Below are positions 1-64,000 of a stretch of 64,000 bases of DNA, in pieces; the stretch's first letter is position 1, and every line of letters begins with the position of its first letter. Source of the DNA: Candidatus Latescibacterota bacterium. Its GTDB lineage: Bacteria; Latescibacterota; UBA2968. Under the pieces are notes generated by a model. That model had not been told where the DNA came from and did not search any database. It saw only the letters and a list, made by a program, of their open reading frames with translations. The position numbers were made by a program, and so were the translations under genes. The stretch lies in the NCBI GenBank assembly GCA_965204745.1, contig OZ242010.1, forward strand, positions 1,888,001-1,952,000. The letters are read 5' to 3'.

Positions 1-348
1 CTGGCGCCGGCAGAGGGTCGTGTGATCGGGCACGCGCAAAGCCACCCCCATCAACGCCAGGATGGACTTGAGAAACCCCTCGGTTTGACGCAGGGGCAAG
101 GCATAGACCAAGCGCAACATCAATGCCGTTTGAATAGCCAAATCTGAAAAGGTGTTTTGCCTCCCCCGTTGCGTTGGCCCTTGATGGTACCACCCCCGAA
201 GGGCTTGCGGCGTAATCCAAAACGTCAGACTGCCCCGTTGCTTGAGACCGGCCTCATAGGCCGCCCAGTTCCTAACCCGATAGACAGGCGCACAGCGCGG
301 GCGACGCGGGGACTTGACGGCGGTCTTGGAAGCGGCTATCTTGGGCAT
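1..348 (-). CDS. IS5/IS903-group transposase, N-terminal part
   Basis: Manual translation from ATG at 348 gives MPKIAASK...YRVRNWAAYEAGLKQRGSLTFW...FSDLAIQTALMLRLVYALPLRQTEGFL...VPDHTTLCRR, typical IS903-group motifs. Not in the ORF track because it runs off the window. Confidence 0.9.
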   Translation of the reverse strand, partial: MPKIAASKTAVKSPRRPRCAPVYRVRNWAAYEAGLKQRGSLTFWITPQALRGWYHQGPTQRGRQNTFSDLAIQTALMLRLVYALPLRQTEGFLKSILALMGVALRVPDHTTLCRRQ

Positions 349-466
349 GACAGGTTCCTGGTGAGAAAGGGTGAGTGGTTTTGGTGATCTATATGCCCAA
401 TCTACGAAGGAGCCTGTCTTTTTGCAATCCCAACTTGGAGGCAATAGCTATTTATGCAACAACGCC
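1..466 (-). mobile_element. IS5 family (IS903 group) insertion sequence, left end, truncated by window start
   Basis: Terminal IR GGCGTTGTTGCATAAAT on the minus strand ends at 466 and resembles the IS903 IR GGCTTTGTTGAATAAAT. A transposase N-terminus follows. Confidence 0.85.
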
Positions 467-503
467 GTTGTCAGTAGTCAGTTGTCAGTTGTCAGTTGTC
501 AGT
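467..503 (+). repeat. Heptamer tandem repeat (GTTGTCA)n abutting the IS end
   Basis: gttgtcagtagtcagttgtcagttgtcagttgtcagt. Confidence 0.85.
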
Positions 504-860
504 CCCCACCCAACCGCCCAACCACTTAGTTGGGATAAATCCAGCGGTCTTTCCATTGCCGCAGGCGGTGGAACTGCTGTTGTACTTTGCAGTAGCGGCT
601 CAGGATTTCGATGACCCGCAAGCGCAACATGAATTTGTGAAATTCCTCTTGCATGACGCCTCCTTATGTCCCCTTCCCGATCTGGGGAGGGGAGATTTTT
701 TTAGAAAAAAGAAAGTCTTTATTCCCCCAACCGCCCGTGCGTGCCCGTCCTCTCCACCTCTCCACCCGTGCGTGCCCAACACGGCCCCGCCCGTGCGTTC
801 TCTTTTTGTCTTCGGTGTTTATCTATTGGGGCCTACAACGAAGCGGAGCGAGTAACGAGG

Positions 861-2273
861 TTAGGGGGATAGGTCCCTTTTGCTCCGGTCCGATTCTCGG
901 TACCGATTCAGGAGATCGAGCAATTCTGCGGCGATCTCCGGTTTTTCGCGGTACAGGTTGTGCTGTTCCTCTGCGTCGCGGGCCATGTCGTAGAGTTGCA
1001 TGGGGGGCGCGTCTGCGGGCACATCTGCTTCTTTCAAACTCCAGCCGCCGGAACCGCGGCAGGCCACCAATTTCCACTGATCCTTGCGAATCGCAAATTC
1101 CCCGCTGATCGAATGATGTACAGTTGCCTCCCGAATCGTCTCGTCCTGCGCGCCCCGCATATACGGCGAGATGTCGTAGCTGTCTTCCCCTGCATCCCGC
1201 GGCAGATCGACGTTGCAAATCCCTGCGGCAGTTGCCAGCAAGTCCGTCAAGCACACGGTCTTGTCGCATTTTGACCCCGGCGCGATCACCCCCGGCCATG
1301 ACGCGATAAACGGGATGCGATGCCCGCCATCCCACGCATCGGATTTTTGCCCGCGGTAGATGTAATTTCCCAAGTGATCGTACTTCTCTTCCAGCCCTAT
1401 CGGCTCGGTGTGGCAACCGTTGTCGCTCGTCACAATAATCAGCGTATTCTCCGCCAAGCCATTGCGCCTTATCGCCGACACAATGCGCCCGATGCTCCAG
1501 TCGTGCTCGGTGACGTAATCGCCGTATTCGCCCGCCCGACTGCGCCCGGCAAACCGGTCGCGTGCAAAATGCGGCGTGTGTGGCGATGGCGCGGGAAAGT
1601 ACAAGAAGAACGGCTCGCCACCATTTTCCCTCGCGTGCTGATGGATAAACCCCTCGGCGCGAATCGTCAGTTCCAGCAAACACGTCTCGTGCGAAAACCC
1701 GGGCGCGCACGCACCCCCGCGCCAAAATGCGGGCCGGGGCGATCCCGCGATCTCCTCAACCGGTTGCTCCACCACCACTCCGTCTTCGATATAACAATAC
1801 GGCGGCATATCTAGAGACGCGGGAATGATGAACGAATAATCAAAGCCCACCTCGCGCGGGCCATGCGCCAAGGGCGCGGAAAAATCCACTGTTTCCCCGT
1901 TCACGGCCTCGGCCCCAACTTTCACCTGCCAGCCCAATCCCAAATGCCACTTGCCCACGCACGCCGTCGTATAGCCCTGCTCGCGCAACAGGGATGGCAC
2001 GGTCATGCGTCCAGCTTCGATCAGGGGTTCGGAATAGCCATTCAAAACCCCGCGCTTCAACCGCGACCGCCAGCAATAACGCCCGGTCAAAACGCCGTAG
2101 CGCGTGGGCGTACACACCGCCGAGTTGCTGTGTGCATCCGTAAAAATCATCCCTTCGGACGCCAGTTGGTCCGCGTGTGGCGTTGGAATTTTCGACTCGG
2201 GATTCAAATAACTCACATCGCCATAGCCCCAGTCATCGGCCAACAAATAGATAATATTTGGCTTGCGTGCCAT
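861..2273 (-). CDS. Arylsulfatase A-like sulfatase (Cys-type, formylglycine-dependent)
   Basis: KPNIIYLLADDWGYGD, CTPTR..LTGR, GKWHLG and SDNG motifs. Probable start MARKPN at 2273. Confidence 0.92.
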   Translation of the reverse strand: MARKPNIIYLLADDWGYGDVSYLNPESKIPTPHADQLASEGMIFTDAHSNSAVCTPTRYGVLTGRYCWRSRLKRGVLNGYSEPLIEAGRMTVPSLLREQGYTTACVGKWHLGLGWQVKVGAEAVNGETVDFSAPLAHGPREVGFDYSFIIPASLDMPPYCYIEDGVVVEQPVEEIAGSPRPAFWRGGACAPGFSHETCLLELTIRAEGFIHQHARENGGEPFFLYFPAPSPHTPHFARDRFAGRSRAGEYGDYVTEHDWSIGRIVSAIRRNGLAENTLIIVTSDNGCHTEPIGLEEKYDHLGNYIYRGQKSDAWDGGHRIPFIASWPGVIAPGSKCDKTVCLTDLLATAAGICNVDLPRDAGEDSYDISPYMRGAQDETIREATVHHSISGEFAIRKDQWKLVACRGSGGWSLKEADVPADAPPMQLYDMARDAEEQHNLYREKPEIAAELLDLLNRYRESDRSKRDLSP

Positions 2274-2384
2274 GCCAATTTCCTCCATGATATTTTGTTC
2301 ACTGCGCTTGTATCATAATACATTCATCGCTTGCTGTTCACAAGTTTCATTCCAATCGCCCCGTCCATTTCAGAGGCTTATGCC

Positions 2385-4823
2385 ATGGTTCTCACAGATG
2401 CCAGCGTTAGGCGGTCAGTCGCGGGAAAATGTCCCGTCCTGCTCGCTTGCTTACCGCTGCTCCTCGCGCTGTCAACGGTCTTTGTTTTTGGCCATGACCT
2501 GCGAAGCCACATAGAGCGTTCTTATAGTCACTCTGCCTTTACGCAGCATAAAATGACGATAGCCGCCAATCTGTCTTTGGATCACAACTTTCTGATGTTC
2601 TATGCCCAAACGCTCGAGGCAGATGGCACGGTTTCTTACGAACCGTATAATCGCCATCCCATAGGTGGTTATGTGCTCATCGTGCTGGCTATCCTGCCCT
2701 TTGGCGATGACTTGGCAGCCCAACTCTATGCGGCAAGGACGCTGATGTTGCTGTGCTTTGTTGCCACAGCACTGCTGGCGTATCTCTGCCTTTGCCGGCT
2801 GACACATCATCCATGGATCGCCGCAACCGCGACGCTCTTGGCATTTTCATCGTTCTATTGCTTGTTCTACAGCGATATGGTGGATAATGTATTGGGGATC
2901 GATCTGCTCGGGGTGATGCTGACTTTTCACGGGATGGTCATTTTCATTCGTGAGGGTCGCTTTCGGCAACTGCTGGTCAAGACGTGCATCGCGCTGTTTT
3001 TGGGCTGGCATGTCTATGCGTTGCTGTTGCCCTTTATCACACTCGGAGTGGCGCGAGAATGCCGAGGCAAGAGGCAAGAGGCAAGAGGCAAGAGGCAAGA
3101 GGCAAGAGGCAAGAGGCAAGAGGCGCGTTTAGCCCCTTGCAAGTTGAAATGCTACTTCCTGCTTCGCAGTCGCTATGTGTTGCTCGGCATTGTCGCATTG
3201 CTTTTGGGGTTGTCCTTGTTGACCTTTAATTTTGTCAATGAATACGTCGCGCTGAAAGGTGAGAAATCCCTGACGGAATTACCGTCTTTCCGGTCTATGA
3301 TATATCGCACGGGAATGGGTACCCAAGAAAATAGACCCCAGAACCCCTTGAAGTTGGGATTTTTCCTGCTAGGTCAATTTTCTCGCATTGGTGGGATGTC
3401 AACGCCGTATTTCATCCTGCCCTACCTCGGCGTGCCTAAGCCACCGAACTCTTACGTGCCGTTGTCCGTTGGTGTAGGCATTGGGGTGTTTGTTTCATGT
3501 CTGTTTGGGGTGTATTTCACGCGCCCGCGAATCCTTTGGGCGACCTTGGGTCTGTTTGGCTTCTGTTGGGCATTGCCCATGCGCCATCAAGTTAAACCGA
3601 ATGGGCATGAATTCGAGAGCGTATTTTACATCGGCCTGCCCCTGGTCTTCTTCTCGCTTATTCTGCTGTGCCTATCCCGCCGCTTCAAGACCCCGCCTTT
3701 GATGGTCGGCTTTGCGGGTGCTGCCCTGATCGTCTTTGTGCTTTCCAGTTTTCAGATGAGCCATTTCTATGCCCCCGATGCGACGCAACGCCAAAAGGTC
3801 GAACTGGCAGACGCGACAGCCATCCGCCGGTTAACGGCAGATGGCGACCTCATTTTTGTGCCGTTCTATGACTCACTTGATTCCATGCTATTATGGCAGA
3901 AGTTACGTTACTATTTGACGCGGAGGATCATTCATCCTCATTCTCTCACCGCAGAGGGCTTCACGGTGATGTTTGATCGCCTGGACACTGTACCCCCCTC
4001 GAGAGGGGCAAAACTTCCCGTGAAGACAGACGCGTTGCTCACGCCGAAAAACGAGCAGATATTCCTCTATGACTCCAAGAAATTGCTCGAGGAGTATCGG
4101 TATAAATATCAATGGGTCGTATCTGGCGAGTTGGTGGCGCGGTCAACCTTTGATGTGTATCGCGACGAGCATGTGTTGCATTACGTCAAAACGCCCTGTT
4201 CTGACGCGGACATGCAGACCGAATTCTTCTTGCACCTCTTTCCGGCAGACGAGAGATCTATTGCCTTCCACCGCAGGTGGCTTGGATATGACAACGAGGG
4301 CTTTAAGTTTTATGACCGCGGTTTGCGATTCGACGATAAATGCTTGGCGAGCATCGCGCTTCCGCACTACGATATCGCCCGGATTGAAACCGGGCCACTT
4401 CCCCCGGTCAAAGCAAGCAAAGAACGCGCTGATCATCCCGGGAGGCTCAAAGCGTATCGACAGGCATATCAACGGGCCGTGTCTGGTGAGCCTGTGGCGC
4501 GGTCAATTTTCGATGTGTATCGCGATGAGCGCACGTTGTATTACGTCAAAAGTCCCTGTTCTGATGCGGACGTGAAATTTCGATTCTTCTTACACCTCTT
4601 TCCCGCAGACGCGAAGGAGCTTCCCAGCCACCGCAGGCAGTATGGATATGACAACTACGACTTTGATTTTTCTTCGTACGGCCTGCGGTTCGATGACAAA
4701 TGCTTGGCGGGCATCGCGCTTCCGCACTATGCCATCGCTCGTATTGAAACGGGGCGGGTCCACTGGAACAGCGGCGGCAACCACTGGGAGGCTAAAATTT
4801 TTCTCGACGAACAGTCAAAGTAG
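2385..4823 (+). CDS. Array paralog 1: polytopic membrane (GT-C-like) protein with 2 C-terminal ~110-aa repeats and an in-frame heptamer insertion
   Basis: ATG at 2385 follows the same spacer-like sequence as the other copies. Many hydrophobic segments, then repeats VVSG.ARSTFDVYRDE..LYYVKSPC...FFLH.FP...RFDDKCLA.IALPHY.IARIETG. Function is inferred. Confidence 0.85.
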   Translation: MVLTDASVRRSVAGKCPVLLACLPLLLALSTVFVFGHDLRSHIERSYSHSAFTQHKMTIAANLSLDHNFLMFYAQTLEADGTVSYEPYNRHPIGGYVLIVLAILPFGDDLAAQLYAARTLMLLCFVATALLAYLCLCRLTHHPWIAATATLLAFSSFYCLFYSDMVDNVLGIDLLGVMLTFHGMVIFIREGRFRQLLVKTCIALFLGWHVYALLLPFITLGVARECRGKRQEARGKRQEARGKRQEARLAPCKLKCYFLLRSRYVLLGIVALLLGLSLLTFNFVNEYVALKGEKSLTELPSFRSMIYRTGMGTQENRPQNPLKLGFFLLGQFSRIGGMSTPYFILPYLGVPKPPNSYVPLSVGVGIGVFVSCLFGVYFTRPRILWATLGLFGFCWALPMRHQVKPNGHEFESVFYIGLPLVFFSLILLCLSRRFKTPPLMVGFAGAALIVFVLSSFQMSHFYAPDATQRQKVELADATAIRRLTADGDLIFVPFYDSLDSMLLWQKLRYYLTRRIIHPHSLTAEGFTVMFDRLDTVPPSRGAKLPVKTDALLTPKNEQIFLYDSKKLLEEYRYKYQWVVSGELVARSTFDVYRDEHVLHYVKTPCSDADMQTEFFLHLFPADERSIAFHRRWLGYDNEGFKFYDRGLRFDDKCLASIALPHYDIARIETGPLPPVKASKERADHPGRLKAYRQAYQRAVSGEPVARSIFDVYRDERTLYYVKSPCSDADVKFRFFLHLFPADAKELPSHRRQYGYDNYDFDFSSYGLRFDDKCLAGIALPHYAIARIETGRVHWNSGGNHWEAKIFLDEQSK
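3064..3124 (+). repeat. (GAGGCAA)8 tract inside paralog 1
   Basis: Eight perfect units plus a partial unit, translated as RGKRQEA repeats. Absent from the other 11 paralogs. Confidence 0.95.
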
Positions 4824-4852
4824 ATCCCCTATCCATTTCAGAGGCTTAGGCC

Positions 4853-7546
4853 ATGATTCTCATTCCATCGGAAGCAAGCGTTAGGCGGTCAGTGGTGGGC
4901 AAACGTCCCGTTTTGCTCGCATGCTTACCACTTCTCCTCGCGCTGTCAACGGTCTTTGTTTTTGGGCATGACCTGCGAAGTCACATAGAGCGTTCTCATA
5001 CTCACTCTATCCCTACGCATCATAGAATGGCGATAGCCGCCAATCTGTCTTTGGATCACAACTTCTTGCAGTTCTATCTCCAAACGCTCGAGGCAGATGG
5101 CACGGTTTCTTACGAACCGTATAATCGCTTTCCCATAGGTGGGCATGGGCTCATTGCGCTGGCTATCCTGCCCTTTGGCGATGACTTGGCAAGCCAACTC
5201 TATGCGGCCAGGACCCTGATGTTGCTGTGCTTTGTTGCCACAGCACTGCTGGCGTATCTCTGCCTTTGCCGGCTGACACATCATCCATGGATCGCCGCAA
5301 CCGCGACGCTCTTGGCGTTCTCATCGTTCTATTGCTTGTTCTATAGCGATATGGTGCATAATGAAGCGGGGATCGATCTGCTCGGGGTGATGCTGACCTT
5401 CCACGGGATGGTCATTTTCTTATGTGAGGGGCGTTTTCGGCAACTGCTGGTCAAGACGTGCATCGCGCTGTTTTTGGGCTGGCATGTCTATGCGTTGCTG
5501 TTGCCCTTTATCGCGCTCGGAGTGGTGCGCGAATGCCTCCACATGCGTTCAGTCCCTTTCAAGTTGAAGTGCTCCTGCCTGCTTCGCAGTCGCTATGTGT
5601 TGCTCGGCATTGTCGCATTGCTGTTTGGTTTGTCCTTATTGGCCTTTAATTTTGTCAATGAATACGTCGCGCTGAAAGGTGAGAAATCCCTGACGGAATT
5701 ACCGTCTTTCCGGTCTATGATATATCGCACGGGAATGGGTACCCCAGAAGATCGCCCTTCGCGCCCCTTGAAGTGGGATTCCTTCCTGCGAGGTCAATTC
5801 TCTCGCATTGGTGGGATGTCAACGCCGTATTTTATTTTTCCCTGCTTTGGCGTGCTTAGGCCACCGCAATCTTACGTGCCCTTGTCCGTTGGTGTGGGCA
5901 TTGGGGTGTCTATTGCGTGTCTGTTTGGGGTGTATTTCACGCGCCCGAGAATCCTTTGGGCGACCTTGATTCTGTTTGGCTTCTGTTGGACATTGCCCAT
6001 ACGCCATAACGTTAAAATGCTTGGCCATGAATTCGAGAGCGTGTTTTACATCGGCCTGCCCCTGGTCTTCTTCTCGCTTATTCTGCTGTGTCTATCCCGA
6101 CGCTTCAAGACCCCTCCCTTGATGGTCGGCTTTGCGGGTGTTGCGCTGATCATCTTTGTGCTTTCCAGTTTTCAGATGAGCCATTTCTATGCCCCCGATG
6201 CGACGCAACGCCAAAAGGTCGAGCTATCGGACATTGCAGCCATCCGCCGGTTAACGGCAGATGGCGACCTCATTTTTGTGCCGTTCTATGACCCACCTGA
6301 TTTAAATCGGACGTCGCGAGCTTACGAGAGGGCGAAGAGAAATTACTATTGGTCGCGGAGGATCATTCACACTCATTCTCTCCCCGCAGAGGGCTTCACG
6401 ATGATGTACGATCGTCTGGAGACAGACGCACTGCTCACGCCGAAAAACGAGCGGATATTTCTTTATGACTCCAAGAAATTGCTCAAAGCGTATCGGCAGG
6501 CAGTCGTGTCTGGCGAGCTCGTGGCGCGGTCAACCTTTGATGTGTATCGCGATGAGCGTGCGGTGCATTACGTCAAAAGTCCCTGTTCTGACGCGGACAT
6601 GCAGACCAAATTCTTCTTGCACATCTTTCCGACAGACGCGAGATCGATTCCCGTCCGCTGCAGGTGGCTTGGATATGACAACGAGGTCTTTAAGTTTCAG
6701 GATCGCGGTCTGCGGTTCGATGACAAATGCTTGGCGAGCATCGCGCTTCCGCACTACGATATCGCCCGGATTGAAACCGGGTCACTTTCCCGCGATTCCG
6801 ATCCAGAGCGGCTCGAGGTGTATCGGCAGGCATATCAGCGGGTCGTGTCTGGCGAGGTGGTGGCGCGGTCAACCTTCGATGTGTATCGCGATGAGCGCAC
6901 GTTGTATTACGTCAAAAGTCCCTGTTCTGATGCGGACGTGAAATTTCGATTCTTCTTGCACATCTTTCCCGCAGACGCGAAGGAGCTTCCCGTCCATCGC
7001 AGGCCGTATGGATATGACAACTACGACTTTGATTTTTCTTCGCAAGGTCAGCGGTTCGATGACAAATGCTTGGCGGGCATCGCGCTTCCGCATTACGATA
7101 TCGCCCGGATTGAAACCGGGCCACTTTCCCCCGGTCAAAGCAATGAACGCGCTGATGATCCCGGCAGGCTCGAGGTGTATCGGCAGGTTTATCAACGGGT
7201 CGTGTCTGGCGTGCCTGTGGCGCGGTCAATTTTCGATGTGTATCGCGATGAGCGCACATTGTATTACGTCAAAAGTCCCTGTTCTGATGCGGATGTGAAA
7301 TTACAATTCTTCTTACACCTCTTTCCGGCAGACGCGAAGGAGCTTCCCAGCCGTCGCTGGCAGTGGGGGTATAACAACGACAACTTTTCTTTTGTTGATC
7401 AAGGTCAGCGGTTCGATGACAAATGCTTGGCGAGCATCGCGCTTCCGCACTATGCCATCGCTCGTATTGAAACGGGTCAGTTCCATTGGAACAGCGGTGG
7501 CAAACACTGGGAGGCTAAAATTTTTTTCGACGAACAATCAAAGTAG
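4853..7546 (+). CDS. Array paralog 2 (3 C-terminal repeats)
   Basis: 897 aa ORF collinear with the other copies. Confidence 0.88.
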   Translation: MILIPSEASVRRSVVGKRPVLLACLPLLLALSTVFVFGHDLRSHIERSHTHSIPTHHRMAIAANLSLDHNFLQFYLQTLEADGTVSYEPYNRFPIGGHGLIALAILPFGDDLASQLYAARTLMLLCFVATALLAYLCLCRLTHHPWIAATATLLAFSSFYCLFYSDMVHNEAGIDLLGVMLTFHGMVIFLCEGRFRQLLVKTCIALFLGWHVYALLLPFIALGVVRECLHMRSVPFKLKCSCLLRSRYVLLGIVALLFGLSLLAFNFVNEYVALKGEKSLTELPSFRSMIYRTGMGTPEDRPSRPLKWDSFLRGQFSRIGGMSTPYFIFPCFGVLRPPQSYVPLSVGVGIGVSIACLFGVYFTRPRILWATLILFGFCWTLPIRHNVKMLGHEFESVFYIGLPLVFFSLILLCLSRRFKTPPLMVGFAGVALIIFVLSSFQMSHFYAPDATQRQKVELSDIAAIRRLTADGDLIFVPFYDPPDLNRTSRAYERAKRNYYWSRRIIHTHSLPAEGFTMMYDRLETDALLTPKNERIFLYDSKKLLKAYRQAVVSGELVARSTFDVYRDERAVHYVKSPCSDADMQTKFFLHIFPTDARSIPVRCRWLGYDNEVFKFQDRGLRFDDKCLASIALPHYDIARIETGSLSRDSDPERLEVYRQAYQRVVSGEVVARSTFDVYRDERTLYYVKSPCSDADVKFRFFLHIFPADAKELPVHRRPYGYDNYDFDFSSQGQRFDDKCLAGIALPHYDIARIETGPLSPGQSNERADDPGRLEVYRQVYQRVVSGVPVARSIFDVYRDERTLYYVKSPCSDADVKLQFFLHLFPADAKELPSRRWQWGYNNDNFSFVDQGQRFDDKCLASIALPHYAIARIETGQFHWNSGGKHWEAKIFFDEQSK

Positions 7547-7575
7547 ATCCCCTATCCATTTGGGAGGCTTAGGCC

Positions 7576-10281
7576 ATGATTCTCATTTTATCGGAGGCAA
7601 GCGTTAGGCGGTCAGTGGCGGGCAAATGTCCCGTTCTGCTCGCTTGCTTACCGCTGCTCCTCGCGCTGTCAACGGTCTTTGTTTTTGGGCATGACCTGCG
7701 AAGTCACATAGAGCGTTCTCATAGTCACTCTGTCCTTACGCATCATAGAATGTCGATAGCCGCCAATCTGTCTTTGGATCACAACTTCTTGCAGTTCTAT
7801 CTCCAAACGCTCGGGGCAGATGGCACGGTTTTTTACGACTGGCTGTACAATCGCTTTCCCATAGGTGGGCATGGGCTCATTGCGCTGGCTATCCTGCCCT
7901 TTGGCGATGACTTGGCAAGCCAACTCTATGCGGCCAGGACCCTGATGTTGCTGTGCTTTGTTGCCACAGCACTGCTGGCGTATCTCTGCCTTTGTCGGCT
8001 GACACATCATCCATGGATCGCCGCAACCGCGACGCTCTTGGCGTTCTCATCGTTCTATTGCTTGTACTACGCCGATATGGTCATGAATGAAACGGGGATC
8101 GACCTGCTTGGGGTAATGTTGACCTTTCACGGGATGGTCATTTTCTTATGTGAGGGTCGCTTTCGGCAACTGCTGGTCAAGACGTGCATCGCGCTGTTTT
8201 TGGGCTGGCATGTCTATGCGTTGCTGTTGCCCTTTATCGCGCTCGGATTGGTGCGCGAATGCCTCCACATGCGTTCAGCTCCTTTCAAACTGAAGTGCTC
8301 CCGCCTGCTTCGCAGTCGCTATGTGTTGCTCGGCATTGTCGCATTGCTTTTGGGGTTGTCCTTGTTGACCTTTAATTTTGTCAATGAGTACGTCGCGCTG
8401 AAAGGTGAGAAATCCCTGACGGAATTACCGTCTTTCCGGTCTATGATATATCGCATGGGAATAGGTACCCCAGAAAATCGCCCTTCGCGCCCCTTGAAGT
8501 GGGATTTCTTCCTGCTAGATCAATTCTCTCGCATTGGTGGGATGTCAACGCCGTATTTCATCCTGCCCTCTCTCGGCGCACTTAGGCCCCCAGAGTCTTA
8601 CGTGCCTTTGTCCGTTGGCGTGGGCATTGGGGTGTTTGTTGCGTGTCTGTTTGGGGTGTATTTCACGCGCCCGCGAATCCTTTGGGCGACCTTGGTTCTA
8701 TTTGGCTTCTGTTGGGCATTGCCCATGCGCTATAACGTTGAAGCACCTAACCATAGTTTCGAGAGCGTGTTTTACATCGGCCTGCCTCTGGTCTTCTTCT
8801 CGCTTATTCTGCTGTGCCTATCCCGCCGCTTCAAGACCCCGCTTTTGATGGTCGGCTTTGCGGGTGCTGCACTGATCATCTTTGTGCTTTCCAGTTTTCA
8901 GATGAGCCGCTTCTATGCCCCCGATGCGACGCAACGCCAAAAGGTCGAGCTATCGGACGTTACAGCCATCCGCCGGTTAACGGCAGATGGCGACCTCATT
9001 TTTATACCGTTCTCTGACCCACCTGATTTAAATCGGACGTCGCGACCTTACGAGAAGGCGAAGCAAAATTACTATTGGTCGCGGAGGATCATTCACTTTC
9101 ATTCTCTCCCCGCAGAGGGCTTCACAGTGATGTACGATCGCCTGGAGACAGACGCACTGCTCACGCCGAAAAACGATCGGATATTCCTTTATGACTCCAA
9201 GAAATTGCTCAAAGCGTATCGGCAGGCATATCAGCGGGTCGTGTCTGGCGAGTTCGTGGCGCGGTCAACCTTTGATGTTTATCGCGACGAGCATGCGTTG
9301 CATTACGTCAAAAGTCCCTGTTCTGATGCGGACATGCAGACCAAATTCTTCTTGCACCTCTTTCCGACAGACGCGAGATCGATTCCCGTCCGCCGCAGGT
9401 GGCTTGGATATAACGACAAAATTTTTAATTTTCAGGATCGCGGTCTGCGGTTCGATGACAAATGCTTGGCGAGCATCGCGCTTCCGCACTACGACATCGC
9501 CCGGATTGAAACCGGGTCACTTTCCCGCGATTCCGATCCAGAGCGGCTCGAGGTGTATCGGCAGGCATATCAGCGGGTCGTGTCTGGCGCGCCTGTGGCG
9601 CGGTCAATTTTCGATGTGTATCGCGATGAGCACATGTTGTATTACGTCAAAAGTCCCTGTTCTGATGCGGACGTAAAATTACGATTCTTCTTGCACATCT
9701 TTCCCTCAGACGCGAAGGAGCTTCCCGTCCACCGCAGGCAGTATGGATATGACAACTACGACTTTGATTTTTCTTTTCAAGGTCAGCGGTTCGATGACAA
9801 ATGCTTGGCGGGCATCGCGCTTCCGCCTTACGATATCGCCCGGATTGAAACCGGATCACTTTCCCCCGGTCAAAGCAAAGAACGCGCTGATGATCCCGGC
9901 AGGCTCGAGGTGTATCGGCAGGTATATCAGCGGGTCGTATCTGGCGCGCCTGTGGCGCGGTCAACCTTCGATGTGTATCGCGATGATCGCACGTTGTATT
10001 ACGTCAAAAGTCCCTGTTCTGATGCGGATGTGAAATTACAATTCTTCTTGCACATCTTTCCTGCAGACGCGAAGGAGCTTCCCAGCCGTCGCTGGCAGTG
10101 GGGGTATAACAACGACAACTTTTCTTTTGTTGATCAAGGTCAGCGGTTCGATGACAAATGCTTGGCGAGCATCGCGCTTCCGCACTATGCCATCGCTCGT
10201 ATTGAAACGGGTCAGTTCCATTGGAACAGCGGTGGCAAACACTGGGAGGCTAAAATTTTTTTCGACGAACAATCAAAGTAG
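7576..10281 (+). CDS. Array paralog 3 (3 C-terminal repeats)
   Basis: 901 aa ORF collinear with the other copies. Confidence 0.88.
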   Translation: MILILSEASVRRSVAGKCPVLLACLPLLLALSTVFVFGHDLRSHIERSHSHSVLTHHRMSIAANLSLDHNFLQFYLQTLGADGTVFYDWLYNRFPIGGHGLIALAILPFGDDLASQLYAARTLMLLCFVATALLAYLCLCRLTHHPWIAATATLLAFSSFYCLYYADMVMNETGIDLLGVMLTFHGMVIFLCEGRFRQLLVKTCIALFLGWHVYALLLPFIALGLVRECLHMRSAPFKLKCSRLLRSRYVLLGIVALLLGLSLLTFNFVNEYVALKGEKSLTELPSFRSMIYRMGIGTPENRPSRPLKWDFFLLDQFSRIGGMSTPYFILPSLGALRPPESYVPLSVGVGIGVFVACLFGVYFTRPRILWATLVLFGFCWALPMRYNVEAPNHSFESVFYIGLPLVFFSLILLCLSRRFKTPLLMVGFAGAALIIFVLSSFQMSRFYAPDATQRQKVELSDVTAIRRLTADGDLIFIPFSDPPDLNRTSRPYEKAKQNYYWSRRIIHFHSLPAEGFTVMYDRLETDALLTPKNDRIFLYDSKKLLKAYRQAYQRVVSGEFVARSTFDVYRDEHALHYVKSPCSDADMQTKFFLHLFPTDARSIPVRRRWLGYNDKIFNFQDRGLRFDDKCLASIALPHYDIARIETGSLSRDSDPERLEVYRQAYQRVVSGAPVARSIFDVYRDEHMLYYVKSPCSDADVKLRFFLHIFPSDAKELPVHRRQYGYDNYDFDFSFQGQRFDDKCLAGIALPPYDIARIETGSLSPGQSKERADDPGRLEVYRQVYQRVVSGAPVARSTFDVYRDDRTLYYVKSPCSDADVKLQFFLHIFPADAKELPSRRWQWGYNNDNFSFVDQGQRFDDKCLASIALPHYAIARIETGQFHWNSGGKHWEAKIFFDEQSK

Positions 10282-10310
10282 ATCCCCTATCCATTTGGGA
10301 GGCTTAGGCC

Positions 10311-12662
10311 ATGGTTCTCATTCCATCAGAGGCAAGCGTTAGGCGGTCAGTGGCGGGCAAACGTCCCGTTCTGCTCGCCTGCTTATCGCTGCTCCTCGCG
10401 CTGTCAACGGTCTTTGTTTTTGGGCATGACCTGCGAAGTCACATAGAGCGTTCTCCTAGTCACTCTGTCCCTACGCATCATGCAATGTCGATAGCCGCCA
10501 ACCTTTCTCCAGATCACCACTTCTTGATGTTCTATCGCCAAACGCTCAATGCCGATGGCGCGGTTTCTTACATACCGTATAATCGTTTTCCCATAGGTGG
10601 GTATGTGCTCATTGCACTGGCTATCCTGCCCTTTGGCGATGACTTGGCAGCCCAACTCTATGCGGCCAGGACCCTGATGTTGCTGTGCTTTGCCGCAACC
10701 GCACTGCTGGCGTATCTCTGCCTTTGCCGGCTGACACATCATCCTTGGATCGCTGCAACCGCGACGCTCTTGGCGTTCTCATCGTTCTATTGCTTGTTCT
10801 ACAGCGATATGGTCTATAATGATACGGGGATCGACCTGCTTGGGGTAATGCTGACTTTTCACGGGATGGTCATTTTCTTATGTGAGGGTCGTTTTCGGCA
10901 ACTGCTGGTCAAGATGTGCATCGCGCTGTTGGTAGGCAGGCATGTCTATGCGTTGCTGTTGCCCTTTATCGCGCTCGGATTGGTGCGCGAATGCCTCCAC
11001 ATGCGTTCAGTCCCTTTCAGGCTGAAGTGCTCCCGCCTGCTTCGCAGTCGCTATGTGTTGCTCGGCATTGTCGCATTGCTTTTGGGGTTGTCCGTCTTGA
11101 CCTTTAATTTTGTCAATGAATACGTCGCGCTGAAAGGTGAAAAAGCACTGACGGAATTACCGTCTTTCCAGTCTATGATATATCGCACGGGAATAGACAC
11201 GGGAGCATATACAGATAGATATGACGAGCCAGCCCTGAAAGGGTGGGATTCCTTCCTGCTGGGTCAATTTTCTCGTATCGGTGGGATGTTCACGCCGTAT
11301 TTTATTTTTTTCTTTCTCGGCGTGCTTAGGCCCCCGCAGTCTTACGTGCCCTTGTCCGTTGGCGTGGGCATTGGGGGGTTTGTTGCGTGTCTGGTGGGGG
11401 TGTATTTCACGCGCCCGCGAATCCTTTGGACGCCCTTGATTCTGTTTGGCCTCTGTTGGGCATTGCCCATGCGCCATACCGTTAAAGTGTATGCCCATGA
11501 CTTCGAGAGCGTATTTTACATCGGCCTGCCTCTGGTCTTCTTCTCGCTTATTCTGCTGTGCCTATCCCGCCGCTTCAAGACCCCTCCTTTGACGGTCGGC
11601 TTTGCGGGTATTGCGCTGATCGTCTTTGTGCTTTCCAGTTTTCAGATGAGCCGCTTCTATGCCCCCGATGCGACGCAACGCCAAAAGGTCGCGCTGGCAG
11701 ACGCGACAGCCATCCGCCGATTAACAGCAACTGGCGACCTCATTTTTAAGCCGTTCCCGTTCTATGACTCACCTGATTTAAATCCGCCGACGCTACATTA
11801 CTATTTTGCGCGAAGGATCATTCACTCTCATGCTCTCACCGCAGAGGGCTTCACAGTGATGAATGATCGCCTGGAGACAGACGCGCTGCTCACGCCGAAA
11901 AACGAGCGGATATTCCTCTATGACTCTAAGAAATTGCTCAAAGCGTATCGGCAGGCAGTCGTGTCTGGTGAATTGGTGGCGCGGTCAACCTTCGATGTGT
12001 ATCGCGACGAGCATGTGTTGCATTACGTCAAAAGTCCCTGTTCTGATGCGGACATGCAGACCAAATTCTTCTTACACCTCTTTCCGACAGACGAGAGATC
12101 TATTCCCGTCCACCGCAGGTGGTTTGGATATGATACCGATGTCCTTAAGTTTTGGCACTACGGTTTGCGCTTCGACGATAAATGCTTGGCGAGCGTCGCG
12201 CTTCCGCATTACGATATCGCCCGGATTGAAACCGGGCCACTTTCCCCCGGCCAAAGCGATGAACGCGCTGATGATCCCGACAGGCTCGAGGTGTATCGGC
12301 AGGTATATCAACGGGTCGTGTCTGGCGAATTGGTGGCGCGGTCAACCTTCGATGTGTATCGCGATGAGCGCACGTTGTATTACGTCAAAAGTCCCTGTTC
12401 TAATGAGGATGTGAAAACCAAATTCTTCTTGCATATCTTTCCGACCAATAGGCAGGAACTGGACTCCCGTCGTTGGCAGTGGGGGTATGACAACGACGGC
12501 TTTGATTTTTCTGAGCAAGGTCTGCGGTTCGATGACAAATGCTTGGCGAGCGTCGCGCTTCCGCACTACGACATCGCCCGGATTGAAACGGGTCAGTTCC
12601 ACTTTGACAGTAGAGGCAAACAATGGAAGGCTAAAATTTTTCTCGACGAACAGTCAAAGTAG
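10311..12662 (+). CDS. Array paralog 4 (2 C-terminal repeats)
   Basis: 783 aa ORF collinear with the other copies. Confidence 0.88.
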   Translation: MVLIPSEASVRRSVAGKRPVLLACLSLLLALSTVFVFGHDLRSHIERSPSHSVPTHHAMSIAANLSPDHHFLMFYRQTLNADGAVSYIPYNRFPIGGYVLIALAILPFGDDLAAQLYAARTLMLLCFAATALLAYLCLCRLTHHPWIAATATLLAFSSFYCLFYSDMVYNDTGIDLLGVMLTFHGMVIFLCEGRFRQLLVKMCIALLVGRHVYALLLPFIALGLVRECLHMRSVPFRLKCSRLLRSRYVLLGIVALLLGLSVLTFNFVNEYVALKGEKALTELPSFQSMIYRTGIDTGAYTDRYDEPALKGWDSFLLGQFSRIGGMFTPYFIFFFLGVLRPPQSYVPLSVGVGIGGFVACLVGVYFTRPRILWTPLILFGLCWALPMRHTVKVYAHDFESVFYIGLPLVFFSLILLCLSRRFKTPPLTVGFAGIALIVFVLSSFQMSRFYAPDATQRQKVALADATAIRRLTATGDLIFKPFPFYDSPDLNPPTLHYYFARRIIHSHALTAEGFTVMNDRLETDALLTPKNERIFLYDSKKLLKAYRQAVVSGELVARSTFDVYRDEHVLHYVKSPCSDADMQTKFFLHLFPTDERSIPVHRRWFGYDTDVLKFWHYGLRFDDKCLASVALPHYDIARIETGPLSPGQSDERADDPDRLEVYRQVYQRVVSGELVARSTFDVYRDERTLYYVKSPCSNEDVKTKFFLHIFPTNRQELDSRRWQWGYDNDGFDFSEQGLRFDDKCLASVALPHYDIARIETGQFHFDSRGKQWKAKIFLDEQSK

Positions 12663-12691
12663 ATCCCCTATCCATTTCAGAGGCTTAGGCC

Positions 12692-15031
12692 ATGATTCTC
12701 ATTCCATCGGAGGCAAGCGTTAGGCGGTCAGTGGCGGGCAAACGTCCCGTTCTGCTCGCATGCTTACCGTTGCTCCTCGCGCTGTCAACGGTCTTTGTTT
12801 TTCGCCATGACCTGCGAAGTCACACAGAGTATTCTCGTGGTTACTCTGTCCTTACACATCATAAAATGTCGATAGCCGCCAACCTTTCTCCAGATCACAA
12901 CTTCTTGATGTTCTATCGCCAAACGCTCAATGCCGATGGCGCGGTTTTTTACGTACTGCATAATCGCTTTCCCATAGGTGGTTATGTGCTCATTGCGCTG
13001 GCCATCCTGCCCTTTGGCGATGACTTGGCAGCCCAACTCTATGCGGCAAGGACCCTGATGTTGCTGTGCTTTGTCGCAACAGCACTGCTGGCGTATCTCT
13101 GCCTTTGCCGGCTGACACATCATCCATGGATCGCCGCAACCGCGACGCTCTTGGCGTTCTCATCGTTCTATTGCTTGTTCTACGCCGATCTGGTCATGAA
13201 TGAAGCGGGGATCGATCTGCTCGGGGTAATGCTGACCTTTCACGGGATGGTCATTTTCTTGTGTGAGGGTCGTTTTCGGCAATTGTTGGTCAAGACGTGC
13301 GTCGCGCTGTTTTTAGGCTGGCATGTCTATGCGCTGCTGTTGCCCTTTATCGCGCTCGGATTGGTGCGCGAATGGTGCCGTGCGCGTTCAACCCCTTTCA
13401 AGTTGAAGTGCTCCCTCCTGCTTCGCAGTCGCTATGTGTTGCTCGGCATGGTCGCATTGCTGTTTGGGTTGTCCTTATTGACCTTTAATTTTGTCAATGA
13501 ATACGTCGCGCTGAAAGGTGAGAAATCCCTGACGGAATTACCGTCTTTCCAGTCTATGATTTATCGCACGGGAATAGGTAACCCAGAAAATATATCCCGG
13601 TACCCCTTGAGGTGGGATTCCTTTCTGCTGGGTCAATTCTCTCGTATCGGTGGGATGTTCACGCCGTATTTTATTTTGCAGTACCTCGACGTGCTTAGGC
13701 CCTCATTGAAGTTTGACGTGTCTTTGTCCGTTGGCGTGGGCCTTGGGATGTTTGTTTCGTGTCTATTTGGGGTGTATTTTACGCGCCCGCGAATCCTTTG
13801 GGCGACCTTGATTCTGTTTGGCTTCTGTTGGGCATTGCCCATGCGCCTTCAAGTCAAAGAGCCTAACCATAGTTTCGAGAGCGTGTTTTACATCGGCCTG
13901 CCCCTGGTCTTCTTCTCGCTTATTCTGCTGTGCCTATCCCGCCGCTTCAAGACCCCGCCTTTGATGGTCGGCTTTGCGGGTGTTGCCCTGATCGTCTTTG
14001 TGCTTTCCAGTTTTCAGATGAGCCATTTCTATGCCCCCGATGCGACGCAACGCCAAAAGGTCGAGCTATCGGACGCGACAGCCATCCGCCGGTTAACGGC
14101 AGATGGCGACCTCATTTTTGTGCCGTTCTATGACCCACCTGATTTCAATCTGGCGAAGCTACGTTACTATTTGGCGCGGAGGATCATTCACTCTCATGCT
14201 CTCACCGCAGAGGGCTTCACAGTGATGTACGATCGCCTGGAGACAGACGCGCTACTCACGCCGAAAAACGAGCGGATATTCCTTTATGACTCCAAGAAAT
14301 TGCTCAAAGCGTATCGGCAGGCAGGCGTGTCTGGCGCGGTGGTGGCGCGCTCAACCTTTGATGTATATCGCGATGATCGCACGTTGTATTACGTCAAAAG
14401 TCCCTGTTCTGATGCGGACATGCAGACCAAATTCTCCTTGCACATCTTTCCGACAGACACGCAGGAACTGCCCTCTCATCGCTGGCAGTGGGGGTATGAC
14501 AACGACGACTTTTCTTTTTATACGCGAGGCCTGCGGTTCGATGACAAATGCTTGGCGAGCATCGCGCTTCCGCATTACGACATCGCCCGGATTGAAACCG
14601 GGCCACTTTCCCCCGGCCAAAGCAATGAACGCGCTGATCCCGGGAGGCTCAAAGCGCATCGGCAGGCATATCAACGGGTCGTGTCTGGCGCGCCTGTGGC
14701 GCGGTCAACCTTCGATGTGTATCGCGATGATCGCACGTTGTATTACGTCAAAAGTCCCTGTTCTGATGCGGACGTGAAATTACGATTCTTCTTACACATC
14801 TTTCCCGCAGACGCGAAGGAGCTTCTCAGCGGCTTGCACCGCTGGCAGTATGGATATGACAACGACGACTTTGATTTTTCTTCGCAAGGTCTGCGGTTCG
14901 ATGACAAATGCTTGGCGAGCATCGCGCTTCCGCACTACGACATCGCCCGGATTGAAACGGGTCAGTACCACTGGAACAGCGGTAGCAAACAATGGAAGGC
15001 TAAAATTTTTCTCGACGAACAGTCAAAGTAG
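12692..15031 (+). CDS. Array paralog 5 (2 C-terminal repeats)
   Basis: 779 aa ORF collinear with the other copies. Confidence 0.88.
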   Translation: MILIPSEASVRRSVAGKRPVLLACLPLLLALSTVFVFRHDLRSHTEYSRGYSVLTHHKMSIAANLSPDHNFLMFYRQTLNADGAVFYVLHNRFPIGGYVLIALAILPFGDDLAAQLYAARTLMLLCFVATALLAYLCLCRLTHHPWIAATATLLAFSSFYCLFYADLVMNEAGIDLLGVMLTFHGMVIFLCEGRFRQLLVKTCVALFLGWHVYALLLPFIALGLVREWCRARSTPFKLKCSLLLRSRYVLLGMVALLFGLSLLTFNFVNEYVALKGEKSLTELPSFQSMIYRTGIGNPENISRYPLRWDSFLLGQFSRIGGMFTPYFILQYLDVLRPSLKFDVSLSVGVGLGMFVSCLFGVYFTRPRILWATLILFGFCWALPMRLQVKEPNHSFESVFYIGLPLVFFSLILLCLSRRFKTPPLMVGFAGVALIVFVLSSFQMSHFYAPDATQRQKVELSDATAIRRLTADGDLIFVPFYDPPDFNLAKLRYYLARRIIHSHALTAEGFTVMYDRLETDALLTPKNERIFLYDSKKLLKAYRQAGVSGAVVARSTFDVYRDDRTLYYVKSPCSDADMQTKFSLHIFPTDTQELPSHRWQWGYDNDDFSFYTRGLRFDDKCLASIALPHYDIARIETGPLSPGQSNERADPGRLKAHRQAYQRVVSGAPVARSTFDVYRDDRTLYYVKSPCSDADVKLRFFLHIFPADAKELLSGLHRWQYGYDNDDFDFSSQGLRFDDKCLASIALPHYDIARIETGQYHWNSGSKQWKAKIFLDEQSK

Positions 15032-15060
15032 ATCCCCTATCCATTTCAGAGGCTTAGGCC

Positions 15061-17739
15061 ATGGTTCTCATTCCATCGGAGGCAAGCGTTAGGCGGTCAG
15101 TGGTGGGCAAACGTCCCGTTCTGCTCGCATGCTTACCGTTGCTCCTCGCGCTTTCAACGGTCTTTATTTTTGGACATGACCTGCGAAGTCACCTCGAGCG
15201 TTCTAATTACTCTATCTCTACGTATAATAAAATGGCGATATCAGCCAATCTGTCTTTGAATCACAACTTCTTGATGTTCTTTTCCCAAACGCTCAATGCC
15301 GATGGCACGGTTTCTTACGTACCTTATAATCGCTTTCCCATAGGTGGGCATGTGCTCATCGCGCTGGCTATCCTGCCCTTTGGCGATGACTTGGCAAGCC
15401 AACTCTATGCGGCAAGGACGCTGATGTTGCTGTGCTTTGCCGCAACCGCACTACTTGCGTATCTCTGCCTTTGCCGGCTGACACATCATCCATGGATCGC
15501 CGCAACCGCGACGCTCTTGGCGTTCTCATCGTTCTATTGCTTGTACTACAACGATATGGTCTTTAATGAATTGGGGATCGATCTGCTCGGGGTGATGCTG
15601 ACCTTTCACGGGATGGTCATTTTCTTATGTGAGGGGCGTTTTCGGCAACTGCTGGTCAAGACGTGCATCGCGCTGTTTTTAGGTTGGCATGTCTATGCGT
15701 TGCTGTTGCCCTTTATCGCGCTCGGAGTGGTGCGCGAATGCCGCCGTGCGCGTTCAGATCCTTTCAAGCTGAAGTGCTCCCGCCTGCTTCGCAGTCGCTA
15801 TGTGTTGCTCGGCATTGTCGCATTGCTGTTTGGTTTGTCCTTGTTGACCTTTAATTTTATCAATGAATACGTCGCGCTGAAGGGTGAGAAATCCCTGACG
15901 GAATTACCGTCTTTCCAGTCTATGATTTATCGCATGGGAATAGATCAAAGCAAATGGCGCCACTTTTGGGGTCCCTTCCTGCAAGGTCAATTCTCTCGCA
16001 TTGGTGGGATGTTCACGCCGTATTTCATCCTGCCCTCTCTCGGCGTGCTTAGGCCCCCAGAGTCTTACGTGCCCTTGTCCGTTGGCGTGGGCATTGGGGG
16101 GGCTATTGCGTGTCTGGTGGGGGTGTATTTCACGCGCCCGCGAATCCTTTGGGCGACCTTGGGTCTGTTTGGCTTCTGTTGGGCATTGCCCATGCGCTAT
16201 AACGTTAAAATGCTTGGCCATGACTTCGAGAGCGTGTTTTACATCGGCCTGCCTCTGGTCTTCTTCTCGCTTGTTCTGCTGTGCCTATCCCGACGCTTCA
16301 AGACCCCTCCCTTGATGGTCGGCTTTGCGGGTATTGCACTGATCGTCTTTGTGCTTTCCAGTTTTCAGATGAGCCGCTTCTATGCCCCCGATGCGACGCA
16401 ACGCCAAAAGGCTGAGTTGGCAGACGCGACAGCCATCCGCCGATTAACGGCAGATGGCGACCTCATTTTTGTGCCGTTCTATGACCCATCTGACTTAAAG
16501 CGGATAAAGCACACTTACGAGAGGTCAAAGCAAAATTACTATTTGGCGCGGAGGATCATTCACGCTCATTCTCTCACCGCAGAGGGCTTCACGCTGATGG
16601 ATGATCGCCTGGAGACAGACGCGTTGCTCACGCCGAAAAACGAACGGATATTTCTTTATGACTCCAAGAAATTGCTCAAAGCGTATCGGCAGGCATATCA
16701 GCGGGTCGTGTCTGGCGAGTTCGTGGCGCGGTCAACCTTCGATGTGTATCGCGATGAGCGCACGTTGTATTACGTCAAAAGTCCCTGTTCTGACGCGGAC
16801 ATGCAGACCAAATTCTTCTTACACCTCTTTCCGACAGACGCGAGATCGATTCCCGTCCGCCGCAGGTGGCTTGGATATGACGACAAAATTTTTAATTTTC
16901 AGGATCGCGGTCTGCGGTTCGATGATAAATGCTTGGCGAGCATCGCGCTTCCGCATTACGATATCGCCCGGATTGAAACCGGGTCACTTTCCCGCGATTC
17001 CGATCCAGAGCGGCTCGAGGTGTATCGGCAGGCAGTCGTGTCTGGCGAGTTGATGGCGCGGTCAATTTTCGATGTGTATCGCGATGAGCACACATTGTAT
17101 TACGTCAAAAGTCCCTGTTCTGATGCGGACGTGAAATTTCGATTCTTCTTGCACATCTTTCCCGCAGACGCGAAGGAGCTTCCCAGCCACCGCAGGCCGT
17201 ATGGATATGACAACTACGACTTTGATTTTTCTTCGCAAGGTCAGCGGTTCGATGACAAATGCTTGGCGAGCATCGCGCTTCCGCATTACGATATCGCCCG
17301 GATTGAAACCGGGCCACTTCCCCTCGGCCAAAGCAAAGAACGCGCTGATGATCCCGGCAGGCTCGAGGTGTATCGGCAGGTATATCAACGGGTCGTGTCT
17401 GGCGCGCCTGTGGCGCAGTCAACCTTCGATGTGTATCGCGATGATCGCACGTTGTATTACGTCAAAAGTCCCTGTTCTGATGCGGATGTGAAATTACAAT
17501 TCTTCTTACACCTCTTTCCTGCAGACGCGAAGGAGCTTCCCAGCCGTCGCTGGCAGTGGGGGTATAACAACGACAACTTTTCTTTTGTTGATCAAGGTCA
17601 GCGGTTCGATGACAAATGCTTGGCGAGCATCGCGCTTCCGCACTATGCCATCGCTCGTATTGAAACGGGTCAGTTCCATTGGAGTAGCGGCGGCAAACAC
17701 TGGGAGGCTAAAATTTTTTTTGACGAACAATCAAAGTAG
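15061..17739 (+). CDS. Array paralog 6 (3 C-terminal repeats)
   Basis: 892 aa ORF collinear with the other copies. Confidence 0.88.
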   Translation: MVLIPSEASVRRSVVGKRPVLLACLPLLLALSTVFIFGHDLRSHLERSNYSISTYNKMAISANLSLNHNFLMFFSQTLNADGTVSYVPYNRFPIGGHVLIALAILPFGDDLASQLYAARTLMLLCFAATALLAYLCLCRLTHHPWIAATATLLAFSSFYCLYYNDMVFNELGIDLLGVMLTFHGMVIFLCEGRFRQLLVKTCIALFLGWHVYALLLPFIALGVVRECRRARSDPFKLKCSRLLRSRYVLLGIVALLFGLSLLTFNFINEYVALKGEKSLTELPSFQSMIYRMGIDQSKWRHFWGPFLQGQFSRIGGMFTPYFILPSLGVLRPPESYVPLSVGVGIGGAIACLVGVYFTRPRILWATLGLFGFCWALPMRYNVKMLGHDFESVFYIGLPLVFFSLVLLCLSRRFKTPPLMVGFAGIALIVFVLSSFQMSRFYAPDATQRQKAELADATAIRRLTADGDLIFVPFYDPSDLKRIKHTYERSKQNYYLARRIIHAHSLTAEGFTLMDDRLETDALLTPKNERIFLYDSKKLLKAYRQAYQRVVSGEFVARSTFDVYRDERTLYYVKSPCSDADMQTKFFLHLFPTDARSIPVRRRWLGYDDKIFNFQDRGLRFDDKCLASIALPHYDIARIETGSLSRDSDPERLEVYRQAVVSGELMARSIFDVYRDEHTLYYVKSPCSDADVKFRFFLHIFPADAKELPSHRRPYGYDNYDFDFSSQGQRFDDKCLASIALPHYDIARIETGPLPLGQSKERADDPGRLEVYRQVYQRVVSGAPVAQSTFDVYRDDRTLYYVKSPCSDADVKLQFFLHLFPADAKELPSRRWQWGYNNDNFSFVDQGQRFDDKCLASIALPHYAIARIETGQFHWSSGGKHWEAKIFFDEQSK

Positions 17740-17768
17740 ATCCCCTATCCATTTCAGAGGCTTAGGCC

Positions 17769-20072
17769 ATGGTTCTCATTTTATCGGAGGCAAGCGTTAG
17801 GCGGTCAGTGGCGGGCAAACGTCCCGTTCTGCTCGCTTGCTTACCGCTTCTCCTCGCGCTGTCAACGGTCTTTGTTTTTGGGCATGACCTGCGAAGTCAC
17901 ATAGAGCGTTCTCATAGTCACTCTGTCCTTACGCATCATAAAATGGCGATAGCGGCCAATCTGTCTTTGGATCACAACTTCTTGATGTTCTGGCGTCAAA
18001 CACTCGAGGCAGATGGCACGGTTTCTTACGAACCGTATAATCGCCATCCCATAGGTGGGCAGGTGCTCATCGCGCTGGCTATCCTGCCCTTTGGCGATGA
18101 CTTGGCAAGCCAACTCTATGCGGCCAGGACCCTGATGTTGCTGTGCTTTGTTGCCACCGCACTGCTGGCGTATCTCTGCCTTTGCCGGCTGACACATCAT
18201 CCATGGATCGCCGCAACCGCGACGCTCTTGGCGTTCTCATCGTTCTATTGCTTGTTCTTCAGCGATATGGTGCATAATGAAACGGGGATCGATCTGATCG
18301 GGGTGATGCTGACTTTTCACGGCATGGTCATTTTCATTCGTGAGGGGCGCTTTCGGCAATTGTTGGTCAAGACGTGCATCGCGCTGTTTTTAGGCTGGCA
18401 TGTCTATGCGCTGCTGTTGCCCTTTATCGCGCTCGGATTGGTGCGCGAATGGTGCCGTGCGCGTTCAGTCCCTTTCAAGCTGAAGTGCGCCCGCCTGCTT
18501 CGCAGTCGCTATGTGTTGCTCGGCATTGTCGCATTGCTTTTGGGGTTGTCCTTGTTGACCTTTAATTTTGTCAATGAATACGTCGCGCTGAAAGGTGAAA
18601 AAGCATTGACGGAATTACCGTCTTTCCAGTCTATGATGTATCGCACGGGAATAGGTCCCATATCAATATATATGTCTTACGAGTACCTCCTGAAGTGGGA
18701 TTCCCTTCTGCTGGGTCAATTTTCTCGCATTGGTGGGATGTCAACGCCGTATTTCATCCTGCCCTCTCTCGGCGTGCTTAGGCCACCGCAGTCTTACGTG
18801 CCCTTGTCCGTTGGTGTGGGCATTGGGATGTTTGTTGCGTGTCTGGTGGGGGTATATTTCACGCGCCCGAGAATCCTTTGGGCGACCTTGATTCTGGTTG
18901 GCTTCTGTTGGGCATTGCCCATGCGCCATAACGTTATAGACCTTGACCATGACTTCGAGAGCGTGTTTTACATCGGCCTGCCCCTGGTCTTCTTCTCGCT
19001 TATTCTGATGTGCCTATCCCGACGCTTCAAGACCCCTCTTTTGATGGTCGGCTTTGCGGGTGTTGCCCTGATCGTCTTTGTGCTTTCCAGTTTCCAGATG
19101 AGCCGCTTCTATGCCCCCGATGCGACGCAACGCCAAAAGGTCGAGCTATCGGACATTACAGCCATCCGCCGGTTAACGGCAGATGGCGACCTCATTTTTG
19201 TGCCGTTCTACGCCTCCCTCAAGAAATGGCGGATAAGATACTATCTGAACCGGAGGATCATTCACGCTCATTCTCTCACCGCAGAGGGCTTCACGATGAT
19301 GTATGATCGCCTGGAGACAGACGCACTGCTCACGCCGAAAAACGAGCGGCTATTCCTTTATGACTCCAAGAAATTGCTCAAAGCGTATCGGCAGGCAGTC
19401 GTGTCTGGCGAGTTGGTGGCGCGGTCAACCTTTGATGTGTACCGAGACGAGCGTGCGTTGCATTACGTCAAAAGTCCCTGTTCTGATGCGGACATGCAGA
19501 CCGAATTCTTCTTGCACATCTTTCCCACGGACGAGAGATCTATTCCTGTCCACCGCAGGTGGCTTGGATATGATACCGAAGGCTTTAAGTTTTGGAAGCA
19601 CGGTTTGCGATTCGACGATAAATGCTTGGCGAGCATCGCGCTTCCGAACTACGACATCGCCCGGATTGAAACCGGGCCACTTTCCCCCGGCCAAAGCAAT
19701 GAACGCGCTTATGATCCCGACAGGCTCGAGGTGTATCGGCAGGTATATCAACGGGTCGTGTCTGGCGAGTTGGTGGCGCGGTCAACCTTCGACGTGTATC
19801 GCGACGAGCGTGCGTTGCATTACGTCAAAAGTCCCTGTTCTGACGCGGACATGAAGACCAAATTCTTCTTACACATCTTTCCGACCGACAGAAAGGAACT
19901 GGACTCCCGTCGCTGGCAGTGGGGGTATGACAACGACAGCTTTGATTTTTCTGAGCAAGGTCTGCGGTTCGATGACAAATGCTTGGCGAGCGTCGCGCTT
20001 CCGCACTACGACATCGCTCGGATTAAAACGGGTCAGTGGAAGCCTAAAATTTTTCTCAGAATGAATAGGTAA
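17769..20072 (+). CDS. Array paralog 7 (2 repeats, altered C-terminus)
   Basis: 767 aa. Ends KTGQWKPKIFLRMNR instead of ...IF(L/F)(D/N)EQSK. Confidence 0.85.
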   Translation: MVLILSEASVRRSVAGKRPVLLACLPLLLALSTVFVFGHDLRSHIERSHSHSVLTHHKMAIAANLSLDHNFLMFWRQTLEADGTVSYEPYNRHPIGGQVLIALAILPFGDDLASQLYAARTLMLLCFVATALLAYLCLCRLTHHPWIAATATLLAFSSFYCLFFSDMVHNETGIDLIGVMLTFHGMVIFIREGRFRQLLVKTCIALFLGWHVYALLLPFIALGLVREWCRARSVPFKLKCARLLRSRYVLLGIVALLLGLSLLTFNFVNEYVALKGEKALTELPSFQSMMYRTGIGPISIYMSYEYLLKWDSLLLGQFSRIGGMSTPYFILPSLGVLRPPQSYVPLSVGVGIGMFVACLVGVYFTRPRILWATLILVGFCWALPMRHNVIDLDHDFESVFYIGLPLVFFSLILMCLSRRFKTPLLMVGFAGVALIVFVLSSFQMSRFYAPDATQRQKVELSDITAIRRLTADGDLIFVPFYASLKKWRIRYYLNRRIIHAHSLTAEGFTMMYDRLETDALLTPKNERLFLYDSKKLLKAYRQAVVSGELVARSTFDVYRDERALHYVKSPCSDADMQTEFFLHIFPTDERSIPVHRRWLGYDTEGFKFWKHGLRFDDKCLASIALPNYDIARIETGPLSPGQSNERAYDPDRLEVYRQVYQRVVSGELVARSTFDVYRDERALHYVKSPCSDADMKTKFFLHIFPTDRKELDSRRWQWGYDNDSFDFSEQGLRFDDKCLASVALPHYDIARIKTGQWKPKIFLRMNR

Positions 20073-20137
20073 AGTAGGTGATACATCTGAGCGTTACGCA
20101 CAACTGCTCTTTCAAATCAACTTAGGAGGCTTAGGCC

Positions 20138-22468
20138 ATGATTCTCATTCCATCAGAAGCAAGCGTTAGGCGGTCAGTGGCGGGCAAACGTCCCGTTTTG
20201 CTCGCTTGCTTACCACTTCTCCTCGCGCTTTCAACGGTCTTTATTTTTGGTCATGACCTGCGAAGTCACTTTGTGCGTTATCGTCACTCTGCCCTTACGC
20301 ATCATAAAATGTCGATATCCGCCAACCTTTCTCCAGATCACAACTTTCTGACGTTCTATGCCCAACCGCTCAATGCCGATGGCACGGTTTCTTACGTAAT
20401 GCATAATCGCTTTCCCATAGGTGGGTATGTGCTCATCGCGCTGGTCATCCTGCCTTTTGGCGACGACTTGGCAGCCCAACTCTATGCGGCAAGGACGCTG
20501 ATGTTGCTGTGCTTTGTTGCCACAGCACTGCTGGCGTATCTCTGCCTTTGCCGGCTAATACATCATCCCTGGATCGCCGCAACCGCGACGCTCTTGGCGT
20601 TCTCATCGTTCCATTGCTTGTTCTTCAGCGATATGGTGCAAAATGAAGCGGGGATCGATCTGCTCGGGGTAATGCTGACCTTTCACGGGATGGTCATTTT
20701 CTTCTGTGAGGGTCGCTTTCGGCAACTGCTGGTCAAGACGTGCATCGCGCTGTTTTTGGGCTGGCATGTCTATGCGTTGCTGTTGCCCTTTATCGCGCTC
20801 GGATTGGTGCGCGAATGGTGCCGTGCGCGTTCAGTCCCTTTCAAGCTGAAGTGCTCCCGCCTGCTTCGCAGTCGCTATGTGTTGCTCGGCATTGTCGCAT
20901 TGCTGTTTGGGTTGTCCTTGTTGACCTTTAATTTTTTCAATGAGTACGTCGCGCTGAAAGGTGAGAAATCCCTGACGGAATTACCGGCTTTCCGGTCTAT
21001 GATATATCGCACGGGAATAGATACCCCATGGGATAGACTCCAGAACCCCTTGAGGTGGGATTCCTTTCTGCGAGGTCAATTCTCTCGCATTGGTGGGATG
21101 TTCACGCCGTATTTTATTTTGCCCTACCTTAGCGCACTTCCCCCGGAGTTTTATGTGCCCTTGTCTGTTGGCGCGGGCATTGGGGTGTTTGTTTTTTGTC
21201 TGTTTGGGGTATATTTCACGCGCCCGAGAATCCTTTGGGCGACCTTGGGTCTGTTTGGCTTCTGTTGGACATTGCCCATGCGCCATCAAGTTAAAGAGAT
21301 TTACCATGCCTACGAAAGCGTGTTTTACATCGGCCTGCCTCTGGTCTTTTTCTCGCTTATTCTGCTGTGTCTATCCCGCCGCTTCAAGACTCCTCTTTTG
21401 ATGGTCGGCTTTGCGGGTGTTGCGCTGATCGTCTTTGTGCTTTCCAGTTTTCAGATGAGCCACTTCTATATCCCCGATGAGACGCAACGCCAAAAGGTCG
21501 AACTGGCAGACGCGACAGCCATCCGCCGGTTAACGGCAGATGGCGACCTCATTTTTGTGCCCTTCTACACCTCCTTCAAGAGACATCGGCTAAGATACTA
21601 TCTGAACCGGAGAATTATTCACTCTTATTTTTTTCCCGCAGAGGGCTTCACGATGATGAAAGATCGCCTGGAGACAGACGCACTGCTCACGCCGAAAAAC
21701 GAGCGGATATTCCTCTATGACTCCAAGAAATTGCTCAAAGCGTATCGGCAGGCATATCAACGGGTCGTGTCTGGCGAGCCTGTGGCGCGGTCAACCTTTG
21801 ATGTGTATCGCGATGAGCGCACGTTGCATTACGTCAAAAGTCCCTGTTCTGACGCGGACAGGAAGACCAAATTCTTCTTGCACATCTTTCCGACCGACAG
21901 AAAGGAACTGGACGCCCAGCGCTGGGTGTGGGGGTATGACAACGACAACTTTTCTTTTCATACGCGAGGCCTGCGGTTTGATGACAAATGCTTGGCGAGC
22001 GTCGCGCTTCCACACTACGACATCGCCCGGATTGAAACCGGTCCACTTTCCCCCGGCCAAAGCAATGAACGCACTGATGATCCCGGGATGCTCAAAGCGT
22101 ATCGGCAGGCATATCAACGGGTCGTGTCTGGCGAACCTGTGGCGCGGTCAACCTTTGATGTGTATCGCGATGAGCACATGTTGCATTACGTCAAAAGTCC
22201 CTGTTCTGATGCGGACGTGAAGACCAAATTCTTCTTGCACATCTTTCCGACCGACAGAAAGGAATTGGACGCCCATCGCTATCTGTGGGGGTATAACAGC
22301 GGCGACTTTAGTTTTTTGAGGCGAGGCGGTCTGCGGTTCGATGACAAATGCTTGGCGAGCATCGCGCTTCCGCACTACGACATCGCTCGTATTAAAACAG
22401 GTCAGTTCTACATTGATAAAGTTAGAGTGTGGGAGGCAGAAATTTTTCTCAACGAGCAGTCAAAGTAG
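20138..22468 (+). CDS. Array paralog 8 (2 C-terminal repeats)
   Basis: 776 aa ORF with an AGGAGG RBS. Confidence 0.88.
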   Translation: MILIPSEASVRRSVAGKRPVLLACLPLLLALSTVFIFGHDLRSHFVRYRHSALTHHKMSISANLSPDHNFLTFYAQPLNADGTVSYVMHNRFPIGGYVLIALVILPFGDDLAAQLYAARTLMLLCFVATALLAYLCLCRLIHHPWIAATATLLAFSSFHCLFFSDMVQNEAGIDLLGVMLTFHGMVIFFCEGRFRQLLVKTCIALFLGWHVYALLLPFIALGLVREWCRARSVPFKLKCSRLLRSRYVLLGIVALLFGLSLLTFNFFNEYVALKGEKSLTELPAFRSMIYRTGIDTPWDRLQNPLRWDSFLRGQFSRIGGMFTPYFILPYLSALPPEFYVPLSVGAGIGVFVFCLFGVYFTRPRILWATLGLFGFCWTLPMRHQVKEIYHAYESVFYIGLPLVFFSLILLCLSRRFKTPLLMVGFAGVALIVFVLSSFQMSHFYIPDETQRQKVELADATAIRRLTADGDLIFVPFYTSFKRHRLRYYLNRRIIHSYFFPAEGFTMMKDRLETDALLTPKNERIFLYDSKKLLKAYRQAYQRVVSGEPVARSTFDVYRDERTLHYVKSPCSDADRKTKFFLHIFPTDRKELDAQRWVWGYDNDNFSFHTRGLRFDDKCLASVALPHYDIARIETGPLSPGQSNERTDDPGMLKAYRQAYQRVVSGEPVARSTFDVYRDEHMLHYVKSPCSDADVKTKFFLHIFPTDRKELDAHRYLWGYNSGDFSFLRRGGLRFDDKCLASIALPHYDIARIKTGQFYIDKVRVWEAEIFLNEQSK

Positions 22469-22497
22469 ATACCCTATCCATTTCAGAGACTTAGGCC

Positions 22498-24888
22498 ATG
22501 ATTCTCATTCCATCAGAGGCAAGCGTTAGGCGGTCAGTGGCGGGCAAACGTCCCGTCCTGCTCGCTTGCTTACCGCTTCTCCTCGCGCTGTCAACGGTCT
22601 TTGTTTTTGGGCATGACCTGCGAAGTCACATAGCGCGTTCTAAGAGTCACTCTTTCCATACGCATCATAAAATGGCGATATCAGCCAATCTGTCTTTGGA
22701 TCACCACTTTCTGATGTTCTATCGCCAAACGCTCAATGCCGATGGCGCGGTTTCTTACGTACCGAATAATCGCTTTCCCATAGGTGGGCATGTGCTCATC
22801 GCGCTGGCTATCCTGCCCTTTGGCGATGACTTGGCAACCCAACTCTATGCGGCAAGGACCCTGATGTTGCTGTGCTTTGCCGCCACAGCACTGCTGGCCT
22901 ATCTCTGCCTTTGCCGGCTGACACATCATCCCTGGATCGCCACAACCGCGACGCTCTTGGCGTTCTCATCGTTCTATTGCTTGTTCTACAGCGATATGGT
23001 GTTCAATGAAGCGGGGATCGATCTGCTCGGGGTGATGCTGACCTTTCACGGCATGGTCATTTTCATTTATGAGGGTCGTTTTCGGCAACTGCTGGTCAAG
23101 ACGTGCATCGCGCTGTTTTTGGGCTGGCATGTCTATGCGTTGCTGTTGCCCTTTATCGCGCTCGGAATGGTGCGGGAATGGTGCCGTGCGCGTTCAGTCC
23201 CTTTCAAGTTGAAATGCTCCCGCCTGCTTCGCAGTCGCTATGTGTTGCTCGGCATTGTCGCGTTGCTCGTTGGGTTGTCCTTATTGACCTTTAATTTTTT
23301 CATTGAATACGTCGCGCTGAAGGGTGAGAAATCCCTGACGGAATTACCGTCTTTCCAGTCTATGATCTATCGCACGGGAATAGGTACCCCAGAAAATCGC
23401 TCCTCGCACCCCTTGAAGTGGGATTCCTTCCTGCGAGGTCAATGCTCTCGTATCGGTGGGATGTTCACGCCGTATTTCATCCTGCCCTCCCTCAATGCAC
23501 TTCTCCCGGAGTTTTATGTGCCCTTGTCCGTTGGCGTGGGCATTGGGGGGGTTATTTTGTGTCTGTCTGGGGTGTATTTCACGCGCCCAAGAATCCTTTG
23601 GGCGACCTTGATTCTGGTTGGCTTCTGTTGGGCATTGCCCATGCGCCATAATGTTAAAGAGCTTTCCCATAGCTTCGAGAGCGTGTTTTACATCGGCCTG
23701 CCTCTGGTCTTCTTCGCACTTGTTCTGCTGTGCCTATCCCGTCGCTTCAAGACCCCTCTTTTGATGGTCGGCTTTGCGGGTGCTGCCCTGATCGTCTTTG
23801 TGCTTTCCAGTCTTCAGATGAGCCATTTCTATGACCCCGATGCGACGCAACGCCAAAAGGTCGAGCTATCGGACGCGACAGCCATCCGCCGGTTAACGGC
23901 AGAGGACGACCTCATTTTTATCTCGCCCCATCCACATTTAAATTGGCCGGACTTTGGGGGCCTACGTTACGGGACAAGAATAGATTACTATTTGGCGCAG
24001 AGGATCATTCACTCTCATTCTCTCACCGCAGAGGGCTTCACGGTGAGGTATGATCGCCCTCTCACCGCAGAGGGCTTCACGGTGATAAATGATCGCCTGG
24101 AGACAGACGCGCTGCTCACGCCGAAAAACGAGCGGATATTCCTCTATGACTCCAAGAAATTGCTCAAAGCGTATCGGCAGGCAGTCGTGTCTGGCGAGTT
24201 AGTGGCGCGATCAACCTTTGATGTGTATCGCGACGAGCGTGCGTTGCATTACGTCAAAACGCCCTGTTCTGATGAGGACTTGAAGACCAAATTCTTCTTG
24301 CACATCTTTCCGACCAACAGGAAGGAACTGGACTCTCATCGCTTGCTGTGGGGGTATAACAACTACTCCTTTTCTTTTGATAAGCAAGGCCTGCGGTTCG
24401 ATGACAAATGCTTGGTGAGCATCGCGCTTCCGCATTACGATATCGCCCGTGTTGAAACAGGTCCACTTTCCTCCGACCAAAGCAAAGAACGCGCTAATGA
24501 CCCCGACAGGCTCGAGGTGTATCGGCAAGCATATCAACGGGTCATGTCTGGCGAGTTAGTGACGCGATCAACTTTCGACGTATATCGCGTATCGCGGGCA
24601 TTGTATTACGTCAAAAGTCCCTGTTCTGATGCGGACGTAAAGACCAAATTCTTCTTGCACATCTTTCCGACCAACAGGAAGGAACTGGACTCCTTGCGCT
24701 GGCAGTGGGGGTATAACAACTACGACTTTTTTTTTGATAAGCAAGGCCTGCGGTTCGATGACAAATGCTTGGCGAGCATCGCGCTTCCGCACTATGCCAT
24801 CGCCCGGATTGAAACGGGTCAGTTCTACTTTGATAGTAGAGGCAAACAATGGAAGGCAAAAATTTTTCTCAACGAGCAGGCAAAGTAG
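22498..24888 (+). CDS. Array paralog 9 (2 C-terminal repeats)
   Basis: 796 aa ORF with an internal 39-bp duplication. Confidence 0.88.
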   Translation: MILIPSEASVRRSVAGKRPVLLACLPLLLALSTVFVFGHDLRSHIARSKSHSFHTHHKMAISANLSLDHHFLMFYRQTLNADGAVSYVPNNRFPIGGHVLIALAILPFGDDLATQLYAARTLMLLCFAATALLAYLCLCRLTHHPWIATTATLLAFSSFYCLFYSDMVFNEAGIDLLGVMLTFHGMVIFIYEGRFRQLLVKTCIALFLGWHVYALLLPFIALGMVREWCRARSVPFKLKCSRLLRSRYVLLGIVALLVGLSLLTFNFFIEYVALKGEKSLTELPSFQSMIYRTGIGTPENRSSHPLKWDSFLRGQCSRIGGMFTPYFILPSLNALLPEFYVPLSVGVGIGGVILCLSGVYFTRPRILWATLILVGFCWALPMRHNVKELSHSFESVFYIGLPLVFFALVLLCLSRRFKTPLLMVGFAGAALIVFVLSSLQMSHFYDPDATQRQKVELSDATAIRRLTAEDDLIFISPHPHLNWPDFGGLRYGTRIDYYLAQRIIHSHSLTAEGFTVRYDRPLTAEGFTVINDRLETDALLTPKNERIFLYDSKKLLKAYRQAVVSGELVARSTFDVYRDERALHYVKTPCSDEDLKTKFFLHIFPTNRKELDSHRLLWGYNNYSFSFDKQGLRFDDKCLVSIALPHYDIARVETGPLSSDQSKERANDPDRLEVYRQAYQRVMSGELVTRSTFDVYRVSRALYYVKSPCSDADVKTKFFLHIFPTNRKELDSLRWQWGYNNYDFFFDKQGLRFDDKCLASIALPHYAIARIETGQFYFDSRGKQWKAKIFLNEQAK

Positions 24889-24917
24889 ATACCATATCGT
24901 TTTAGGAGGCTTAGGCC

Positions 24918-27209
24918 ATGGTTCTAACAGATGCCAGCGTTAGGCGGTCAGTCGCGGGCAAACGTCCCGTTCTGCTCGCTTGCTTACCGTTGCTCCTCGC
25001 GCTGTCAACGGTCTTTATTTTTTGCCACGACCTGCGAAGCCACTGTGTACGTTCTTATAGTCACTCTGTCCTTACGCATCATAAAATGGCGATAGCCGCC
25101 AATCTGTCTTTGGATCACCACTTCCTGATGTTCTATCGCCAAACGCTCAATGCCGATGGCGCGGTTTCTTACGAACTGTATAATCGCTTTCCCATAGGTG
25201 GGTATGTGCTCATCGCGCTGGCTATCCTGCCCTTTGGCGATGACTTGGCAACCCAACTCTATGCGGCAAGGACCCTGATGTTGCTGTGCTTTGTTGCAAC
25301 AGCACTGCTGGCCTATCTCTGCCTTTGCCGGCTGACACATCATCCCTGGATCGCCGCAACCGCGACGCTCTTGGCGTTCTCATCATTCTATTGCTTGTTC
25401 TACAGCGATATGGTGCATAATGAAACGGGGATCGACCTGCTCGGGGTGATGCTGACTTTTCACGGGATGGTCATTTTCTTATGTGAGGGTCGTTTTCGGC
25501 AACTGCTGGTCAAGATGTGCATCGCGCTGTTTTTGGGCTGGCATGTCTATGCGTTGCTGTTGCCCTTTATCGCGCTCGGATTGGTGCGAGAATGCCGTCG
25601 TGCGCGTTCAGTCCCTTTCAAGTTGAAGTGCTCCCGCCTACTTCGCAGTCGCTATGTGTTGCTCGGCATTGTCGCGTTGCTCGTTGGGTTGTCCTTGTTG
25701 ACCTTTAATTTTGTCAATGAATACGTCGCGCTGAAAGGTGAGAAATCCCTGACGGAATTACCGTCTTTCCAGTCTATGATGTATCGCACGGGAATAGATA
25801 CCCCATGGTATAGACTACAGAACCCCTTGAGGTGGGATTCCTTTCTGCTGGGTCAATTCTCTCGCATTGGTGGGATGTTCACGCCGTATTTTATTTTCCC
25901 CTACCTTAGCGCACTTCCCCCGGAGTTTTATGTGCCCTTGTCTGTTGGCGCGGGCATTGGGGTGTTTGTTTTTTATCTATTTGGGGTATATTTCACGCGC
26001 CCGAGAATCCTTTGGGCGACCTTGGGTCTGGTTGGCTTCTGTTGGGCATTGCCCATGCGCCATAATGTTAAAGAGCTTTCCCATAGCTTCGAGAGCGTGT
26101 TTTACATCGGCCTGCCTCTGGTCTTCTTCTCGCTTCTTCTGCTGTGCCTATCCCGCCGCTTCAAGGCCCCTCCTTTAATGGTCGGCTTTGCGGGTGTTGC
26201 CCTGATCGTCTTTGTGCTTTCCAGTTTTCAGATGAGCCACTTCTATGACCTCGATGCGACGCAACGCCAAAAGGTCGAACTGTCCGACGTTACAGCCATC
26301 CGCCGGTTAACGGCAGAGGACGACCTCATTTTTCTACCGTTCTATAGCTCATCTGATTTAAATCCGCCGAAGCTACATTACTATTTGGCGCGGAGGATCA
26401 TTCACGCTCATTCTCTCACCGCAGAGGGCTTCACGCTGATGGATGATCGCCTGGAGACAGACGCGTTGCTCACGCCGAAAAACGAGCGGATATTTCTTTA
26501 TGACTCCAAGAAATTGCTCAAAGCGTATCGGCAGGCAGTCGTGTCTGGCGAGTTGGTGGCGCGGTCAACCTTTGATGTGTATCGGGATGAGCGCACGTTG
26601 CATTACGTCAAAAGTCCCTGTTCTGACGCGGACATGAAGACCAAATTCTTCTTGTACATCTTTCCGACAGATGAGAGATCTATTCCCTTTGGATATGACA
26701 ACGAAGTCTTTAAGTTTCAGGATCGCGGTTTGCGCTTCGACGATAAATGCTTGGCGAGCGTCGCGCTTCCGAACTACGATATCGCCCGGATTGAAACCGG
26801 GCCACTTTCCCCGGCCCAAAGCAAAGAACGCGGAAGGCGCGAGGTGTATCGGCAATATCAACGGGTCGTGTCTGGCGAGTTGGTGGCGCGGTCAACCTTC
26901 GATGTGTATCGCGACGAGCGTGTGTTGCATTACGTCAAAACGCCCTGTTTTGATGAAGACATAAAAACCAAATTCTTCTTGCACATCTTTCCGACCGACA
27001 GAAAGGAACTGCCCTCCCATCGCTGGCTGTGGGGGTATGACAACGACGACTTTTCTTGGCGTAAGCGAGGCCTGCGGTTCGATGACAAATGCTTGGCGAG
27101 CATCGCGCTTCCACACTACGACATCGCCCGGATTAAAACGGGTCAGTTCTACGATGATGGGGTTAGAGTGTGGGAGGTAGAAATTTCTCTCAACGAGCAG
27201 TCAAAGTAG
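24918..27209 (+). CDS. Array paralog 10 (2 C-terminal repeats)
   Basis: 763 aa ORF. MVLTDAS start shared with paralog 1. Confidence 0.88.
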   Translation: MVLTDASVRRSVAGKRPVLLACLPLLLALSTVFIFCHDLRSHCVRSYSHSVLTHHKMAIAANLSLDHHFLMFYRQTLNADGAVSYELYNRFPIGGYVLIALAILPFGDDLATQLYAARTLMLLCFVATALLAYLCLCRLTHHPWIAATATLLAFSSFYCLFYSDMVHNETGIDLLGVMLTFHGMVIFLCEGRFRQLLVKMCIALFLGWHVYALLLPFIALGLVRECRRARSVPFKLKCSRLLRSRYVLLGIVALLVGLSLLTFNFVNEYVALKGEKSLTELPSFQSMMYRTGIDTPWYRLQNPLRWDSFLLGQFSRIGGMFTPYFIFPYLSALPPEFYVPLSVGAGIGVFVFYLFGVYFTRPRILWATLGLVGFCWALPMRHNVKELSHSFESVFYIGLPLVFFSLLLLCLSRRFKAPPLMVGFAGVALIVFVLSSFQMSHFYDLDATQRQKVELSDVTAIRRLTAEDDLIFLPFYSSSDLNPPKLHYYLARRIIHAHSLTAEGFTLMDDRLETDALLTPKNERIFLYDSKKLLKAYRQAVVSGELVARSTFDVYRDERTLHYVKSPCSDADMKTKFFLYIFPTDERSIPFGYDNEVFKFQDRGLRFDDKCLASVALPNYDIARIETGPLSPAQSKERGRREVYRQYQRVVSGELVARSTFDVYRDERVLHYVKTPCFDEDIKTKFFLHIFPTDRKELPSHRWLWGYDNDDFSWRKRGLRFDDKCLASIALPHYDIARIKTGQFYDDGVRVWEVEISLNEQSK

Positions 27210-27238
27210 ATCCCCTATCCATTTGGGAGGCTTAGGCC

Positions 27239-29560
27239 ATGATTCTCATTCCATCAGAGGCAAGCGTTAGGCGGTCAGTCGCGGGAAAATGTCCCGTTCT
27301 GCTCGCATGCTTACCGCTACTCCTCGCGCTGTCAACGGTCTTTGTTTTTGGGCATGACCTGCGAAGTCACATAGAGCGTTCTCCTGGTTACTCTAACCTT
27401 ACGCATCATAAAATGTCGATAGCCGCCAACCTTTCTCCAGATCACAACTTTCTGATGTTCTATCGCCAAACGCTCAATGCCGATGGCGCGGTTTATTACG
27501 AAATGTATAATCGCCATCCCATAGGTGAGTTTGTGCTCATTGCGCTGGCTATCCTGCCCTTTGGCGATGACTTGGCAAGCCAACTCTATGCGGCAAGGAC
27601 CCTGATGTTGCTGTGCTTTGTTGCAACAGCACTGCTGGCGTATCTCTGCCTTTGCCGGCTAATACATCATCCCTGGATCGCCGCAACCGCGACGCTCTTG
27701 GCGTTCTCATCGTTCCATTGCTTGTTCTACAGCGATATGGTGTTCAATGATACGTGGATCGACCTGCTTGGGGTAATGCTGACTTTTCACGGGATGATCA
27801 TTTTCTTCTGTGAGGGTCGCTTTCGGCAACTGCTGGTCAAGACGTGCATCGCGCTGTTTTTGGGCTGGCATGTCTATGCGCTGCTGTTGTCCTTTATCGC
27901 GCTCGGAGTGGTGCGGGAATGCCGCCGTGCGCGTTCAGTCCCTTTCAAGTTGAAGTGCTCCCGCCTGCTTCGCAGTCGCTATGTGTTGCTCGGCATTGTC
28001 GCATTGCTGTTTGGGTTGTCCTTGTTGACCTTTAATTTCGCTAATGAATACGTCGCGCTGAAAGGTGAGAAATCCCTGACGGAATTACCGTCTTTCCAGT
28101 CTATGACGTATCGCACGGGAATAGACCCAGGAAATAGACCAGGTCGCCCCTTGAGGTGGAATTCCTTTCTGCGAGATCAATTCTCTCGCATTGGTGGGGT
28201 GTCAACGCCGTATTTTATTTTTTTCTATCTTAGCGCACTTCCCCCGCAGTCTTACGTGCCCTTGTCCGTTGGTGTGGGCATTGGGGTGTCTATTGCGTGT
28301 CTGGTGGGGGTGTATTTCACGCGCCCGAGAATCCTTTGGGCGCCCTTGATTCTGCTTGGCTTCTGTTGGGCATTGCCCATGCGCTATCAAGTTAAAACGC
28401 CTGGTCATGCTTATGAGAGCATGTTTTACATCGGCCTGCCACTGGTCTTCTTCTCGCTTATTCTGCTGTGCCTATCCCGACGCTTCAATGCCCCGCTTTT
28501 GATGGTCGGCTTTGCGGGTATTGCCCTGATCGTCTTTGTGCTTTCCAGTTTTCAGATGAGCCATTTCTATGCCCCCGATGCGACGCAACGCCAAAAGGCT
28601 GAGTTGGCAGACGCGACAGCCATCCGCCGGTTAACGGCAGAGGACGACCTCATTTTCTTTACCCCTGGTTTCAATCTGGCGAAGCTACGTTACTATTTGG
28701 CGCGGAGGATCATTCACTCTCATTCTCTCACCGCAGAGGGCTTCACGCTGATGGATGATCGCCTGGAGACAGACGCGTTGCTCACGCCGAAAAACGAGCG
28801 GATATTCCTTTATGACTCCAAGAAATTGCTCAAAGCGTATCGGCAGGCAGGCGTGTCTGGCGAGGTGGTGGCGCGGTCAACCTTCGATGTATATCGCGAT
28901 GAGCACACGTTGTATTACGTCAAAAGTCCCTGTTCTGACGCGGACATGCAGACCGAATTCTTCTTGCACATCTTTCCGACAGACACGCAGGAACTGCTCT
29001 CTCATCGCTGGCAGTGGGGGTATGACAACGACGACTTTTCTTTTCATACGCGAGGCCTGCGGTTCGATGACAAATGCTTGGCGAGCATCGCGCTTCCACA
29101 CTACGACATCGCCCGGATTGAAACCGGGCCACTTTCCCCCGGCCAAAGCAATGAACGCACTGATGATCCCGGGATGCTCAAAGCGCATCGGCAGGTATAT
29201 CAACGGGTCGTGTCTGGCGCGCCTGTGGCGCGGTCAACTTTCGATGTGTATCGCGATGATCGCACGTTGTATTACGTCAAAAGTCCCTGTTCTGATGCGG
29301 ACGTGAAATTACGATTCTTCTTACACCTCTTTCCCGCAGACGCGAAGGAGCTTCTCAGCGGCTTTCACCGCTGGCAGTATGGATATAACAACGACGACTT
29401 TAATTTTTCTGATCAGGGCCTGCGGTTCGATGACAAATGCTTGGCGAGCGTCGCGCTTCCGCACTACGACATCGCTCGTATTGAAACGGGTCAGTTCCAC
29501 TGGAACAGCGGTAGCAAACAATGGAAGGCTAAAATTTTTCTTGACGAACAGTCAAAGTAG
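27239..29560 (+). CDS. Array paralog 11 (2 C-terminal repeats)
   Basis: 773 aa ORF collinear with the other copies. Confidence 0.88.
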   Translation: MILIPSEASVRRSVAGKCPVLLACLPLLLALSTVFVFGHDLRSHIERSPGYSNLTHHKMSIAANLSPDHNFLMFYRQTLNADGAVYYEMYNRHPIGEFVLIALAILPFGDDLASQLYAARTLMLLCFVATALLAYLCLCRLIHHPWIAATATLLAFSSFHCLFYSDMVFNDTWIDLLGVMLTFHGMIIFFCEGRFRQLLVKTCIALFLGWHVYALLLSFIALGVVRECRRARSVPFKLKCSRLLRSRYVLLGIVALLFGLSLLTFNFANEYVALKGEKSLTELPSFQSMTYRTGIDPGNRPGRPLRWNSFLRDQFSRIGGVSTPYFIFFYLSALPPQSYVPLSVGVGIGVSIACLVGVYFTRPRILWAPLILLGFCWALPMRYQVKTPGHAYESMFYIGLPLVFFSLILLCLSRRFNAPLLMVGFAGIALIVFVLSSFQMSHFYAPDATQRQKAELADATAIRRLTAEDDLIFFTPGFNLAKLRYYLARRIIHSHSLTAEGFTLMDDRLETDALLTPKNERIFLYDSKKLLKAYRQAGVSGEVVARSTFDVYRDEHTLYYVKSPCSDADMQTEFFLHIFPTDTQELLSHRWQWGYDNDDFSFHTRGLRFDDKCLASIALPHYDIARIETGPLSPGQSNERTDDPGMLKAHRQVYQRVVSGAPVARSTFDVYRDDRTLYYVKSPCSDADVKLRFFLHLFPADAKELLSGFHRWQYGYNNDDFNFSDQGLRFDDKCLASVALPHYDIARIETGQFHWNSGSKQWKAKIFLDEQSK

Positions 29561-29589
29561 ATACCTTATCCATTTCAGAGGCTTAGGCC

Positions 29590-31929
29590 ATGATTCTCAT
29601 TCCATCGGATGCCGGGGTTAGGCGGTCAGTGGCGGGAAAACGTCCCGTTCTGCTCGCTTGCTTGCCGCTTCTCCTCGCGCTTTCAACGGTCTTTGTTTTT
29701 GGCCATGACCTGCGAAGTCACCTTGTGCGTTCTGTGGGTCACTCTGACTTTACGTATCATAAAATGGCGATAGCCGCCAACCTTTCTCCAGATCACCACT
29801 TTCTGATGTTCTATCGCCAAACGCTCAATGCCGATGGCGCGGTTTCTTACGTACCGAATAATCGCTTTCCCATAGGTGGGCATGTGCTCATCGCGCTGGC
29901 TATCCTGCCCTTTGGCGATGACTTGGCAACCCAACTCTATGCGGCAAGGACCCTGATGTTGCTGTGCTTTGCCGCCACAGCACTGCTGGCGTATCTCTGC
30001 CTTTGCCGGCTGACACATCATCCCTGGATCGCCGCAACCGCGACGCTCTTGGCGTTCTCATCGTTCTATTGCTTGTTCTTCAGCGATATGGTGTTCAATG
30101 AAACGGGGATCGATCTGCTCGGCGTGATGCTGACTTTTCACGGGATGGTCATTTTCATTTTTGAGGGTCGCTTTCGGCAACTGCTGGTCAAGATGTGCGT
30201 CGCGCTGTTTTTGGGCTGGCATGTCTATGCGTTGCTGTTGCCCTTTATCGCGCTCGGAGTGGTGCGGGAATGTTGCCGTGCGCGTTCAGTCCCTTTCAAG
30301 TTGAAATGCTCCCGCCTGCTTCGCAGTCGCTATGTGTTGCTCGGCATTGTCGCGTTGCTCGTTGGGTTGTCCTTATTGACCTTTAATTTTGTCAATGAAT
30401 ACGTCGCGCTGAAAGGTGAAAAATCACTGACGGAATTACCGTCTTTCCGGTCTATGATATATCGCACGGGAATGGGTACCCCAGAAAATCGCCCCTTGAA
30501 CTCCTTGAAGTGGGATTTCTTCCTGATAGAACAATTCTTTCGTATTGATTTGATGTGCATGCCGCAATTCATCCTGTCCTGCCTCGATGCACTTCCCCGG
30601 AGTTATTATGTGCCCTTGTCTGTTGGCGCGGGCATTGGGGTGTCTATTGCGTGTCTGTTTGGGGTGTATTTCACGCGCCCGAGAATCCTTTGGGCGACCT
30701 TGGTTCTGTTCGGCTTCTGTTGGGCATTGCCCATGCGCCATAACGTTAAAGTGTATGCCCATGACTTCGAGAGCGTGTTTTACATCGGTCTGCCCCTGGT
30801 CTTCTTCTCGCTAATTCTGCTGTGCCTATCCCGCCGCTTCAAGACCGCGCCTTTGATGGTCGGCTTTGCGGGTATTGCGCTGATCGTCTTTGTGCTTTCC
30901 AGTTTTCAGATGAGCCATTTCTATGCCCTCGATGCGACGCAACGCCAAAAGGTCGAGCTATCGGACATTGTAGCCATCCGCCGGTTAACGACAGAGAACG
31001 ACCTCATTTTTATTTTTTTTAACTCGTCCAACCTCTACATCGAGACAAATCGGATAAGATACTATCTGAACCGGAGAATTATTCACGCTCATGCTCTCAC
31101 CGCAGAGGGCTTCACAGTGATGTTTGATCGCCTGGAGACAGACGCGTTGCTCACGCCGAAAAACGAGCGGATATTCCTTTATGACTCCAAGAAATTGCTC
31201 GAGGAGTATCGGCAGGTATATCAACGGGTCGTGTCTGGCGAGTTGGTGGCGCGCTCGACCTTCGATGTGTATCGCGATGAGCGTGCATTGCATTACGTCA
31301 AAAGTCCCTGTTCTGATGCGGACATGCAGACCAAATTCTTCTTCCACATCTTTCCGGCAGACGAGAGATCTATTCCCTTCCACCGCAGGTGGTTTGGATA
31401 TGATACCGCCGTCTTTGCGTTTTGGAAACACGGTTTGCAATTCGACGATAAATGCTTGGCGAGTATCGCGCTTCCACACTACGATATCGCCCGGATTGAA
31501 ACCGGGCCACTTTCCCCCGGCCAAAGCAATGAACGCGCTTATGATCCCGACAGGCTCGAGGTGTATCGGCAGGCATATCGACAGGTCGTGTCTGGCGAGT
31601 TGGTGGCGCGGTCAACCTTTGATGTGTATCGCGACGAGCGTGTGTTGCATTACGTCAAAACGCCCTGTTCTGACGCGGACGTGAAGACCAGATTCTTCTT
31701 GCACATCTTCCCGACTAACAGGAAGGAACCATCCTCCCTGTACTATCGGTGGAGGTATGAAAACATCGACTTTGATTTTTCTTCGTACGGCCTGCGGTTC
31801 GATGGCAAATGCTTGGCGAGCATCGCGCTTCCGCACTACGACATCGCCCGGATTAAAACGGGTCAGTTCTACGACGATGGGGTTAGAGTGTGGGAGGCAG
31901 AAATTTTTCTCAACGAGCAGTCAAAGTAG
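29590..31929 (+). CDS. Array paralog 12 (2 C-terminal repeats)
   Basis: 779 aa ORF collinear with the other copies. Confidence 0.88.
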   Translation: MILIPSDAGVRRSVAGKRPVLLACLPLLLALSTVFVFGHDLRSHLVRSVGHSDFTYHKMAIAANLSPDHHFLMFYRQTLNADGAVSYVPNNRFPIGGHVLIALAILPFGDDLATQLYAARTLMLLCFAATALLAYLCLCRLTHHPWIAATATLLAFSSFYCLFFSDMVFNETGIDLLGVMLTFHGMVIFIFEGRFRQLLVKMCVALFLGWHVYALLLPFIALGVVRECCRARSVPFKLKCSRLLRSRYVLLGIVALLVGLSLLTFNFVNEYVALKGEKSLTELPSFRSMIYRTGMGTPENRPLNSLKWDFFLIEQFFRIDLMCMPQFILSCLDALPRSYYVPLSVGAGIGVSIACLFGVYFTRPRILWATLVLFGFCWALPMRHNVKVYAHDFESVFYIGLPLVFFSLILLCLSRRFKTAPLMVGFAGIALIVFVLSSFQMSHFYALDATQRQKVELSDIVAIRRLTTENDLIFIFFNSSNLYIETNRIRYYLNRRIIHAHALTAEGFTVMFDRLETDALLTPKNERIFLYDSKKLLEEYRQVYQRVVSGELVARSTFDVYRDERALHYVKSPCSDADMQTKFFFHIFPADERSIPFHRRWFGYDTAVFAFWKHGLQFDDKCLASIALPHYDIARIETGPLSPGQSNERAYDPDRLEVYRQAYRQVVSGELVARSTFDVYRDERVLHYVKTPCSDADVKTRFFLHIFPTNRKEPSSLYYRWRYENIDFDFSSYGLRFDGKCLASIALPHYDIARIKTGQFYDDGVRVWEAEIFLNEQSK

Positions 31930-32066
31930 GTGATACATCTAAGCGTTACGCCACAACCGCTCTTTCAAATCAACGAGTATCTCATCAAATCTCGCATCTT
32001 CTCAATCCCTTTGCATACGACAAGTGCGATCATCTGCCGTAATCCTTTTCACCCATCGAGGTTTCC

Positions 32067-33512
32067 ATGTCCAACAAACCAAACATCCTTTGGATCTGCA
32101 CGGATCAGCAACGTTTTGACACGCTCGGTTGCTATGGCAATCCATTTGTCCACACGCCCAACTTGGATCGCTTGGCCGAACAAAGCGTGCTTTTTGAATG
32201 CGCGTTTACCCAAAGCCCGGTCTGCACGCCCAGCCGATCCAGTTTTCTCACGGGCCGGTATCCGCGCACCACGCGCTGCCGGCAAAACGGTCAATCCATT
32301 CCCAGGGACGAAATCCCAGTTACCAAACTGCTCCACGATTCGGGCTATGTGTGCGGCCTGTCCGGCAAACTCCACCTCTCGGCCTGCAACCCCCGTGCGT
32401 GTCATGGCACGGAACGCCGCATTGACGACGGGTACGACCAGTTCTTTTGGTCGCACGACCCCGCGCCGCGATGGCCCACGAACGACTATCACCAGTGGTT
32501 GCGAGACAAGGGTTTGCAGCGCGATGTCCAGCCGTTTGCGGATTCGCAATACGTGCGGGTTTTGCCCTCTGAAGAACACAGCCAAACCACTTATTGCGTC
32601 CAGCGCGCCATCACTTTTATCCGCCGATGCGCGGAGGAAAACAGGCCATGGACCTTTTCGCTCAACCCGTTTGACCCGCATCACGCCTTTGATCCCCCGC
32701 GTGAAGACTTGGAGCGATACCGCGATTTGCTCGCCGAGATTCCATTGCCCAATTACGTCGCGGGCGAACTCGACGACAAACCGATTTGGCAACGCATTGA
32801 CCACGCCGGGTCTTATGGCGGCAAGGGCGTGTTCGCGTACGACCGCATGACCGATTCGGACCACCGCTGGGTCACGGCGGCGTATTGGGCGATGGTCGAT
32901 GTGATCGACCGCCAGATCGGTCGCTTGCTCGACTGCCTCGAAGAAACGGGCCAGCGCGACAACACGTATATCATCTTCACGTCTGATCACGGCGAGATGC
33001 TCGGCGACCACGGCATCTACCTCAAAGGCCCGTTTTTCTACGAACCCGCTGTGCGCGTGCCCCTCCTCATCTCGGGCCCCGGCCTTCGCAACGATGGCTC
33101 GCGTTCCGCCGCGCTCGTGGAACTGGTGGACCTCGCGCCTACGATCCTCGAATGGGTCGGGCAGGACATCCATCCCGCGATGCAGGGCCGCTCTCTTCTC
33201 CCCCTCTTGACCGGCGACGCGCCCACGGACGAACACCGAGACGACATTTACTGCGAATACTACAACGCCATGCAGGGCCATAAAAATCCACCCGCACACG
33301 CCACGATGGTCCGCACGCGCAGGCACAAACTCGTCGCGGCACACGGCACGGGCACGGGCGAACTCTACGACCTCGAAATTGATCCCAGTGAAACGCACAA
33401 CCTGTGGAATGACCCGGACGCCACCGCCATCAAACTCGATCTCCTAACCCGCCTCGCGGACCGCATGGCGTGGACAGTTGACCCCCTGCCTCCGAGAGAA
33501 GCGGGGTTTTGA
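32067..33512 (+). CDS. Sulfatase (Cys-type, choline-sulfatase-like)
   Basis: KPNILWICTDQQR, CTPSR..LTGRY, GKLH and SDHGEMLGDHG motifs. Confidence 0.92.
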   Translation: MSNKPNILWICTDQQRFDTLGCYGNPFVHTPNLDRLAEQSVLFECAFTQSPVCTPSRSSFLTGRYPRTTRCRQNGQSIPRDEIPVTKLLHDSGYVCGLSGKLHLSACNPRACHGTERRIDDGYDQFFWSHDPAPRWPTNDYHQWLRDKGLQRDVQPFADSQYVRVLPSEEHSQTTYCVQRAITFIRRCAEENRPWTFSLNPFDPHHAFDPPREDLERYRDLLAEIPLPNYVAGELDDKPIWQRIDHAGSYGGKGVFAYDRMTDSDHRWVTAAYWAMVDVIDRQIGRLLDCLEETGQRDNTYIIFTSDHGEMLGDHGIYLKGPFFYEPAVRVPLLISGPGLRNDGSRSAALVELVDLAPTILEWVGQDIHPAMQGRSLLPLLTGDAPTDEHRDDIYCEYYNAMQGHKNPPAHATMVRTRRHKLVAAHGTGTGELYDLEIDPSETHNLWNDPDATAIKLDLLTRLADRMAWTVDPLPPREAGF

Positions 33513-33517
33513 AAGGC

Positions 33518-33900
33518 GGGGAGAGGTAAGAGGTAAGAGGCAAGACGGGGTTAGCCACGAGCGGGGTACAACTGGCGATAGCCAGTTCAAAGGCCCAAAA
33601 ACACAAAAGGGGTACAACTGGCGATAGCTAGTTCAAAGGCGATCAGTGTGTAGGGGCGATGCCCCGTGCTCGCCCAAAGATACAAGAGGCGGGAAGAGGG
33701 GAGAGGTAAGAGGCAAGAGGCAAGACGGGAAAAGCGGGAAGACGCGAAAACGCCCACTTCGCATAAGAACACAGATGAAAGGCAAAACGCACACGGCGGG
33801 GCGGAAGCGGGGATGGGCACGCACGGGTGGATGGGTGGATGAGCGGGGCACGCACTTGGGCGGCAGTGCGGAGATGGGGATGGCCGGGGTAACTGACCAC
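33518..33900. repeat. Composite intergenic repeat cluster (GAGG(C/T)AA heptamers, GTAG-type REP-like palindrome, duplicated GGGGTACAACTGGCGATAGC module)
   Basis: The same modules recur at 50742-50848. GGGCACGCACGGG motifs recur near 730-800, 37470-37510 and 55870-55920. Confidence 0.75.
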
Positions 33901-33915
33901 TGAAAGGAGCACGAC

Positions 33916-35703
33916 ATGACCCACACACAACCGCGGGCCGAGCATCCGCGGCCGCAATTTCAGCGCGATGCGTGGATGAATCTCAATGGCACATGGGATT
34001 TTGCTATCGACTTTGGACAATCGGGCGAGGCCAAGGGCTGGCCCGAAAATCCCGCTGGTTTGGACCGCGTCATCACCGTGCCATTTTGCCCGGAATCCAG
34101 CCGCTCGGGCATTCAGCACACGGATTTTATGCCGTGCGTGTGGTATCACCGAACCCTTGGGATCCCCGATGAATGGGCAGGCAAGCGCGTTCTGTTGCAC
34201 TTTGGGGCCGTGGATTACCACTGCAAGGCGTGGGTCAATGGGCGGCTCGTGGGGCAACACTACGGGGGCAGTTCCTCGTTTGCGTTTGACATCACGCACG
34301 CGCTCGCGGCTGGGGAGAACCACCTCGTCGTCTGCGCGAATGACGACACGCGCTCGCGGGAACAGCCCTCGGGCAAGCAGTGCTCAACCCTGTATTCGCG
34401 GGGTTGCTTCTACACGCGCACCACTGGAATCTGGCAAACCGTTTGGCTCGAAGCGGTTCCCGAATCGCGCATTGACGCCGTGCAGATCGTTCCGGATTTG
34501 GACAGCAGCCGGTTTGTGCTGACCCCCTCGTTCACCAATGTGCGGCGCGGGCATACCTTTCGCGCTGTGCTGTGCAATGGCGATGAGGTCGTCGCGGTTT
34601 CCACCATGCCGGCGGCGAGTGGCGCGGCGATGTCGCTGCGCGTCAAAGATCCGATATTGTGGTCGCCCTCCCATCCCCATCTCTACGACCTGCGTTTTGA
34701 ACTCTGCGCGGGCGACGCGGTGATTGACGCGGTTCACAGCTATGCCGGGTTGCGAAAATTTCACATCGAAGGCCACGAGTTTTACCTGAACAACGACCCC
34801 ATTTTCCTGCGCTTTGTATTGGATCAGGGGTTCTATCCCGACGGTATTTGGACCGCGCCATCGGACGAAGCCCTCAAGGGCGATATCGAAAAATCGCTCG
34901 CGGTCGGCTTTAATGGCGCGCGCTTGCACCAAAAGGTTTTTGAAGAGCGGTTTCACTATTGGGCGGACAAACTCGGGTATCTCACTTGGGGCGAATACTG
35001 CGACTGGGGCATGAATTTTGGTTCGCCGCAGGCGATTCTCAACCAGCAACGCGAATGGCGCGAGATCGTCCTGCGTGACCGCAATCACCCGTCCATCCTC
35101 GCGTGGACACCGTACAACGAAACCCGCGGCGGCGCGACCACTCACTTTGAAGCGCACCGCAACGCCGTGCAGGAAACATACAGCCTCACCAAAGCCCTCG
35201 ATCCCTCGCGGCCCTGTCACGACACCAGCGGTTATGTTCACGTTTGCACGGATATTTACACCGTGCACGACTACGAACAAGACCCGACCAAACTCCGCGC
35301 AACCTACGCCCCGGTATCCCCAAGCGATTGCGAGAACACGCCCATCCGATTCCCAGACTTGAGCGCGCCGTATCAGGGGCAACCATATATCGTAGATGAA
35401 TACGGCGGGACGTGGTGGGATGCCAATGCACAGGAAACCGAACAAGACCCGGACCGCAAGGGCAGTTGGGGCTATGGCAAACGCCCGACGGACATCGAAG
35501 AAGTGTACGACCGCATTGAAAAACTCACGGCTGTGCTCGTCAACCACCCCAACATCGCGGGGTATTGCTACACGCAACTCACGGATATCGAGCAGGAACA
35601 AAACGGCATTTACACGTACGACCGCCGCGCAAAATTCGACTCGGAACGCCTGAAGAAGTACTTCGGCGCGCCCGCGGCAATCGAGAAGGCATCGGACAAA
35701 TGA
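33916..35703 (+). CDS. Glycoside hydrolase family 2 (beta-galactosidase/beta-glucuronidase-like)
   Basis: PRPQF, LNGTWDF, HFGAVDY, TGIWQTVWLE, LDQGFYPDG, RNHPSI.AW..NE and EYGG motifs. AAGGAG RBS. Confidence 0.92.
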   Translation: MTHTQPRAEHPRPQFQRDAWMNLNGTWDFAIDFGQSGEAKGWPENPAGLDRVITVPFCPESSRSGIQHTDFMPCVWYHRTLGIPDEWAGKRVLLHFGAVDYHCKAWVNGRLVGQHYGGSSSFAFDITHALAAGENHLVVCANDDTRSREQPSGKQCSTLYSRGCFYTRTTGIWQTVWLEAVPESRIDAVQIVPDLDSSRFVLTPSFTNVRRGHTFRAVLCNGDEVVAVSTMPAASGAAMSLRVKDPILWSPSHPHLYDLRFELCAGDAVIDAVHSYAGLRKFHIEGHEFYLNNDPIFLRFVLDQGFYPDGIWTAPSDEALKGDIEKSLAVGFNGARLHQKVFEERFHYWADKLGYLTWGEYCDWGMNFGSPQAILNQQREWREIVLRDRNHPSILAWTPYNETRGGATTHFEAHRNAVQETYSLTKALDPSRPCHDTSGYVHVCTDIYTVHDYEQDPTKLRATYAPVSPSDCENTPIRFPDLSAPYQGQPYIVDEYGGTWWDANAQETEQDPDRKGSWGYGKRPTDIEEVYDRIEKLTAVLVNHPNIAGYCYTQLTDIEQEQNGIYTYDRRAKFDSERLKKYFGAPAAIEKASDK

Positions 35704-35774
35704 CGAGGATAGACGCGCATTGCCACATTTTTGAAACGCTCGCGGATGATGGGGAATTGCACGGGCGGGCTTGA
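35700..35774 (+). pseudogene. N-terminal remnant of an amidohydrolase-family gene
   Basis: ATGA overlap with the GH2 stop. MTRIDAHCHIF matches the amidohydrolase IDxHxH start, then stops after 24 codons. Confidence 0.55.
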
Positions 35775-35843
35775 CTGCTAAAAATTGATTGCTGATTGCT
35801 TTTCCCTTCTCGTATCTTTGGGCGGGCCGGACTGACTACTGAC

Positions 35844-36271
35844 TAGGTTGTGTTGACATTTCATTTTTTAACCTTACGCACAGAGTAGCAACTGTGTTGC
35901 TTCTTGCTCATTTAAGGCGTTTGGTCCTTTGATGGCTTAGATTGCTCTGATGGCATTGCGCGAGGGGACCTATCCCCCGGCCCCTTTCCTACGAGGAAAG
36001 GGGAGTAAAGCTCCTTTGATGGCTTCTCGCTCTGGTTGCTCTGATGGCGTTGACCGAGGGCATAAAGCGATTAAATATCCCTCATCAATCCCCTCGCAAA
36101 ATCGCTCACAGTTCCCCCCTTCCTCGCAGGAAGGGGGGTTAGGGGGGTAGGTCCCGATAAGGAGCGACTGTTTCAGTTTCTCAAACCGAGAGCCTATTCT
36201 GTGATAGAGCTTGATTTTCTCGATAAACCGCTCAAGCCAGTTGCTTTGCTCCTAAATGTCAACAGAACCTA
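35844..36271. mobile_element. Non-autonomous element (MITE) with 18-bp terminal inverted repeats
   Basis: TAGGTTGTGTTGACATTT ... AAATGTCAACAGAACCTA (17/18 match). No transposase. Flanked by ACTGAC(T/C) heptamers. Confidence 0.75.
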
Positions 36272-36291
36272 ACCACTGACCACTGATTGAT

Positions 36292-37167
36292 GTGAGACGC
36301 GCCACGAAAATTTTGCTCATTGTCATGCTGTTGCTCACCGCACTCTGCGTTGCGCTGGCGGTTTGGAGGGAGCCGATGCCCGATCATCCTTTTTTTCAGC
36401 AAAACGCGGGGGTTGACGTGATCGCCCACCGCGGGGGCTGGCGGTTGTGGCCCGAGAACACCCTGTATGCGTTTCAGCGTGCGGTCGATCTCGGCGTGGA
36501 TGTGCTGGAGATGGATATTCGCAGTACAAAAGACGGGCATCTGGTGGTTTTTCACGACGAGACTGTGGCGCGCACCACAGATGGCAACGGGCTTGTGGCT
36601 GATTTCGCGCTCGCAGAATTGAAGCAGTTGGACGCGGGCTACCAGTGGTCGTCGGATAATGGGGCCACCTTTCCCTTTCGCGGACAAGGCATTGTGGTGC
36701 CGACATTGGACGAGGTCTTTGCGGCGTTTCCACACATGCGAATGACTATCGAGATCAAAGACCCGGATGTTGTCGCGGCATTTGGCAATGCGATTCGCCG
36801 CCACGGAATGCAGCACCGCATCCTGGTGGCGTGTTTTGACAGCGGGACATTGAAGCGGTTTCGCAAGCAATTTCCCGAAGTCGCCACCTCCACGGGCATG
36901 ACGGAAGGCATGTTTTTTTACGCCTTGTGCTATTTGCACTTAAGCGCGGTTTATCATCCCTCAGTGGAAGCCTTGCAGTTCCCGTTGAAGCTCGGCCCAA
37001 TCAACGGCGTCCATCCCCGCCTGCTATCGGGCGCGCGCAAAAACAACATCCAAGTGCAAATCTGGACCGTGGATGACGAGGCAAAAATGCGAATGCTGAT
37101 CGAGAGCGGGGTCAACGGCATCATCACCCGCCGCCCGGATCGGTTGTTGAAAGTCCTGGGACGATAG
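36292..37167 (+). CDS. Glycerophosphodiester phosphodiesterase, with N-terminal signal or anchor
   Basis: IAHRGG, PENT..AF, EMDI..TKDG.LVVFHD, IEIK and WTVD motifs. Confidence 0.93.
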   Translation: MRRATKILLIVMLLLTALCVALAVWREPMPDHPFFQQNAGVDVIAHRGGWRLWPENTLYAFQRAVDLGVDVLEMDIRSTKDGHLVVFHDETVARTTDGNGLVADFALAELKQLDAGYQWSSDNGATFPFRGQGIVVPTLDEVFAAFPHMRMTIEIKDPDVVAAFGNAIRRHGMQHRILVACFDSGTLKRFRKQFPEVATSTGMTEGMFFYALCYLHLSAVYHPSVEALQFPLKLGPINGVHPRLLSGARKNNIQVQIWTVDDEAKMRMLIESGVNGIITRRPDRLLKVLGR

Positions 37168-37390
37168 GCAAAAGCAACCCCATCAGAACGCGGATGAAAG
37201 GCGGATTTTGCCACAAGGAGCACAAAGTCGAGAGGCGAGATACAAGAGGCTTAGCAGTCAGCGGTTAGCCAACCGCATCGTCACTTCGGCACACGCGCAA
37301 GCACAGGCGTATCCAACGTCAGTAATCCAATGGCTTTTGTCTTTTGTTCCACGCGAGAGCAGACGAATCGCAACAAAACAGCAACGCAAC

Positions 37391-37430
37391 GGGGGGTGAA
37401 ACCGAATATGGCTTCACCCCCTTTTTTTTT
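37391..37430 (+). terminator. Probable intrinsic terminator
   Basis: GGGGGTGAA-loop-TTCACCCCC followed by a T9 run. Confidence 0.55.
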
Positions 37431-37598
37431 GAAAATCAGCAATCGGCTTTCAGCCCCCACCTGACCCAACCGCCCGTGCGTGCCCATCCGCTCCGCCCAA
37501 CCGCCCGTGCGGCCTCACCGCGCCACCCAACCGTGTCTGAATCGCGGGTTAAACGGATTAGAGGATTGCGCGGATTACCCCACACCACCCTACCGCAA

Positions 37599-37831
37599 GA
37601 CCTATCCCCCCGGCCCCCTTTCCTACGAGGAAAGGGGGAGCGCATGGCTTTCTTAAAGGTTTGTATCCCTGGCTGTTTTGATGGCTTTGAGCGAATGGAT
37701 CACGCCATAGAAACCCAAACCCCCCTCGCACAATCCCTCGCAAAACCTCTCGCCATTCCCCCCTTCCTCACAGGCACAGGCGTAGCCTACAACGAAGCGT
37801 AGCGAGTAACGGGGCCAGGGGGGTAGGTCCC
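37599..37831. repeat. Dispersed hairpin repeat (CCCCTTTCCTACGAGGAAAGGGG family)
   Basis: Similar to 35966-36155. Its right end also matches about 830-877. Confidence 0.7.
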
Positions 37832-37963
37832 AATAAATGGATGCAACGCTTTATTCGCATTGACAACTGACAACTTGAGGAACAGCACGGTAGCCTTCTC
37901 CCGTCTTGCCTCTCGCCTCTTACCTCTTGCCTCTCGCCTCTCCCGTCTCACGCCTTCAATCAC

Positions 37964-38896
37964 CTAAAGCCCCGCAGCGAAAAAGGCTTTGAATACCTCA
38001 TCCGACACCGTTGCACAGGCTGCGCGGACGTTGGCTGTGAGTTGGTCTTTGTTCAGGCTACCGAGGGGGTTGCCGTGGATGCGGGTTTCGCGGATGGAAA
38101 ATTGCAAGGTGAGTTCGAGCAGGTCGTGCCCGCGTTCCTCGCACCACAGGCGCATGGTTTCCGCGCGATAGTGATCGTCTCGCCAGCGGTTGCGGGGGAC
38201 GAAATTTTCCACGGGCACACCCGTGAGATAGCCGCGCATGATGGACCAGCCGTTCATCACGCCCAAGTCGCGTTGGGCCGCAGCGGGCAGGATGTCGTCG
38301 CCGATGGTTTGCCGCAAGAGGTTGTGATCGCCAAAGCACAGGAAACAATCCGTGCGCCCGGATTCGATGTGCGCGAGGTGGAAATCGTGGGGGCGCATGC
38401 CGTAGCCGATAAAATTGACCCATCCCCGTTCTCGCGCTTTTTCCAAGCCTTCGAGCGTGCCGCCCGAGGCGAGCGTGGGTTCGATGGTTTCGGGATCGTG
38501 GATAAAGAGCACGTCAAAGTGGTCGATGCCCAAAATGTCGAGTTGGTCTGCCACATCGGCGAGCACGCGCTCGGCTGTGTAATCGGGATCGCCACTGCCA
38601 TATCCCCCCCATCGTGCCGCGCTGTGACAGCACACGCGCCCGCTGATGATGAGTTCCCCTCGCCTGACAACGCCTTGTTTGATGGCGAGGCCGAGTTTGC
38701 GAAGGGAGTCGCCGTAACACCGCGCACAATCGAAGTGGTTGACGCCGATATCCACGGCAAACCGAATGAGGTCCGCGGCTTCATCATCGGTGACCGGGCC
38801 AAAGTGGTTGCCAAACCCCTGCGTGCCAAACGGAATCACCGGGATGGAAAGTTCGGTCTTGCCCCAGCGTCGCCGGGGGACTTGCAGATCGGACAT
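37964..38896 (-). CDS. Aldo/keto reductase
   Basis: RRWGKTEL...FGT, GVNHFDCARCYG and D.LFIHDP motifs. Start MSDLQ at 38896. Confidence 0.85.
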   Translation of the reverse strand: MSDLQVPRRRWGKTELSIPVIPFGTQGFGNHFGPVTDDEAADLIRFAVDIGVNHFDCARCYGDSLRKLGLAIKQGVVRRGELIISGRVCCHSAARWGGYGSGDPDYTAERVLADVADQLDILGIDHFDVLFIHDPETIEPTLASGGTLEGLEKARERGWVNFIGYGMRPHDFHLAHIESGRTDCFLCFGDHNLLRQTIGDDILPAAAQRDLGVMNGWSIMRGYLTGVPVENFVPRNRWRDDHYRAETMRLWCEERGHDLLELTLQFSIRETRIHGNPLGSLNKDQLTANVRAACATVSDEVFKAFFAAGL

Positions 38897-38924
38897 GGGG
38901 AAAACTCCGGAAAAGAGAATGACC

Positions 38925-39293
38925 TCAATCGTCCAGCGCGTGCGCGACGAGATCGTCCATATCGACAAATTCGAGCGTGGAAATGTGCGTCCCCGGCAAA
39001 AAGACGGGCGGGGCAACGCCTGCATCTCGGGCTTCGATCCAGCGTTGCACGCACAGGCACCAGCGGTCGCCGGGCTTGAGCCCTGGAAAGCGATATTCCG
39101 GCATCGGGGTGCTCAGGTCATTGCCCACGGACCGGGAGAAAGCCAAAAACTCCTCGGTCATTTCCGCGCAGAGGATGTGCAATCCCAGATCGCCCGGACC
39201 CGTGCGGCAACAGCCATCTCGAAAAAAACCCGTCATCGGTTCGGTACAACAATCGACGAGTTCTCCGCCAAAAACATTTCTTCCGCGGTTCAT
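38925..39293 (-). CDS. DUF2237 family protein
   Basis: NVFGGEL..C...PMTGFFRDGCC.TG..D.GLH, GNDLSTP and PGDRWCLC motifs. Confidence 0.88.
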   Translation of the reverse strand: MNRGRNVFGGELVDCCTEPMTGFFRDGCCRTGPGDLGLHILCAEMTEEFLAFSRSVGNDLSTPMPEYRFPGLKPGDRWCLCVQRWIEARDAGVAPPVFLPGTHISTLEFVDMDDLVAHALDD

Positions 39294-39385
39294 GGTTCAC
39301 TCCAGGTGAGAGGCAAGAGGTGAGAAGGAAGAGGGCCGCCCTGCCCAACCCCCTTCGGCAAGACGGGAGATACTCTCTTAAAAGG

Positions 39386-40393
39386 TCAAGGGGTTTTCGG
39401 GGTGATTCGATAGAATTTTTCGCCCTCAAAATCTTGGTCATGGCGCAACATGCCCCAGATCGAATGGAGCAACTTTCGCATCACCGCAACGATAGCCTGC
39501 AAAGGTTTCTTGCCGCGGGCGATGAGTTGGTCATAGAAGGCTTTGACATGGCCTTCGTGTCTGATGGCCACCCAGGCAGGCATATAGAGGGCATGGCGGA
39601 GGTACTTATTCCCGGTTTTCGAGATGCGTCTTTGTGGATTGGCGGTTCCGGATTGTTTGGGTTTGGGATCCAGGCCTGCATGTGCGACCCACTGGGGCGG
39701 TTGCATCTCCTCTGGCAAAAGGGTCAACTCGGCCAAGAGCCGCAAGGCACTCGTTTGCGCGATGCCAGGCGTCGAGCAGAGGCGTTGGTAGGCACGCTTG
39801 AGGGGCTCATCGTGCAAAACGAGATCGAGGGCTTGGCTTTCCAAGTATGCAATCCGGCGTTTGAAGTGTCGAATATTCACCTGAATATCGCGTGCGATGA
39901 GACGTGTGCTGCGGATGTGGTAGCTCTGCGCGTGGTTGCGGCTCTGTTCGCGGATGATCTCCTGCTTGAGTTGGTCAATGCGTCTGGTGAGGGCTTGCAG
40001 TTGAAGCCGTTGCTCGCTCGGCGCTTGCCAAGGCACAAAAGGCATGCGCTCGGCATAGTCGAGGATCAACAACGCATCCTTCGCATCCGTCTTCGCCCGT
40101 TGCATGCAGGCTTGGGCGTACTTGCTCATCGCTTTGGGATTGACGACCATGACCTTTGTGTGGCGATGCCGATGCAAGGCCAAGGCCACCCCCAAACTGT
40201 AAAGCCCGGTCGCTTCGAGGCACACAGAGACCATGTGCCCGCCCTTCGTGAGCCACTTCAGCAACCGCTTATGGGCTTGGGGATCATTGGCAAAGGTCGC
40301 TTGCATGACAGCTTGTCCGGGTCTGGACAGGGCAACGGACAACGTGCGGGCACTGACATCAATGCCGGCAAAAGCGGGGTGAGATTTCGACAT
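39386..40393 (-). CDS. IS110 DEDD recombinase/transposase
   Basis: GIDVS, EATG, KTDAKDA and AGLDP...QSG motifs. AGGAGG RBS before MSKSHP. Confidence 0.95.
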   Translation of the reverse strand: MSKSHPAFAGIDVSARTLSVALSRPGQAVMQATFANDPQAHKRLLKWLTKGGHMVSVCLEATGLYSLGVALALHRHRHTKVMVVNPKAMSKYAQACMQRAKTDAKDALLILDYAERMPFVPWQAPSEQRLQLQALTRRIDQLKQEIIREQSRNHAQSYHIRSTRLIARDIQVNIRHFKRRIAYLESQALDLVLHDEPLKRAYQRLCSTPGIAQTSALRLLAELTLLPEEMQPPQWVAHAGLDPKPKQSGTANPQRRISKTGNKYLRHALYMPAWVAIRHEGHVKAFYDQLIARGKKPLQAIVAVMRKLLHSIWGMLRHDQDFEGEKFYRITPKTP

Positions 40394-40404
40394 GGGGGCC
40401 TCCT

Positions 40405-40655
40405 GTGATGAGGGGGTTGTAAGGGATCTGGTGCGCGCTCGGGGTCGCGTCCCGACCATTGACGCCAAGTCTACCGGTCTTGTATATGCAGCCTCAAGGG
40501 GCTTAGATACTCTTCGGCATAGACCCGGCGGTCGGGGGGCCTATCTTACCTACAAGGTCATCGCCTTCAAGAGGGGCCGGCCTTCCCCGAGCCGGGCATC
40601 AAGATGGCTTATCTCGATACGAGGGCGCAACTCCTAATTAACCCTTACTTCCAAG
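40405..40655 (-). ncRNA. Predicted IS110 bridge RNA (copy 1)
   Basis: Non-coding end upstream of the transposase with two internal loops carrying target- and donor-matching segments. RNA boundaries are approximate. Confidence 0.75.
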
Positions 40656-40662
40656 ATACAAG

Positions 40663-40800
40663 AGGGGAGAGGCAAGAGGTGAGAAGGCCACCCAATAACC
40701 CCAAGTGAGAGGGGAGAGGCAAGACGGGAGAAGGCCACCCAACCAACCCCAAGTGAGAGGGGAGAGGCAAGAGGTGAGAAGGCCACCCGACCAACCCCAA
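40663..40800 (+). repeat. Three ~45-50-bp tandem units built from heptamers (GAGAGGGGAGAGGCAAGA...GAGAAGGCCACCC)
   Basis: Visible tandem units. Related units occur in reverse orientation at 59592-59745. Confidence 0.75.
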
Positions 40801-40867
40801 AACCCGACGTGCTTTATTGATGAATTGCTATCGCAGTTGTACACCGTTCCGCCGATTCGCCGTTCTG

Positions 40868-42214
40868 TTAATTTGCATAAGACACAGTGCCGGTTTCATC
40901 GACCGTATAGCCCCACTGGTCGATATACGCCGCGCCGGGTAGAAACGAGTCGTTTTGTGCGTCGAGGCGGCGTTGTAGCCAGGCGTCTAATTCGAGTCGC
41001 AACTTCGCGTAGTCGGGGTGGTCGATGAGATTGTTCAACTGGAAGGGATCGGCATCGTTGTCGTAGAGCAACCACGGGCCGTCCAATGAGCGAACGTACG
41101 TGTATTGCCCGGTGCGTAGGCCGCGGTATTCACGGCCTCCCTTTGCGCGTGTCCACTGCCCAAAGGGTTGCGGGCATTGCAACAGAGCCGCGCCATCAGA
41201 GGGCGTGTCGCCCCCGTTGAGATAGGCCGAATAATCCAAGCCCTCGACCGTGGCCGGGATGTCGATCCCGCACAGGCCCAACAGCGTGGGCATGATGTCC
41301 GGGATGTCGATGGGGGCGTCAATCTCGCGGCCCGATGCGCCGAATTGCGCGGGCCAGCGCAACAAGAACGGAATGCGAATGGACTCGTCCCAAGGCTGTT
41401 GCTTTTTCGCGCTGCCCTGCGAGCCGAGCATGTCGCCGTGATCCGAAAAAAAGAGCAAGATCGTGTTGTCCGCCATGCCCGCGTCGTCGAGGGTTTGGAG
41501 CAGGTCGCCCATGCAATCGTCGAGCGCGGTGCAATGGGCGTAGTATCCCGCGATCCATTGTCGGGCGTTTGCTTCGGATTGCGGGGGCACATTGGGGCGC
41601 AACGGCACGTCTTCTGCGCGATACATGGCGCGGTATTTTTCCGGCGCGGTTTCATAAGGCGCGTGCGGCGGCCCCCACGAGAGCGCGAGGAGGAAGGGGT
41701 TGTCCGCATTGCGATTTTGAATGTAGGCTTGCACGTCGCGCGTTTGTGCGATGGCGTCGTATCCCTCCCACAGGAGCTTTTCGTCCGAGTTATCGGCATA
41801 GTAAAAAGATCGGTTGTAATTGTGCGTGCATTCCAACACTTTCCAATAGTCAAAGCCCTGCCGGTTTTCAGGGGGAATGTAGTTGGATCGCCCATTTGCA
41901 TGGACGTGCCATTTGCCGACGTACGCAGTGTCGTAGCCCGCGTTTTTGAATGCATGGGCAAGGCTCATCGCCCTGTCGCTCAGGTGAACATCGTTGACAA
42001 AAACCCCGTGCGTGAGGGGGTATTGACCCGTGAGCAGAGACGCACGCGCCGGGCTACAGACCGAGCACCCGGAAACCGCGTGCGTGGCATTGATGCTTTG
42101 AGACGCGAGCCGGTCGATGTTGGGCGTTTGCACGCAGGTGTTGCCGGCATAACCAAATGCCTGTGCGCGCCACTGATCGCCGAAGATGAGGATGACATTG
42201 GGAGATTCGGGCAT
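40868..42214 (-). CDS. Sulfatase (Cys-type)
   Basis: PNVILIFGDQWR, CSPAR..LTG, GKWH and SDHGDMLGS motifs. Start MPESPN. Confidence 0.92.
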   Translation of the reverse strand: MPESPNVILIFGDQWRAQAFGYAGNTCVQTPNIDRLASQSINATHAVSGCSVCSPARASLLTGQYPLTHGVFVNDVHLSDRAMSLAHAFKNAGYDTAYVGKWHVHANGRSNYIPPENRQGFDYWKVLECTHNYNRSFYYADNSDEKLLWEGYDAIAQTRDVQAYIQNRNADNPFLLALSWGPPHAPYETAPEKYRAMYRAEDVPLRPNVPPQSEANARQWIAGYYAHCTALDDCMGDLLQTLDDAGMADNTILLFFSDHGDMLGSQGSAKKQQPWDESIRIPFLLRWPAQFGASGREIDAPIDIPDIMPTLLGLCGIDIPATVEGLDYSAYLNGGDTPSDGAALLQCPQPFGQWTRAKGGREYRGLRTGQYTYVRSLDGPWLLYDNDADPFQLNNLIDHPDYAKLRLELDAWLQRRLDAQNDSFLPGAAYIDQWGYTVDETGTVSYAN

Positions 42215-42538
42215 GGAAATTCCTTTGGTTTGAGAGGTGATCCCGCATAAAACCGCGCCTATATTATGGTCGAGCAAGCCCCTTGTCAATATGTCTGACG
42301 AAGGGAATCTGTGATGCGGTTAGATTCTGGCAGACGAATAGTCAGTAGTCAGTGGTCAGTGGTCAGTGGTCAGGTGCGATTTGATGCAGACAGACGAATA
42401 GTAGGTCCAAAAAAATTAAACCAGCCTCGCAGAAATCGGGACTTGCCCCACGCCTGTGATTTTGCTTAATTTAGCAAACCCAAGTTCTCGTCGATAAAGA
42501 CAGGGACAACCGCGCCATTTTGCGATGAGGGAAAAAAC

Positions 42539-43242
42539 ATGAATGCTATCTGGATTCAAAAGAAAATTCAACTTGGGAATCGCGCCAAGTTTGTTCTGAA
42601 GGTGCCCTTGCATGTGACCGCCGAGGCTTTGACCTCCCAAACATTCTCCTTGCCCGTTTATGCTCGGTATCGCACCCGTGTAGAAGTCAAAAAAAACCCC
42701 GGTCGAAAATCTCTCGATTCGGCTCTATTCCGAAGATGAGTTTAACGCGCCAGACAGGTGACAGAGGCGGATGTGGAACAAGTCAAAAACGAACTCATAC
42801 GCGGGGTCAACGCGCTGGCGTTAGATAAATTTGACAACCTCATCAATTCGGGAGACACTTCAGAAGATGCCATCTCAGATGAAGACGCGCTAAAAATCCT
42901 GAAAACGATTGCCGACAACAGCGGAACGGGCCCCTGTCATCGCGATAGAATGGATGGCGAAATATCGGTTGATACCATTTTGGACGATCTCGTAAAGCGG
43001 GATGTCGTCGAATGTGATCGGGGGCAGTATTATCGCATTCGGGTCGGCCTTTTCAATGAGTGGCTCATCGTCAACGGATGAAAGGAAAACGAAATGAATG
43101 ATGCGTTTGAAAACCCATTGGCCCACAACCGCGACGAGTCCCTCCGCGAATACGAACGTCAAATTGCCGAGGGGTATTGCAACGAGATTTTGAACAAACT
43201 CGATGTCGGCGACAGTGACATTCGAAAACAGTCACCAAAATG
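42539..43242 (+). pseudogene. Fragmented gene remnants; 42758-43081 resembles the C-terminal winged-helix end of an ATP-binding protein
   Basis: Short protein-like pieces (..ILDDLVKRDVVE....YRIRVGLFNEWL) without an N-terminal domain or RBS. Confidence 0.4.
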
Positions 43243-43252
43243 AGGAACTCCC

Positions 43253-44362
43253 ATGCTGACGAGTTTTACCGTAACAAATTTTCGCAATCTCGAGTCGGTC
43301 ACATTGGAACGCCTCGGGCGAATGACGCTGATCGGCGGAAAAAATGGGGTGGGCAAAACGGCTCTTCTCGAAGCACTCTGGTTGCTCGCGGGTTCAGATC
43401 TTCCGGAATTGAGTGGGCGAATAAATTCATTCAGGGGGCTTCCAACACTTGGGCCTGAAACGATTTTTCAAGACATCTTTCGCAACTTCGATACGCGGAC
43501 GCACATCAAAATGAGTGCATCGGGAGATTGGGGAAGCCATCCGCGAAAATTGGAGATCTATTTACAGAAACGCCAACAGGTCGATACCATCCGTTCAGAT
43601 GCTTTGGAAAGGGCGAGCATAGAACGGTTGACGCGCCCCCTAACCGAAGGCGAGTTTGAACTCGTGTTTCGATACCAGCATGGCAGTGATGACGCCTACA
43701 CATCCCGAGCATGGTGGGTTGCAGAGCAGATGCCGGTTGGCCCTGTCACCGCGTTGACGAATGAGGGTATCCGCCAAGAGCGACAATCCGTCCACAACAG
43801 GACCAATTCGGTATTCATGCCAGCGGTTCTCCGAGACAGCCTCCAAGCCATTGCATTGAGGTTTGGCAAATTTCAGTTGGAGAGAAAGGATGCCGAAATT
43901 CTGAGGTTCTTGTGTCTTTTGGAACCGCGCTTGACGGGATTGACCCTTATCGCGATCAACAATATACCCGTCATCCACGCGTACCTAGACGGCATGAGCA
44001 GGCCCATCCCCGTCCAGTTGCTCGGTGAAGGTTTGAACCGGATGCTCGGACTCGTGTTGTCTATGAGCGAGGCGAGTGGCGGATTGCTCTTGATAGATGA
44101 GATCGAAAACGGCTTGCATCACACCGTACAAGAAAAAGTGTTTTCCATCCTGCTGGACATGGCCGGATCATTTGATGTGCAGATATTCGCCACGACGCAC
44201 AGCGACGAGTGTATCAGGGCAGCGCACCGGGGGCTCGCAAAACAGGGGCAGCAAGCGTTGGCATTCTACCGCCTTGATCGCGTTAAAGAATCGGTCAAGG
44301 CGGTGGGCTTTGACAGCGAGCGGATCGAAACGGCCATCAAATACAACATGGAGATCAGGTAA
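43253..44362 (+). CDS. ABC-type ATPase (AAA_15/AAA_21, AbiEii/OLD-like)
   Basis: NFRN, Walker A GKNGVGKT, LGEG signature, LLIDEIENGLH and TTHS motifs. Confidence 0.9.
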   Translation: MLTSFTVTNFRNLESVTLERLGRMTLIGGKNGVGKTALLEALWLLAGSDLPELSGRINSFRGLPTLGPETIFQDIFRNFDTRTHIKMSASGDWGSHPRKLEIYLQKRQQVDTIRSDALERASIERLTRPLTEGEFELVFRYQHGSDDAYTSRAWWVAEQMPVGPVTALTNEGIRQERQSVHNRTNSVFMPAVLRDSLQAIALRFGKFQLERKDAEILRFLCLLEPRLTGLTLIAINNIPVIHAYLDGMSRPIPVQLLGEGLNRMLGLVLSMSEASGGLLLIDEIENGLHHTVQEKVFSILLDMAGSFDVQIFATTHSDECIRAAHRGLAKQGQQALAFYRLDRVKESVKAVGFDSERIETAIKYNMEIR

Positions 44363-44512
44363 GACGTAAGACGTAAGACGTAAGACGTAAGACGTAAGAC
44401 GTAAGACGTAAGACGTAAGACGTAAGACGTAAGACGTAAGACGTAAGACGTAAGACGTAAGACGTAAGACGTAAGACGTAAGACGTGAGACGTGAGACGT
44501 GAGACGTGAGAA
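44359..44512 (+). repeat. (GTAAGAC)18(GTGAGAC)3 heptamer tract
   Basis: Perfect tandem 7-mers starting at the ATPase stop codon. Confidence 0.97.
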
Positions 44513-44547
44513 GGCAACCCATCAAATACAATATGGAGATCGGATAA

Positions 44548-45165
44548 GTGCCCGACCACCTGAAGATCGAACAACCGAAACAGGTCATCGTTGAGGGCAA
44601 CGACGACGTTCGGGTATTTGGCGCGCTAGCCAAGCATCTGAATATCCGAGATGTGCAAATACACGGTTATGGCGGAATCGACAACTTGCGGAGATTTCTC
44701 GATACCTTCCGGAATTTGCCCGAATTTGGTCGCGTTCAATCTCTTGCAGTCGTGGCGGATGCAAACTCGGATAGGGACAAAAGAGAACGCCGGATTTGCA
44801 ACGCATTGTCAGATATGGCATTGCCAACCCCATCTCATCCGCTTGAAATCGCTTCAAATGGCGAGTTGCAAGTCGCCTATTTGGTTATTCCACATAACGC
44901 AACGGGCACGATGAGCGAGGATGTGTGCCTCAACTCGGTAAGCGCTGACCCCGCAATGGAATGTGTGGGTCGGTATTTTGAATGCCTTAGCCAGACCGAG
45001 ATCGAGGGGCCAAAAAAAGTATGGATGTCAAAGGCGCGATTACACGCATTCCTCGCGTCGAGAGACCGTCCTGGCCTCCGCTTGGGCGAGGCCGCAGAAA
45101 GCGGGATATGGCCGTTGGAAACCGATGCGTTCCGGCCATTGCTGGAACTGATCAGAATGCTGTGA
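44548..45165 (+). CDS. DUF3226-like / TOPRIM-fold partner of the ATPase
   Basis: IVEGNDD, GG and VVADA motifs, G.(S)ED and KARLHAFLA. GTG start after GGAG. Confidence 0.75.
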   Translation: MPDHLKIEQPKQVIVEGNDDVRVFGALAKHLNIRDVQIHGYGGIDNLRRFLDTFRNLPEFGRVQSLAVVADANSDRDKRERRICNALSDMALPTPSHPLEIASNGELQVAYLVIPHNATGTMSEDVCLNSVSADPAMECVGRYFECLSQTEIEGPKKVWMSKARLHAFLASRDRPGLRLGEAAESGIWPLETDAFRPLLELIRML

Positions 45166-45208
45166 ATAAATCGATTCAAACAAACACCACCTCAACTTGG
45201 AGTGTGAC

Positions 45209-45655
45209 ATGGCGATTACGCAACTCGAACCGAGAGAAGCGAAGGCCGCGATAGATGAAGCGGAAAATGCGGTTTATTTGGATGTGCGTACGGAAATGGA
45301 ATTTGCACAGGGGCATCCCCAAGGCGCGATCAACATTCCGGTTGCCGTGCCCGGGGCCGCGGGCCTGATGCCGAATCCCGATTTTTTGACCGTCGTCCAA
45401 GACGTGTTGCCGGACAAAGACCAACCCGTGTTTTGCGGCTGTCAGGTCGGAATGCGCTCCCAGATGGCCGCGGAATTGATGGCGCGAGCCGGGTATTCCA
45501 AGCTGGTCAATGTGCAGGGCGGCTTTGGCGGCAAAGTCGAAAATGGCGTCCTCGTGGTCGCGGGATGGCGCGATTCCAATTTGCCGGTGGAAACAGAGGT
45601 CAACGACGCCAATTCCTACGCGAGCCTCAAAGCGCGGAGAGCGAAAAGCGAATAG
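45209..45655 (+). CDS. Rhodanese-like domain protein
   Basis: YLDVRTEMEFAQGHPQGAINIP and CQVGMRS motifs. Confidence 0.9.
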   Translation: MAITQLEPREAKAAIDEAENAVYLDVRTEMEFAQGHPQGAINIPVAVPGAAGLMPNPDFLTVVQDVLPDKDQPVFCGCQVGMRSQMAAELMARAGYSKLVNVQGGFGGKVENGVLVVAGWRDSNLPVETEVNDANSYASLKARRAKSE

Positions 45656-45765
45656 ATGAATAGATGCACCGGCGTAGCCCAATCCCTCAGTGTTGAGTCC
45701 CCATCTCGTCATCCGTAGGGATAGGCGCCCGTGCCTGTCCGAAGCCGATTCGCCAAGGTGGTTGA

Positions 45766-46794
45766 ATGTCAAGAATGAACGACATCCGCGCACGCGAAGC
45801 ATTTGTCGCCGCGGCGAATTTGCAGGTTGGCAGTCGGGTATTGGACCTCGGCTGGGAGGGCGAATGTCTCGGGCGTTTGCAGGGCATAGACATACAGGTG
45901 ACGTTTGTGGCAGAGGACATCCGCGCAGTGCAACCGGGCAACGGGGTGTTGAGCACGACGCCATCGCAGGTCGTTTCCAATGTCCAGGTCGCCTTTTACA
46001 AACCCGCGCAAAAAGCCGCCAAGGGTCAAGTGTTTGAGTGGATCGACGAGAGTTTCAACGCCCTCGAACTCGGCGGCGCGTTCTATTTGGCGGGGCAGCG
46101 CAATCGCGGGGTGCGGAGTTATGCCAAGTATCTAACAGCGGTTTTTGGCAACGGCAAACGCCTCGGGCGCGTGGGCAGGGTGGAAATGTACAGCGCGAAA
46201 AAAGAACGGCCCGACCCCTTGCGAGCACCGGTGGACACGCGCATCTCATTTGCATTGTGCGGGTTGCCGCAGGGCCGCTATGAGATCGAAACCCGTGCGG
46301 GCGTTTTCTCTCGGGATGGACTCGATCCCGGTACCGAATTGTTGATCGCCTGCATGGCGGTTCGGCCCACAGATAGCGTATTGGACTGGGGATGTGGCTG
46401 GGGCGCGTTGGGCATGGTGGCAGCGCGGTTGGCGAGCCGCGGCCGCGCAACGCTCGTCGATTCGAGTCTTCGCGCCATCGCTTGCGCGAAAAACAATTTG
46501 ACGCGCAACCGGATTCGCAACGCGGTCGCCCGAGTGCAAGACGCATGTGTTTATGCCAAAACTGAAAAATACGATCTGATCGTTTCAAACCCGCCCCTGC
46601 ACGATGGCAATGCCGCGGCGCATCCCCTCATCGAAGGCGCGTATCGCGCCCTGCGACCGGGCGGCCGGTTGATGCTCGTCGTGATGCGTGTGGAACCGTA
46701 TTTGAAACACATCCGCAAGGTCTTTGGGCAAGGGGAAATCGCAGTGCAAAAAGACGGGTATGCCGTTCTCGTGGCCCGGGTTGGGAACCCATAG
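45766..46794 (+). CDS. RsmC-like class I SAM-dependent methyltransferase
   Basis: GVFS.DGLD.GT.LL, LDWGCGWG and IVSNPP motifs, with a degenerate N-terminal methyltransferase-like domain. Confidence 0.8.
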   Translation: MSRMNDIRAREAFVAAANLQVGSRVLDLGWEGECLGRLQGIDIQVTFVAEDIRAVQPGNGVLSTTPSQVVSNVQVAFYKPAQKAAKGQVFEWIDESFNALELGGAFYLAGQRNRGVRSYAKYLTAVFGNGKRLGRVGRVEMYSAKKERPDPLRAPVDTRISFALCGLPQGRYEIETRAGVFSRDGLDPGTELLIACMAVRPTDSVLDWGCGWGALGMVAARLASRGRATLVDSSLRAIACAKNNLTRNRIRNAVARVQDACVYAKTEKYDLIVSNPPLHDGNAAAHPLIEGAYRALRPGGRLMLVVMRVEPYLKHIRKVFGQGEIAVQKDGYAVLVARVGNP

Positions 46795-46964
46795 ATGCCT
46801 CAAGCGTTTATGGCGATGAAGGACGAGGTCTGATAGTCGGTCGCGGGTTTCCGCATGGGTCCTGTCTGGGTTCCCTCCCGCCAGATTGGGATGCTTCGCG
46901 GAAGCCCGCTTTTTTGTGGTTGACACATCCATTTTCAAAGCGTTAATTCCCATCGGCAAAAGGC

Positions 46965-46993
46965 TTGACAGCCCGGAACGTCGGTTGTATCGT
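46965..46993 (+). promoter_or_regulatory. Sigma70-type promoter for the molybdenum hydroxylase operon
   Basis: TTGACA, 17 bp spacer, TATCGT. AGGAGG RBS before the TTG start at 47038. Confidence 0.6.
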
Positions 46994-47037
46994 TAGCCGA
47001 TTTGTTCAAATAATTCACTACATAAGGAGGAGACGAA

Positions 47038-47913
47038 TTGAACGCATTTGACTATGCTGCCCCAAGGTCTGTCGATGAGGCCATTTCCCTGTTGTCTGCG
47101 GGCAATGGCAATGTCGGCATTCTAGCAGGTGGCACCGACTTGATCGCGCAGTTGAAGGAGAACCGTCGCAAGATCGACTTGTTGCTCGATCTCAAGCGGA
47201 TTCCCGAAGCAACGGCGTTGACGTTTAACGAGGCGGGTTTGCACATTGGCGCGGCGACGCCCTGTGCCAAAATTTACACGTCCGATGTGGTCGAGCGCCT
47301 GTATCCCGCGCTCGTGGATTGCACCGAGCTCATCGGTTCGATTCAGATTCAAAACCGCGGCTCGATGGGCGGCAACTTTTGCAATGCGTCGCCCGCGGCA
47401 GACACCCCGCCATCTGTGATCGTGCAAGGGGGCGCGTGTCGCATCGTTGGCCCCAGTGGTGAGCGCGAAGTCGCCGCAGAGGATTTCTTCGTAGGCCCCG
47501 GGCAAAATGCCCTGCGAGCCGGCGAGTTGCTCATCGCCATTCGCATTCCAACCCCGGCTGCCAATTCCGGGGCGTTCTTCCTGCGCTTTATCCCGCGCAA
47601 TGAAATGGACATCGCCGTCGCCAATGCCGCGGCGGCTGTGGTGTTGGACGAGGACAAAGCGACCATCCAATCCGCGCGCGTCTCTATCGGCGCGGTCGCG
47701 CCAACGCCCCTGCTCGTCGCAGGCGCGGGGGACGCACTCGCGGGCAAAGCCACAGATGACGAAGATGCGATCCATGCCGCCTGCGAGGCAGCGCGTGCAG
47801 CGGCCAACCCCATCAGCGATATGCGGGGCACCATCGAACAGCGGGTTCACCTGAGCGGGGTTTTGACGGGCCGCGCCATTCGGGGAGCCATTCAAAGAGC
47901 AAAGGAGTCTTAA
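47038..47913 (+). CDS. Xanthine dehydrogenase/CoxM-family FAD-binding subunit
   Basis: LAGGTDL and QIQNRGSMGGNFCNASPAAD motifs. Confidence 0.92.
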   Translation: MNAFDYAAPRSVDEAISLLSAGNGNVGILAGGTDLIAQLKENRRKIDLLLDLKRIPEATALTFNEAGLHIGAATPCAKIYTSDVVERLYPALVDCTELIGSIQIQNRGSMGGNFCNASPAADTPPSVIVQGGACRIVGPSGEREVAAEDFFVGPGQNALRAGELLIAIRIPTPAANSGAFFLRFIPRNEMDIAVANAAAAVVLDEDKATIQSARVSIGAVAPTPLLVAGAGDALAGKATDDEDAIHAACEAARAAANPISDMRGTIEQRVHLSGVLTGRAIRGAIQRAKES

Positions 47914-47917
47914 GCAC

Positions 47918-48394
47918 ATGGCAGGCAAAGTTCACGTTACGACGACGATCAACGGGGAATCGGTCGAATTTTTGTGCGAACCTCGGCAAACGATTCTCGA
48001 AGTTTTGCGGGATCAACTCGATCTCACGGGCACAAAAGAAGGGTGTAGCAATGGCAACTGCGGCGCGTGCAGCATTCTGGTCAATGGGCAGGTCATCGAC
48101 TCGTGCTTGATGATGGCCGTGGAAGCCGAAGGCGAGGAACTCACCACCATCGAAGGCATTGCCAGCGCAGACGGGTTGCACCCCATCCAGCAAAAATTTC
48201 TCGAACACGCGGCCCTTCAGTGCGGCATTTGCACGCCGGGCTTCATCATCGCGGCCAAGGCCCTGCTCGACGACGAGCCAACGCCTTCGGAAGAACGCAT
48301 TCGCCTGTACTTGGCCGGCAACCTGTGCCGCTGCACGGGTTACGACAAAATCGTTCGCGCAGTGCAAGACGTTGCATCTGCCATGGCCGAATAA
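47918..48394 (+). CDS. CoxS-family 2Fe-2S subunit
   Basis: GCSNGNCGAC, QCGICTPG and NLCRCTGY motifs. Confidence 0.95.
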   Translation: MAGKVHVTTTINGESVEFLCEPRQTILEVLRDQLDLTGTKEGCSNGNCGACSILVNGQVIDSCLMMAVEAEGEELTTIEGIASADGLHPIQQKFLEHAALQCGICTPGFIIAAKALLDDEPTPSEERIRLYLAGNLCRCTGYDKIVRAVQDVASAMAE

Positions 48395-48407
48395 GGGAGT
48401 AGCTCAA

Positions 48408-50693
48408 ATGGCGACAAGAACAGAAGATTATCTCGGCATTACGGATTACAAAGTCGTCGGCACGCGCCCAATCCGGCACGATGGGGTCGACAAAGTCATC
48501 GGCCGGGCCAAATACGGCGCGGACATCGACATGGCCGGCATGTTGCACGGCGCGGTGGCGCGCAGTCCGCATGCCCATGCGCGGATCGAGTCTTTGGACA
48601 CGCGCAAAGCCGAGGCCCTGCCCGGGGTCAAAGCCGTGATCACGGTTGCGGATTTGCCCTTGCAAGAAGACAAGATCGAAGAACTCGGCGAAGGCGCGGC
48701 GAATTTGCAACACCTGCGCGCCAACCTGCTCGCCGATAGCAAGGTCTTGTACCACGGGCACGCCATCGCAGCAGTCGCGGCAACCGATGTTCACACCGCG
48801 CAAGAAGCCATCGACTTGATCGACATCGAATACGAGGTATTGCAACCGGTGTTGACGGTCCACGAAGCCATGAAACCGGACGCGCCCTTGCTCTTGGAAA
48901 GCCAGACCACGCAATCCTTGGGCGAAGACACGGGCGCGGCGAGCAATGTGTGTACGCATTTTCGCCATGAACTCGGGGATGTGGAAAGGGGATTTGCCGA
49001 AGCCGACCTGATCATCGAGCGCGAATTTGACACGGCGACCGTGCATCAGGGCTACATCGAGCCGCAAAATGCCACGGCCCTGTGGAGCGCGGACGGTCAG
49101 ATCACCGTTTGGTGCAGCACGCAGGGCGCGTTTGACGTGCGTGCCCAAACCGCGCAAATCCTCGACGTGCCGGTTTCGCAGGTGAAGGTCGTGCCCATGG
49201 AAATCGGCGGCGGGTTTGGGGGCAAAATTCGCATTTACCTCGAACCCCTGGCCGCGGTTTTGTCCAAAAAGACCGGGCGGCCGGTCAAGATGATCATGAG
49301 CCGCACCGAGGTTTTGCAGGCGACCGGGCCCACTGCGGGGTCGTTTATCTCCTGCAAAATGGGTGTTGACAAAGCCGGCAAACTCGTCGCGGCTCAAGCC
49401 GATATGCGCTACGAATCCGGCAGTTTTCCCGGCAGTTGGGCCGCGCCCGGTGCCATGTGCATTTTCGCGCCTTACGACATCCCCCATGTGCTGATCGACG
49501 GGTACGAGGTCTTGGTCAACAAGCCGTGGACCATGGCCTATCGCGCGCCGGGGGCGACGAATGCGGCCTTTGCCTCGGAGACCGTCATCGACGAACTCTG
49601 CGAACAACTCGGCGTCGACCCCTTGGACTTTCGCCTCAAAAATTCCGCGAAAGAGGGCACGCGCCGCGCAGATGGCCCGGTATATCCGCGCATCGGGCAC
49701 GAGCAATGCGTGGAAACCGCGCGGTCTTGCGATCACTACGCCACCCGATTCAATGGCAAACACCGCGGGCGCGGCGTGGCTTCCGGGTTCTGGTTCAACG
49801 TGGGCCTCAAGTCGAGTGCGGCGGCGAGCGTCAATCCCGATGGCACGGTCAGTCTGGTCGAAGGCTCGACGGATATCGGCGGAACGCGCACCTCTATCGC
49901 CATGCAGTTGGCCGAAGTGCTCGGCATTGCCGCAGAAGACGTCAAGCCCCAAGTGGTCGATACGGACTCGGTCGGCGAAACAGACGTGACCGGGGGAAGC
50001 CGCACGACCTTTGCGACCGGATGGGCCGCGTATCAATGCGCGTTGGACATCAAAGCGCAACTGATCGAGCGCGCGGCCACGTTGTGGGAAATCTCGCCCG
50101 ACGATGTGGTCTTTGAAGATGGCGCGTTTTCCTCGTCGGATGCGTCTAAAACCATCTCGTTTGGGGAATTGGCAGGCAAACTCGGCGAAACCGGTGGCCC
50201 CCTCATGGGGCGGGCAACCGTGAATCCCCCCGGCGTTGGCGGGGCTTTTGCGGTGATGATCGTGGATGTCGAAGTCGATACCGGCACAGGCAAAGTGGAA
50301 ATTTTGCGCGCGTCCATGATTCAAGACGCGGGCAAAGCGATTCACCCCAGCTATGTCGAAGGGCAAATGCAGGGCGGCACCGCGCAGGGCATTGGGTGGG
50401 CACTCAACGAGGAATACGCGTACAATGCGGACGGGTTGCTGACCAACGCGAGCCTGCTCGATTACCGCATGCCCACCTGCCTCGATCTGCCCATGATCGA
50501 GACCCACATCGTGGAAGTGCCAAACCCGGGCCATCCCTACGGCGTGCGCGGCGTGGGCGAAGTGCCGATAGTGCCCCCGGCTGCGGCAGTTGCAAATGCC
50601 ATTTACGACGCCATCGGCGTCAGACTGACGACCCTGCCCATGTCGCCCGGCGAGGTCTTGAAGGCATTGTGGGCAAAAAACAACGGGCGATGA
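48408..50693 (+). CDS. Xanthine dehydrogenase-family molybdopterin-binding large subunit
   Basis: RSPHAHA, GGGFGGK, AYRAPG, VEGQMQGG and GVRGVGE motifs. Start MATRTE at 48408. Confidence 0.93.
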   Translation: MATRTEDYLGITDYKVVGTRPIRHDGVDKVIGRAKYGADIDMAGMLHGAVARSPHAHARIESLDTRKAEALPGVKAVITVADLPLQEDKIEELGEGAANLQHLRANLLADSKVLYHGHAIAAVAATDVHTAQEAIDLIDIEYEVLQPVLTVHEAMKPDAPLLLESQTTQSLGEDTGAASNVCTHFRHELGDVERGFAEADLIIEREFDTATVHQGYIEPQNATALWSADGQITVWCSTQGAFDVRAQTAQILDVPVSQVKVVPMEIGGGFGGKIRIYLEPLAAVLSKKTGRPVKMIMSRTEVLQATGPTAGSFISCKMGVDKAGKLVAAQADMRYESGSFPGSWAAPGAMCIFAPYDIPHVLIDGYEVLVNKPWTMAYRAPGATNAAFASETVIDELCEQLGVDPLDFRLKNSAKEGTRRADGPVYPRIGHEQCVETARSCDHYATRFNGKHRGRGVASGFWFNVGLKSSAAASVNPDGTVSLVEGSTDIGGTRTSIAMQLAEVLGIAAEDVKPQVVDTDSVGETDVTGGSRTTFATGWAAYQCALDIKAQLIERAATLWEISPDDVVFEDGAFSSSDASKTISFGELAGKLGETGGPLMGRATVNPPGVGGAFAVMIVDVEVDTGTGKVEILRASMIQDAGKAIHPSYVEGQMQGGTAQGIGWALNEEYAYNADGLLTNASLLDYRMPTCLDLPMIETHIVEVPNPGHPYGVRGVGEVPIVPPAAAVANAIYDAIGVRLTTLPMSPGEVLKALWAKNNGR

Positions 50694-50865
50694 GCAAAGC
50701 GTCTTTGACCCGAATCAACCCAATGGAAAGATGGGATTTTAGCCACGAGCGGGGTACAACTGGCGGTAGCCAGTTCAAAGCCACAAAAGGCACAAAAGCC
50801 ACAAAAGGTGAGCGATATGTGTAGGGGCGATGCCCCGTGCTCGCCCAATGGAAAGGGGACATCGC

Positions 50866-51423
50866 ATGAACCGATTCACTTCGACAATCGCTGTTTGGGC
50901 ACTGGCGGCTTTGATGGTGCTGTGTGTGCCCCGAGCCTCTGACGCGCTGGGCGTGCGGGTCAAAGCCGGGGTGAACCTGACGCGCCAACAGCAGTTCGAC
51001 ACCTTGTACGGCGTCGGTGGGCAATTCGACTCGCACCGCTGGATGTTCGGCGCCAATCTCGACTTGGGGGCATTTATCTTGCCGAAGCTGCATCTGGTGC
51101 CTGGCGTAGATATGGCCGTACAGGAAAATTTGCGCGTGTATGCCGTCAATCTCGATGCCAACTACTTTTTCCACCAAAGTTCGCGTGGTAGGGGCTATGC
51201 CGGGCTCGGCTTTGGCACGCATTTCTTTCGCCCAGAGTCCGCGTCCGAGGCAGAGACAGCGGTTGCCAACGACACCAAAATCAGCCTGAATTTGCCCTTG
51301 GGCTATCAGCGCAAATTGGGCGGTGGTTTGGCGTGGTGGTTTGGCGAGATCAGGTTGGTCATTGCAGACGACGAAAAAGACAGCGCGTTGCAATTCACGG
51401 TTGGTTTTAATTTTGGTTATTAA
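50866..51423 (+). CDS. Putative outer-membrane beta-barrel protein
   Basis: Signal peptide, alternating amphipathic strands and a C-terminal FTVGFNFGY. Confidence 0.7.
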   Translation: MNRFTSTIAVWALAALMVLCVPRASDALGVRVKAGVNLTRQQQFDTLYGVGGQFDSHRWMFGANLDLGAFILPKLHLVPGVDMAVQENLRVYAVNLDANYFFHQSSRGRGYAGLGFGTHFFRPESASEAETAVANDTKISLNLPLGYQRKLGGGLAWWFGEIRLVIADDEKDSALQFTVGFNFGY

Positions 51424-51432
51424 GGAGGGGGT

Positions 51433-51531
51433 ATGCCGAGCAGTCAACGCCGAAAAGAACTGCGCCGACGGCGGCAACGGCGCAAAAAACGCCTGAAAGC
51501 CCGGCGCCGAGAAGAGCGCGCCGGGCGATAG
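51433..51531 (+). CDS. Small Arg-rich protein (32 aa, DUF6800-like)
   Basis: AGGAGG RBS, then MPSSQRRKELRRRRQRRKKRLKARRREERAGR and a stop codon. Confidence 0.65.
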   Translation: MPSSQRRKELRRRRQRRKKRLKARRREERAGR

Positions 51532-51580
51532 TAGCGAGATGCAACCGTCTCGGTCACACCGATAAAGGGAGGGAATTGAA

Positions 51581-52963
51581 ATGCGTTTTTTGAAATTTTC
51601 TGCGGTTCTGATTTTGGTTTGTTCGTTTTTGAATCCAGCGAGTGGGATGGATATCAAGCGTTGGCTTGAAGAAATAGGGCTTGAAGAATATTATCCAAAT
51701 TTTGTGGATAATGCCATTACTGACGAAGAAACCCTTAAAAGTGTCACAGAAGATGACCTGAAATCCATGGGCATTGCTTCACTGGGGCATCGCAAAAGGT
51801 TGTTGTCAGCTATTTCCGAAGTCAAAACCCAAGGCTGGCAACCCAGATGGGACTTAAAATATTGGCTCCAGTCAATTTACATGGATGAATACTATCCGAA
51901 TTTTGTGGAAAATTCCATAACCGATAGGGAAACCATAGCGACCCTAAGTGAAGATGACTTGAAATCCATTGGCATTGCTTCGCTGGGGCATCGACGAAAA
52001 TTGATGTCCGCTATCGCATCTCTGAGTAAAACCGGTGAAATCGCAAGTGGCGTATTGCCTAGGGCGAATAATAATATCGTCGTCGAAGTGCATCAATCCC
52101 ACGTGGGAAGCGATCTGTGGTACCGCGTTGGCGTTGTCGATCCCACAGCAAAAACGATTGACTGGGGAGAGAGTCACAAATACGACATAGGTCGCTTGCC
52201 CATGTGCGATTTTGACGGCAATACGATTGTGGAAGTTCACGAGGGGCACGACGATTTGAGCTTGTGGTATCGCGTGGGCACGGTGGAAGAACAGACGAGA
52301 ACCATCAATTGGAAAAGAAGTGTCAATTACGACGATAGGGGGAGAAGCCCGGTGATTGCCATACGAGGCAATATTGCGGTTGAGATGCACCAGTCTCACG
52401 ATGGCACGGATTTGTGGTATCACGTTGGGATTTTGGATCGCGCAACGGGGTTTATCAACTGGAGTGAAAGCAAAAAATTTGATCGCGGCAAAATTCCGAG
52501 CATTGGATTTCCCGAACTGGAATTGAACACCATTGTCGAAGTTCACCAATCCCATACGGGCACGAATTTGTGGTACCACGTTGGCGTTGTCGATCCTGCC
52601 TCGAGAACGATCCATTGGGGCGAAAGCCACCAATACGACGTCGGTCGCTTGCCCATGTGCGATTTCGATGGCAACACCATAGTGGAAGTCCACCAAGGGC
52701 ATGACGACTTGCAACTGTGGTATCGCGTGGGCACGGTGGAAGAAAGAACGCGGACCATTGCGTGGGGCAGGAGCGTGAATTACGACAGGGGCAAAATCCC
52801 CACGGTCGCGATCAACGACAATATCGTGGTGGAGATGCACCAGTCTCATGCAGGCACGGAGTTGTGGTATACTGTCGGGATCTTAGACAAGACAACTCGG
52901 ACGATTGAATGGGGACAGGGCCATAGATTTGATATGGGCAGGATTCCGAGTGTTGGATTTTAA
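51581..52963 (+). CDS. Secreted protein with two SAM (sterile alpha motif) domains and six ~50-aa repeats
   Basis: Signal peptide, then WL..IGLEEY..NF.DNAI...L...EDDLKS.GI.SLGHRKRLL twice, then VEVHQSH...LWY.VG......I.W repeats six times. Confidence 0.85.
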   Translation: MRFLKFSAVLILVCSFLNPASGMDIKRWLEEIGLEEYYPNFVDNAITDEETLKSVTEDDLKSMGIASLGHRKRLLSAISEVKTQGWQPRWDLKYWLQSIYMDEYYPNFVENSITDRETIATLSEDDLKSIGIASLGHRRKLMSAIASLSKTGEIASGVLPRANNNIVVEVHQSHVGSDLWYRVGVVDPTAKTIDWGESHKYDIGRLPMCDFDGNTIVEVHEGHDDLSLWYRVGTVEEQTRTINWKRSVNYDDRGRSPVIAIRGNIAVEMHQSHDGTDLWYHVGILDRATGFINWSESKKFDRGKIPSIGFPELELNTIVEVHQSHTGTNLWYHVGVVDPASRTIHWGESHQYDVGRLPMCDFDGNTIVEVHQGHDDLQLWYRVGTVEERTRTIAWGRSVNYDRGKIPTVAINDNIVVEMHQSHAGTELWYTVGILDKTTRTIEWGQGHRFDMGRIPSVGF

Positions 52964-53070
52964 TTGCGGTGCCCTGTCGCCAAAAGCCAAGAGAATCCTT
53001 GCCTAATGTGCGATTTTTCGTAAATTGAGGAAGTAGGCAGACGCCAACATTCACTTTTCAGGAGGTTTTG

Positions 53071-53439
53071 ATGGACAATCCCAAAGTTATCGCCTATTTG
53101 AAGCCCGTGTGCGGCTGGAGCGGGGGCGTGCGGGCCGTGCTGGCAAAATACGGCCTTGACTACGAAGACCGCGACATCATCAACAATCCCGACAACTACC
53201 GGGAAATGGTGATGAAGAGCGGGCAACCTTTACAGCCCTGCGTTCAAATCGGGGACGCGATGCTGGCCGACATCAGCGGCGACGAGTTGGAAAGGTGGTT
53301 GATCGAAAACGGGTACCGGCCCGGCGGCCCGGATCCCGCTGTTCCGACAGATAGTTCCTGCACGGACGAACAGCACGAAGCGATGGCACGCGCAGCAGCC
53401 GCACAGCCGACCATTGCCAACCCGTTTTTTGGTCAATAA
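53071..53439 (+). CDS. Glutaredoxin-like protein (monothiol, CGWS)
   Basis: YLKPVCGWS.GVR and KSGQPLQPCV motifs. AGGAGG RBS. Confidence 0.8.
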   Translation: MDNPKVIAYLKPVCGWSGGVRAVLAKYGLDYEDRDIINNPDNYREMVMKSGQPLQPCVQIGDAMLADISGDELERWLIENGYRPGGPDPAVPTDSSCTDEQHEAMARAAAAQPTIANPFFGQ

Positions 53440-54023
53440 CAAAAGCGGCGGGGTTTTGAAAGAGAACGAGGCGATCCCTTTGGGGGTCGCCTTTTTTGTG
53501 GGTGCAAGACCGCAATGTGGGGAAGGTTGCGATAGGCTTGGTCGTAGTCGAGGCCATAGCCCACCACGAATTGGTCCGCGATAGTGAACGCGGAGTACTG
53601 CACTGGAACTCGAACGATGCGGCGGCTCGGTTTGTCGATGAGGGCGCAGATGCCGAGGCTGCGCGGGTTTCGGTCTTTTAAGAACGCGAGCAGGGCCGAG
53701 AGCGTGCGCCCGGTATCCACGATGTCTTCGATGATGAGCACATCCCGCCCGGCGATTTCACCATCGAGGTCTTTTGAGAGCGTCACCTTGCCGGAACTCT
53801 CCGTGCCGACGTAACTCGACACCGCCATGAAATCGATCTCCACCGGGCTCGTGATCGCACGCGACAGGTCCGCCAAAAAATAAAACGCGCCCCTGAGAAT
53901 GCCCACGAGCACCACGCCCTCCGGATACTGCGCGGAAATCTCAACCCCGAGTTCCCGCACCCGATCCCGAATCGCGCTTTCATCGATTAAAATACGCGTA
54001 CTGTGATGAGACATATCTCGCAT
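53433..54023 (-). CDS. hpt: Hypoxanthine phosphoribosyltransferase
   Basis: GILRGA..F.ADL, VSSY, VLIIEDIVDTGRTL and FVVGYGLDY...YRNLP motifs. Confidence 0.95.
   Translation of the reverse strand: MRDMSHHSTRILIDESAIRDRVRELGVEISAQYPEGVVLVGILRGAFYFLADLSRAITSPVEIDFMAVSSYVGTESSGKVTLSKDLDGEIAGRDVLIIEDIVDTGRTLSALLAFLKDRNPRSLGICALIDKPSRRIVRVPVQYSAFTIADQFVVGYGLDYDQAYRNLPHIAVLHPQKRRPPKGSPRSLSKPRRFCY
53469..53497 (+). terminator. Intrinsic terminator after the glutaredoxin, overlapping the hpt 3' end
   Basis: AGGCGATCCC-TTTG-GGGGTCGCCT followed by a T run. Confidence 0.65.
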
Positions 54024-54196
54024 ACAAATCTCCTAATTGAGTTCAACACATGAAGTCCATCAAGTCTCGGTTTGGCTTATGGGTTTGCCATCGCGGGCCA
54101 TAACACTAGAAAATGGATCGCCGCTTTCCCTCTACCAAACTGGATTGCTTGCGTTGTGCTTGCGCGTGCCGGCGTTCGCCGGAATGTTCGCCTTCA

Positions 54197-54391
54197 TCAC
54201 TTCACAATTTCGCGCAAAAAATCTTCCGCTGAATATTCGTTGCAACCCACCGCTGCCATTACCAAATCCAATATTTCGCGCCGCGTTCTGCGCACATAGA
54301 GCAGATCTTCTTGCACCTCTTTGGATTTTCGCTCGCCCAGCCGTTCCCCGATCTCCTTGGGCGTCAACCACGCATTTCCCGCCTCTGCCAT
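54197..54391 (-). CDS. Small hypothetical protein (64 aa)
   Basis: GAGG RBS and protein-like composition. Co-oriented with hpt. Confidence 0.6.
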   Translation of the reverse strand: MAEAGNAWLTPKEIGERLGERKSKEVQEDLLYVRRTRREILDLVMAAVGCNEYSAEDFLREIVK

Positions 54392-54514
54392 TGTCGTTCC
54401 CTCGCGTTGAATGGGTCTGGGTTTGAGTAATGGGTGCGAAAATAAATCATGAGAAGGATAATGTCAATAGGGGCAAGAGGGGAGAGGCAAGAGGCAAGAT
54501 ACTCTCTTAAAAGG

Positions 54515-55522
54515 TCAAGGGGTTTTCGGGGTGATTCGATAGAATTTTTCGCCCTCAAAATCTTGGTCATGGCGCAACATGCCCCAGATCGAATGGAGCA
54601 ACTTTCGCATCACCGCAACGATAGCCTGCAAAGGTTTCTTGCCGCGGGCGATGAGTTGGTCATAGAAGGCTTTGACATGGCCTTCGTGTCTGATGGCCAC
54701 CCAGGCAGGCATATAGAGGGCATGGCGGAGGTACTTATTCCCGGTTTTCGAGATGCGTCTTTGTGGATTGGCGGTTCCGGATTGTTTGGGTTTGGGATCC
54801 AGGCCTGCATGTGCGACCCACTGGGGCGGTTGCATCTCCTCTGGCAAAAGGGTCAACTCGGCCAAGAGCCGCAAGGCACTCGTTTGCGCGATGCCAGGCG
54901 TCGAGCAGAGGCGTTGGTAGGCACGCTTGAGGGGCTCATCGTGCAAAACGAGATCGAGGGCTTGGCTTTCCAAGTATGCAATCCGGCGTTTGAAGTGTCG
55001 AATATTCACCTGAATATCGCGTGCGATGAGACGTGTGCTGCGGATGTGGTAGCTCTGCGCGTGGTTGCGGCTCTGTTCGCGGATGATCTCCTGCTTGAGT
55101 TGGTCAATGCGTCTGGTGAGGGCTTGCAGTTGAAGCCGTTGCTCGCTCGGCGCTTGCCAAGGCACAAAAGGCATGCGCTCGGCATAGTCGAGGATCAACA
55201 ACGCATCCTTCGCATCCGTCTTCGCCCGTTGCATGCAGGCTTGGGCGTACTTGCTCATCGCTTTGGGATTGACGACCATGACCTTTGTGTGGCGATGCCG
55301 ATGCAAGGCCAAGGCCACCCCCAAACTGTAAAGCCCGGTCGCTTCGAGGCACACAGAGACCATGTGCCCGCCCTTCGTGAGCCACTTCAGCAACCGCTTA
55401 TGCGCTTGGGGATCATTGGCAAAGGTCGCTTGCATGACAGCTTGTCCGGGTCTGGACAGGGCAACGGACAACGTGCGGGCACTGACATCAATGCCGGCAA
55501 AAGCGGGGTGAGATTTCGACAT
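54515..55522 (-). CDS. IS110 DEDD recombinase/transposase (copy 2)
   Basis: Protein identical to copy 1. Confidence 0.95.
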   Translation of the reverse strand: MSKSHPAFAGIDVSARTLSVALSRPGQAVMQATFANDPQAHKRLLKWLTKGGHMVSVCLEATGLYSLGVALALHRHRHTKVMVVNPKAMSKYAQACMQRAKTDAKDALLILDYAERMPFVPWQAPSEQRLQLQALTRRIDQLKQEIIREQSRNHAQSYHIRSTRLIARDIQVNIRHFKRRIAYLESQALDLVLHDEPLKRAYQRLCSTPGIAQTSALRLLAELTLLPEEMQPPQWVAHAGLDPKPKQSGTANPQRRISKTGNKYLRHALYMPAWVAIRHEGHVKAFYDQLIARGKKPLQAIVAVMRKLLHSIWGMLRHDQDFEGEKFYRITPKTP

Positions 55523-55533
55523 GGGGGCCTCCT

Positions 55534-55784
55534 GTGATGAGGGGGTTGTAAGGGATCTGGTGCGCGCTCGGGGTCGCGTCCCGACCATTGACGCCAAGTC
55601 TACCGGTCTTGTATATGCAGCCTCAAGGGGCTTAGATACTCTTCGGCATAGACCCGGCGGTCGGGGGGCCTATCTTACCTACAAGGTCATCGCCTTCAAG
55701 AGGGGCCGGCCTTCCCCGAGCCGGGCATCAAGATGGCTTATCTCGATACGAGGGCGCAACTCCTAATTAACCCTTACTTCCAAG
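55534..55784 (-). ncRNA. Predicted IS110 bridge RNA (copy 2)
   Basis: Same sequence as 40405-40655. Confidence 0.75.
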
Positions 55785-56148
55785 ATACAAGAGGGGAGAA
55801 GGCTACCGGGCTGTTCCTCAAGTTGTCAGTTGTCAGTTGACTAATTCTAACGAACATAGCGGTGGGGAGCGGGCGGGCACGCACGGGTGGCGGGGTGGAG
55901 CAGATGGGGACGCACGGGCGGTTGGGTAGGGCGGTGGGCAGATCTCACCTCTTACTTCTTGCCTCTTACTTGGGGGCAGGGCTTGCGGTGGGGCGGAGGG
56001 GGTAGGGTAATCCGCGCAATCCCCTAATCCGCGAAAATCCGCGATCCGCTTTTACTCTTGAACTATTTTTATATCTGTATTATAGTTGGCCTTACCACGT
56101 AACGACATATCGCCTCTCTGCTCCCCATTCCATTGGAGGCGTTTTTTT

Positions 56149-57441
56149 ATGGAACAATTTGTCATTGAAGGTGGGCATCCGCTGGCGGGCACAGTGGTTC
56201 CGGCGGGCAACAAAAATGCGGCGCAACCGCTGTTGGCCGCGACCTTGTTGACCGAAGAACCCGTGGTGCTCAAGAATGTGCCACAAATCGGCGACATCGG
56301 CGTTATTGTCGAGATTTTGCGCGACCTCGGCGCAGAAGTCCGCGAGTCGGGCGATCACGAACTCGCGGTTTGTACCAAAGGCGTCGACAAATCCGCGTTG
56401 CGCGCAGACCTGTGCCGAAAAGTGCGCGGCAGTTTTATGTTTGCCGGGCCCCTGTTGGGCCGCTTTGGGCAAGCGACCATTCCGCGCCCTGGGGGCGACC
56501 GCATTGGCCGGCGGCGCGTGGATACCCACTTGATCGCGCTCGAAGAACTCGGCGTGCGGTTCCACACCAACCACATCTACGATTTTCAGGCACCCAGGGG
56601 GCTCGTCGGCGCGGACATTTTTTTGGACGAGCGCAGCGTCACCGGCACGGAAAACGCGGTCATGGCCGCGGTGCTCGCCCGCGGCACCACCATCTTGTCC
56701 AACGTGGCATCCGAGCCGCATGTGCAAGAACTGTGTTTCATGCTCAACGACATGGGCGCGCAAATTTCGGGCATCGGCACAAATGAAATGGTGATCGAAG
56801 GCGTGTCCAAACTCGGCGGCACAACGCACACCATCGGGCCGGATTACATGGAAGTCGGCAGCTTTATCGGCCTGGCCGGAGCCACCAACAGCGAGATTCG
56901 CATCGTCGATGCCGCGCCCAAAAACATGCGAAAGACCTTGATGGTATTTCGGCGGTTGGGCCTCGAAGTCGAAGTCGATAGACGAGACATCGTCGTGCCG
57001 CCCTTTCAAAAGCTGGAAATCATGCCCGACGTGGGCGATGCGATCCCGCGCATCGACAATGACCCATGGCCGGGGTTTCCGCCCGATTTGATGAGCATTG
57101 CCATCGTCCTTGCCACGCAGGCGCGGGGCACCGTGTTGTTTTTTGAAAAAATGTTTGAACAGCGCATGTACTGGCTCGACCGCCTCATCGACATGGGCGC
57201 GAAAATCGTCATTTGCGACCCGCACCGCGCCGTCGTGGTGGGGCCGTCCAAACTCTACGGCGAGCATCTGACGAGTCCGGATATTCGGGCGGGCATGGCA
57301 TTGATCATCGCGGCATTGTGCGCCGAAGGGCAAAGCGTGATCCGCAACATCGAACAGATCGACCGCGGATACGAACAAATCGACACGCGCTTGCGGGCCT
57401 TGGGCGCGCACATTCAGCGGGTGACAGTGGAAGATGGATAA
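56149..57441 (+). CDS. murA: UDP-N-acetylglucosamine 1-carboxyvinyltransferase
   Basis: [42 protein letters not shown] and IDRGYE motifs. Confidence 0.95.
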
Positions 57442-58774
57442 CGCAGATGCACGCGCGGGCGCGCTACAAATCGTGCGCCGGTTGCAGGCGCGGGGGTTTC
57501 GCGCCCTGTGGGCCGGCGGATGCGTGCGCGACATGGCGATGGGGCACGCGCCCCGGGATTACGATATTGCCACAAATGCCGATCTCCAAGAGGTGATCGG
57601 CATTTTTCCACATGCCCAAGCGGTCGGCGCGCACTTCGGGGTAGCACTCGTGCGGTTGGGCAATCACCTGTATGAAGTGGCGCGCTTTCGCCGGGACTTG
57701 GCATATTCAGATGGGCGGCATCCCGACGGCGTGGTATTCGCAGATGAACGAGAAGACGCCGAGCGGCGCGATTTCACCATCAACGGCATGTTCTACGATC
57801 CCATAGCCGACGAAGTGCTCGACTATGTCGGCGGACGGGCGGACCTAGCGAAAAAAGTGATCCGCACTATCGGCGATCCCCAGGCCCGATTCCGCGAAGA
57901 TCGCTTGCGGATGTTGCGCGCCGTGCGCTTTGCGTGCCGGTACCACTGGCCCATCGAGGACCAAACGCGACTCGCTATCGCGGAATTGAGCCACAGTGTT
58001 GACGCCATCAGTTCCGAGCGCGTCCGCGACGAGGTCGTCAAAATCCTGACCGAAGGGGGCGCGCCTTGGGGCGTGCGTTGCCTGATCGACCTGGGCTTGA
58101 TGGCCGTCTTCATGCCCGAAGTGGTCGCTATGGATGGCGTGCCGCAACCGCCGCAATTTCATCCCGAAGGCGATGTGCTGACCCACACCCTGATCATGTT
58201 GGGCCTGTTGCGCGATCCCTCTCCCGAATTGGCAATGGGTGTTTTGTTACACGATGTGGGCAAACCCCCGACTTTTCAGGTGCGCGACCGCATTCGGTTC
58301 GATAACCACACAAAAGTCGGGCGCGCAATGGCCGAGGAAATTTGCAAGCGGCTGCGCTTCTCCCATGACCAGACAAAGCACATCGCGGCATTGGTGGTCG
58401 ATCACCACAAATTCATGCATGCGCGGGACATGCGCCCGAGCAAGTTGAAGCGGTTTCTCCGCGCGGATCGGTTTGAAGATCATCTGGAATTGCATCGCAT
58501 AGATTGCCTGTCCTGCCATGGCGACTTGGCAAATTACAAATTTTGCAAGAACGCACTCGAAACCCTGCCACCAGAACAAATCCGTCCCGATCCCCTGATC
58601 AACGGTTACGACCTCATCGCAATGGGCCACACACCCGGCCCTGCGTTCAAGCGCGTATTGCAAGCGGTGGAAGATGCACAACTAGAAGAACGGGTAACGA
58701 CTCGCGCCGCCGCATTGGCATTGGCAACACAACTCATTGAATCGCCCCCACACCCGGAACCCTTTGCCCGTTGA
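57434..58774 (+). CDS. CCA tRNA nucleotidyltransferase / poly(A) polymerase family protein with HD domain
   Basis: [39 protein letters not shown] and LLHDVGK motifs. Confidence 0.92.
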
Positions 58775-58830
58775 GAGGTCAAAAAAATGACCGCTATTCG
58801 GCACATCCAACATTCTCGAGGAGACGCCCC

Positions 58831-59415
58831 ATGCCTAACCGATGGTTTATCACCTATTGCGCGGGCCTGATGCTGATGGCACTTGCGGCAACGCCTGCGG
58901 CAGCGACGACCGTGAAAACCTTTGCCTTTGAAGAAATGTGCGAAACCGCGCAGACCATTGTACACGTCCAATGCCTCGCCCGCGAAAACGCCATCTTTCC
59001 CAAGCGCAAGGGCATCTTTACCCAAACGCGATTCCGCGTTCTAGAAGTGGTGAAGGGACAGGCAGACGAGGAAATGGTACTCGTGTTGCCCGGCGGCGAA
59101 TGGGAAGGCCAACGCATGCATGTGCCCGGAATACCGCAATTTGCAGCCGGCAAAGAAACCGTGCTGTTTCTCTCAAAAACCGACACTTTCGGCTCTCCAT
59201 GGCCAGTCGGCTTGGGGCAGGGATGCTATCCCGTGCAAGTAGAGGAAGGCAAAGACCGCAGCGTAAGGCTCCGCCCGGGGCACACCCCTTTGCCTTTGAA
59301 CATCCGCCGCAAACCCACACAAACCCCGCACACAGACATGGCATTGCGCGACTTTCTCACCGCAATACGCGAAGTACTCGCCTTGCCCAAAAACAATCCC
59401 CCATCCGAGCAGTAA
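58831..59415 (+). CDS. Secreted hypothetical protein
   Basis: Signal peptide ending AAA-TT, with PGG..G..VPG.PQF..G.E.VLFL. GAGGAG RBS. Confidence 0.7.
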   Translation: MPNRWFITYCAGLMLMALAATPAAATTVKTFAFEEMCETAQTIVHVQCLARENAIFPKRKGIFTQTRFRVLEVVKGQADEEMVLVLPGGEWEGQRMHVPGIPQFAAGKETVLFLSKTDTFGSPWPVGLGQGCYPVQVEEGKDRSVRLRPGHTPLPLNIRRKPTQTPHTDMALRDFLTAIREVLALPKNNPPSEQ

Positions 59416-59464
59416 GAGGCGAGAAGGTTGCCCGAAACGCAGGCGCGCGGCTCCCAATGAACAG

Positions 59465-59499
59465 AAAAAGCGGACACACAATCGCGTGTCCGCTTTTTT
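59465..59499. terminator. Bidirectional intrinsic terminator
   Basis: AAAAAGCGGACAC-loop-GTGTCCGCTTTTTT between convergent genes. Confidence 0.7.
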
Positions 59500-59723
59500 G
59501 CGAAACCCAACCCATGCCGCGACAAAACACATCGCACAGCCTACGAGAAGCGGAACGGGGTACAACTTCATCATCGAAGGGCATCGGATTTTGGGGTTGT
59601 TGGGTGGCCTTCTCCCGTCTCCCTTCTTGCCTCTCACTGGTGGATGGGCTGTTGGGCGGCCCTCTCCCGTCTCACTTCTCGCTTCTTACCGGTGGATGGG
59701 CTGTTGGGTGGCCTTCTCCCGTC

Positions 59724-60452
59724 TCACTTCTCACTTCTTACTGGTAGATGGGCGGAGGCGGGCTGACCACTGACCGCTGACAGGTCATCGTCATCCACCG
59801 GCGGGCTGGCAATTGCGCCCACAGACACGGCATGCGCGCCTGCGGCCCACAGAGCGAGAACGCACGCATTGAGCGTCGCGCCGGTAGTGATGACGTCGTC
59901 AATCAAAAAAATGTCGCGGCCCGCAATGGTCGCGGGTTTCCGCACGCGGAACGCGCCCATCACATTGTATTGGCGTTCAAAAACGCCCAAGCGCGTTTGC
60001 GTGGGGGTGGCGCGGACGCGATTTAGCGCGTTGGGGATCACGCGGACGCCCGATACCCGGCCAGCAGCCCTTGCGATTATCTCGCTCTGATTGTACCCGC
60101 GTGCTCGTTTTTTGGTCGGATGGAGGGGCACTGGAACGATCACCGAGTCCGGATTGACCATATTCGCAATCCGTTGCCCCAGTGCCACCCCGAGTATTTG
60201 CCCGGGCAGGGTTTTGCCCCGGTATTTGAGCGCGTGAATCAATGCCCGCACGCAGTCGTTAAATTGGTACAAAATCACCGCGTGATCAAAGTCGCATTCA
60301 AAATTCTCCTCGCTTGGCGTCCAATCCTCGAATTCCTCTGTGCAGGCATCGCATATCCCCGGCGCGTCCGGCAACGATGTGCTGCAAATCAAGCAGGACG
60401 ACGGATACACAAAATTGAGGGCCGCACGCCAAAGTTTTTTCGCTGGTTGCAT
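59724..60452 (-). CDS. comF: ComF family protein (zinc ribbon plus phosphoribosyltransferase domain)
   Basis: CLIC..CDAC, VPVPLH..K.R.RGYNQSE and IDDVITTGATL motifs. Confidence 0.88.
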   Translation of the reverse strand: MQPAKKLWRAALNFVYPSSCLICSTSLPDAPGICDACTEEFEDWTPSEENFECDFDHAVILYQFNDCVRALIHALKYRGKTLPGQILGVALGQRIANMVNPDSVIVPVPLHPTKKRARGYNQSEIIARAAGRVSGVRVIPNALNRVRATPTQTRLGVFERQYNVMGAFRVRKPATIAGRDIFLIDDVITTGATLNACVLALWAAGAHAVSVGAIASPPVDDDDLSAVSGQPASAHLPVRSEK

Positions 60453-60465
60453 CTTTCCGCTCCTT

Positions 60466-61644
60466 TTAGAGTTCGTAGTGGTCGATTTTGCGGTAGAGGG
60501 TGCGCTCGGACATGCCGAGGAGTTTTGCGGTGCGTTTGCGGTGGCCGCCGGTTGCGCGGAGGGCGTTGACGATGGCTTCGCGCTCGAGTTCGCGCAGGGG
60601 GCGGATGTCGGCTTCTGTGGGCGTTGGGTCCATGGCTGGGGGTTCGGTGGTGTCGGGGGGTTCGGTGTATTCGACTATTTCCGTGCCTTCGATGGGCGCG
60701 TCGTACACGGGAAGGCCCGGCGGGGGCGGTTGCAAATTTTGCATGAGATAGGCTTTGAGTTCTTTGACGTCGCGGGCGACTTCGAGGATGGCCCAATAGA
60801 GCAGGTCGCGGTGGGATTCGGCCGGGGTTTTGCCGGTGGGGACCGGGAGAAACGAGGATTCTGGTTCGGGCGGCGCGTCGAGATAGGGGGCGAGGTCGGA
60901 CGCGGAGATGCGGCGGGTTTTGGACAAGACCATGAGGCGTTCGATGAGGTTGATGAGTTCCCGCACATTGCCGGGCCAGTGGTACTGTTGCAACAGGGCG
61001 AGCGCGTCTGGTGTAAATTCGATGGGCGGCATGTGGCGTTCATCGCTCAGTTTTTGGATGTGGTGTTCGGCGATGAGGGGGATGTCTTGGGGGCGGTTGT
61101 GCAGGGGGGGCATTTCGATTTCAATGACGCGGAGGCGTTGGTAGAGGTCTTGCCGAAACGCGCCTTGGGAGACGGCTTGTTGCAGATTGCGATTGGTGGC
61201 GGCGATGACGCGGACATCTACGGGAATGGCACGGGTGTTGCCCAAGCGGGTGACTTCTTTGGCGTCGAGGACGCGCAACAGGCGCACTTGTGCCGCGGGC
61301 GACATTTCGCCGATTTCGTCCAGGAAAACCGTGCCGCGATGGGCGGCTTCAAAGATGCCTTGCCGCTTTGTGCGCGCGTCTGTGAACGCGCCTTTTTCGT
61401 GGCCGAAGAGTTCGCTTTCGAGCAGGGTTTCGGGGATGGCGCCGCAGTTGACGATCAGAAAGGGTTTGTCACTGCGCGTGCTTTGCCGGTGGATGGCTTC
61501 GGCGACGAGGTTTTTCCCAGAGCCGCTTTGGCCCGTGATGAGCACGCTGACGGGCGTGGGCGCGATTTGCGCGATGCTTTCGCGGACCTGTTGCATGGCG
61601 TCTGAGCGTCCGATGATCGGGGCTTGTTGGAGGTCGGTTGGCAT
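60466..61644 (-). CDS. Sigma-54-interacting AAA+ regulator with Fis-type HTH
   Basis: GQSGSGK, ESELFGHEKGAFTDA, FLDEIGE, WPGNVREL and a C-terminal HTH. Start MPTDLQ at 61644. Confidence 0.92.
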   Translation of the reverse strand: MPTDLQQAPIIGRSDAMQQVRESIAQIAPTPVSVLITGQSGSGKNLVAEAIHRQSTRSDKPFLIVNCGAIPETLLESELFGHEKGAFTDARTKRQGIFEAAHRGTVFLDEIGEMSPAAQVRLLRVLDAKEVTRLGNTRAIPVDVRVIAATNRNLQQAVSQGAFRQDLYQRLRVIEIEMPPLHNRPQDIPLIAEHHIQKLSDERHMPPIEFTPDALALLQQYHWPGNVRELINLIERLMVLSKTRRISASDLAPYLDAPPEPESSFLPVPTGKTPAESHRDLLYWAILEVARDVKELKAYLMQNLQPPPPGLPVYDAPIEGTEIVEYTEPPDTTEPPAMDPTPTEADIRPLRELEREAIVNALRATGGHRKRTAKLLGMSERTLYRKIDHYEL

Positions 61645-61655
61645 GGGATGGTCTG

Positions 61656-64000
61656 TTAGGGTGAGCGTTCGTTTTTGAGTTGCTGGATGCGCTTTTCCGC
61701 GCCGTAGCCGTAGTTGCTGGTCGCGCCGTAGCGGGTTTTGATGTCCTCGAGTTCGCGGATGGCTTGGGCGATGTTGTTTTGTGCGGCGTAGCAATCGGCG
61801 ATTTTCATTTGGGCGGATGCGATCCAGAGGTCGGTCGCCGTTGCGTTGTAGCGCAAGATCAAAAATTCCCGCTGGGCGTCTGCGTAGTGGCCCTGCGCGA
61901 AATAGCTTTCGGCGATGGCGTATTGGATGTTCGCTTTTTCGTGTTCATGGGTGACGAGGTCGAGCAAGGGGCGCAGTTCCGCGATGGCTTGTTGGTGGTC
62001 GCCTTTGTTGGGCAAGTAAATCGTGCCGATGTCGATGCGGGCCTCGAGGGCGAGGGGGTGTTGTGGGTGTTCGCGGATGAGTTGGCGCGCGAAGTCGATG
62101 GCGAGGTCGTAGGCGTGGAGGTTGCCGTAACTCTTTGCGATTTTGTGGAGGATTTCGGGTTTTTCAACTTGAGGGACGCCTTTTTCAAGGGCGTTGCGGT
62201 ACGCACGGGCCGCGAGGTTGTACTCTTCGTTGCGTTCCCAAAATTCGGCAAATTCGAGGTTGGCTTTGGCCCAATGCGGGCTGTCGGAAAAATTTTTGAC
62301 GAAGGTGCTGAGGGCGTTGAGATAGGGGTCGTTGTCGCCCTGTTTGTCCGGCCCTTCGGCGTCATAGGCGCGGATGATGTGGTAATGCGCGTCGCGCCCG
62401 GCTTCGGTGGCGGGGTATTTTTCGATGACGTCTTCAAAGATCTGCCGGGCTTTTTTGGCATTTTTGATGGCGAGTTGGTACTCGCCTTTTTCCACCTCGA
62501 AGCGCGCGCGCCATTCGGTCGCGGTTTTGTGGTCTTTTTTGAATCGGCCCGCGGCTTTGTCGGCTTGGTCGATGCGTCGCAGGCGGTAGAGGCACAACAC
62601 TTCGCGGGCCGCGCCGGTTTGGGTGCGCGCGGGTTTGGGCACGCGCCGGTAAGCGGCTAGGGCCTCGGCGTATTTTTCGGTTTGAAAGAGCAGGTCGCCC
62701 ACGGCTTGGTCGGCCTGCGTGCGGAGCGGGCTATCCGGGTATTGTCGGGAAAAGTTGCGGTAGGCGGTCAGGGCTTCGGCGGTGCGGTTGAGGGCGGTTA
62801 GGTGTTCGGCGCGGGTGAAGGCGATGCTGTCGGCGTCTGGGGCGTGGGGGAATTTGCGGAGGAATAGGCGGTAGGTGTCGATGGCGCGGGCGCGTTGATC
62901 GTCGTGAAAATAGGATTGGGCCAGGCGGCGCAATAGCGCGGGCGTGGGGGCGCGCTGGCTGAGGGATTCGTCGATTTCTATGGCGCGTGGATAGTCGGCG
63001 AGGTGGTAGTAGCTTTCGGCCAAAAGCTCGCGGGCAGAGCGGCGCAGCGCGAGGGGCGGGGCAATGGCTAAGAGTTCGGAAAAGGCTTCTGCTGCGCTGG
63101 CGTAGAACTCGCGGTTGAGGAGGATGCGGCCGAGTTGAAAATGCGCGGGCGCGGCCCTGTCGCTGCTGGGATATTCAAAGAGGAAATTTCGGAGGGTTTC
63201 TTCGGCTTGGGCGTGTCGCTGTTGCAGGGCTTGGCACAGGCCGATGCGATAGGTGGCTTTTTCTTTGAGGATGGGATCGACGGCCTCTTGTCGAACTCGG
63301 AGATAGAGGGCCAAGGCCGAGTCGATAGCCGCGGTTGAGAAGTGGGCGTTGGCGATGCGGAGGCGCAGGTCCTGTTGCAGGTCGCTGTTGGGATAGGTGG
63401 TTTCAAAATCGCGGTACGCGCTCAGGCGGATTAGGGCGCGGAGGGTGTCGGGTTGTAAGTCGGCGGTTGCCGCGTCGATGACGGCAAGGGCGGCGTTGTC
63501 GGCCCAATCGCTGTCGGGAAATTTTTCGACGATCATTTTGAGTGTCGTTATGCCCTCGTGGCGCCAGTCGTCTGGGGATTGGTTTTCGAGTGTGGCTTTG
63601 CGGGCGCGTTTCAAATAGCTGCAGCCCAAGAGATAGGCGGCTTCGGGAGACCAGGAGAGGGTGTCTTCGCTCGCTAATGCGGCTTTGAGGTGGGCGGTGG
63701 CGCGGGTATAGTGTTTTTGGCGATAGAGGGTTTGGCCGAGGGCGAGTTGTGTGCGGTCGTCTCGAGCGGGCAGGTTGGCGAGCAAGGCGAGCCAGACGCT
63801 GTCGCGGTGGGTTTCAATGCCAAATTCGGTGAGGAGTTGGATGCGGGTTTCGGCGGTTTCGGCGCGCGGGCCGTCCGCGTGATTTTTGAGGTAGGCGCGG
63901 TATTCCCGGAGGGCAGGCGCGGGTAGGGCGCGTTTTTCAAATACGCGGGCGAGGCCAAATTGGGCTTCGGCGGCGGCGGGTGTGCCGGCGATGAGGGCGC
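61656..64000 (-). CDS. Large tetratricopeptide-repeat protein (5' end beyond window)
   Basis: The frame stays open to the window end. Many TPR/YfiO-like repeats (..FL..YP.S..A..A.F.LG). Confidence 0.88.
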   Translation of the reverse strand, partial: ALIAGTPAAAEAQFGLARVFEKRALPAPALREYRAYLKNHADGPRAETAETRIQLLTEFGIETHRDSVWLALLANLPARDDRTQLALGQTLYRQKHYTRATAHLKAALASEDTLSWSPEAAYLLGCSYLKRARKATLENQSPDDWRHEGITTLKMIVEKFPDSDWADNAALAVIDAATADLQPDTLRALIRLSAYRDFETTYPNSDLQQDLRLRIANAHFSTAAIDSALALYLRVRQEAVDPILKEKATYRIGLCQALQQRHAQAEETLRNFLFEYPSSDRAAPAHFQLGRILLNREFYASAAEAFSELLAIAPPLALRRSARELLAESYYHLADYPRAIEIDESLSQRAPTPALLRRLAQSYFHDDQRARAIDTYRLFLRKFPHAPDADSIAFTRAEHLTALNRTAEALTAYRNFSRQYPDSPLRTQADQAVGDLLFQTEKYAEALAAYRRVPKPARTQTGAAREVLCLYRLRRIDQADKAAGRFKKDHKTATEWRARFEVEKGEYQLAIKNAKKARQIFEDVIEKYPATEAGRDAHYHIIRAYDAEGPDKQGDNDPYLNALSTFVKNFSDSPHWAKANLEFAEFWERNEEYNLAARAYRNALEKGVPQVEKPEILHKIAKSYGNLHAYDLAIDFARQLIREHPQHPLALEARIDIGTIYLPNKGDHQQAIAELRPLLDLVTHEHEKANIQYAIAESYFAQGHYADAQREFLILRYNATATDLWIASAQMKIADCYAAQNNIAQAIRELEDIKTRYGATSNYGYGAEKRIQQLKNERSP

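Follow-up and report, generated by a model that had tools for sequence, protein, structure and literature searches.

A stretch of 64,000 nucleotides, here called the window, carries on its plus strand a tandem array of 12 paralogous genes (2331–31929) for an unannotated membrane protein of 763–901 amino acids, and the differences among the 12 copies accumulate in six short loops, V1 to V6, as the preliminary description of this DNA had proposed. Our preferred reading, to which we assign a probability of about 0.55, is that the array is a panel of divergent GT-C glycosyltransferase paralogs with different acceptor (or sugar) specificities; it comes from sequence comparison, and we favour it because the corresponding loops form substrate pockets in solved GT-C enzymes. 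Each copy would be an enzyme of the PMT/ArnT kind, whose sugar donor is linked to polyprenyl phosphate and whose acceptor receives the sugar on the outer side of the membrane. Purifying selection would preserve the transmembrane (TM) core in each of the 12 copies, together with the polar residues that are invariant across the family. The differences would fall elsewhere: V1 and V2 in the long first outer loop, V3 in the short acidic loop that follows TM3, V4 in the long one ahead of TM8, V5 in the short one behind TM9, and V6 in the linker past the last TM segment. Such variety would be old and inherited, with gene conversion over short tracts shuffling it among the copies; positive selection would act at a few codons and the remainder of the loops would change near-neutrally. 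The panel's output would presumably be diversified envelope glycans or glycoproteins.

All 12 ORFs are intact and lie on one strand (every feature given below is on the plus strand), and across the array the paralogs are 77–83% identical to the first copy, g01. The ORF of g01 extends from a TTG at 2331 to 4823, although comparison with g10 makes the ATG at 2382 the likely start. Three C-terminal repeats are found in g02 (4853–7546; 897 aa), g03 (7576–10281; 901 aa) and g06 (15061–17739; 892 aa), and between the last two lie g04 (10311–12662; 783 aa) and g05 (12692–15031; 779 aa). The C-terminus is shortened in g07 (17769–20072; 767 aa), which serves as the numbering reference throughout. It is followed by g08 (20138–22468; 776 aa), g09 (22498–24888; 796 aa, with a 39-nt duplication at 24020–24097), g10 (24918–27209; 763 aa), g11 (27239–29560; 773 aa) and g12 (29590–31929; 779 aa), the last of which is, of the array copies, nearest to a dispersed 13th copy in the genome. 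A whole-genome hmmsearch with the family profile recovered these 13 copies, 12 in the array and one dispersed, and nothing beyond them (next best match, E=1.5).

Every one of the 12 full-length ORFs has its own start codon and a spacer with a ribosome-binding site. Most are separated by conserved 29-nt spacers, of which the one at 4824–4852, with a GGAG-like ribosome-binding site, is an example; this kind was seen in 10 of 11 spacers. The 65-nt spacer 3′ of g07 (20073–20137) resembles the DNA directly 3′ of the entire array (31930–31975). Apparently, the array is read as a single operon. Each product would comprise a polytopic N-terminal membrane domain of ~440 residues, a variable linker and then two or three Cys-containing repeats of ~119 residues, whose predicted position is outside the cell. 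In g07 this soluble C-terminal region occupies 19326–20069, and its ~119-aa repeats (357 nt) contain two Cys each; the number of repeats is 2 or 3 per paralog, and the region has no match in Pfam. Within g01, a perfect 7-nt repeat of 8.7 copies (3064–3124) encodes an insert of 3 × 7 residues in a basic loop that is predicted to be cytoplasmic.

The example strings quoted for the six loops in the preliminary description were all found in the alignment of the 12 proteins. V1 in g07 (17901–17936; residues 45–56) belongs to the first outer loop, right behind a conserved Asp, and V2 (18030–18038; residues 88–90) lies in the same loop, directly N-terminal to an invariant N-R-x-P motif. V3 (residue 169) sits in a short acidic loop, residues 166–171 (18264–18281). 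V4 (18651–18707; residues 295–313) falls within the long loop 269–343, V5 (18927–18947; residues 387–393) is in a short outer loop behind the invariant Arg386, and V6 (19200–19250; residues 478–494) is in the linker past the last TM segment. The 12 copies carry 11 distinct variants of V1, nine of V2, six of V3, 12 of V4, 11 of V5 and 12 of V6. V4 and V6 are unlike the other loops, being length-variable and rich in indels, with synonymous change raised as well. An additional variable stretch, outside the six loops, covers alignment columns 351–380.

Where V1 codons vary, positions 1 and 2 change and position 3 is fixed. Columns 49, 53, 54 and 170 have each undergone five to seven amino-acid changes, with adjacent codons and third positions invariant; columns 49 and 53, both in V1, are the strongest ω>1 codons of the array. 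The same hot positions were seen again in one Latescibacterota array and one Nitrospirales array, and it is in the region of V1–V6 that the family as a whole varies too. Family-invariant residues are all retained in 12 of 12 copies.

The TM segments had been described as nearly invariant even at the DNA level. This did not hold: across the membrane domain, copies differ at synonymous sites by a pairwise mean of 0.165, the nucleotide distance among copies is 7–13%, and conserved 10-codon windows of the membrane domain combine a pN near 0 with a pS of 0.06–0.33. The conserved segments are thus maintained by purifying selection rather than by DNA identity. The copies are heavy gene-conversion mosaics. 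In the PHI test the observed value was reached in none of 1000 permutations, site incompatibility reaches its plateau by 30–100 nt, the nearest neighbour of a given copy switches between successive 60-codon windows, and loop variants are common to differing pairs of copies in varying combinations. When orthologues from other assemblies were compared, three pairs had 11, 12 and 1 differences in the membrane domain, none of them in a loop, and overall the loops accounted for 39 of 188. Contigs from sequencing runs are short and map across the paralogs, and so do not bear on loop variants or on rearrangement of the array. Loop sequences are inherited and, for the most part, stable from one orthologue to the next; the likeness to antibody CDRs suggested in the preliminary description is an analogy only.

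We then considered which way the loops face. In g07 there are eleven hydrophobic segments and a basic N-terminus, and TM1 is followed by a loop of residues 39–94 (or 39–120). Asp40, in this loop, is ≥90% conserved across the family, a DD pair lies near residue 110, and the invariant Arg386 opens the short loop 386–397. On the predicted topology, invariant residues (Asp, Arg, His and Glu) lie where outer loops meet the membrane. All 22 columns with at least five different residues are in predicted extracytoplasmic segments and none is in a TM segment; the top sites are predicted outside in 9/9 or 8/9 cases, depending on the topology model, and the candidate sites in 43/50 or 42/50 under the two models (odds ratio ~8). 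Loops predicted as cytoplasmic have an ω of 0.52–0.63 and contain none or one of those 22 columns. The two models disagree on the loop 166–171, and hence V3, which is outside in a GT-C-like model and cytoplasmic in a plain 11-TM model. The GT-C-like topology requires that residues 95–113 form a loop helix and residues 194–227 a tight TM5/6 hairpin, and the family-wide charge bias agrees with it. Thus, of the proposal that all the loops lie on one extracytoplasmic face, the outward orientation is supported by predicted topology, with V3 the exception in the 11-TM model; five or all six loops are predicted to face outward.

To measure selection we adopted a tree-free count of ω, because the copies are heavily gene-converted. 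The listed loops had been picked for their variability, which biases their ω upwards. V1 gave 2.85 (S 4, N 31, p=0.024), V2 1.23, V3 1.11 and V5 1.46, and these four pooled gave 1.90, with a bootstrap CI of 1.2–3.7 that excludes 1. In V4 (0.92) and V6 (0.68) dN/dS was below 1, which counts against diversifying selection there; together they gave 0.78 by the conservative count and 1.16 when path-averaged, with synonymous change about three times the average, and they may be old or misaligned instead of positively selected. All six loops pooled gave 1.01 (conservative) to 1.35, compared with 0.69 for the membrane domain and 0.54 for its non-loop remainder. A tree-free mixture model favoured a class with ω>1 (LRT 41.3 under a uniform synonymous rate). 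Under local synonymous rates the LRT was 8.2–19.0 (p=0.017 to 7.6e-5), the selected class was reduced to 1–8% of codons, and the standout columns were only 49, 53, 170, 413 and 324. At 24 positions found to be variable in three unrelated Dehalococcoidia arrays, 18 of them inside V1–V6, ω in the present array was 1.42 (CI 0.97–2.45). The comparison of M2a with M1a on six segment trees gave an LRT of 167.5, but recombination inflates this value and we therefore set tree-based site models aside; dimorphic sites such as columns 94, 115 and 410 also score as selected in them. The claim of diversifying selection on the loops consequently survives in part: a few codons look positively selected, whereas the loops as a pool are near neutrality.

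For the membrane domain, the most likely identity is that of a highly divergent GT-C glycosyltransferase (PMT/ArnT kind), as judged from remote similarities that all lie beneath Pfam gathering scores, which no model reached with any family member scanned. Using hhalign, a 229-sequence family profile aligned with PMT_2 over g07 115–229 with a score of 40.1 and a probability of 28%. All 22 controls scored ≤26.1 (two reversed profiles, 19.1 and 17.7; best of 20 block shuffles, 26.1). The unrelated Wzy_C and SEDS families scored 17.7 (probability 0.2%) and 20.9 (0.4%), respectively. When 70 family members were scanned against Pfam at E≤0.1, PMT was matched by 11 (best 2e-6), PMT_2 by three and Glyco_transf_22 by three, with other families as singletons; a second set of 60 members gave two matches to PMT_2 and one to Glyco_transf_22 at the same threshold, and a first scan of 16 members, including three copies from the window, had given no match to a GT-C family (0/16). 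Twenty members scanned singly for the coordinates of PMT matches yielded one PMT_2 match only. The two sub-threshold matches with coordinates share a region (P0189, residues 119–226; P0151, residues 126–249). One relative has a GT87-like domain at its N-terminus. A sequence-profile search of the PDB returned no GT-C chain, its only match being an 85-residue compositional one to an RND transporter (E about 1e-4).

The predicted order of loops would also fit this identity. In the GT-C/PMT clan, as set out in section 7 of PMC7801869, EL1 is long, EL2 and EL3 are short, EL4, which connects TM7 to TM8, is long and contains a helix, and EL5 is short and carries a phosphate-binding Arg; the same section describes the corresponding loops of solved enzymes as forming the acceptor and donor pockets. 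The predicted pattern of the family, long, short, short, long, short, matches this if residues 95–113 are a loop helix and residues 194–227 a hairpin.

The array proteins and the clan (ArnT, PMT, TMTC) would share a polytopic architecture, predicted here to have an inside N-terminus and to end in a soluble domain outside; an extended first outer loop in which acidic and basic residues are conserved; a short acidic loop past the following two TM segments, another long loop ahead of TM8 and a short one containing an invariant Arg; and a weak but specific profile similarity. They differ in that the canonical DE/DD pair after the first loop helix is missing, a single Asp right after TM1 and the DD near residue 110 being present instead, in that no known family is matched by the repeats at the C-terminus, and in that the genes occur in arrays of up to 14 copies. 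Wzy_C and SEDS polymerases are also polytopic envelope-glycan enzymes with outer loops and are notoriously sequence-diverse, but their profile probabilities were no better than those of shuffled controls, and we rejected a Wzy_C/O-antigen ligase identity on this ground; Wzy_C_2 gave a single weak match (E=0.052) in one array copy. DUF2142, sought in 31 related genomes for a comparison profile, was absent from them.

Membrane-protein loops may simply tolerate drift after duplication while gene conversion homogenizes the alignable core, with no adaptive diversification. We consider such relaxed constraint a possible but rather unlikely explanation of the whole pattern. It would account for the pooled loop ω of 1.01 here and of 0.95 and 1.09 in two other arrays, for the raised dS that accompanies dN in V4 and V6, for variation of the same loops throughout the family and for the rather high ω, 0.54, of the conserved part itself. 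It fits less well with the ω of 1.90 for V1, V2, V3 and V5, with repeated replacement at columns 49, 53, 54 and 170 amid invariant neighbours, and with a mixture LRT that is still significant under local synonymous rates. Moreover, loops predicted to be cytoplasmic are not hypervariable, all 12 copies are intact and the loops are conserved across orthologues. We think it improbable that the protein is instead a surface receptor, sensor, transporter or immunity-type protein with outer loops and repeats that bind varied external ligands, host molecules or phage among them, even though outward variable loops and an outward repeat domain, both predicted, would suit ligand binding, the family models all scored below threshold and the family is habitat-linked and crosses phyla. 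The sole recurrent remote similarities are nevertheless to GT-C transferases, the invariant Asp, Arg, His and Glu sit at the outer-loop membrane edge as they do in GT-C active sites, and the GT87-like domain of one relative points the same way.

Programmed hypervariation, by a diversity-generating retroelement or by a set of silent cassettes that supply a single expression site, as with pilins, is very improbable. The array does share with pilE/pilS, vls and diversity-generating retroelements a conserved framework around short variable segments and recombinational exchange, here in the form of frequent gene conversion; the fixed third positions of V1 codons would suit such a process, and the 7-nt repeat in g01 is of a kind that causes phase variation. 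However, the genome's only RVT_1 match lies ~3 Mb away, at 5,010,819, no nearby template repeat was seen, and the loops are largely identical between orthologues and stable between strains. We rejected a retroelement target for these reasons, and because the loops are orthologue-stable and the only reverse transcriptase is so distant we do not attribute their variety to hypermutation. Silent-cassette antigenic variation of the pilE/pilS type was likewise rejected, since all 12 copies are complete, apparently co-transcribed ORFs with their own start and ribosome-binding site, and there are no promoterless fragments or silent cassettes.

A panel of GT-C paralogs would have partial counterparts elsewhere. 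In mycobacterial EmbC–EmbA–EmbB and in trypanosomatid STT3 arrays, adjacent GT-C paralogs with outer C-terminal domains differ in acceptor or donor preference; these comprise three to four copies and have known substrates. The present arrays differ in having 12–14 copies and mosaic gene conversion. If our reading is correct, the family would be an undescribed branch of GT-C glycosyltransferases with a new outer repeat domain. It would also be a natural experiment in which substrate choice can be related to the sequence of GT-C loops, and a testable candidate for surface-glycan variation in sponge symbionts.

The family has no NCBIfam or Pfam model, and we found no published description of it or of such arrays in the literature searched. 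In a library of 1.84 billion proteins it comprises 818 clusters at 50% identity. Its distribution is patchy, crosses phyla and is linked to habitat, the host bacterium of the present array being sponge-associated, and its genes are frequently in arrays, of up to 14 copies; long tandem expansions of the family are seen in unrelated bacteria of a common habitat. Clustering of 366 ORFs that neighbour the genes at 61 loci brought out no conserved neighbour, and specifically no donor-synthesis gene; the commonest cluster was an ABC ATPase (6/61 loci), a GT2 gene was present at 3/61, and gene neighbourhood was therefore uninformative. A more far-reaching proposal, which we regard as doubtful, is that of a habitat-specific, horizontally shared system for diversifying the cell coat, in which sponge-associated bacteria of at least six phyla would use arrays that encode as many as 14 divergent GT-C enzymes, with short-tract gene conversion reshuffling substrate-binding loops as modules, to generate combinatorial glycosylation specificities against host phagocytes or phage. 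In the family tree, Latescibacteria, Gammaproteobacteria and Nitrospirales fall together in one clade with branch lengths of 0.11–0.23, to which Dehalococcoidia are sister, and this cross-phylum spread makes the family a marker of gene exchange within the sponge community.

The 12 tandem paralogs (g01–g12, in array order) are intact, co-oriented and closely spaced, occupying 2331–31929 (+) of the window as open reading frames of 763–901 aa whose products are 77–83% identical to the first copy. A conserved 29-nt spacer with a GGAG-like ribosome-binding site fills 10 of the 11 intergenic gaps; the one following the seventh gene, g07, is 65 nt long. In every copy a hydrophobic N-terminal domain of ∼440 aa is joined by a variable linker to two or three C-terminal repeat units of 119 aa (357 nt), each with two conserved Cys. 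The 65-nt spacer (20073–20137) is similar to the DNA directly 3′ of the array (31930–31975), and the C-terminus of g07 is shortened and divergent; g01–g07 and g08–g12 look like two sub-arrays that have been joined. The window spans positions 1,888,001–1,952,000 of a single 5.48 Mb contig. This genome holds exactly 13 family copies; the additional one, at 3.935 Mb, is nearest to g12, to whose membrane domain it is 89% identical.

Variation between the copies is concentrated in defined loops. All the loop strings quoted in the preliminary description, which listed six variable loops of the membrane domain (V1–V6), were found in the 12-copy alignment, with 11, 9, 6, 12, 11 and 12 distinct variants respectively. 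Its claim that the stretches between the loops hardly vary at the DNA level was wrong: the mean pairwise synonymous difference in the membrane domain is 0.165. In conserved 10-codon windows pS is 0.06–0.33 and pN near zero, and nucleotide distances between copies are 7–13% and star-like. Because pN stays near zero despite these differences, the core is held by purifying selection.

The copies have also exchanged sequence by mosaic gene conversion. The closest copy of each paralog switches between successive 60-codon windows, the PHI statistic lies below all 1000 permutations, and pairwise site incompatibility reaches a plateau by 30–100 nt. Loop variants are shared by differing pairs: V5 by g09 and g10, V2 by g09 and g12, and V1 by g03 and g07. 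With mosaicism this fine-grained, no single tree describes the copies correctly.

Our selection tests were in-house implementations. For each codon column, synonymous (S) and nonsynonymous (N) changes were counted along a minimal spanning tree linking the codons observed there, an approach that requires no genealogy, with ties settled against nonsynonymous change. By this count ω (dN/dS) was 0.69 for the membrane domain (S 237, N 403) and 0.54 for the domain outside the loops. Within the loops, which had been chosen for their variability, ω was 2.85 in V1 (S 4, N 31, p = 0.024), 1.23 in V2, 1.11 in V3, 0.92 in V4, 1.46 in V5 and 0.68 in V6, and 1.01 for all six pooled (1.35 with path averaging). 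The four point-variable loops (V1, V2, V3 and V5) jointly gave 1.90 (bootstrap CI 1.2–3.7), and the indel-rich V4 and V6, whose alignment is uncertain, 0.78 (0.61–1.01; 1.16 with path averaging). Synonymous change is itself unevenly spread over the gene (chi-square 62, 25 df) and is about threefold higher near V4 and V6. These two loops either predate the homogenised core or cannot be aligned reliably.

A Poisson mixture favoured an added ω > 1 class (LRT 41.3; 12.7% of codons, ω 2.5); with local synonymous rates the LRT fell to 8.2–19.0 and the class to 1–8% of codons. Its leading columns were then 49 and 53 (V1), 170 (V3), 413 (V5) and 324 (V4), where codon positions 1 and 2 vary while third positions and flanking codons are fixed. 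M1a/M2a on six segment trees gave an LRT of 167.5 with 28 sites, a value inflated because the copies are mosaic. As a control for circularity, variable positions were taken from three unrelated Dehalococcoidia arrays (top 5%, 24 positions): 18 of the 24 lie inside the listed loops, and in the window array they have ω 1.42 (0.97–2.45). In two other arrays pooled loop ω was 0.95 and 1.09, against 0.51 and 0.56 elsewhere, and hot positions recurred at 46, 49, 50, 88, 169, 391–395 and 486. The diversifying selection originally proposed thus narrows to a handful of loop codons that look positively selected; the loops overall are near neutral. In the soluble domain, where the mixture test over the whole domain was not significant (LRT 3.7, p = 0.16), the most variable sites are alignment columns 667–673 and 902–908, homologous spots in the first and last repeat that form the turn after a G-Y-D/N motif in the C-terminal repeats of all copies.

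The loops are stable between strains. Nine copies have 92–99.7% identical orthologues in other assemblies; the loops, 13% of columns, contain 39 of the 188 membrane-domain differences, and in three orthologue pairs none. Hypermutation of the loops is very unlikely, given this stability and the position of the genome's sole reverse transcriptase gene, ∼3 Mb from the array. The coding sequence of g01 contains a 7-nt perfect repeat of 8.7 copies (3064–3124), a hallmark of phase-variable genes: a 7-nt unit is not divisible by 3, so one unit gained or lost would shift the frame. The g01 orthologue in another assembly (P0019) has 7 residues fewer exactly there, equal to three units. In g09, a 39-nt direct duplication (24020–24097) lengthens the linker that follows V6 by 13 residues.

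Hydropathy gave 11 hydrophobic segments (g07 numbering). Family-wide charge counts show basic loops at 140–146, 191–203, 223–249, 363–366 and 417–423 and an acidic one at 166–171; segment 95–113 is weakly hydrophobic (mean 0.95). Our preferred model predicts TM1 at 20–38; outer loop EL1 at 39–120, carrying V1, V2 and Arg92 before a loop helix; TM2 and TM3 at 121–139 and 147–165; EL2, with V3, at 166–171; TM4 at 172–190; a tight TM5/6 hairpin at about 194–227; TM7 at 250–268; EL4, with V4, at 269–343; TM8 and TM9 at 344–362 and 367–385; EL5, with V5 and Arg386, at 386–397; and TM10 and TM11 at 398–416 and 424–442, followed outside by V6 and the repeats. In an alternative of 11 plain TM segments, V3 alone switches side. 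Between the two models, 9/9 or 8/9 top sites, 43/50 or 42/50 candidates (odds ratio ∼8) and 22/22 or 21/22 columns with at least five residues are predicted outside; predicted cytoplasmic loops have ω 0.52–0.63. The idea that the variable sites share one face is thus supported at the level of prediction, and we infer that the variable loops probably face outward. In the GT-C/PMT clan as described in PMC7801869, EL1 is long with helices, EL2 short with an acceptor-binding Asp, EL3 short, EL4 (TM7–TM8) long with a helix and EL5 short with a phosphate-binding Arg; acceptor sites draw on EL1, EL2 and EL4, and donor sites on EL1 and EL4. In the profile-alignment register, the conserved PMT_2 Asp falls on Glu171.

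Pfam and NCBIfam scans of the window copies, and a model scan of 16 relatives, returned no model at threshold. A membrane-domain profile (229 sequences) compared with one for PMT_2, assembled from related genomes, scored 40.1 (probability 28%, g07 115–229), against 19.1 and 17.7 for reversed profiles and 26.1 for the best of 20 block-shuffled ones; Wzy_C and SEDS profiles scored 17.7 and 20.9. Among 70 family representatives scanned at E ≤ 0.1, PMT matched 11 (best E 2e-6), PMT_2 three and Glyco_transf_22 three, and these were the sole recurrent families; in a second set (n = 60) PMT_2 matched only two and Glyco_transf_22 only one. The two matches with known coordinates lie in one common region, and one relative carries an N-terminally fused GT87-like domain. 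All four are GT-C transferases, and from three weak signals that agree we put the probability that the membrane domain is a GT-C glycosyltransferase at roughly 70%. The Cys-containing repeat module, for which there is no Pfam model, also occurs on other, unrelated-looking polytopic membrane proteins of the same genome, outside the window (L092 973–4293 (−), L085 1495–3105 (−) and L093 1729–3843 (−)), one of which also has fn3 domains. A shortened L092 translation weakly matches DUF2142, of the GT-C clan (E = 0.059), a match absent from the full-length protein at E ≤ 0.1.

If the membrane domain works as a GT-C enzyme, as the weak profile matches suggest, the modelled variable loops may take part in substrate pockets. 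Every paralog might then glycosylate its own acceptor or use its own sugar, and such differences would widen the range of envelope glycans.

The family forms 818 clusters at 50% identity among 1.84 billion representatives. The 61 kept loci, which together contain 145 family ORFs, come from species-representative genomes of Latescibacterota, Dehalococcoidia and other Chloroflexota, Nitrospirales, Gammaproteobacteria, Binatia and Acidimicrobiales. Tandem arrays occur often among them, three Dehalococcoidia genomes having 13–14 copies. Of 53 genomes in the order to which the window belongs, only 3, all of one genus, carry the family. Phyla are interleaved in a tree of 62 membrane domains (13 label changes against a minimum of 5), which points to movement between phyla; paralogy or binning errors retain a small probability as the source of this pattern. 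One well-supported clade unites family members from Latescibacteria, Gammaproteobacteria and Nitrospirales (loci L029, L044, L048, L034, L035 and L051); its branches, only 0.11–0.23 long, suggest recent cross-phylum transfer. Two Dehalococcoidia sequences form its sister group. Larger clades around this set are backed by starred branches, and the fork itself stands at 90. The clade containing the window copies has a Dehalococcoidia clade of 15 copies as its sister. In runs labelled sponge metagenome, from two studies, 31–40% of sampled words were present, and the records of two such runs cover 30 of 30 bins, many at least 99% alike.

G+C is 0.51–0.53 in the array (2001–32000) and 0.58–0.61 in the flanks, and the array's AT skew is strongly negative, consistent with both foreign origin and T-rich membrane-protein codons. 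Its neighbours are sulfatase, GH2 and phosphodiesterase genes; the three sulfatases (861–2288 (−), 32067–33512 (+) and 40868–42289 (−)) and the GH2 glycosidase (33916–35703 (+)) fit a degrader of sulfated glycans. An AbiEii-like AAA_21/AAA_15 ATPase at 43253–44362 (+) is possibly a defence gene.

Follow-up and report, generated by a model that had tools for sequence, protein, structure and literature searches.

Organization of the gene array

Twelve intact tandem paralogs of a membrane-protein gene were identified, by ORF listing and translation, at positions 2385-31929 (+) of the window, the stretch of 64,000 nucleotides from a Candidatus Latescibacterota contig that was analysed as a whole. 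An earlier note on this DNA had given the range of the paralogs as 4853..31929. The end of this range stands, but its start is that of copy 2 and so leaves outside it copy 1, which the note had itself used in its claim. All twelve copies (c1 to c12, in order) are full-length ORFs of one orientation with ATG starts and an AGAGG or GGAGG motif upstream.

The first copy, c1 (2385..4823, +, 812 aa), possesses a tail of two repeats and begins with MVLTDAS. Its ORF opens with a TTG at 2331, with the ATG at 2385 coming after a conserved spacer and ribosome binding site (RBS). It was found to be the most deviant copy, accounting for three of the six single-copy departures from family-conserved residues. 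Tails of three repeats were identified in c2 (4853..7546, +, 897 aa; period of 357 nt, 2.8 copies), c3 (7576..10281, +, 901 aa) and c6 (15061..17739, +, 892 aa). Copy c4 (10311..12662, +, 783 aa) was the one used for the structure model described below and is followed by c5 (12692..15031, +, 779 aa). The tail of c7 (17769..20072, +, 767 aa) is shortened near the 3’ end by a 27-nt deletion and a 2-nt insertion, while c9 (22498..24888, +, 796 aa) contains a 39-nt tandem duplication at 24020-24097. The remaining copies are c8 (20138..22468, +, 776 aa), c10 (24918..27209, +, 763 aa), which also begins with MVLTDAS, c11 (27239..29560, +, 773 aa) and the last copy, c12 (29590..31929, +, 779 aa). A tRNA-SeC predicted by ARAGORN at 19628-19705 (-) sits within c7 and was taken to be false, and a scan of the window at Rfam gathering thresholds returned no families.

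Ten of the eleven spacers between copies are alike and are typified by that at 4824..4852 (+), which is 29 nt in length and carries AGAGG or GGAGG 8-9 nt before the ATG. The others of this type were located on the same strand at 7547-7575, 10282-10310, 12663-12691, 15032-15060, 17740-17768, 22469-22497, 24889-24917, 27210-27238 and 29561-29589. The region upstream of c1 (2289..2384, +) lies between this copy and a divergent sulfatase gene (861-2288, -), and the conserved spacer and RBS recur at its 3’ end (CATTTCAGAGGCTTATGCC). This stretch is likely to be the promoter region of the array; a sigma-70 scan of it gave weak matches only, their count not being above that of shuffled sequences. Counts from sigma-70 promoter and terminator scans of the array were likewise not above those of shuffles, and these scans thus say nothing on internal promoters. 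The array is operon-like and its copies are probably co-transcribed, and all twelve may well be functional. As every copy is complete with a start codon and RBS, none of them is a silent cassette.

The exception among the spacers is that between c7 and c8 (20073..20137, +), which is 65 nt in length and of which approximately 44 nt are homologous to the sequence after c12. The 3’ flank of the array (31930..31975, +) is the source of this copied sequence, and the atypical spacer is read as a scar of block duplication or unequal crossover. The latter had been proposed in the earlier note, and one or the other process is supported by this copy of the flank at c7/c8 along with a difference in copy number, there being twelve copies in the window versus 4+3 at the syntenic flanks in OZ251458.1.

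A perfect heptanucleotide repeat (GAGGCAA x8.7) was identified within c1 at 3064..3124 (+), encoding (GKRQEAR)x3 in a predicted cytoplasmic loop. Downstream of this repeat, the two other reading frames stop after 2 and 33 codons. The counterpart of c1 in another assembly (P0022) was found to lack exactly 7 aa, equal to three repeat units.

Predicted structure and family membership

An AlphaFold2 model of c4 (pLDDT 82.8, pTM 0.79) consists of a membrane domain with a GT-C fold (approximately aa 17-447) and a C-terminal domain (448-783). Comparison of this model to the PDB using Foldseek gave 23 matches with E<=1e-3, all of them GT-C enzymes with a probability of 1.00, among them STT3 (1.7e-6), ALG12, ArnT (5f15, TM 0.52 by target), PglB, AglB, ALG9 and AftA. 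The TM-scores of these matches are modest (0.29-0.38 by query), with the highest by target being 0.53. Atlas neighbours were clusters resembling PMT_2, ArnT and RgtA-D (score 0.98). Twelve helices were counted in the model, and an arrangement with the N-terminus inside and the C-terminus outside requires an odd number; on the basis of the positive-inside rule, eleven of them would be transmembrane (TM) helices, with helix 94-108 not spanning the membrane. After a membrane domain of approximately 450 aa, the C-terminal part of each copy is predicted to form two or three beta-sandwich repeats with one invariant Cys pair each. These repeats are probably extracytoplasmic and disulfide-bonded. A fold search using the repeats alone returned only generic beta-sandwich matches of the FnIII and cytokine-receptor kind (TM 0.08-0.30).

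Membership of a named family was not found at the sequence level. None of three window copies had a Pfam match at E<=0.1 aside from one to papillomavirus E7 (E 0.022), which is under the cut-off and was regarded as chance, and neither of two window copies matched NCBIfam. Among 37 family members searched against Pfam, PMT_2 was touched by one (E 0.003) and PMT by one (E 0.0043). A sequence profile search of the PDB returned no GT-C chain; the membrane protein matches that it gave (an RND transporter with E 6.7e-4 over a helical stretch, and SMR) were rejected as spurious.

An alignment of these 37 sequences, the members of which are 38-74% identical to c4, showed D/E40 to be conserved in 33 of 37, D/E68 in 34 and D166 in 36, with E270, R388 and H396 present in all. 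Within the window, D/E40 is present in all twelve copies and D/E68 in eleven (N in c6), and R92, R140 and R194, which belong to the charged or polar residues in or near the membrane domain that do not vary across the alignment, are also kept in all twelve.

No gene for a lipid-sugar synthase or flippase was found among the 34 window ORFs scanned, and neither these nor any other conserved neighbour was found among 35 ORFs beside arrays at 12 loci in other phyla. Such partners could be located elsewhere in the genome.

The family was found to comprise 2201 clusters at 50% identity, with arrays in genomes of Latescibacterota, Dehalococcoidia, Nitrospirales, Gammaproteobacteria and Acidobacteriota. 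Arrays in other phyla contain up to 13 or more copies, and a 13-copy array of Dehalococcoidia is mosaic too (PHI z -23.8, 0 of 1000 permutations). A full-text literature search, with subscription journals outside its scope, identified no paper describing such arrays, and neither the family nor its tendency to form arrays appears to have been described.

Distribution of variation among the copies

At 60 of 66 family-conserved positions, all twelve copies have the same residue. Amino-acid variation is clustered in the loops between helices and in the loops of the C-terminal repeats, with pN being 0.140 for predicted outer loops, 0.049 for TM helices and 0.063 for predicted cytoplasmic loops. The variable loops would face the periplasm or exterior under the predicted topology. 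Windows of 15 codons with dN>=dS were identified at alignment columns 46-60, 76-90, 241-255, 301-330, 391-420, 511-525, 541-555, 721-735 and 901-915. These windows are short and dN/dS is 0.50 overall, and positive selection in the loops is therefore suggested rather than proven. That the array encodes GT-C-like proteins with outward-facing variable loops is considered fairly likely.

Mosaic structure of the paralogs

Different segments of the genes pair different copies with one another, and all nine motif sharings put forward in the earlier note were recovered in an alignment of the twelve copies. The three-repeat tail is common to c2, c3 and c6, while DTQEL.SHRWQW and ELLSG.HRWQY are common to c5 and c11. 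Copy c10 shares DTPW.RLQNPLRW and LSALPPEFY with c8, HNVKELSHSFES with c9, FYDDGVRVWE with c12 and its MVLTDAS start with c1. Further sharings are those of VKVYAHDFES by c4 and c12, NVKMLGH by c2 and c6, and FDSRGKQWK by c4 and c9.

Recombination among the copies was supported by several lines of evidence. The PHI test on 451 informative sites gave an observed value of 0.536, compared to 0.659 +/- 0.006 upon permutation (z -19.7, reached by 0 of 1000 permutations), and the signal persisted for the membrane domain alone (z -8.5, 0 of 1000). In 20 simulations without recombination on the best single tree, PHI z averaged 0.05 and did not fall below -2.03, and two of the twenty reached p<=0.05; the real data on gap-free columns matched to the simulations gave -19.3. 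The longest identical tract was significant (<=1/500 permutations) in 25 of 66 copy pairs. Trees of six gene segments conflict with ultrafast-bootstrap support of 92-100, and when each segment was tested against the trees of the other five, all 30 AU comparisons resulted in rejection (maximum p-AU 0.0145). The congruence along the whole gene that the earlier note had named as evidence against mosaicism was thus not observed.

The signal was also present at 90 synonymous sites in amino-acid-invariant codons, where PHI was reached by 2 of 2000 permutations with k=5, 45 with k=3 and 50 with k=8, and where 66% of site pairs are incompatible. For all sites, incompatible pairs amounted to 61% in the real data and to 46% in the simulations without recombination, homoplasy accounting for part of the incompatibility. 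The Hudson-Kaplan Rmin was 136 and the four-gamete test was failed by 29869 of 50721 biallelic site pairs; both values are inflated by recurrent mutation among copies so diverged, and PHI with its simulation control was relied upon instead. Incompatibility is high even between neighbouring sites, and exchange is therefore not limited to neat cassettes.

Exact nucleotide identity between copies extends up to 219 nt (median 83 nt), and tracts of 200-219 nt that contain no differences join copies that are otherwise 87-94% identical. Homologous recombination among the paralogs, by gene conversion or unequal crossover as the earlier note had it, is very probably the origin of the mosaics, and it is the sole reading that fits these data.

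Counterparts in other assemblies

Comparison to other assemblies was carried out at the protein level. Full-length counterparts with 91.9-99.7% amino-acid identity were identified for nine copies: c1 (P0022, 98.2%), c3 (P0003, 97.9%), c5 (P0007, 99.7%), c6 (P0005, 96.6%), c8 (P0018, 96.5%), c9 (P0019, 91.9%), c10 (P0008, 96.9%), c11 (P0012, 96.1%) and c12 (P0015, 93.5%). Each of the nine pairs with its own counterpart in the tree (SH-aLRT 99-100). For c2, a fragment of 444 aa (P0045) was found that is 99.8% identical over 442 aa.

Swapped tracts were identified on these conserved backbones. In columns 471-521, P0008 differs from c10 at twelve positions, and at all twelve it is equal to c5. In columns 62-140, c9 and c12 of the window are identical at 77 of 79 positions, while each matches its own counterpart at 72 of 79. 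Such tracts indicate that exchange went on after the divergence of strains. Furthermore, among 22 close relatives there are 16 in which no single window copy could have supplied every cassette matched at >=90%. Of the differences between counterparts, 147 of 263 have both states shared among the paralogs, a count for which there is no rigorous null. A tally of counterpart residues matching another paralog was dropped, as a private mutation in the window copy yields the same pattern. The retention of full-length counterparts by nine copies shows that the shuffling is slow and not a rapid switch. Exchange is ongoing, as had been claimed, on an evolutionary time scale.

Interpretation and alternative explanations

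Mis-assembly is a well-known hazard with tandem repeats such as these (2.3-2.7 kb, 85-94% identity), and chimeras formed by the assembler among near-identical repeats would undo the case for mosaicism, as the earlier note had recognized. This origin is exceedingly improbable and is regarded as ruled out because counterparts in other assemblies keep the same backbones, those of ten copies showing the same cassette orders also. In addition, all twelve reading frames are intact, exact identity between copies does not exceed the 219 nt (median 83 nt) given above, and the window proteins are recorded on a contig of 5.48 Mb. Shared motifs could also arise by convergent selection on a few allowed loop sequences with no exchange of DNA, in keeping with the variable segments in which dN>=dS and with the 46% of site pairs made incompatible by homoplasy alone in simulations. 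This has almost no likelihood, since the PHI signal at synonymous sites of amino-acid-invariant codons (with its 66% of incompatible pairs) cannot be explained by selection; the shared tracts are moreover identical in nucleotides, and the null simulations gave no PHI signal of comparable size. A third process, programmed shuffling by a diversity-generating retroelement, a shufflon-type invertase or an expression site fed by silent cassettes, is suggested by the placement of variable blocks between constant blocks in the manner of a cassette system. It is scarcely credible here, as a scan of 34 flanking ORFs in the window showed no domain of a reverse transcriptase or invertase, and as the copies all lie in the same direction, each complete with start codon and RBS.

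More weight can be given to the mosaics being mostly old, either through ancestral duplication of genes that were already mosaic or through allelic recombination with the arrays of other strains, with conversion being no active generator at present. The close pairing of nine copies with their counterparts agrees with this, as does a mean synonymous difference of 0.19 among the copies, by which many of the exchanges are not recent. Of the cassettes of close relatives, 122 of 256 have no match in the window at >=90%, which points to a wider pool that could enter by inter-strain exchange. This explanation is nevertheless considered unlikely in view of the zero-difference tracts of 200-219 nt between otherwise divergent copies, the homogenization of c9 and c12 in the window lineage only, and the presence within the same array of the donor type (c5) for the tract distinguishing P0008 from c10. 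Regarding function, the proteins might keep a GT-C-like fold without acting mainly as glycosyltransferases; they would instead be variable proteins exposed at the surface for binding, or receptor decoys, with a direct part in recognition or evasion. The lack of Pfam or NCBIfam membership, the lack of a donor-synthesis or flippase partner near the arrays, and C-terminal repeats that are generic beta-sandwiches with weak FnIII-like matches would suit such a role. The conservation of D166, E270, R388, H396, R92, R140 and R194 in the family and in all twelve copies is better suited to a catalytic or substrate-binding site than to a scaffold, and a binding or decoy role is accordingly held to be quite unlikely.

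The reading preferred here, recombination among the paralogs, involves short non-reciprocal tracts of approximately 60-230 nt moving between mostly non-adjacent copies, with unequal crossover or block duplication altering the copy number now and then. Gene conversion among paralogs is itself textbook knowledge. As the earlier note had stated, no dedicated recombinase was found in or adjoining the array, the nearest candidates being two IS110 transposase genes 7.5 and 22.6 kb downstream; the general homologous recombination machinery is thus the likely agent, for which the exact identities between copies provide a substrate. Each copy may be a transferase of lipid-linked sugars differing in its acceptor-facing surface, this being the least certain step. 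With such an array, the cell could have at its disposal a combinatorial repertoire for modifying surface glycans or glycoproteins, the diversity of which might be maintained by selection from phages or a host. The account as a whole, combining a GT-C-like array, mosaics made by recombination and a role in glycan repertoire, is considered fairly likely, while the repertoire of glycan specificities, taken for itself, is put forward tentatively, with somewhat less than an even chance of being correct. A broader view is speculative and on balance doubtful: the arrays would represent a previously unrecognized surface-diversification system across phyla, in which GT-C-type acceptor-recognition loops and C-terminal repeats are reshuffled by intra-array conversion for phage or host recognition, with a slipped-strand switch on the array at the c1 heptanucleotide and habitat-linked horizontal spread. 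On this view, a single cell line would bear a combinatorial set of glycan or glycoprotein modifications and rearrange it slowly.

It is uncommon for complete and conserved membrane genes of an enzyme-like type to form large tandem arrays in bacteria and to diversify by conversion. Should the copies be glycosyltransferases that differ in acceptor specificity, such arrays would offer uncultured bacteria a new way of varying the cell surface, and would amount to a naturally occurring library of GT-C relatives whose recognition loops have been exchanged.

Comparison with known systems

The predicted fold of the array proteins matches that of GT-C glycosyltransferases (ArnT, PMT, STT3/PglB/AglB, ALG9/12 and Aft/Emb). 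In the array family, D/E40 (33 of 37 members) comes right after TM1 and may correspond to the acidic residues that these enzymes have in the first extracytoplasmic loop. In three-component glycan-modification systems, acceptor and serotype specificity is determined by GT-C enzymes that possess a periplasmic domain following TM1 and a C-terminal domain rich in beta structure (PMC11127046). The GT-C component of known systems carries acceptor specificity and is a source of surface diversity, and the Gtr*/GT136-type enzymes share the layout predicted here (PMC11127046). In both, an N-terminal helix and the extracytoplasmic domain after it are combined with a multi-helix bundle, an outer loop that is long and flexible, and a beta-rich extracytoplasmic domain at the C-terminus. 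The array proteins differ from the named GT-C families in having no sequence-level membership (Pfam, NCBIfam), and from the Gtr*/GT136-type in possessing two to three repeats of the C-terminal module, each with a Cys pair. Unlike the three-component systems, the array has no adjoining lipid-sugar synthase or flippase and contains at least twelve tandem copies instead of one per system.

The opa genes of Neisseria are dispersed and encode small outer-membrane beta-barrel adhesins, with a coding repeat in every copy; the length of this repeat is not a multiple of three and it can switch a copy on or off. They resemble the array in being approximately a dozen full-length paralogs whose hypervariable segments are re-assorted by homologous recombination with no dedicated recombinase, and in having a short coding repeat, that of the array being the 7-nt repeat of c1. 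The array genes, by contrast, stand in tandem, their products are large GT-C-like proteins of the inner membrane, and c1 alone has such a repeat. In the systems of pilE/pilS (Neisseria), vlsE (Borrelia) and msp2 (Anaplasma), one expressed gene receives sequence from truncated promoterless donors with high-frequency switching. Segmental gene conversion and variable blocks framed by conserved blocks are common to these systems and the array, whereas the latter consists of twelve complete genes, the counterparts of which persist between strains. Diversity-generating retroelements differ in turn, as the variable segments of the array have paralogs as donors and not a template repeat.

In plant NLR clusters and the tandem arrays of trypanosomes, genes are reported to be duplicated, lost and altered by interlocus gene conversion (10.1101/694240, PMC4619397, PMC1855330). 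These loci share with the array tandem paralogs, conflicting segment trees, conversion tracts and shifting copy number, as well as variable ligand-facing parts set against conserved cores. They are eukaryotic and subject to meiotic recombination, while the array of the window is bacterial and operon-like with 29-nt spacers. Both signs by which interlocus gene conversion is recognized, a recombination signal and conflicting trees within one genome, were found in the array.

Organisation of the paralog array

In the ORF listing, twelve co-directional ORFs of 763-901 amino acids (copies c1 to c12, numbered 5' to 3') fill positions 2331-31929 on the + strand. The ORF of c1 opens with a TTG at 2331; an ATG at 2385, which follows the spacer and ribosome binding site seen in all other copies, yields the MVLTDAS start also present in c10, and the array was therefore taken as 2385-31929. 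The earlier note gave 4853..31929, of which the end is correct, while 4853 is the start of c2. Ten of the eleven spacers are 29 nt long and near-identical, with AGAGG or GGAGG 8-9 nt upstream of the ATG, a layout that suggests a single long transcript across the array. The G+C content is lower in the array (0.51-0.53) than in its flanks (0.55-0.61), and the coding strand of the array is T-rich.

A third 357-nt repeat unit is carried by c2, c3 and c6. A 39-nt tandem duplication (24020-24097, 2.0 copies, 92% match) was found only in c9, adding 13 residues (LTAEGFTV...DRP) just upstream of the C-terminal repeats. Residue 210 (10938-10940), in a conserved G-W-H motif between two membrane helices, is R in c4 only, and W in the other eleven copies and 36 of 37 family members. 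Each copy also contains an extra open frame of 150-186 amino acids in another + strand frame over the C-terminal repeat region (4069-4575, 6465-6941, 9191-9676, 11863-12414 and matching places in later copies, all +), probably a by-product of the codon make-up of the repeat. A tRNA-SeC identified by ARAGORN within c7 (19628-19705, - strand) is probably a false positive, as an Rfam gathering scan gave no match there.

Mosaic structure of the paralogs

The earlier note had described the paralogs as mosaics with cassettes shuffled between non-adjacent copies, and every motif sharing that it listed was seen in a MAFFT alignment of the twelve proteins. Tabulation of 13 variable segments, clustered at 85% identity, gave groupings that are not nested. 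Variable segment V4/V4b is common to c8 and c10, while V5 is common to c9 and c10, with another V5 type common to c4 and c12; one tail is common to c10 and c12 and another to c4 and c9, both repeat loops to c5 and c11, and the three-repeat tail to c2, c3 and c6. Nucleotide identity between copies is flat overall (84.7-94.1%) and only slightly lower for copies that lie farther apart in the array (Spearman -0.33, with values this low in 57 of 5000 permutations).

Recombination tests of the kinds suggested in that note, together with the alignment, confirmed the mosaics. PHI, computed with our own implementation as the mean incompatibility of neighbouring sites over 451 informative gap-free sites, was 0.536 compared to 0.659 ± 0.006 when permuted (z -19.7, 0/1000). 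It was also low for the membrane domain taken by itself, where no internal repeat can cause misalignment (z -8.5, 0/1000), and by section for amino acids 1-300 (z -2.95, 3/1000), amino acids 300-600 (z -7.9, 0/1000) and the last repeat with the tail (z -7.2, 0/1000). With a GENECONV-style test, the longest run of identical polymorphic sites was reached by at most 1 of 500 permutations for 25 of 66 copy pairs, with tracts spanning about 60-230 nt. Maximum likelihood trees of six gene segments (S1-S6) gave conflicting clades with ultrafast bootstrap values of 92-100, namely (c9,c12) in S2, (c8,c10) in S3, (c7,c12,c8) in S4 and ((c5,c11),(c8,c9)) in S5, and all 30 AU tests rejected the trees of other segments (maximum p-AU 0.0145).

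As a control for homoplasy, 30 alignments were simulated under GTR+F+G4 (alpha 0.225) along the best single tree, of which 20 were analysed. Incompatible site pairs amounted to 46% in the simulations (maximum 48.7%) against 61% in the real data, and the PHI z of the simulations had a mean of 0.05 and a minimum of -2.03 (2/20 at p<=0.05) against -19.3. Recurrent mutation inflates both Rmin (136) and the number of four-gamete failures (29869 of 50721 pairs), and neither carries weight in the argument. Convergence by selection was addressed with a synonymous-only PHI, run to exclude it, on 90 informative sites in amino-acid-invariant codons; 66% of site pairs were incompatible, and values as low arose in 45, 2 and 50 of 2000 permutations at k = 3, 5 and 8, respectively. 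Chimeras made by the assembler, the refutation envisaged in the earlier note, were ruled out by the occurrence of the same mosaics in independent assemblies, which also places the diversification of the array before the strain split.

Counterparts in other assemblies and timing of exchange

A search of 5.8 billion protein clusters identified close relatives from other assemblies, with all counterpart comparisons made at the protein level. Full-length counterparts were found for nine copies: c1 (P0022, 98.2% amino-acid identity), c3 (P0003, 97.9%), c5 (P0007, 99.7%), c6 (P0005, 96.6%), c8 (P0018, 96.5%), c9 (P0019, 91.9%), c10 (P0008, 96.9%), c11 (P0012, 96.1%) and c12 (P0015, 93.5%). A 444-aa fragment (P0045) matches c2 at 99.8%. 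The nearest paralog inside the window reaches at most about 91%. In a 52-protein tree, the twelve copies group with 20 close relatives in a single clade (SH-aLRT 100), outside which fall the copies from the nearest species of the genome collection; within the clade, window copies pair with their own counterparts at 99-100.

Several comparisons indicate that exchange continued after the strain split. P0008 corresponds to c10 throughout, except in alignment columns 471-521, where all 12 residues in which it departs from c10 are those of c5. P0019 corresponds to c9 from about column 304 onwards and before that resembles c10/c7. Over columns 62-140, c9 and c12 of the window are identical at 77 of 79 positions, with 200 nt of exact identity in common, but each matches its own counterpart at only 72 of 79. 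Among close relatives, 16 of 22 have cassettes matched at >=90% that cannot derive from one window copy, and 122 of 256 cassettes match no window cassette, which points to a larger pool in the wider population. Both states of 147 of 263 counterpart differences occur among other window paralogs, a count which, having no rigorous null, is only suggestive of exchange. The ongoing exchange proposed earlier is supported by P0008 and the c9/c12 tract, with the proviso that shuffling is slow.

Copy-number change and heptanucleotide repeats

The spacer between c7 and c8 (20073-20137) is 65 nt instead of 29 nt and holds about 44 nt homologous to sequence 3' of c12 (31930-31975), and c7 is altered at its 3' end by a deletion of 27 nt and an insertion of 2 nt. 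This spacer looks like a scar of a former terminal position of c7, beyond which a block would later have been added. The nearest species available is represented by MAG OZ251458.1 (labelled Candidatus Latescibacterota, 73% identity). There, the upstream sulfatase (-) is followed by four copies at one locus (L001, 7697-17083), while at a second (L002, 4991-12352) three copies are followed by the sulfatase and GH2 pair found downstream of the window array. The second locus lies 0.6 Mb from the first in inverted orientation, so that the two flanks of the window are separated; an inversion with both ends inside arrays would fit this arrangement.

Within the coding sequence of c1, a perfect heptanucleotide repeat (GAGGCAA, 8.7 copies, 3064-3124) encodes (GKRQEAR)x3. 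As seven is not a multiple of three, gain or loss of one unit would shift the frame, and past the repeat the two other frames stop after 2 and 33 codons. P0022 lacks exactly seven amino acids, equal to three units. The tract could act on the array's first gene as an on/off switch of the slipped-strand type. Another heptanucleotide repeat (GTAAGAC, 21.9 copies, 99% match, 44359-44511) begins at the final codons of a gene for an AAA_21 (AbiEii-like) ATPase, and 36 nt separate its end from a DUF3226 gene.

Predicted fold and location of variation

Pfam and NCBIfam scans of the paralogs gave no match, sequence profiles do not reach GT-C or PMT_2-like families, and tests of membership placed the protein in no curated family. 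c4 was modelled with AlphaFold2 from an alignment of 37 sequences (pLDDT 82.8, pTM 0.79), and the model gave 23 PDB matches at E<=1e-3 to GT-C glycosyltransferases (probability 1.00), led by STT3, ALG12, ArnT, PglB, AglB, ALG9 and AftA, with modest TM-scores (0.29-0.38 by query, up to 0.53 by target). In a language-model atlas the protein adjoins PMT_2/ArnT/RgtA-D-like clusters (score 0.98). Only the predicted fold supports membership of the GT-C superfamily. In the model of the C-terminal 310 amino acids (pLDDT 84.8), a small alpha/beta part precedes two beta-sandwich repeats with only generic FnIII-like fold matches; the invariant Cys pair in each repeat argues for a location outside the cytoplasm.

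Conserved or invariant polar residues in the family alignment are D/E40, N64, D/E68, R92, R140, D166, R194, K201, E270, R388, H396 and E399. Sixty of 66 conserved positions are identical in all twelve copies, and the six exceptions are each limited to one copy (three of them in c1), so that all copies look functional. Overall Nei-Gojobori values were pS 0.19, pN 0.10 and dN/dS 0.50, with dN>=dS in 15-codon windows at columns 46-60, 76-90, 241-255, 301-330, 391-420, 511-525, 541-555, 721-735 and 901-915. V5 consists of seven hypervariable residues between invariant R388 and H396/E399.

The c4 model has 12 helices, a number incompatible with an N-in/C-out topology. If helix 94-108 is non-spanning, 11 transmembrane helices would remain and the positive-inside rule would be met at every loop. 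The same number is described for a GT136 GT-C enzyme in which TM1 is followed by a periplasmic domain and the C-terminal domain is rich in beta structure (PMC11127046). With 11 helices, pN would be highest in outer loops (0.140) and the C-terminal domain (0.124), against 0.063 for cytoplasmic loops and 0.049 for transmembrane helices; the variable loops are probably outward-facing, a sidedness inferred from this reading.

Family, arrays in other genomes and window flanks

The family is large: one search gave 1123 matches among 8000 candidates scored. At 50% identity, 2201 clusters had E<=0.001 (664 of these E<=1e-30), and none of their members is named in any source consulted. In species-representative genomes, 407 stretches encode relatives, and the 52 loci kept are from MAGs labelled Latescibacterota, Dehalococcoidia/Chloroflexota, Nitrospirales, Gammaproteobacteria, Vicinamibacterales, Bryobacterales and Caldilineaceae. 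Tandem arrays comprise four and three copies in Latescibacterota and 5-6 in Nitrospirales; in three Dehalococcoidia genomes, loci of 13-23 kb have 7-10 copies each. One Dehalococcoidia array, followed through two overlapping loci, has 13 full copies and one cut by the locus edge, at 68-95% nucleotide identity; with a PHI z of -23.8 (0/1000), it is also mosaic, and mosaicism thus belongs to the arrays of the family beyond the window genome alone. No conserved neighbour gene was found across 12 loci of other phyla.

The window flanks encode sulfatases, GH2, GDPD, more sulfatases and two IS110-family insertion sequences (39357-40468 and 54486-55597, both -, 360-aa transposase), 99-100% identical and 15.1 kb apart. 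These bracket a block that includes a sulfatase, the AAA_21/DUF3226 pair, xanthine-dehydrogenase-type subunits and a 460-aa protein (51581-52963). The latter has two SAM (sterile alpha motif) domains of eukaryotic type (Pfam SAM_1, E 3e-34), an unusual feature in bacteria; its gene has an internal direct repeat of 261 nt (52073-52786, 77% identity). The set of phyla, the sulfatases and the SAM-domain protein may be reminiscent of sponge-associated consortia.

Mechanism and comparison with known systems

The simplest mechanism would be general homologous recombination between misaligned or sister copies, acting through short conversion tracts and rare unequal crossovers, with exact identities between copies (up to 219 nt, median 83 nt) as the substrate. 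No reverse transcriptase or invertase was found among the flanking ORFs scanned in the window, and the array contains no silent cassettes.

Regarding function, the array comes nearest to GT-C enzymes on which acceptor or serotype specificity depends when glycans are modified in the periplasm (PMC11127046). Literature searches returned no account of such arrays. Gene exchange among paralogs is an already known process, of which the present gene family, with its arrays in different phyla and its variation concentrated in loops that probably face outward, offers new forms that merit further study. Regarding dynamics, the closest resemblance is to multigene families whose hypervariable segments are re-assorted, such as Neisseria opa and eukaryotic tandem arrays.

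What the first reader, a model, noticed from the sequence alone, without database searches (positions are those of the whole stretch)
40405..40662. Decodable IS110 bridge RNA programmed against the host's heptamer repeat
Seen (minus strand): the junctions reconstruct a donor AGAGTAT-CT-TGTAT and targets CTCCCCT-CT-TGCCT (copy 2) and CTCCCCT-CT-CCCGT (copy 1). In the non-coding end, a loop closed by GGGG..GGCC/GGCC-CCCC holds CCCCTCT (40570-40576, left target guide), an AAGG/CCTT hairpin and AGGTAAG (40545-40551, pairing with CTTGCCT via one G:U). A second loop holds AGAGTATCT (40505-40513, left donor guide), an AGCC/GGCT hairpin and ATACAAG (40479-40485, right donor guide). Knowledge: this is the IS621 bridge-RNA layout with a CT core, and as I recall it the IS621 donor differs by one base. 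Inference: a natural bridge recombinase retargeted to TCTCCCC/TCTT(G/A)CC heptamer tracts. Copy 1 suggests tolerance of right-target mismatches.
Basis: partly seen in the sequence, partly recalled or inferred. Interest (0 to 1): 0.8.

Follow-up and report, generated by a model that had tools for sequence, protein, structure and literature searches.

The report
IS110 bridge RNA aimed at heptamer repeats
This is the guide-RNA end of a jumping gene of the IS110/IS621 kind, present in about 50 copies, whose RNA loops spell out both its own ends and the host's seven-base repeat where it lands; it is a clear new example of a known mechanism.

Summary
Observation confirmed. All four motifs sit at the stated coordinates. 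The two junctions give donor AGAGTAT-CT-TGTAT and target CCCCT-CT-CCCGT for this copy, and CCCCT-CT-TGCCT for the window's second copy.

The 1,291-bp element encodes a 335-aa DEDD/Ser recombinase, matching IS621 at E 6e-36 and ISCro4 at 8e-40. Its 5' leader folds into a 5' stem-loop, a target loop and a donor loop.

The genome holds 52 full copies, all with CT at both junctions. Of the 45 copies carrying this guide pair, 38 match the guides at 9-10 of 10 non-core positions.

Guides covary with targets across 14 lineages from 9 genomes: mean self score 8.8/10 against 4.7 when permuted (0 of 100,000). 14 of 30 stem pairs show compensatory changes. Handshake positions and a split -35/-10 junction promoter are conserved.

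So it is an IS621-type bridge RNA aimed at adjacent host heptamers (TCTCCCC + TCTT[A/G]CC). It is a new member of a known kind. No RNA, circle junction or activity could be tested.

A 195-bp miniature copy elsewhere in the genome carries a right-target guide that matches CT-CCCGT exactly, so guidance in trans is possible.

The parts
40663..40667 (-). Left target (LT) CCCCT, the variable part of host heptamer TCTCCCC plus T
   Evidence: The same 5-mer flanks 41 of the 45 copies with this guide pair.
40661..40662 (-). Core CT at the left junction
   Evidence: CT is present at the left junction of 52 of 52 full copies.
39370..40660 (-). IS110-group insertion sequence body (1,291 bp between the two CT cores)
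   Evidence: blastn and the genome search: 52 full-length copies, 37 of them at 99.1% identity or more. Public contigs break at 39368 and at 40658-40672.
40656..40660 (-). Right donor (RD) TGTAT, the first bases of the element
   Evidence: It is complementary to the RDG. TGTA[TC] is conserved in all relatives.
40653..40658 (-). -10-like hexamer TATCTT of the split junction promoter
   Evidence: Geometry. TGTATCTT is conserved at the left end in relatives of 52-84% protein identity. Inferred, not shown to be active.
40596..40620 (-). 5' stem-loop of the bridge RNA (10 bp, 5-nt loop)
   Evidence: MFE fold, positions 21-45.
40530..40593 (-). Target-binding loop module (outer stem, internal loop, inner hairpin)
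   Evidence: Fold. Helix 1 is 93% paired and helix 2 is 100% paired across 20 sequences, with compensatory changes.
40570..40576 (-). Left target guide (LTG) CCCCUCU, identical to LT plus core, so it pairs the bottom strand. The next base (40569, U) may pair the first right-target base.
   Evidence: Sublineage changes to TCCCU, CGCCU and UGCCU track the left flanks. In sublineage v5 the base after the core is C and its right target starts with C.
40554..40567 (-). Inner hairpin of the target loop (AAGG / CCUU)
   Evidence: 4 pairs, 100% paired; AAGC/GCUU in the Gemmatimonadota relative.
40545..40551 (-). Right target guide (RTG) AGGUAAG, complementary to CT-TACCT (CT-TGCCT needs one G:U)
   Evidence: Perfect sites are 20 occupied and 5 empty. 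Wobble sites are 17 occupied and 65 empty.
40543..40544 (-). Target-loop handshake guide AU, complementary to donor positions 7 and 6 (T, A)
   Evidence: Position 1 forms a Watson-Crick pair in 13 of 13 lineage representatives. It covaries (G:C) in the one lineage with a different donor.
40464..40529 (-). Donor-binding loop module
   Evidence: Fold. The outer stem has 13 pairs, 9 with changes on both sides.
40505..40513 (-). Left donor guide (LDG) AGAGUAUCU, identical to the last 7 bases of the element plus CT
   Evidence: In locus L070 the guide and the right end both change, to GAAAAC.
40490..40503 (-). Inner hairpin of the donor loop (AGCC / GGCU)
   Evidence: column pair 103/113 shows UG, CG, AU and GC.
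40479..40485 (-). Right donor guide (RDG) AUACAAG, complementary to CT-TGTAT
40478..40478 (-). Donor-loop handshake position (A), opposite target position 7 (T)
   Evidence: with one row corrected: 10 Watson-Crick, 2 G:U and 1 mismatch in 13 lineages, using A:T, G:C, C:G and U:A.
39386..40393 (-). Recombinase gene (335 aa plus stop): DEDD RuvC-like domain and Tnp domain
   Evidence: Pfam PF01548 at 1.2e-24 and PF02371 at 4.8e-20. PDB ISCro4 at 7.6e-40 and IS621 at 5.8e-36. D12, E60, D103, D106 and S248 align with the IS621 catalytic residues. The ORF is intact in 51 of 52 copies.
39384..39389 (-). -35-like hexamer TTGACC in the right end, overlapping the stop codon
   Evidence: 14 nt to the element end, plus CT, plus 2 nt, gives an 18-nt spacer to TATCTT once the ends are joined. 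TTGA[CA] sits at the same place in relatives.
39370..39376 (-). Left donor (LD) AGAGTAT, the last bases of the element
39368..39369 (-). Core CT at the right junction
   Evidence: Present in 52 of 52 copies.
39363..39367 (-). Right target of this copy, CCCGT (3 of 5 bases mismatched to its own RTG)
   Evidence: own guide 7 of 10; miniature-copy guide 10 of 10.
54497..55791 (-). Second copy of the element in the window, including both CT cores, in CCCCT-CT-TGCCT
   Evidence: 1 difference in 1,295 bases.

Best explanation
The region 40405-40662 (minus strand) is the left non-coding end of an IS110-group insertion sequence and encodes an IS621-type bridge RNA.

How it most likely works:

- After excision the two ends join at the CT core. 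This places a -35 box (TTGACC, right end) 18 nt from a -10 box (TATCTT, left end), so the bridge RNA and the recombinase are transcribed.

- The RNA folds into a 5' stem-loop, a target-binding loop and a donor-binding loop.

- In the target loop, CCCCUCU pairs the bottom strand of CCCCT-CT. AGGUAAG pairs the top strand of CT-TACCT, or of CT-TGCCT with one G:U.

- In the donor loop, AGAGUAUCU and AUACAAG hold the joined ends AGAGTAT-CT-TGTAT.

- A tetramer of the 335-aa DEDD/Ser recombinase exchanges strands at CT, helped by handshake bases next to the right guides.

The target is the boundary between two adjacent host heptamers, TCTCCCC and TCTT[A/G]CC. The invariant TCT supplies the core and the variable 4-mers supply the address.

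Shown here: the anatomy, the copy census, guide-target and stem covariation, and conservation of the catalytic residues.

Inferred by analogy with IS621: transcription, RNA binding, circle formation and catalysis.
For: **Motifs.** They sit at the stated coordinates. All four together arose in 0 of 200,000 shuffles.

**Protein.** Both Pfam domains are present. It matches IS621 and ISCro4. The DEDD and Ser residues align (residue roles from PMC11208158, passages seen).

**Copies.** There are 52 full copies, all with CT at both junctions. 51 of 52 ORFs are intact.

**Fit to the guides.** Of 45 copies with this guide pair, 20 match at 10/10 non-core positions, 18 at 9/10, 5 at 8/10 and 2 at 7/10.

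**Selectivity.**

| Site | Occupied | Empty |
|---|---|---|
| CCCCT-CT-TACCT (perfect) | 20 | 5 |
| CCCCT-CT-TGCCT (one G:U) | 17 | 65 |
| TGCCT-CT-TGCCT | 0 | 241 |

**Guide-target covariation.** It was measured in 84 elements of 14 lineages from 9 genomes. The mean self score is 8.8/10 against 4.68 +/- 0.47 when permuted (0 of 100,000 reached it) (sequences).

**Structure.** MFE is -81.2 kcal/mol, z -2.96. 94% of cells are paired, and 14 of 30 pairs have changes on both sides. 0 of 500 shuffles reach this, and slid controls give 28-53% paired.

**Other features.**

- A covariance model built from the alignment finds 59 strong copies in the genome.

- Donor guide and right end change together in L070.

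- Handshake positions pair and covary.

- The split promoter is conserved.

- The orthologous intergenic region lacks the element in two same-genus genomes.

- The strand rules match the IS621 description in PMC11208160: LTG pairs the bottom strand, RTG pairs the top strand, and the core is included in both (passages).
Against: - No RNA data exist for this organism among the listed runs, and no circle junction was seen. Only assembled contigs could be laid.

- Rfam has no matching family, so the structural assignment rests on my own alignment.

- 12 of the 20 aligned rows come from three same-genus genomes, which inflates the shuffle statistics.

- 7 of 45 copies have two or three mismatches to their own guides.

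- The left guide matches only 5+2 bases here, against 7+2 in IS621. It also sits one position off the register of most relatives.

- The promoter is only a consensus resemblance in a phylum whose promoters are not characterised.
Confidence: 0.88

Rival explanations
1. The leader is only a structured 5' UTR or regulatory element of the transposase gene. Site choice is made by the protein, and the guide-like matches are incidental.
For: No RNA or activity data. No Rfam match. An outer helix in the MFE fold encloses the whole leader.
Against: Four motif matches fall in the right loops, in the right order and on the right strands. The guides change together with the targets in 14 lineages. Sublineages of 89-96% DNA identity within one genome differ in target exactly as their loops differ. 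Handshake covariation is present.
Confidence: 0.04
2. Sub-claim about this copy: it landed in CCCCT-CT-CCCGT through its own bridge RNA, because a left-half match is enough (right-target mismatch tolerance, or 'half-match' insertion).
For: The left half and core match 7 of 7. Two of 45 copies sit in this site class. The abstract of bioRxiv 10.64898/2026.08.31.748434 reports half-match off-target insertion for IS621 (abstract seen). IS621 natively uses only a 4-nt RTG (PMC11208160).
Against: Both poorly matched copies have the same right target. That target is also the exact prediction of another guide variant in the genome. Only 1 of the other 43 copies has a right target more than one base from TACCT or TGCCT... 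in fact all 43 are within one base.
Confidence: 0.4
3. Sub-claim about this copy: it was placed by a bridge RNA, or a target-loop module, made in trans from another copy. A 195-bp miniature derivative at genome 2972659-2972850 has LTG CCCCUCU and RTG ACGGGAG. A truncated copy at about 845317-845479 carries the same RTG. In the same way, the copy at 602777 sits in the site specified by the guides of sublineage v5.
For: The miniature-copy guides score 10/10 on CCCCT-CT-CCCGT, against 7/10 for the copy's own guides. The v5 guides score 10/10 on the site of the 602777 copy, against 7/10 for its own. All sublineages share the same donor ends, so any of their RNAs could move any copy. IS621 bridge RNA works in trans (PMC11208160). 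Target and donor loops in one complex come from two RNA molecules (PMC11208158).
Against: The miniature copy lacks the -35 box and the 3' strand of the donor-loop stem, so its expression is doubtful. TCTCCCG is a common heptamer (362 units), so two hits on CCCGT could be chance. I estimate roughly 0.1-0.25 from the site counts. The 602777 copy looks like a recombinant of two sublineages, so its guides may have been replaced after insertion.
Confidence: 0.35
4. Sub-claim about this copy: it inserted at a cognate CCCCT-CT-T[A/G]CCT site, and the neighbouring heptamer was later lost by slippage of the 7-nt tract.
For: The tracts are hypervariable. The orthologous intergenic region has a different tract in one same-genus genome and none in another. 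A deletion of whole heptamers next to the element would keep the CT.
Against: No direct evidence. It would have to have happened twice, producing the same right flank each time.
Confidence: 0.2

Closest known systems
IS621 of Escherichia coli and its bridge RNA (Durrant et al. 2024, PMC11208160; Hiraizumi et al. 2024, PMC11208158)
   Same: - Same protein domains and catalytic residues.
- The RNA lies in the long left end.
- The order is 5' stem-loop, variable target loop, conserved donor loop.
- LTG and LDG read like the top strand; RTG and RDG are complementary to it.
- The core is CT.
- Handshake bases follow the right guides.
- The -35 box is in the right end and the -10 box in the left end.
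- The donor differs at 1 of 14 bases.
- It targets a host repeat.
   Different: - The protein is only distantly similar (E 5.8e-36). blastn found no DNA similarity in 5,426 E. coli genomes.
- The target is a pair of adjacent heptamer-repeat units, not a REP element.
- The left guide matches 5+2 bases (possibly +1 beyond the core) instead of 7+2.
- The right guide is a full 5+2 instead of 2+2.
- The host is an uncultured Latescibacterota-like bacterium carrying 52 copies.
ISCro4 transposase (PDB 9t56)
   Same: Best-scoring solved relative (E 7.6e-40, aligned over residues 7-326).
   Different: Only the protein was compared. Its RNA and target were not examined here.
ISPpu9 / ISPpu10 of Pseudomonas putida (PMC12288879; bioRxiv 10.64898/2026.03.19.712850; abstracts seen)
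   Same: IS110-family elements that insert into a repeated intergenic host sequence. ISPpu9 has extra solitary copies of its small-RNA gene, a precedent for the miniature RNA-only copy seen here.
   Different: In ISPpu9 the RNA gene lies downstream of the transposase. The targets there are REP-type palindromes, not heptamer tracts.
IS1111 group / RNA in the right end
   Same: Same recombinase family, with RNA-guided targeting.
   Different: Here the left end is about 267 nt and the right end is 16 nt after the stop codon. No long sub-terminal inverted repeats are present. This places the element in the IS110 group by the criteria in PMC11208160 (passages).

Membership tests
IS110 family, IS110 group (IS621-type bridge recombinase system) | Recombinase with an N-terminal DEDD RuvC-like domain (PF01548) and a C-terminal Tnp domain (PF02371) carrying a conserved Ser | tested here: met
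   (1.2e-24 and 4.8e-20); the alignment to IS621 places D12, E60, D103, D106 and S248 opposite the IS621 catalytic residues named in PMC11208158.
IS110 family, IS110 group (IS621-type bridge recombinase system) | Long left non-coding end and short right end | tested here: met
   The left end runs from 40660 to 40394 (267 nt). The right end runs from 39385 to 39370 (16 nt). Criterion from PMC11208160.
IS110 family, IS110 group (IS621-type bridge recombinase system) | [quoted passage not shown] | tested here: met
   94% of cells are paired and 14 of 30 pairs are compensatory. Target-loop columns vary while donor-loop columns are nearly invariant.
IS110 family, IS110 group (IS621-type bridge recombinase system) | Target loop: LTG equals left target plus core (bottom-strand pairing), and RTG is complementary to core plus right target | tested here: met
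   38 of 45 copies match at 9/10 or better. Covariation across 14 lineages: 0 of 100,000 permutations reach the observed score.
IS110 family, IS110 group (IS621-type bridge recombinase system) | Donor loop: LDG equals left donor plus core, and RDG is complementary to core plus right donor | tested here: met
   (9-nt and 7-nt exact matches). Joint change of guide and right end in L070.
IS110 family, IS110 group (IS621-type bridge recombinase system) | The same core dinucleotide (CT) at both junctions, with no other duplication | tested here: met
   52 of 52 copies.
IS110 family, IS110 group (IS621-type bridge recombinase system) | Handshake guides next to the RTG and RDG that pair position 7 of the non-cognate DNA | tested here: met
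   Target-loop position against donor position 7: 13 of 13 Watson-Crick pairs. Donor-loop position against target position 7: 12 of 13 pairable, after correcting one mis-parsed row.
IS110 family, IS110 group (IS621-type bridge recombinase system) | Promoter rebuilt across the joined ends (-35 in the right end, -10 in the left end) | tested here: inconclusive
   Hexamers TTGACC and TATCTT would lie 18 nt apart after joining, and they are conserved in relatives. No transcription data. The scan tool cannot see a split promoter.
IS110 family, IS110 group (IS621-type bridge recombinase system) | Circular intermediate, expressed RNA bound by the recombinase, and RNA-programmed recombination | not testable with these tools
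   Only assembled contigs were available and no RNA runs were listed.
IS1111 group | Long right end holding the RNA, with 7-17-bp sub-terminal inverted repeats | tested here: not met
   The right end is 16 nt long and the RNA lies in the left end. Criterion from PMC11208160.
Any Rfam RNA family | Match to a curated covariance model | tested here: not met
   no match at E up to 1 in window 38000-42000.

The most novel reading that the evidence does not exclude
Within this one genome the element family keeps a pool of bridge-RNA variants. These comprise four full-length guide sublineages plus target-loop modules on a miniature copy and on truncated copies. The variants may act in trans on a shared donor.

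The host heptamer tract would then work as a combinatorial address space: an invariant TCT supplies the core, and two adjacent 4-base variable parts supply the address. The family would explore this space by single-base guide changes.

Full-length copies sitting at sites that only another copy's guides match (window copy 1, the copy at 5152008, and the copy at 602777) would be footprints of such trans-guidance.
Probability: 0.3. Interest if true: 0.55.

Novelty: new member of a known kind. Interest (0 to 1): 0.4.

Why it matters
It adds a cleanly decodable natural bridge-recombinase system from a little-studied, uncultured lineage. The recombinase is compact at 335 aa, and the target is a short 12-13-bp site.

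The genome also offers an unusually rich internal data set:

- 52 copies
- several guide sublineages whose targets shift exactly as the loops shift
- handshake covariation
- an occupancy gradient: perfect sites 80% filled, G:U sites 21% filled, other sites about 0-5% filled

This is natural evidence for rules so far established mostly on IS621. It also gives concrete substrates for testing right-guide length, G:U tolerance, half-match insertion and guidance in trans. It does not reveal a new mechanism.

Tried and rejected
**Rfam.** No family matched the leader. This is not evidence against an RNA, because no matching bridge-RNA model seems to be in that library.

**Direct comparison with IS621 DNA.** blastn of the whole element against 5,426 E. 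coli genomes found no match. IS621 itself could therefore not be fetched and aligned. The comparison rests on the PDB protein hit and on text passages of the papers.

**Sequencing runs.** 24 runs were listed, all kept as assembled contigs, and no RNA holder was listed.

**Laid contigs.** I laid four coded runs (X1, X2, X6, X10).

- Contigs of all four cover parts of the element and break at its ends.
- No joint of the 'goes back' kind that would show a circle junction was listed.
- The few 'skips' joints lie in the repeat flanks and are ambiguous.
- This is neither support for nor evidence against circles or expression.

**Promoter and terminator scan.** It found one internal promoter-like site at about the level expected by chance (1 found, 0.5 expected). 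It found no terminator and cannot see a split promoter.

I therefore could not see whether public sources name this protein.

**Literature searches.**

- 'Latescibacter' plus 'IS110': 0 papers.
- 'IS110' plus 'heptamer': 1 unrelated paper.

By these two searches this element and its heptamer target are not in the held library.

**Supplements not seen.** They list thousands of IS110 elements with predicted guides and may already include relatives of this element.

**Core register.** I considered whether the core in this lineage could be TT, shifted by one base. I rejected it because copies with right targets CCCGT or CACCT share only CT between their two junctions.

**A parsing error.** A regex mis-parsed one row (G128). 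I corrected it by reading alignment A1.

Full report
**What is in the sequence.** On the minus strand the host sequence ...TCTTGCCTCTCCCCT-CT is followed at 40660 by TGTATCTTGG.... The element ends at 39370 with ...AAGAGAGTAT. After it come CT (39369-39368) and CCCGTCTTGCC.

- CCCCTCT at 40576-40570
- AGGTAAG at 40551-40545
- AGAGTATCT at 40513-40505
- ATACAAG at 40485-40479

In 200,000 shuffles of the leader the four motifs occurred at 0.021, 0.012, 0.0005 and 0.0096, and never all together.

**The element.**

- Between the two CT cores lie 1,291 bp.
- The ORF at 40393-39386 encodes 335 aa with DEDD_Tnp_IS110 (1.2e-24) and Transposase_20 (4.8e-20).
- Its best solved relatives are the ISCro4 transposase (7.6e-40) and the IS621 transposase (5.8e-36).
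- In the printed alignment D12, E60, D103, D106 and S248 stand opposite the IS621 residues. Hiraizumi et al. name these as the composite active site, D11/E60/D102/D105/S241; the PDB chain numbering is offset by 2 (passages).
- The left non-coding end is 267 nt and the right end 16 nt. Durrant et al. give this as the IS110-group pattern, in contrast to IS1111 (passages).

**Copies and target.** The window lies in a 5.48-Mb single-contig genome. blastn finds 52 full-length copies:

| Identity to this copy | Copies |
|---|---|
| 99.1-100% | 37 |
| 96.2% | 8 |
| 95.8% | 1 |
| 94.9% | 1 |
| 88.4-89.0% | 5 |

There are also 16 partial matches. All 52 copies have CT before the left end and CT after the right end. 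51 of 52 keep the 335-aa frame.

Forty-five copies carry the same guide pair as the window copy. Their sites are:

| Site | Copies |
|---|---|
| CCCCT-CT-TACCT | 20 |
| CCCCT-CT-TGCCT | 17 |
| TACCT-CT-TACCT | 4 |
| CCCCT-CT-CCCGT | 2 |
| CCCCT-CT-TACTT | 1 |
| CCCCT-CT-TGCCC | 1 |

Scored at the ten non-core positions, 20 copies match 10/10, 18 match 9/10, 5 match 8/10 and 2 match 7/10.

**Selectivity.** The genome still holds 5 empty CCCCT-CT-TACCT sites, so 20 of 25 are filled. It holds 65 empty CCCCT-CT-TGCCT sites, so 17 of 82 are filled. It holds 83 empty TACCT-CT-TACCT sites. It also holds 241 empty TGCCT-CT-TGCCT sites, none of them filled. The Watson-Crick site is thus preferred over the G:U site, and both are strongly preferred over other heptamer pairs.

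**Guides change with targets inside the genome.** The leader occurs in ten variants.

- Sublineage v5 has LTG UCCCUCU and RTG AGGUGAG, and sits in TCCCT-CT-CACCT. The base after the core in its loop is C where the others have U, matching the first right-target base.
- Sublineages v7 and v9 have CGCCUCU and AAGUAAG. They sit in CGCCT- or CACCT-CT-TACTT (3 copies) or in CGCCT-CT-TACCT (1 copy).
- Sublineage v8 has UGCCUCU and AAGUAAG, and sits in TACCT-CT-TACTT (one G:U).

**Guides change with targets in other genomes.** Relatives were found in two chromosomes titled as Latescibacteria/Latescibacterota MAGs (76-84% protein identity) and in a Gemmatimonadota contig (48%). More relatives came from further genomes of the same phylum at 52-64% identity. 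In that search 19 of 168 genomes had a match, including 3 of 21 in the genus, counting the window's own.

Each lineage has its own loops and matching flanks:

- One same-genus genome has LTG CUCGCCUCU and RTG AGGGAG. Its 18 copies sit in [CT][GA]CCT-CT-CCC..., again in heptamer tracts.
- The other same-genus genome has UCC[UC]CCU and AGAAAAG, and sits in C-rich sites followed by CT-TTTCT, not in heptamer tracts.
- Loci L068, L071 and L072 match their flanks nearly perfectly.

86 elements were parsed, and 2 that lacked a right end were dropped. Over the remaining 84 elements in 14 lineages the mean self score is 8.8/10. The off-diagonal mean is 4.4, and the permuted mean is 4.68 +/- 0.47. None of 100,000 permutations reached the observed value.

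**RNA structure.**

- The single-sequence fold is -81.2 kcal/mol, z -2.96, with 0 of 200 shuffles as stable. It gives a 5' stem-loop (40620-40596), a target module (40593-40530) and a donor module (40529-40464).
- I aligned twenty leaders. RNAalifold returned the same four helices.
- I removed four pairs that RNAalifold had drawn into the guide region. The structure then has 94.0% of cells paired, against 86.2% in shuffles and 28-53% when partners are slid.
- 14 of 30 pairs have changes on both sides (7.2 expected). 0 of 500 shuffles reach the covariation score.
- Twelve of the twenty rows come from three same-genus genomes, so the shuffle figures are inflated. The compensatory changes, however, lie mostly in the eight divergent rows.
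- A covariance model built from this alignment finds 61 matches in the genome. These are the 52 full copies, 7 truncated or miniature copies at 104-167 bits, and two weak hits.
- As in the IS621 family description, the first loop varies and the second is nearly invariant.

**Donor loop, handshake and promoter.**

- The LDG equals the last seven bases plus CT. The RDG is complementary to CT plus the first five bases.
- In L070 the right end reads ...GAAAAC-CT, and the donor guide changes in step.
- The two bases after the RTG (AU, 40544-40543) are complementary to donor positions 7 and 6. The first of them forms a Watson-Crick pair in 13 of 13 lineage representatives. It is G opposite C in L070, the only lineage with a changed donor.
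- The base after the RDG faces target position 7. It pairs in 12 of 13 lineages (10 Watson-Crick, 2 G:U, 1 mismatch), using A:T, G:C, C:G and U:A (with the G128 row corrected).
- This is the handshake-guide pattern reported for IS621 (passages).
- TTGACC (39389-39384, overlapping the stop codon) lies 14 nt from the element end, and TATCTT starts 2 nt into the left end. Joining the ends at one CT gives an 18-nt spacer.
- Both hexamers are conserved in the relatives. Durrant et al. describe the same split sigma-70 promoter for IS621. This is a sequence resemblance only.

**The poorly matched copies.** Window copy 1 and the copy at genome position 5152008 sit in CCCCT-CT-CCCGT, which scores 7/10 with their own guides.

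Elsewhere in the genome (2972659-2972850) lies a single 195-bp miniature derivative. Its left end runs up to the RDG and is fused directly to the last bases of the right end. [quoted passage not shown]

Its target loop has LTG CCCCUCU and RTG ACGGGAG, which predicts CCCCT-CT-CCCGT exactly (10/10). It sits itself in CCCCT-CT-CCCTT. A truncated copy near 845317 carries the same RTG.

Likewise the copy at 602777 scores 7/10 with its own guides, but sits in the site that the v5 guides match 10/10. Its leader looks like a recombinant of two sublineages.

Three explanations stay open for copy 1:

- insertion on a left-half match alone; the abstract of a 2026 preprint reports such half-match events for IS621
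- guidance in trans by a variant RNA; trans action and two-RNA complexes are documented for IS621
- loss of a heptamer by slippage after insertion

TCTCCCG is a common unit, so two hits on it are not statistically compelling.

**The host repeat.** Tracts of three or more units of TCT[CT][ACG]C[CGT] number 636, with a median of 4 units and a maximum of 48, totalling 25.5 kb. The commonest units are TCTTGCC (697), TCTCACC (612), TCTTACC (366), TCTCCCG (362), TCTTACG (281) and TCTCCCC (255).

Only 34% of tract bases lie in long open frames, against 77% genome-wide, so the tracts are mostly intergenic. The CT core is the CT of the invariant TCT. The left and right targets are the variable parts of two neighbouring units.

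At the window locus the element lies between a sulfatase gene and a DUF2237 gene. Two same-genus genomes have the same two genes with no element between them. One has a short heptamer tract there and the other has none.

**Comparison and novelty.** Every defining sequence feature of the IS110-group bridge system that could be tested is met. Expression, circles and catalysis could not be tested.

Durrant et al. already report predicted bridge RNAs in 85.7% of catalogued IS110s, and concordance between natural guides and target motifs. Repeat targeting is the family's known habit. This is therefore a new member, not a new kind. Its particular points are:

- the heptamer-pair target
- the short 5+2 left guide with a full 5+2 right guide
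- the one-position register shift of the left guide relative to most relatives
- the within-genome set of guide sublineages
- the miniature RNA-only derivative

Two literature searches found nothing on this element. The closed supplementary tables of the 2024 paper might list relatives.

**Not available.** No raw reads or RNA runs could be used.

Noticed in passing
genome G000:C1:2972659-2972850 (outside the window): A single 195-bp miniature derivative of the element. The left end, up to the right donor guide, is fused to the last bases of the right end. It keeps both donor arms and a complete target loop with a different right guide (ACGGGAG). It may be a non-autonomous element or a source of guide RNA in trans.
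   Followed up: partly
genome G000:C1:1121598-1124185 (outside the window): Two full copies (99.9% and 96.2% sublineages) lie head to tail, separated by only CT-TACCT-CT. One inserted right next to the other in the same heptamer tract.
   Followed up: partly
window 40663-40830 and 39300-39367; genome-wide: The host has 636 tracts of the heptamer TCT[CT][ACG]C[CGT], up to 48 units long and mostly intergenic. They are often preceded by a GGTGGCC-like motif. Here they are embedded in three tandem ~48-nt units. The pyrimidine strand resembles anti-Shine-Dalgarno sequence. Their function is unknown. They are present in one same-genus genome at the orthologous site and absent in another.
   Followed up: partly
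window 2331-31929 (+): Twelve tandem paralogous ORFs of 763-901 aa, separated by about 30 nt (66 nt at one junction), with internal ~350-nt repeats. The one tested (4853-7546) has no Pfam match.
   Followed up: partly
genome G000:C1:949236-949361 (outside the window): A weak covariance-model hit (31.6 bits) lies next to what looks like a tRNA gene. It has a donor-loop-like segment (…GAAGAGTATC…ACAAG…), and may be a remnant of another IS110-type element.
   Followed up: no
window 40441-40453 with 40623-40634 (-): The MFE fold pairs the start of the leader with a segment just after the donor loop, enclosing the whole bridge RNA. A small GGTCG/CGACC hairpin after the donor loop seems conserved in relatives. 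Neither was tested for covariation.
   Followed up: no
loci L069 and L086 (same genome), L070, L071: In some diverged relatives the left guide has AU, UU or CC where the core CT is expected. One copy (L086) has AT instead of CT at its left junction. This hints at natural variation in the core or in its pairing.
   Followed up: no
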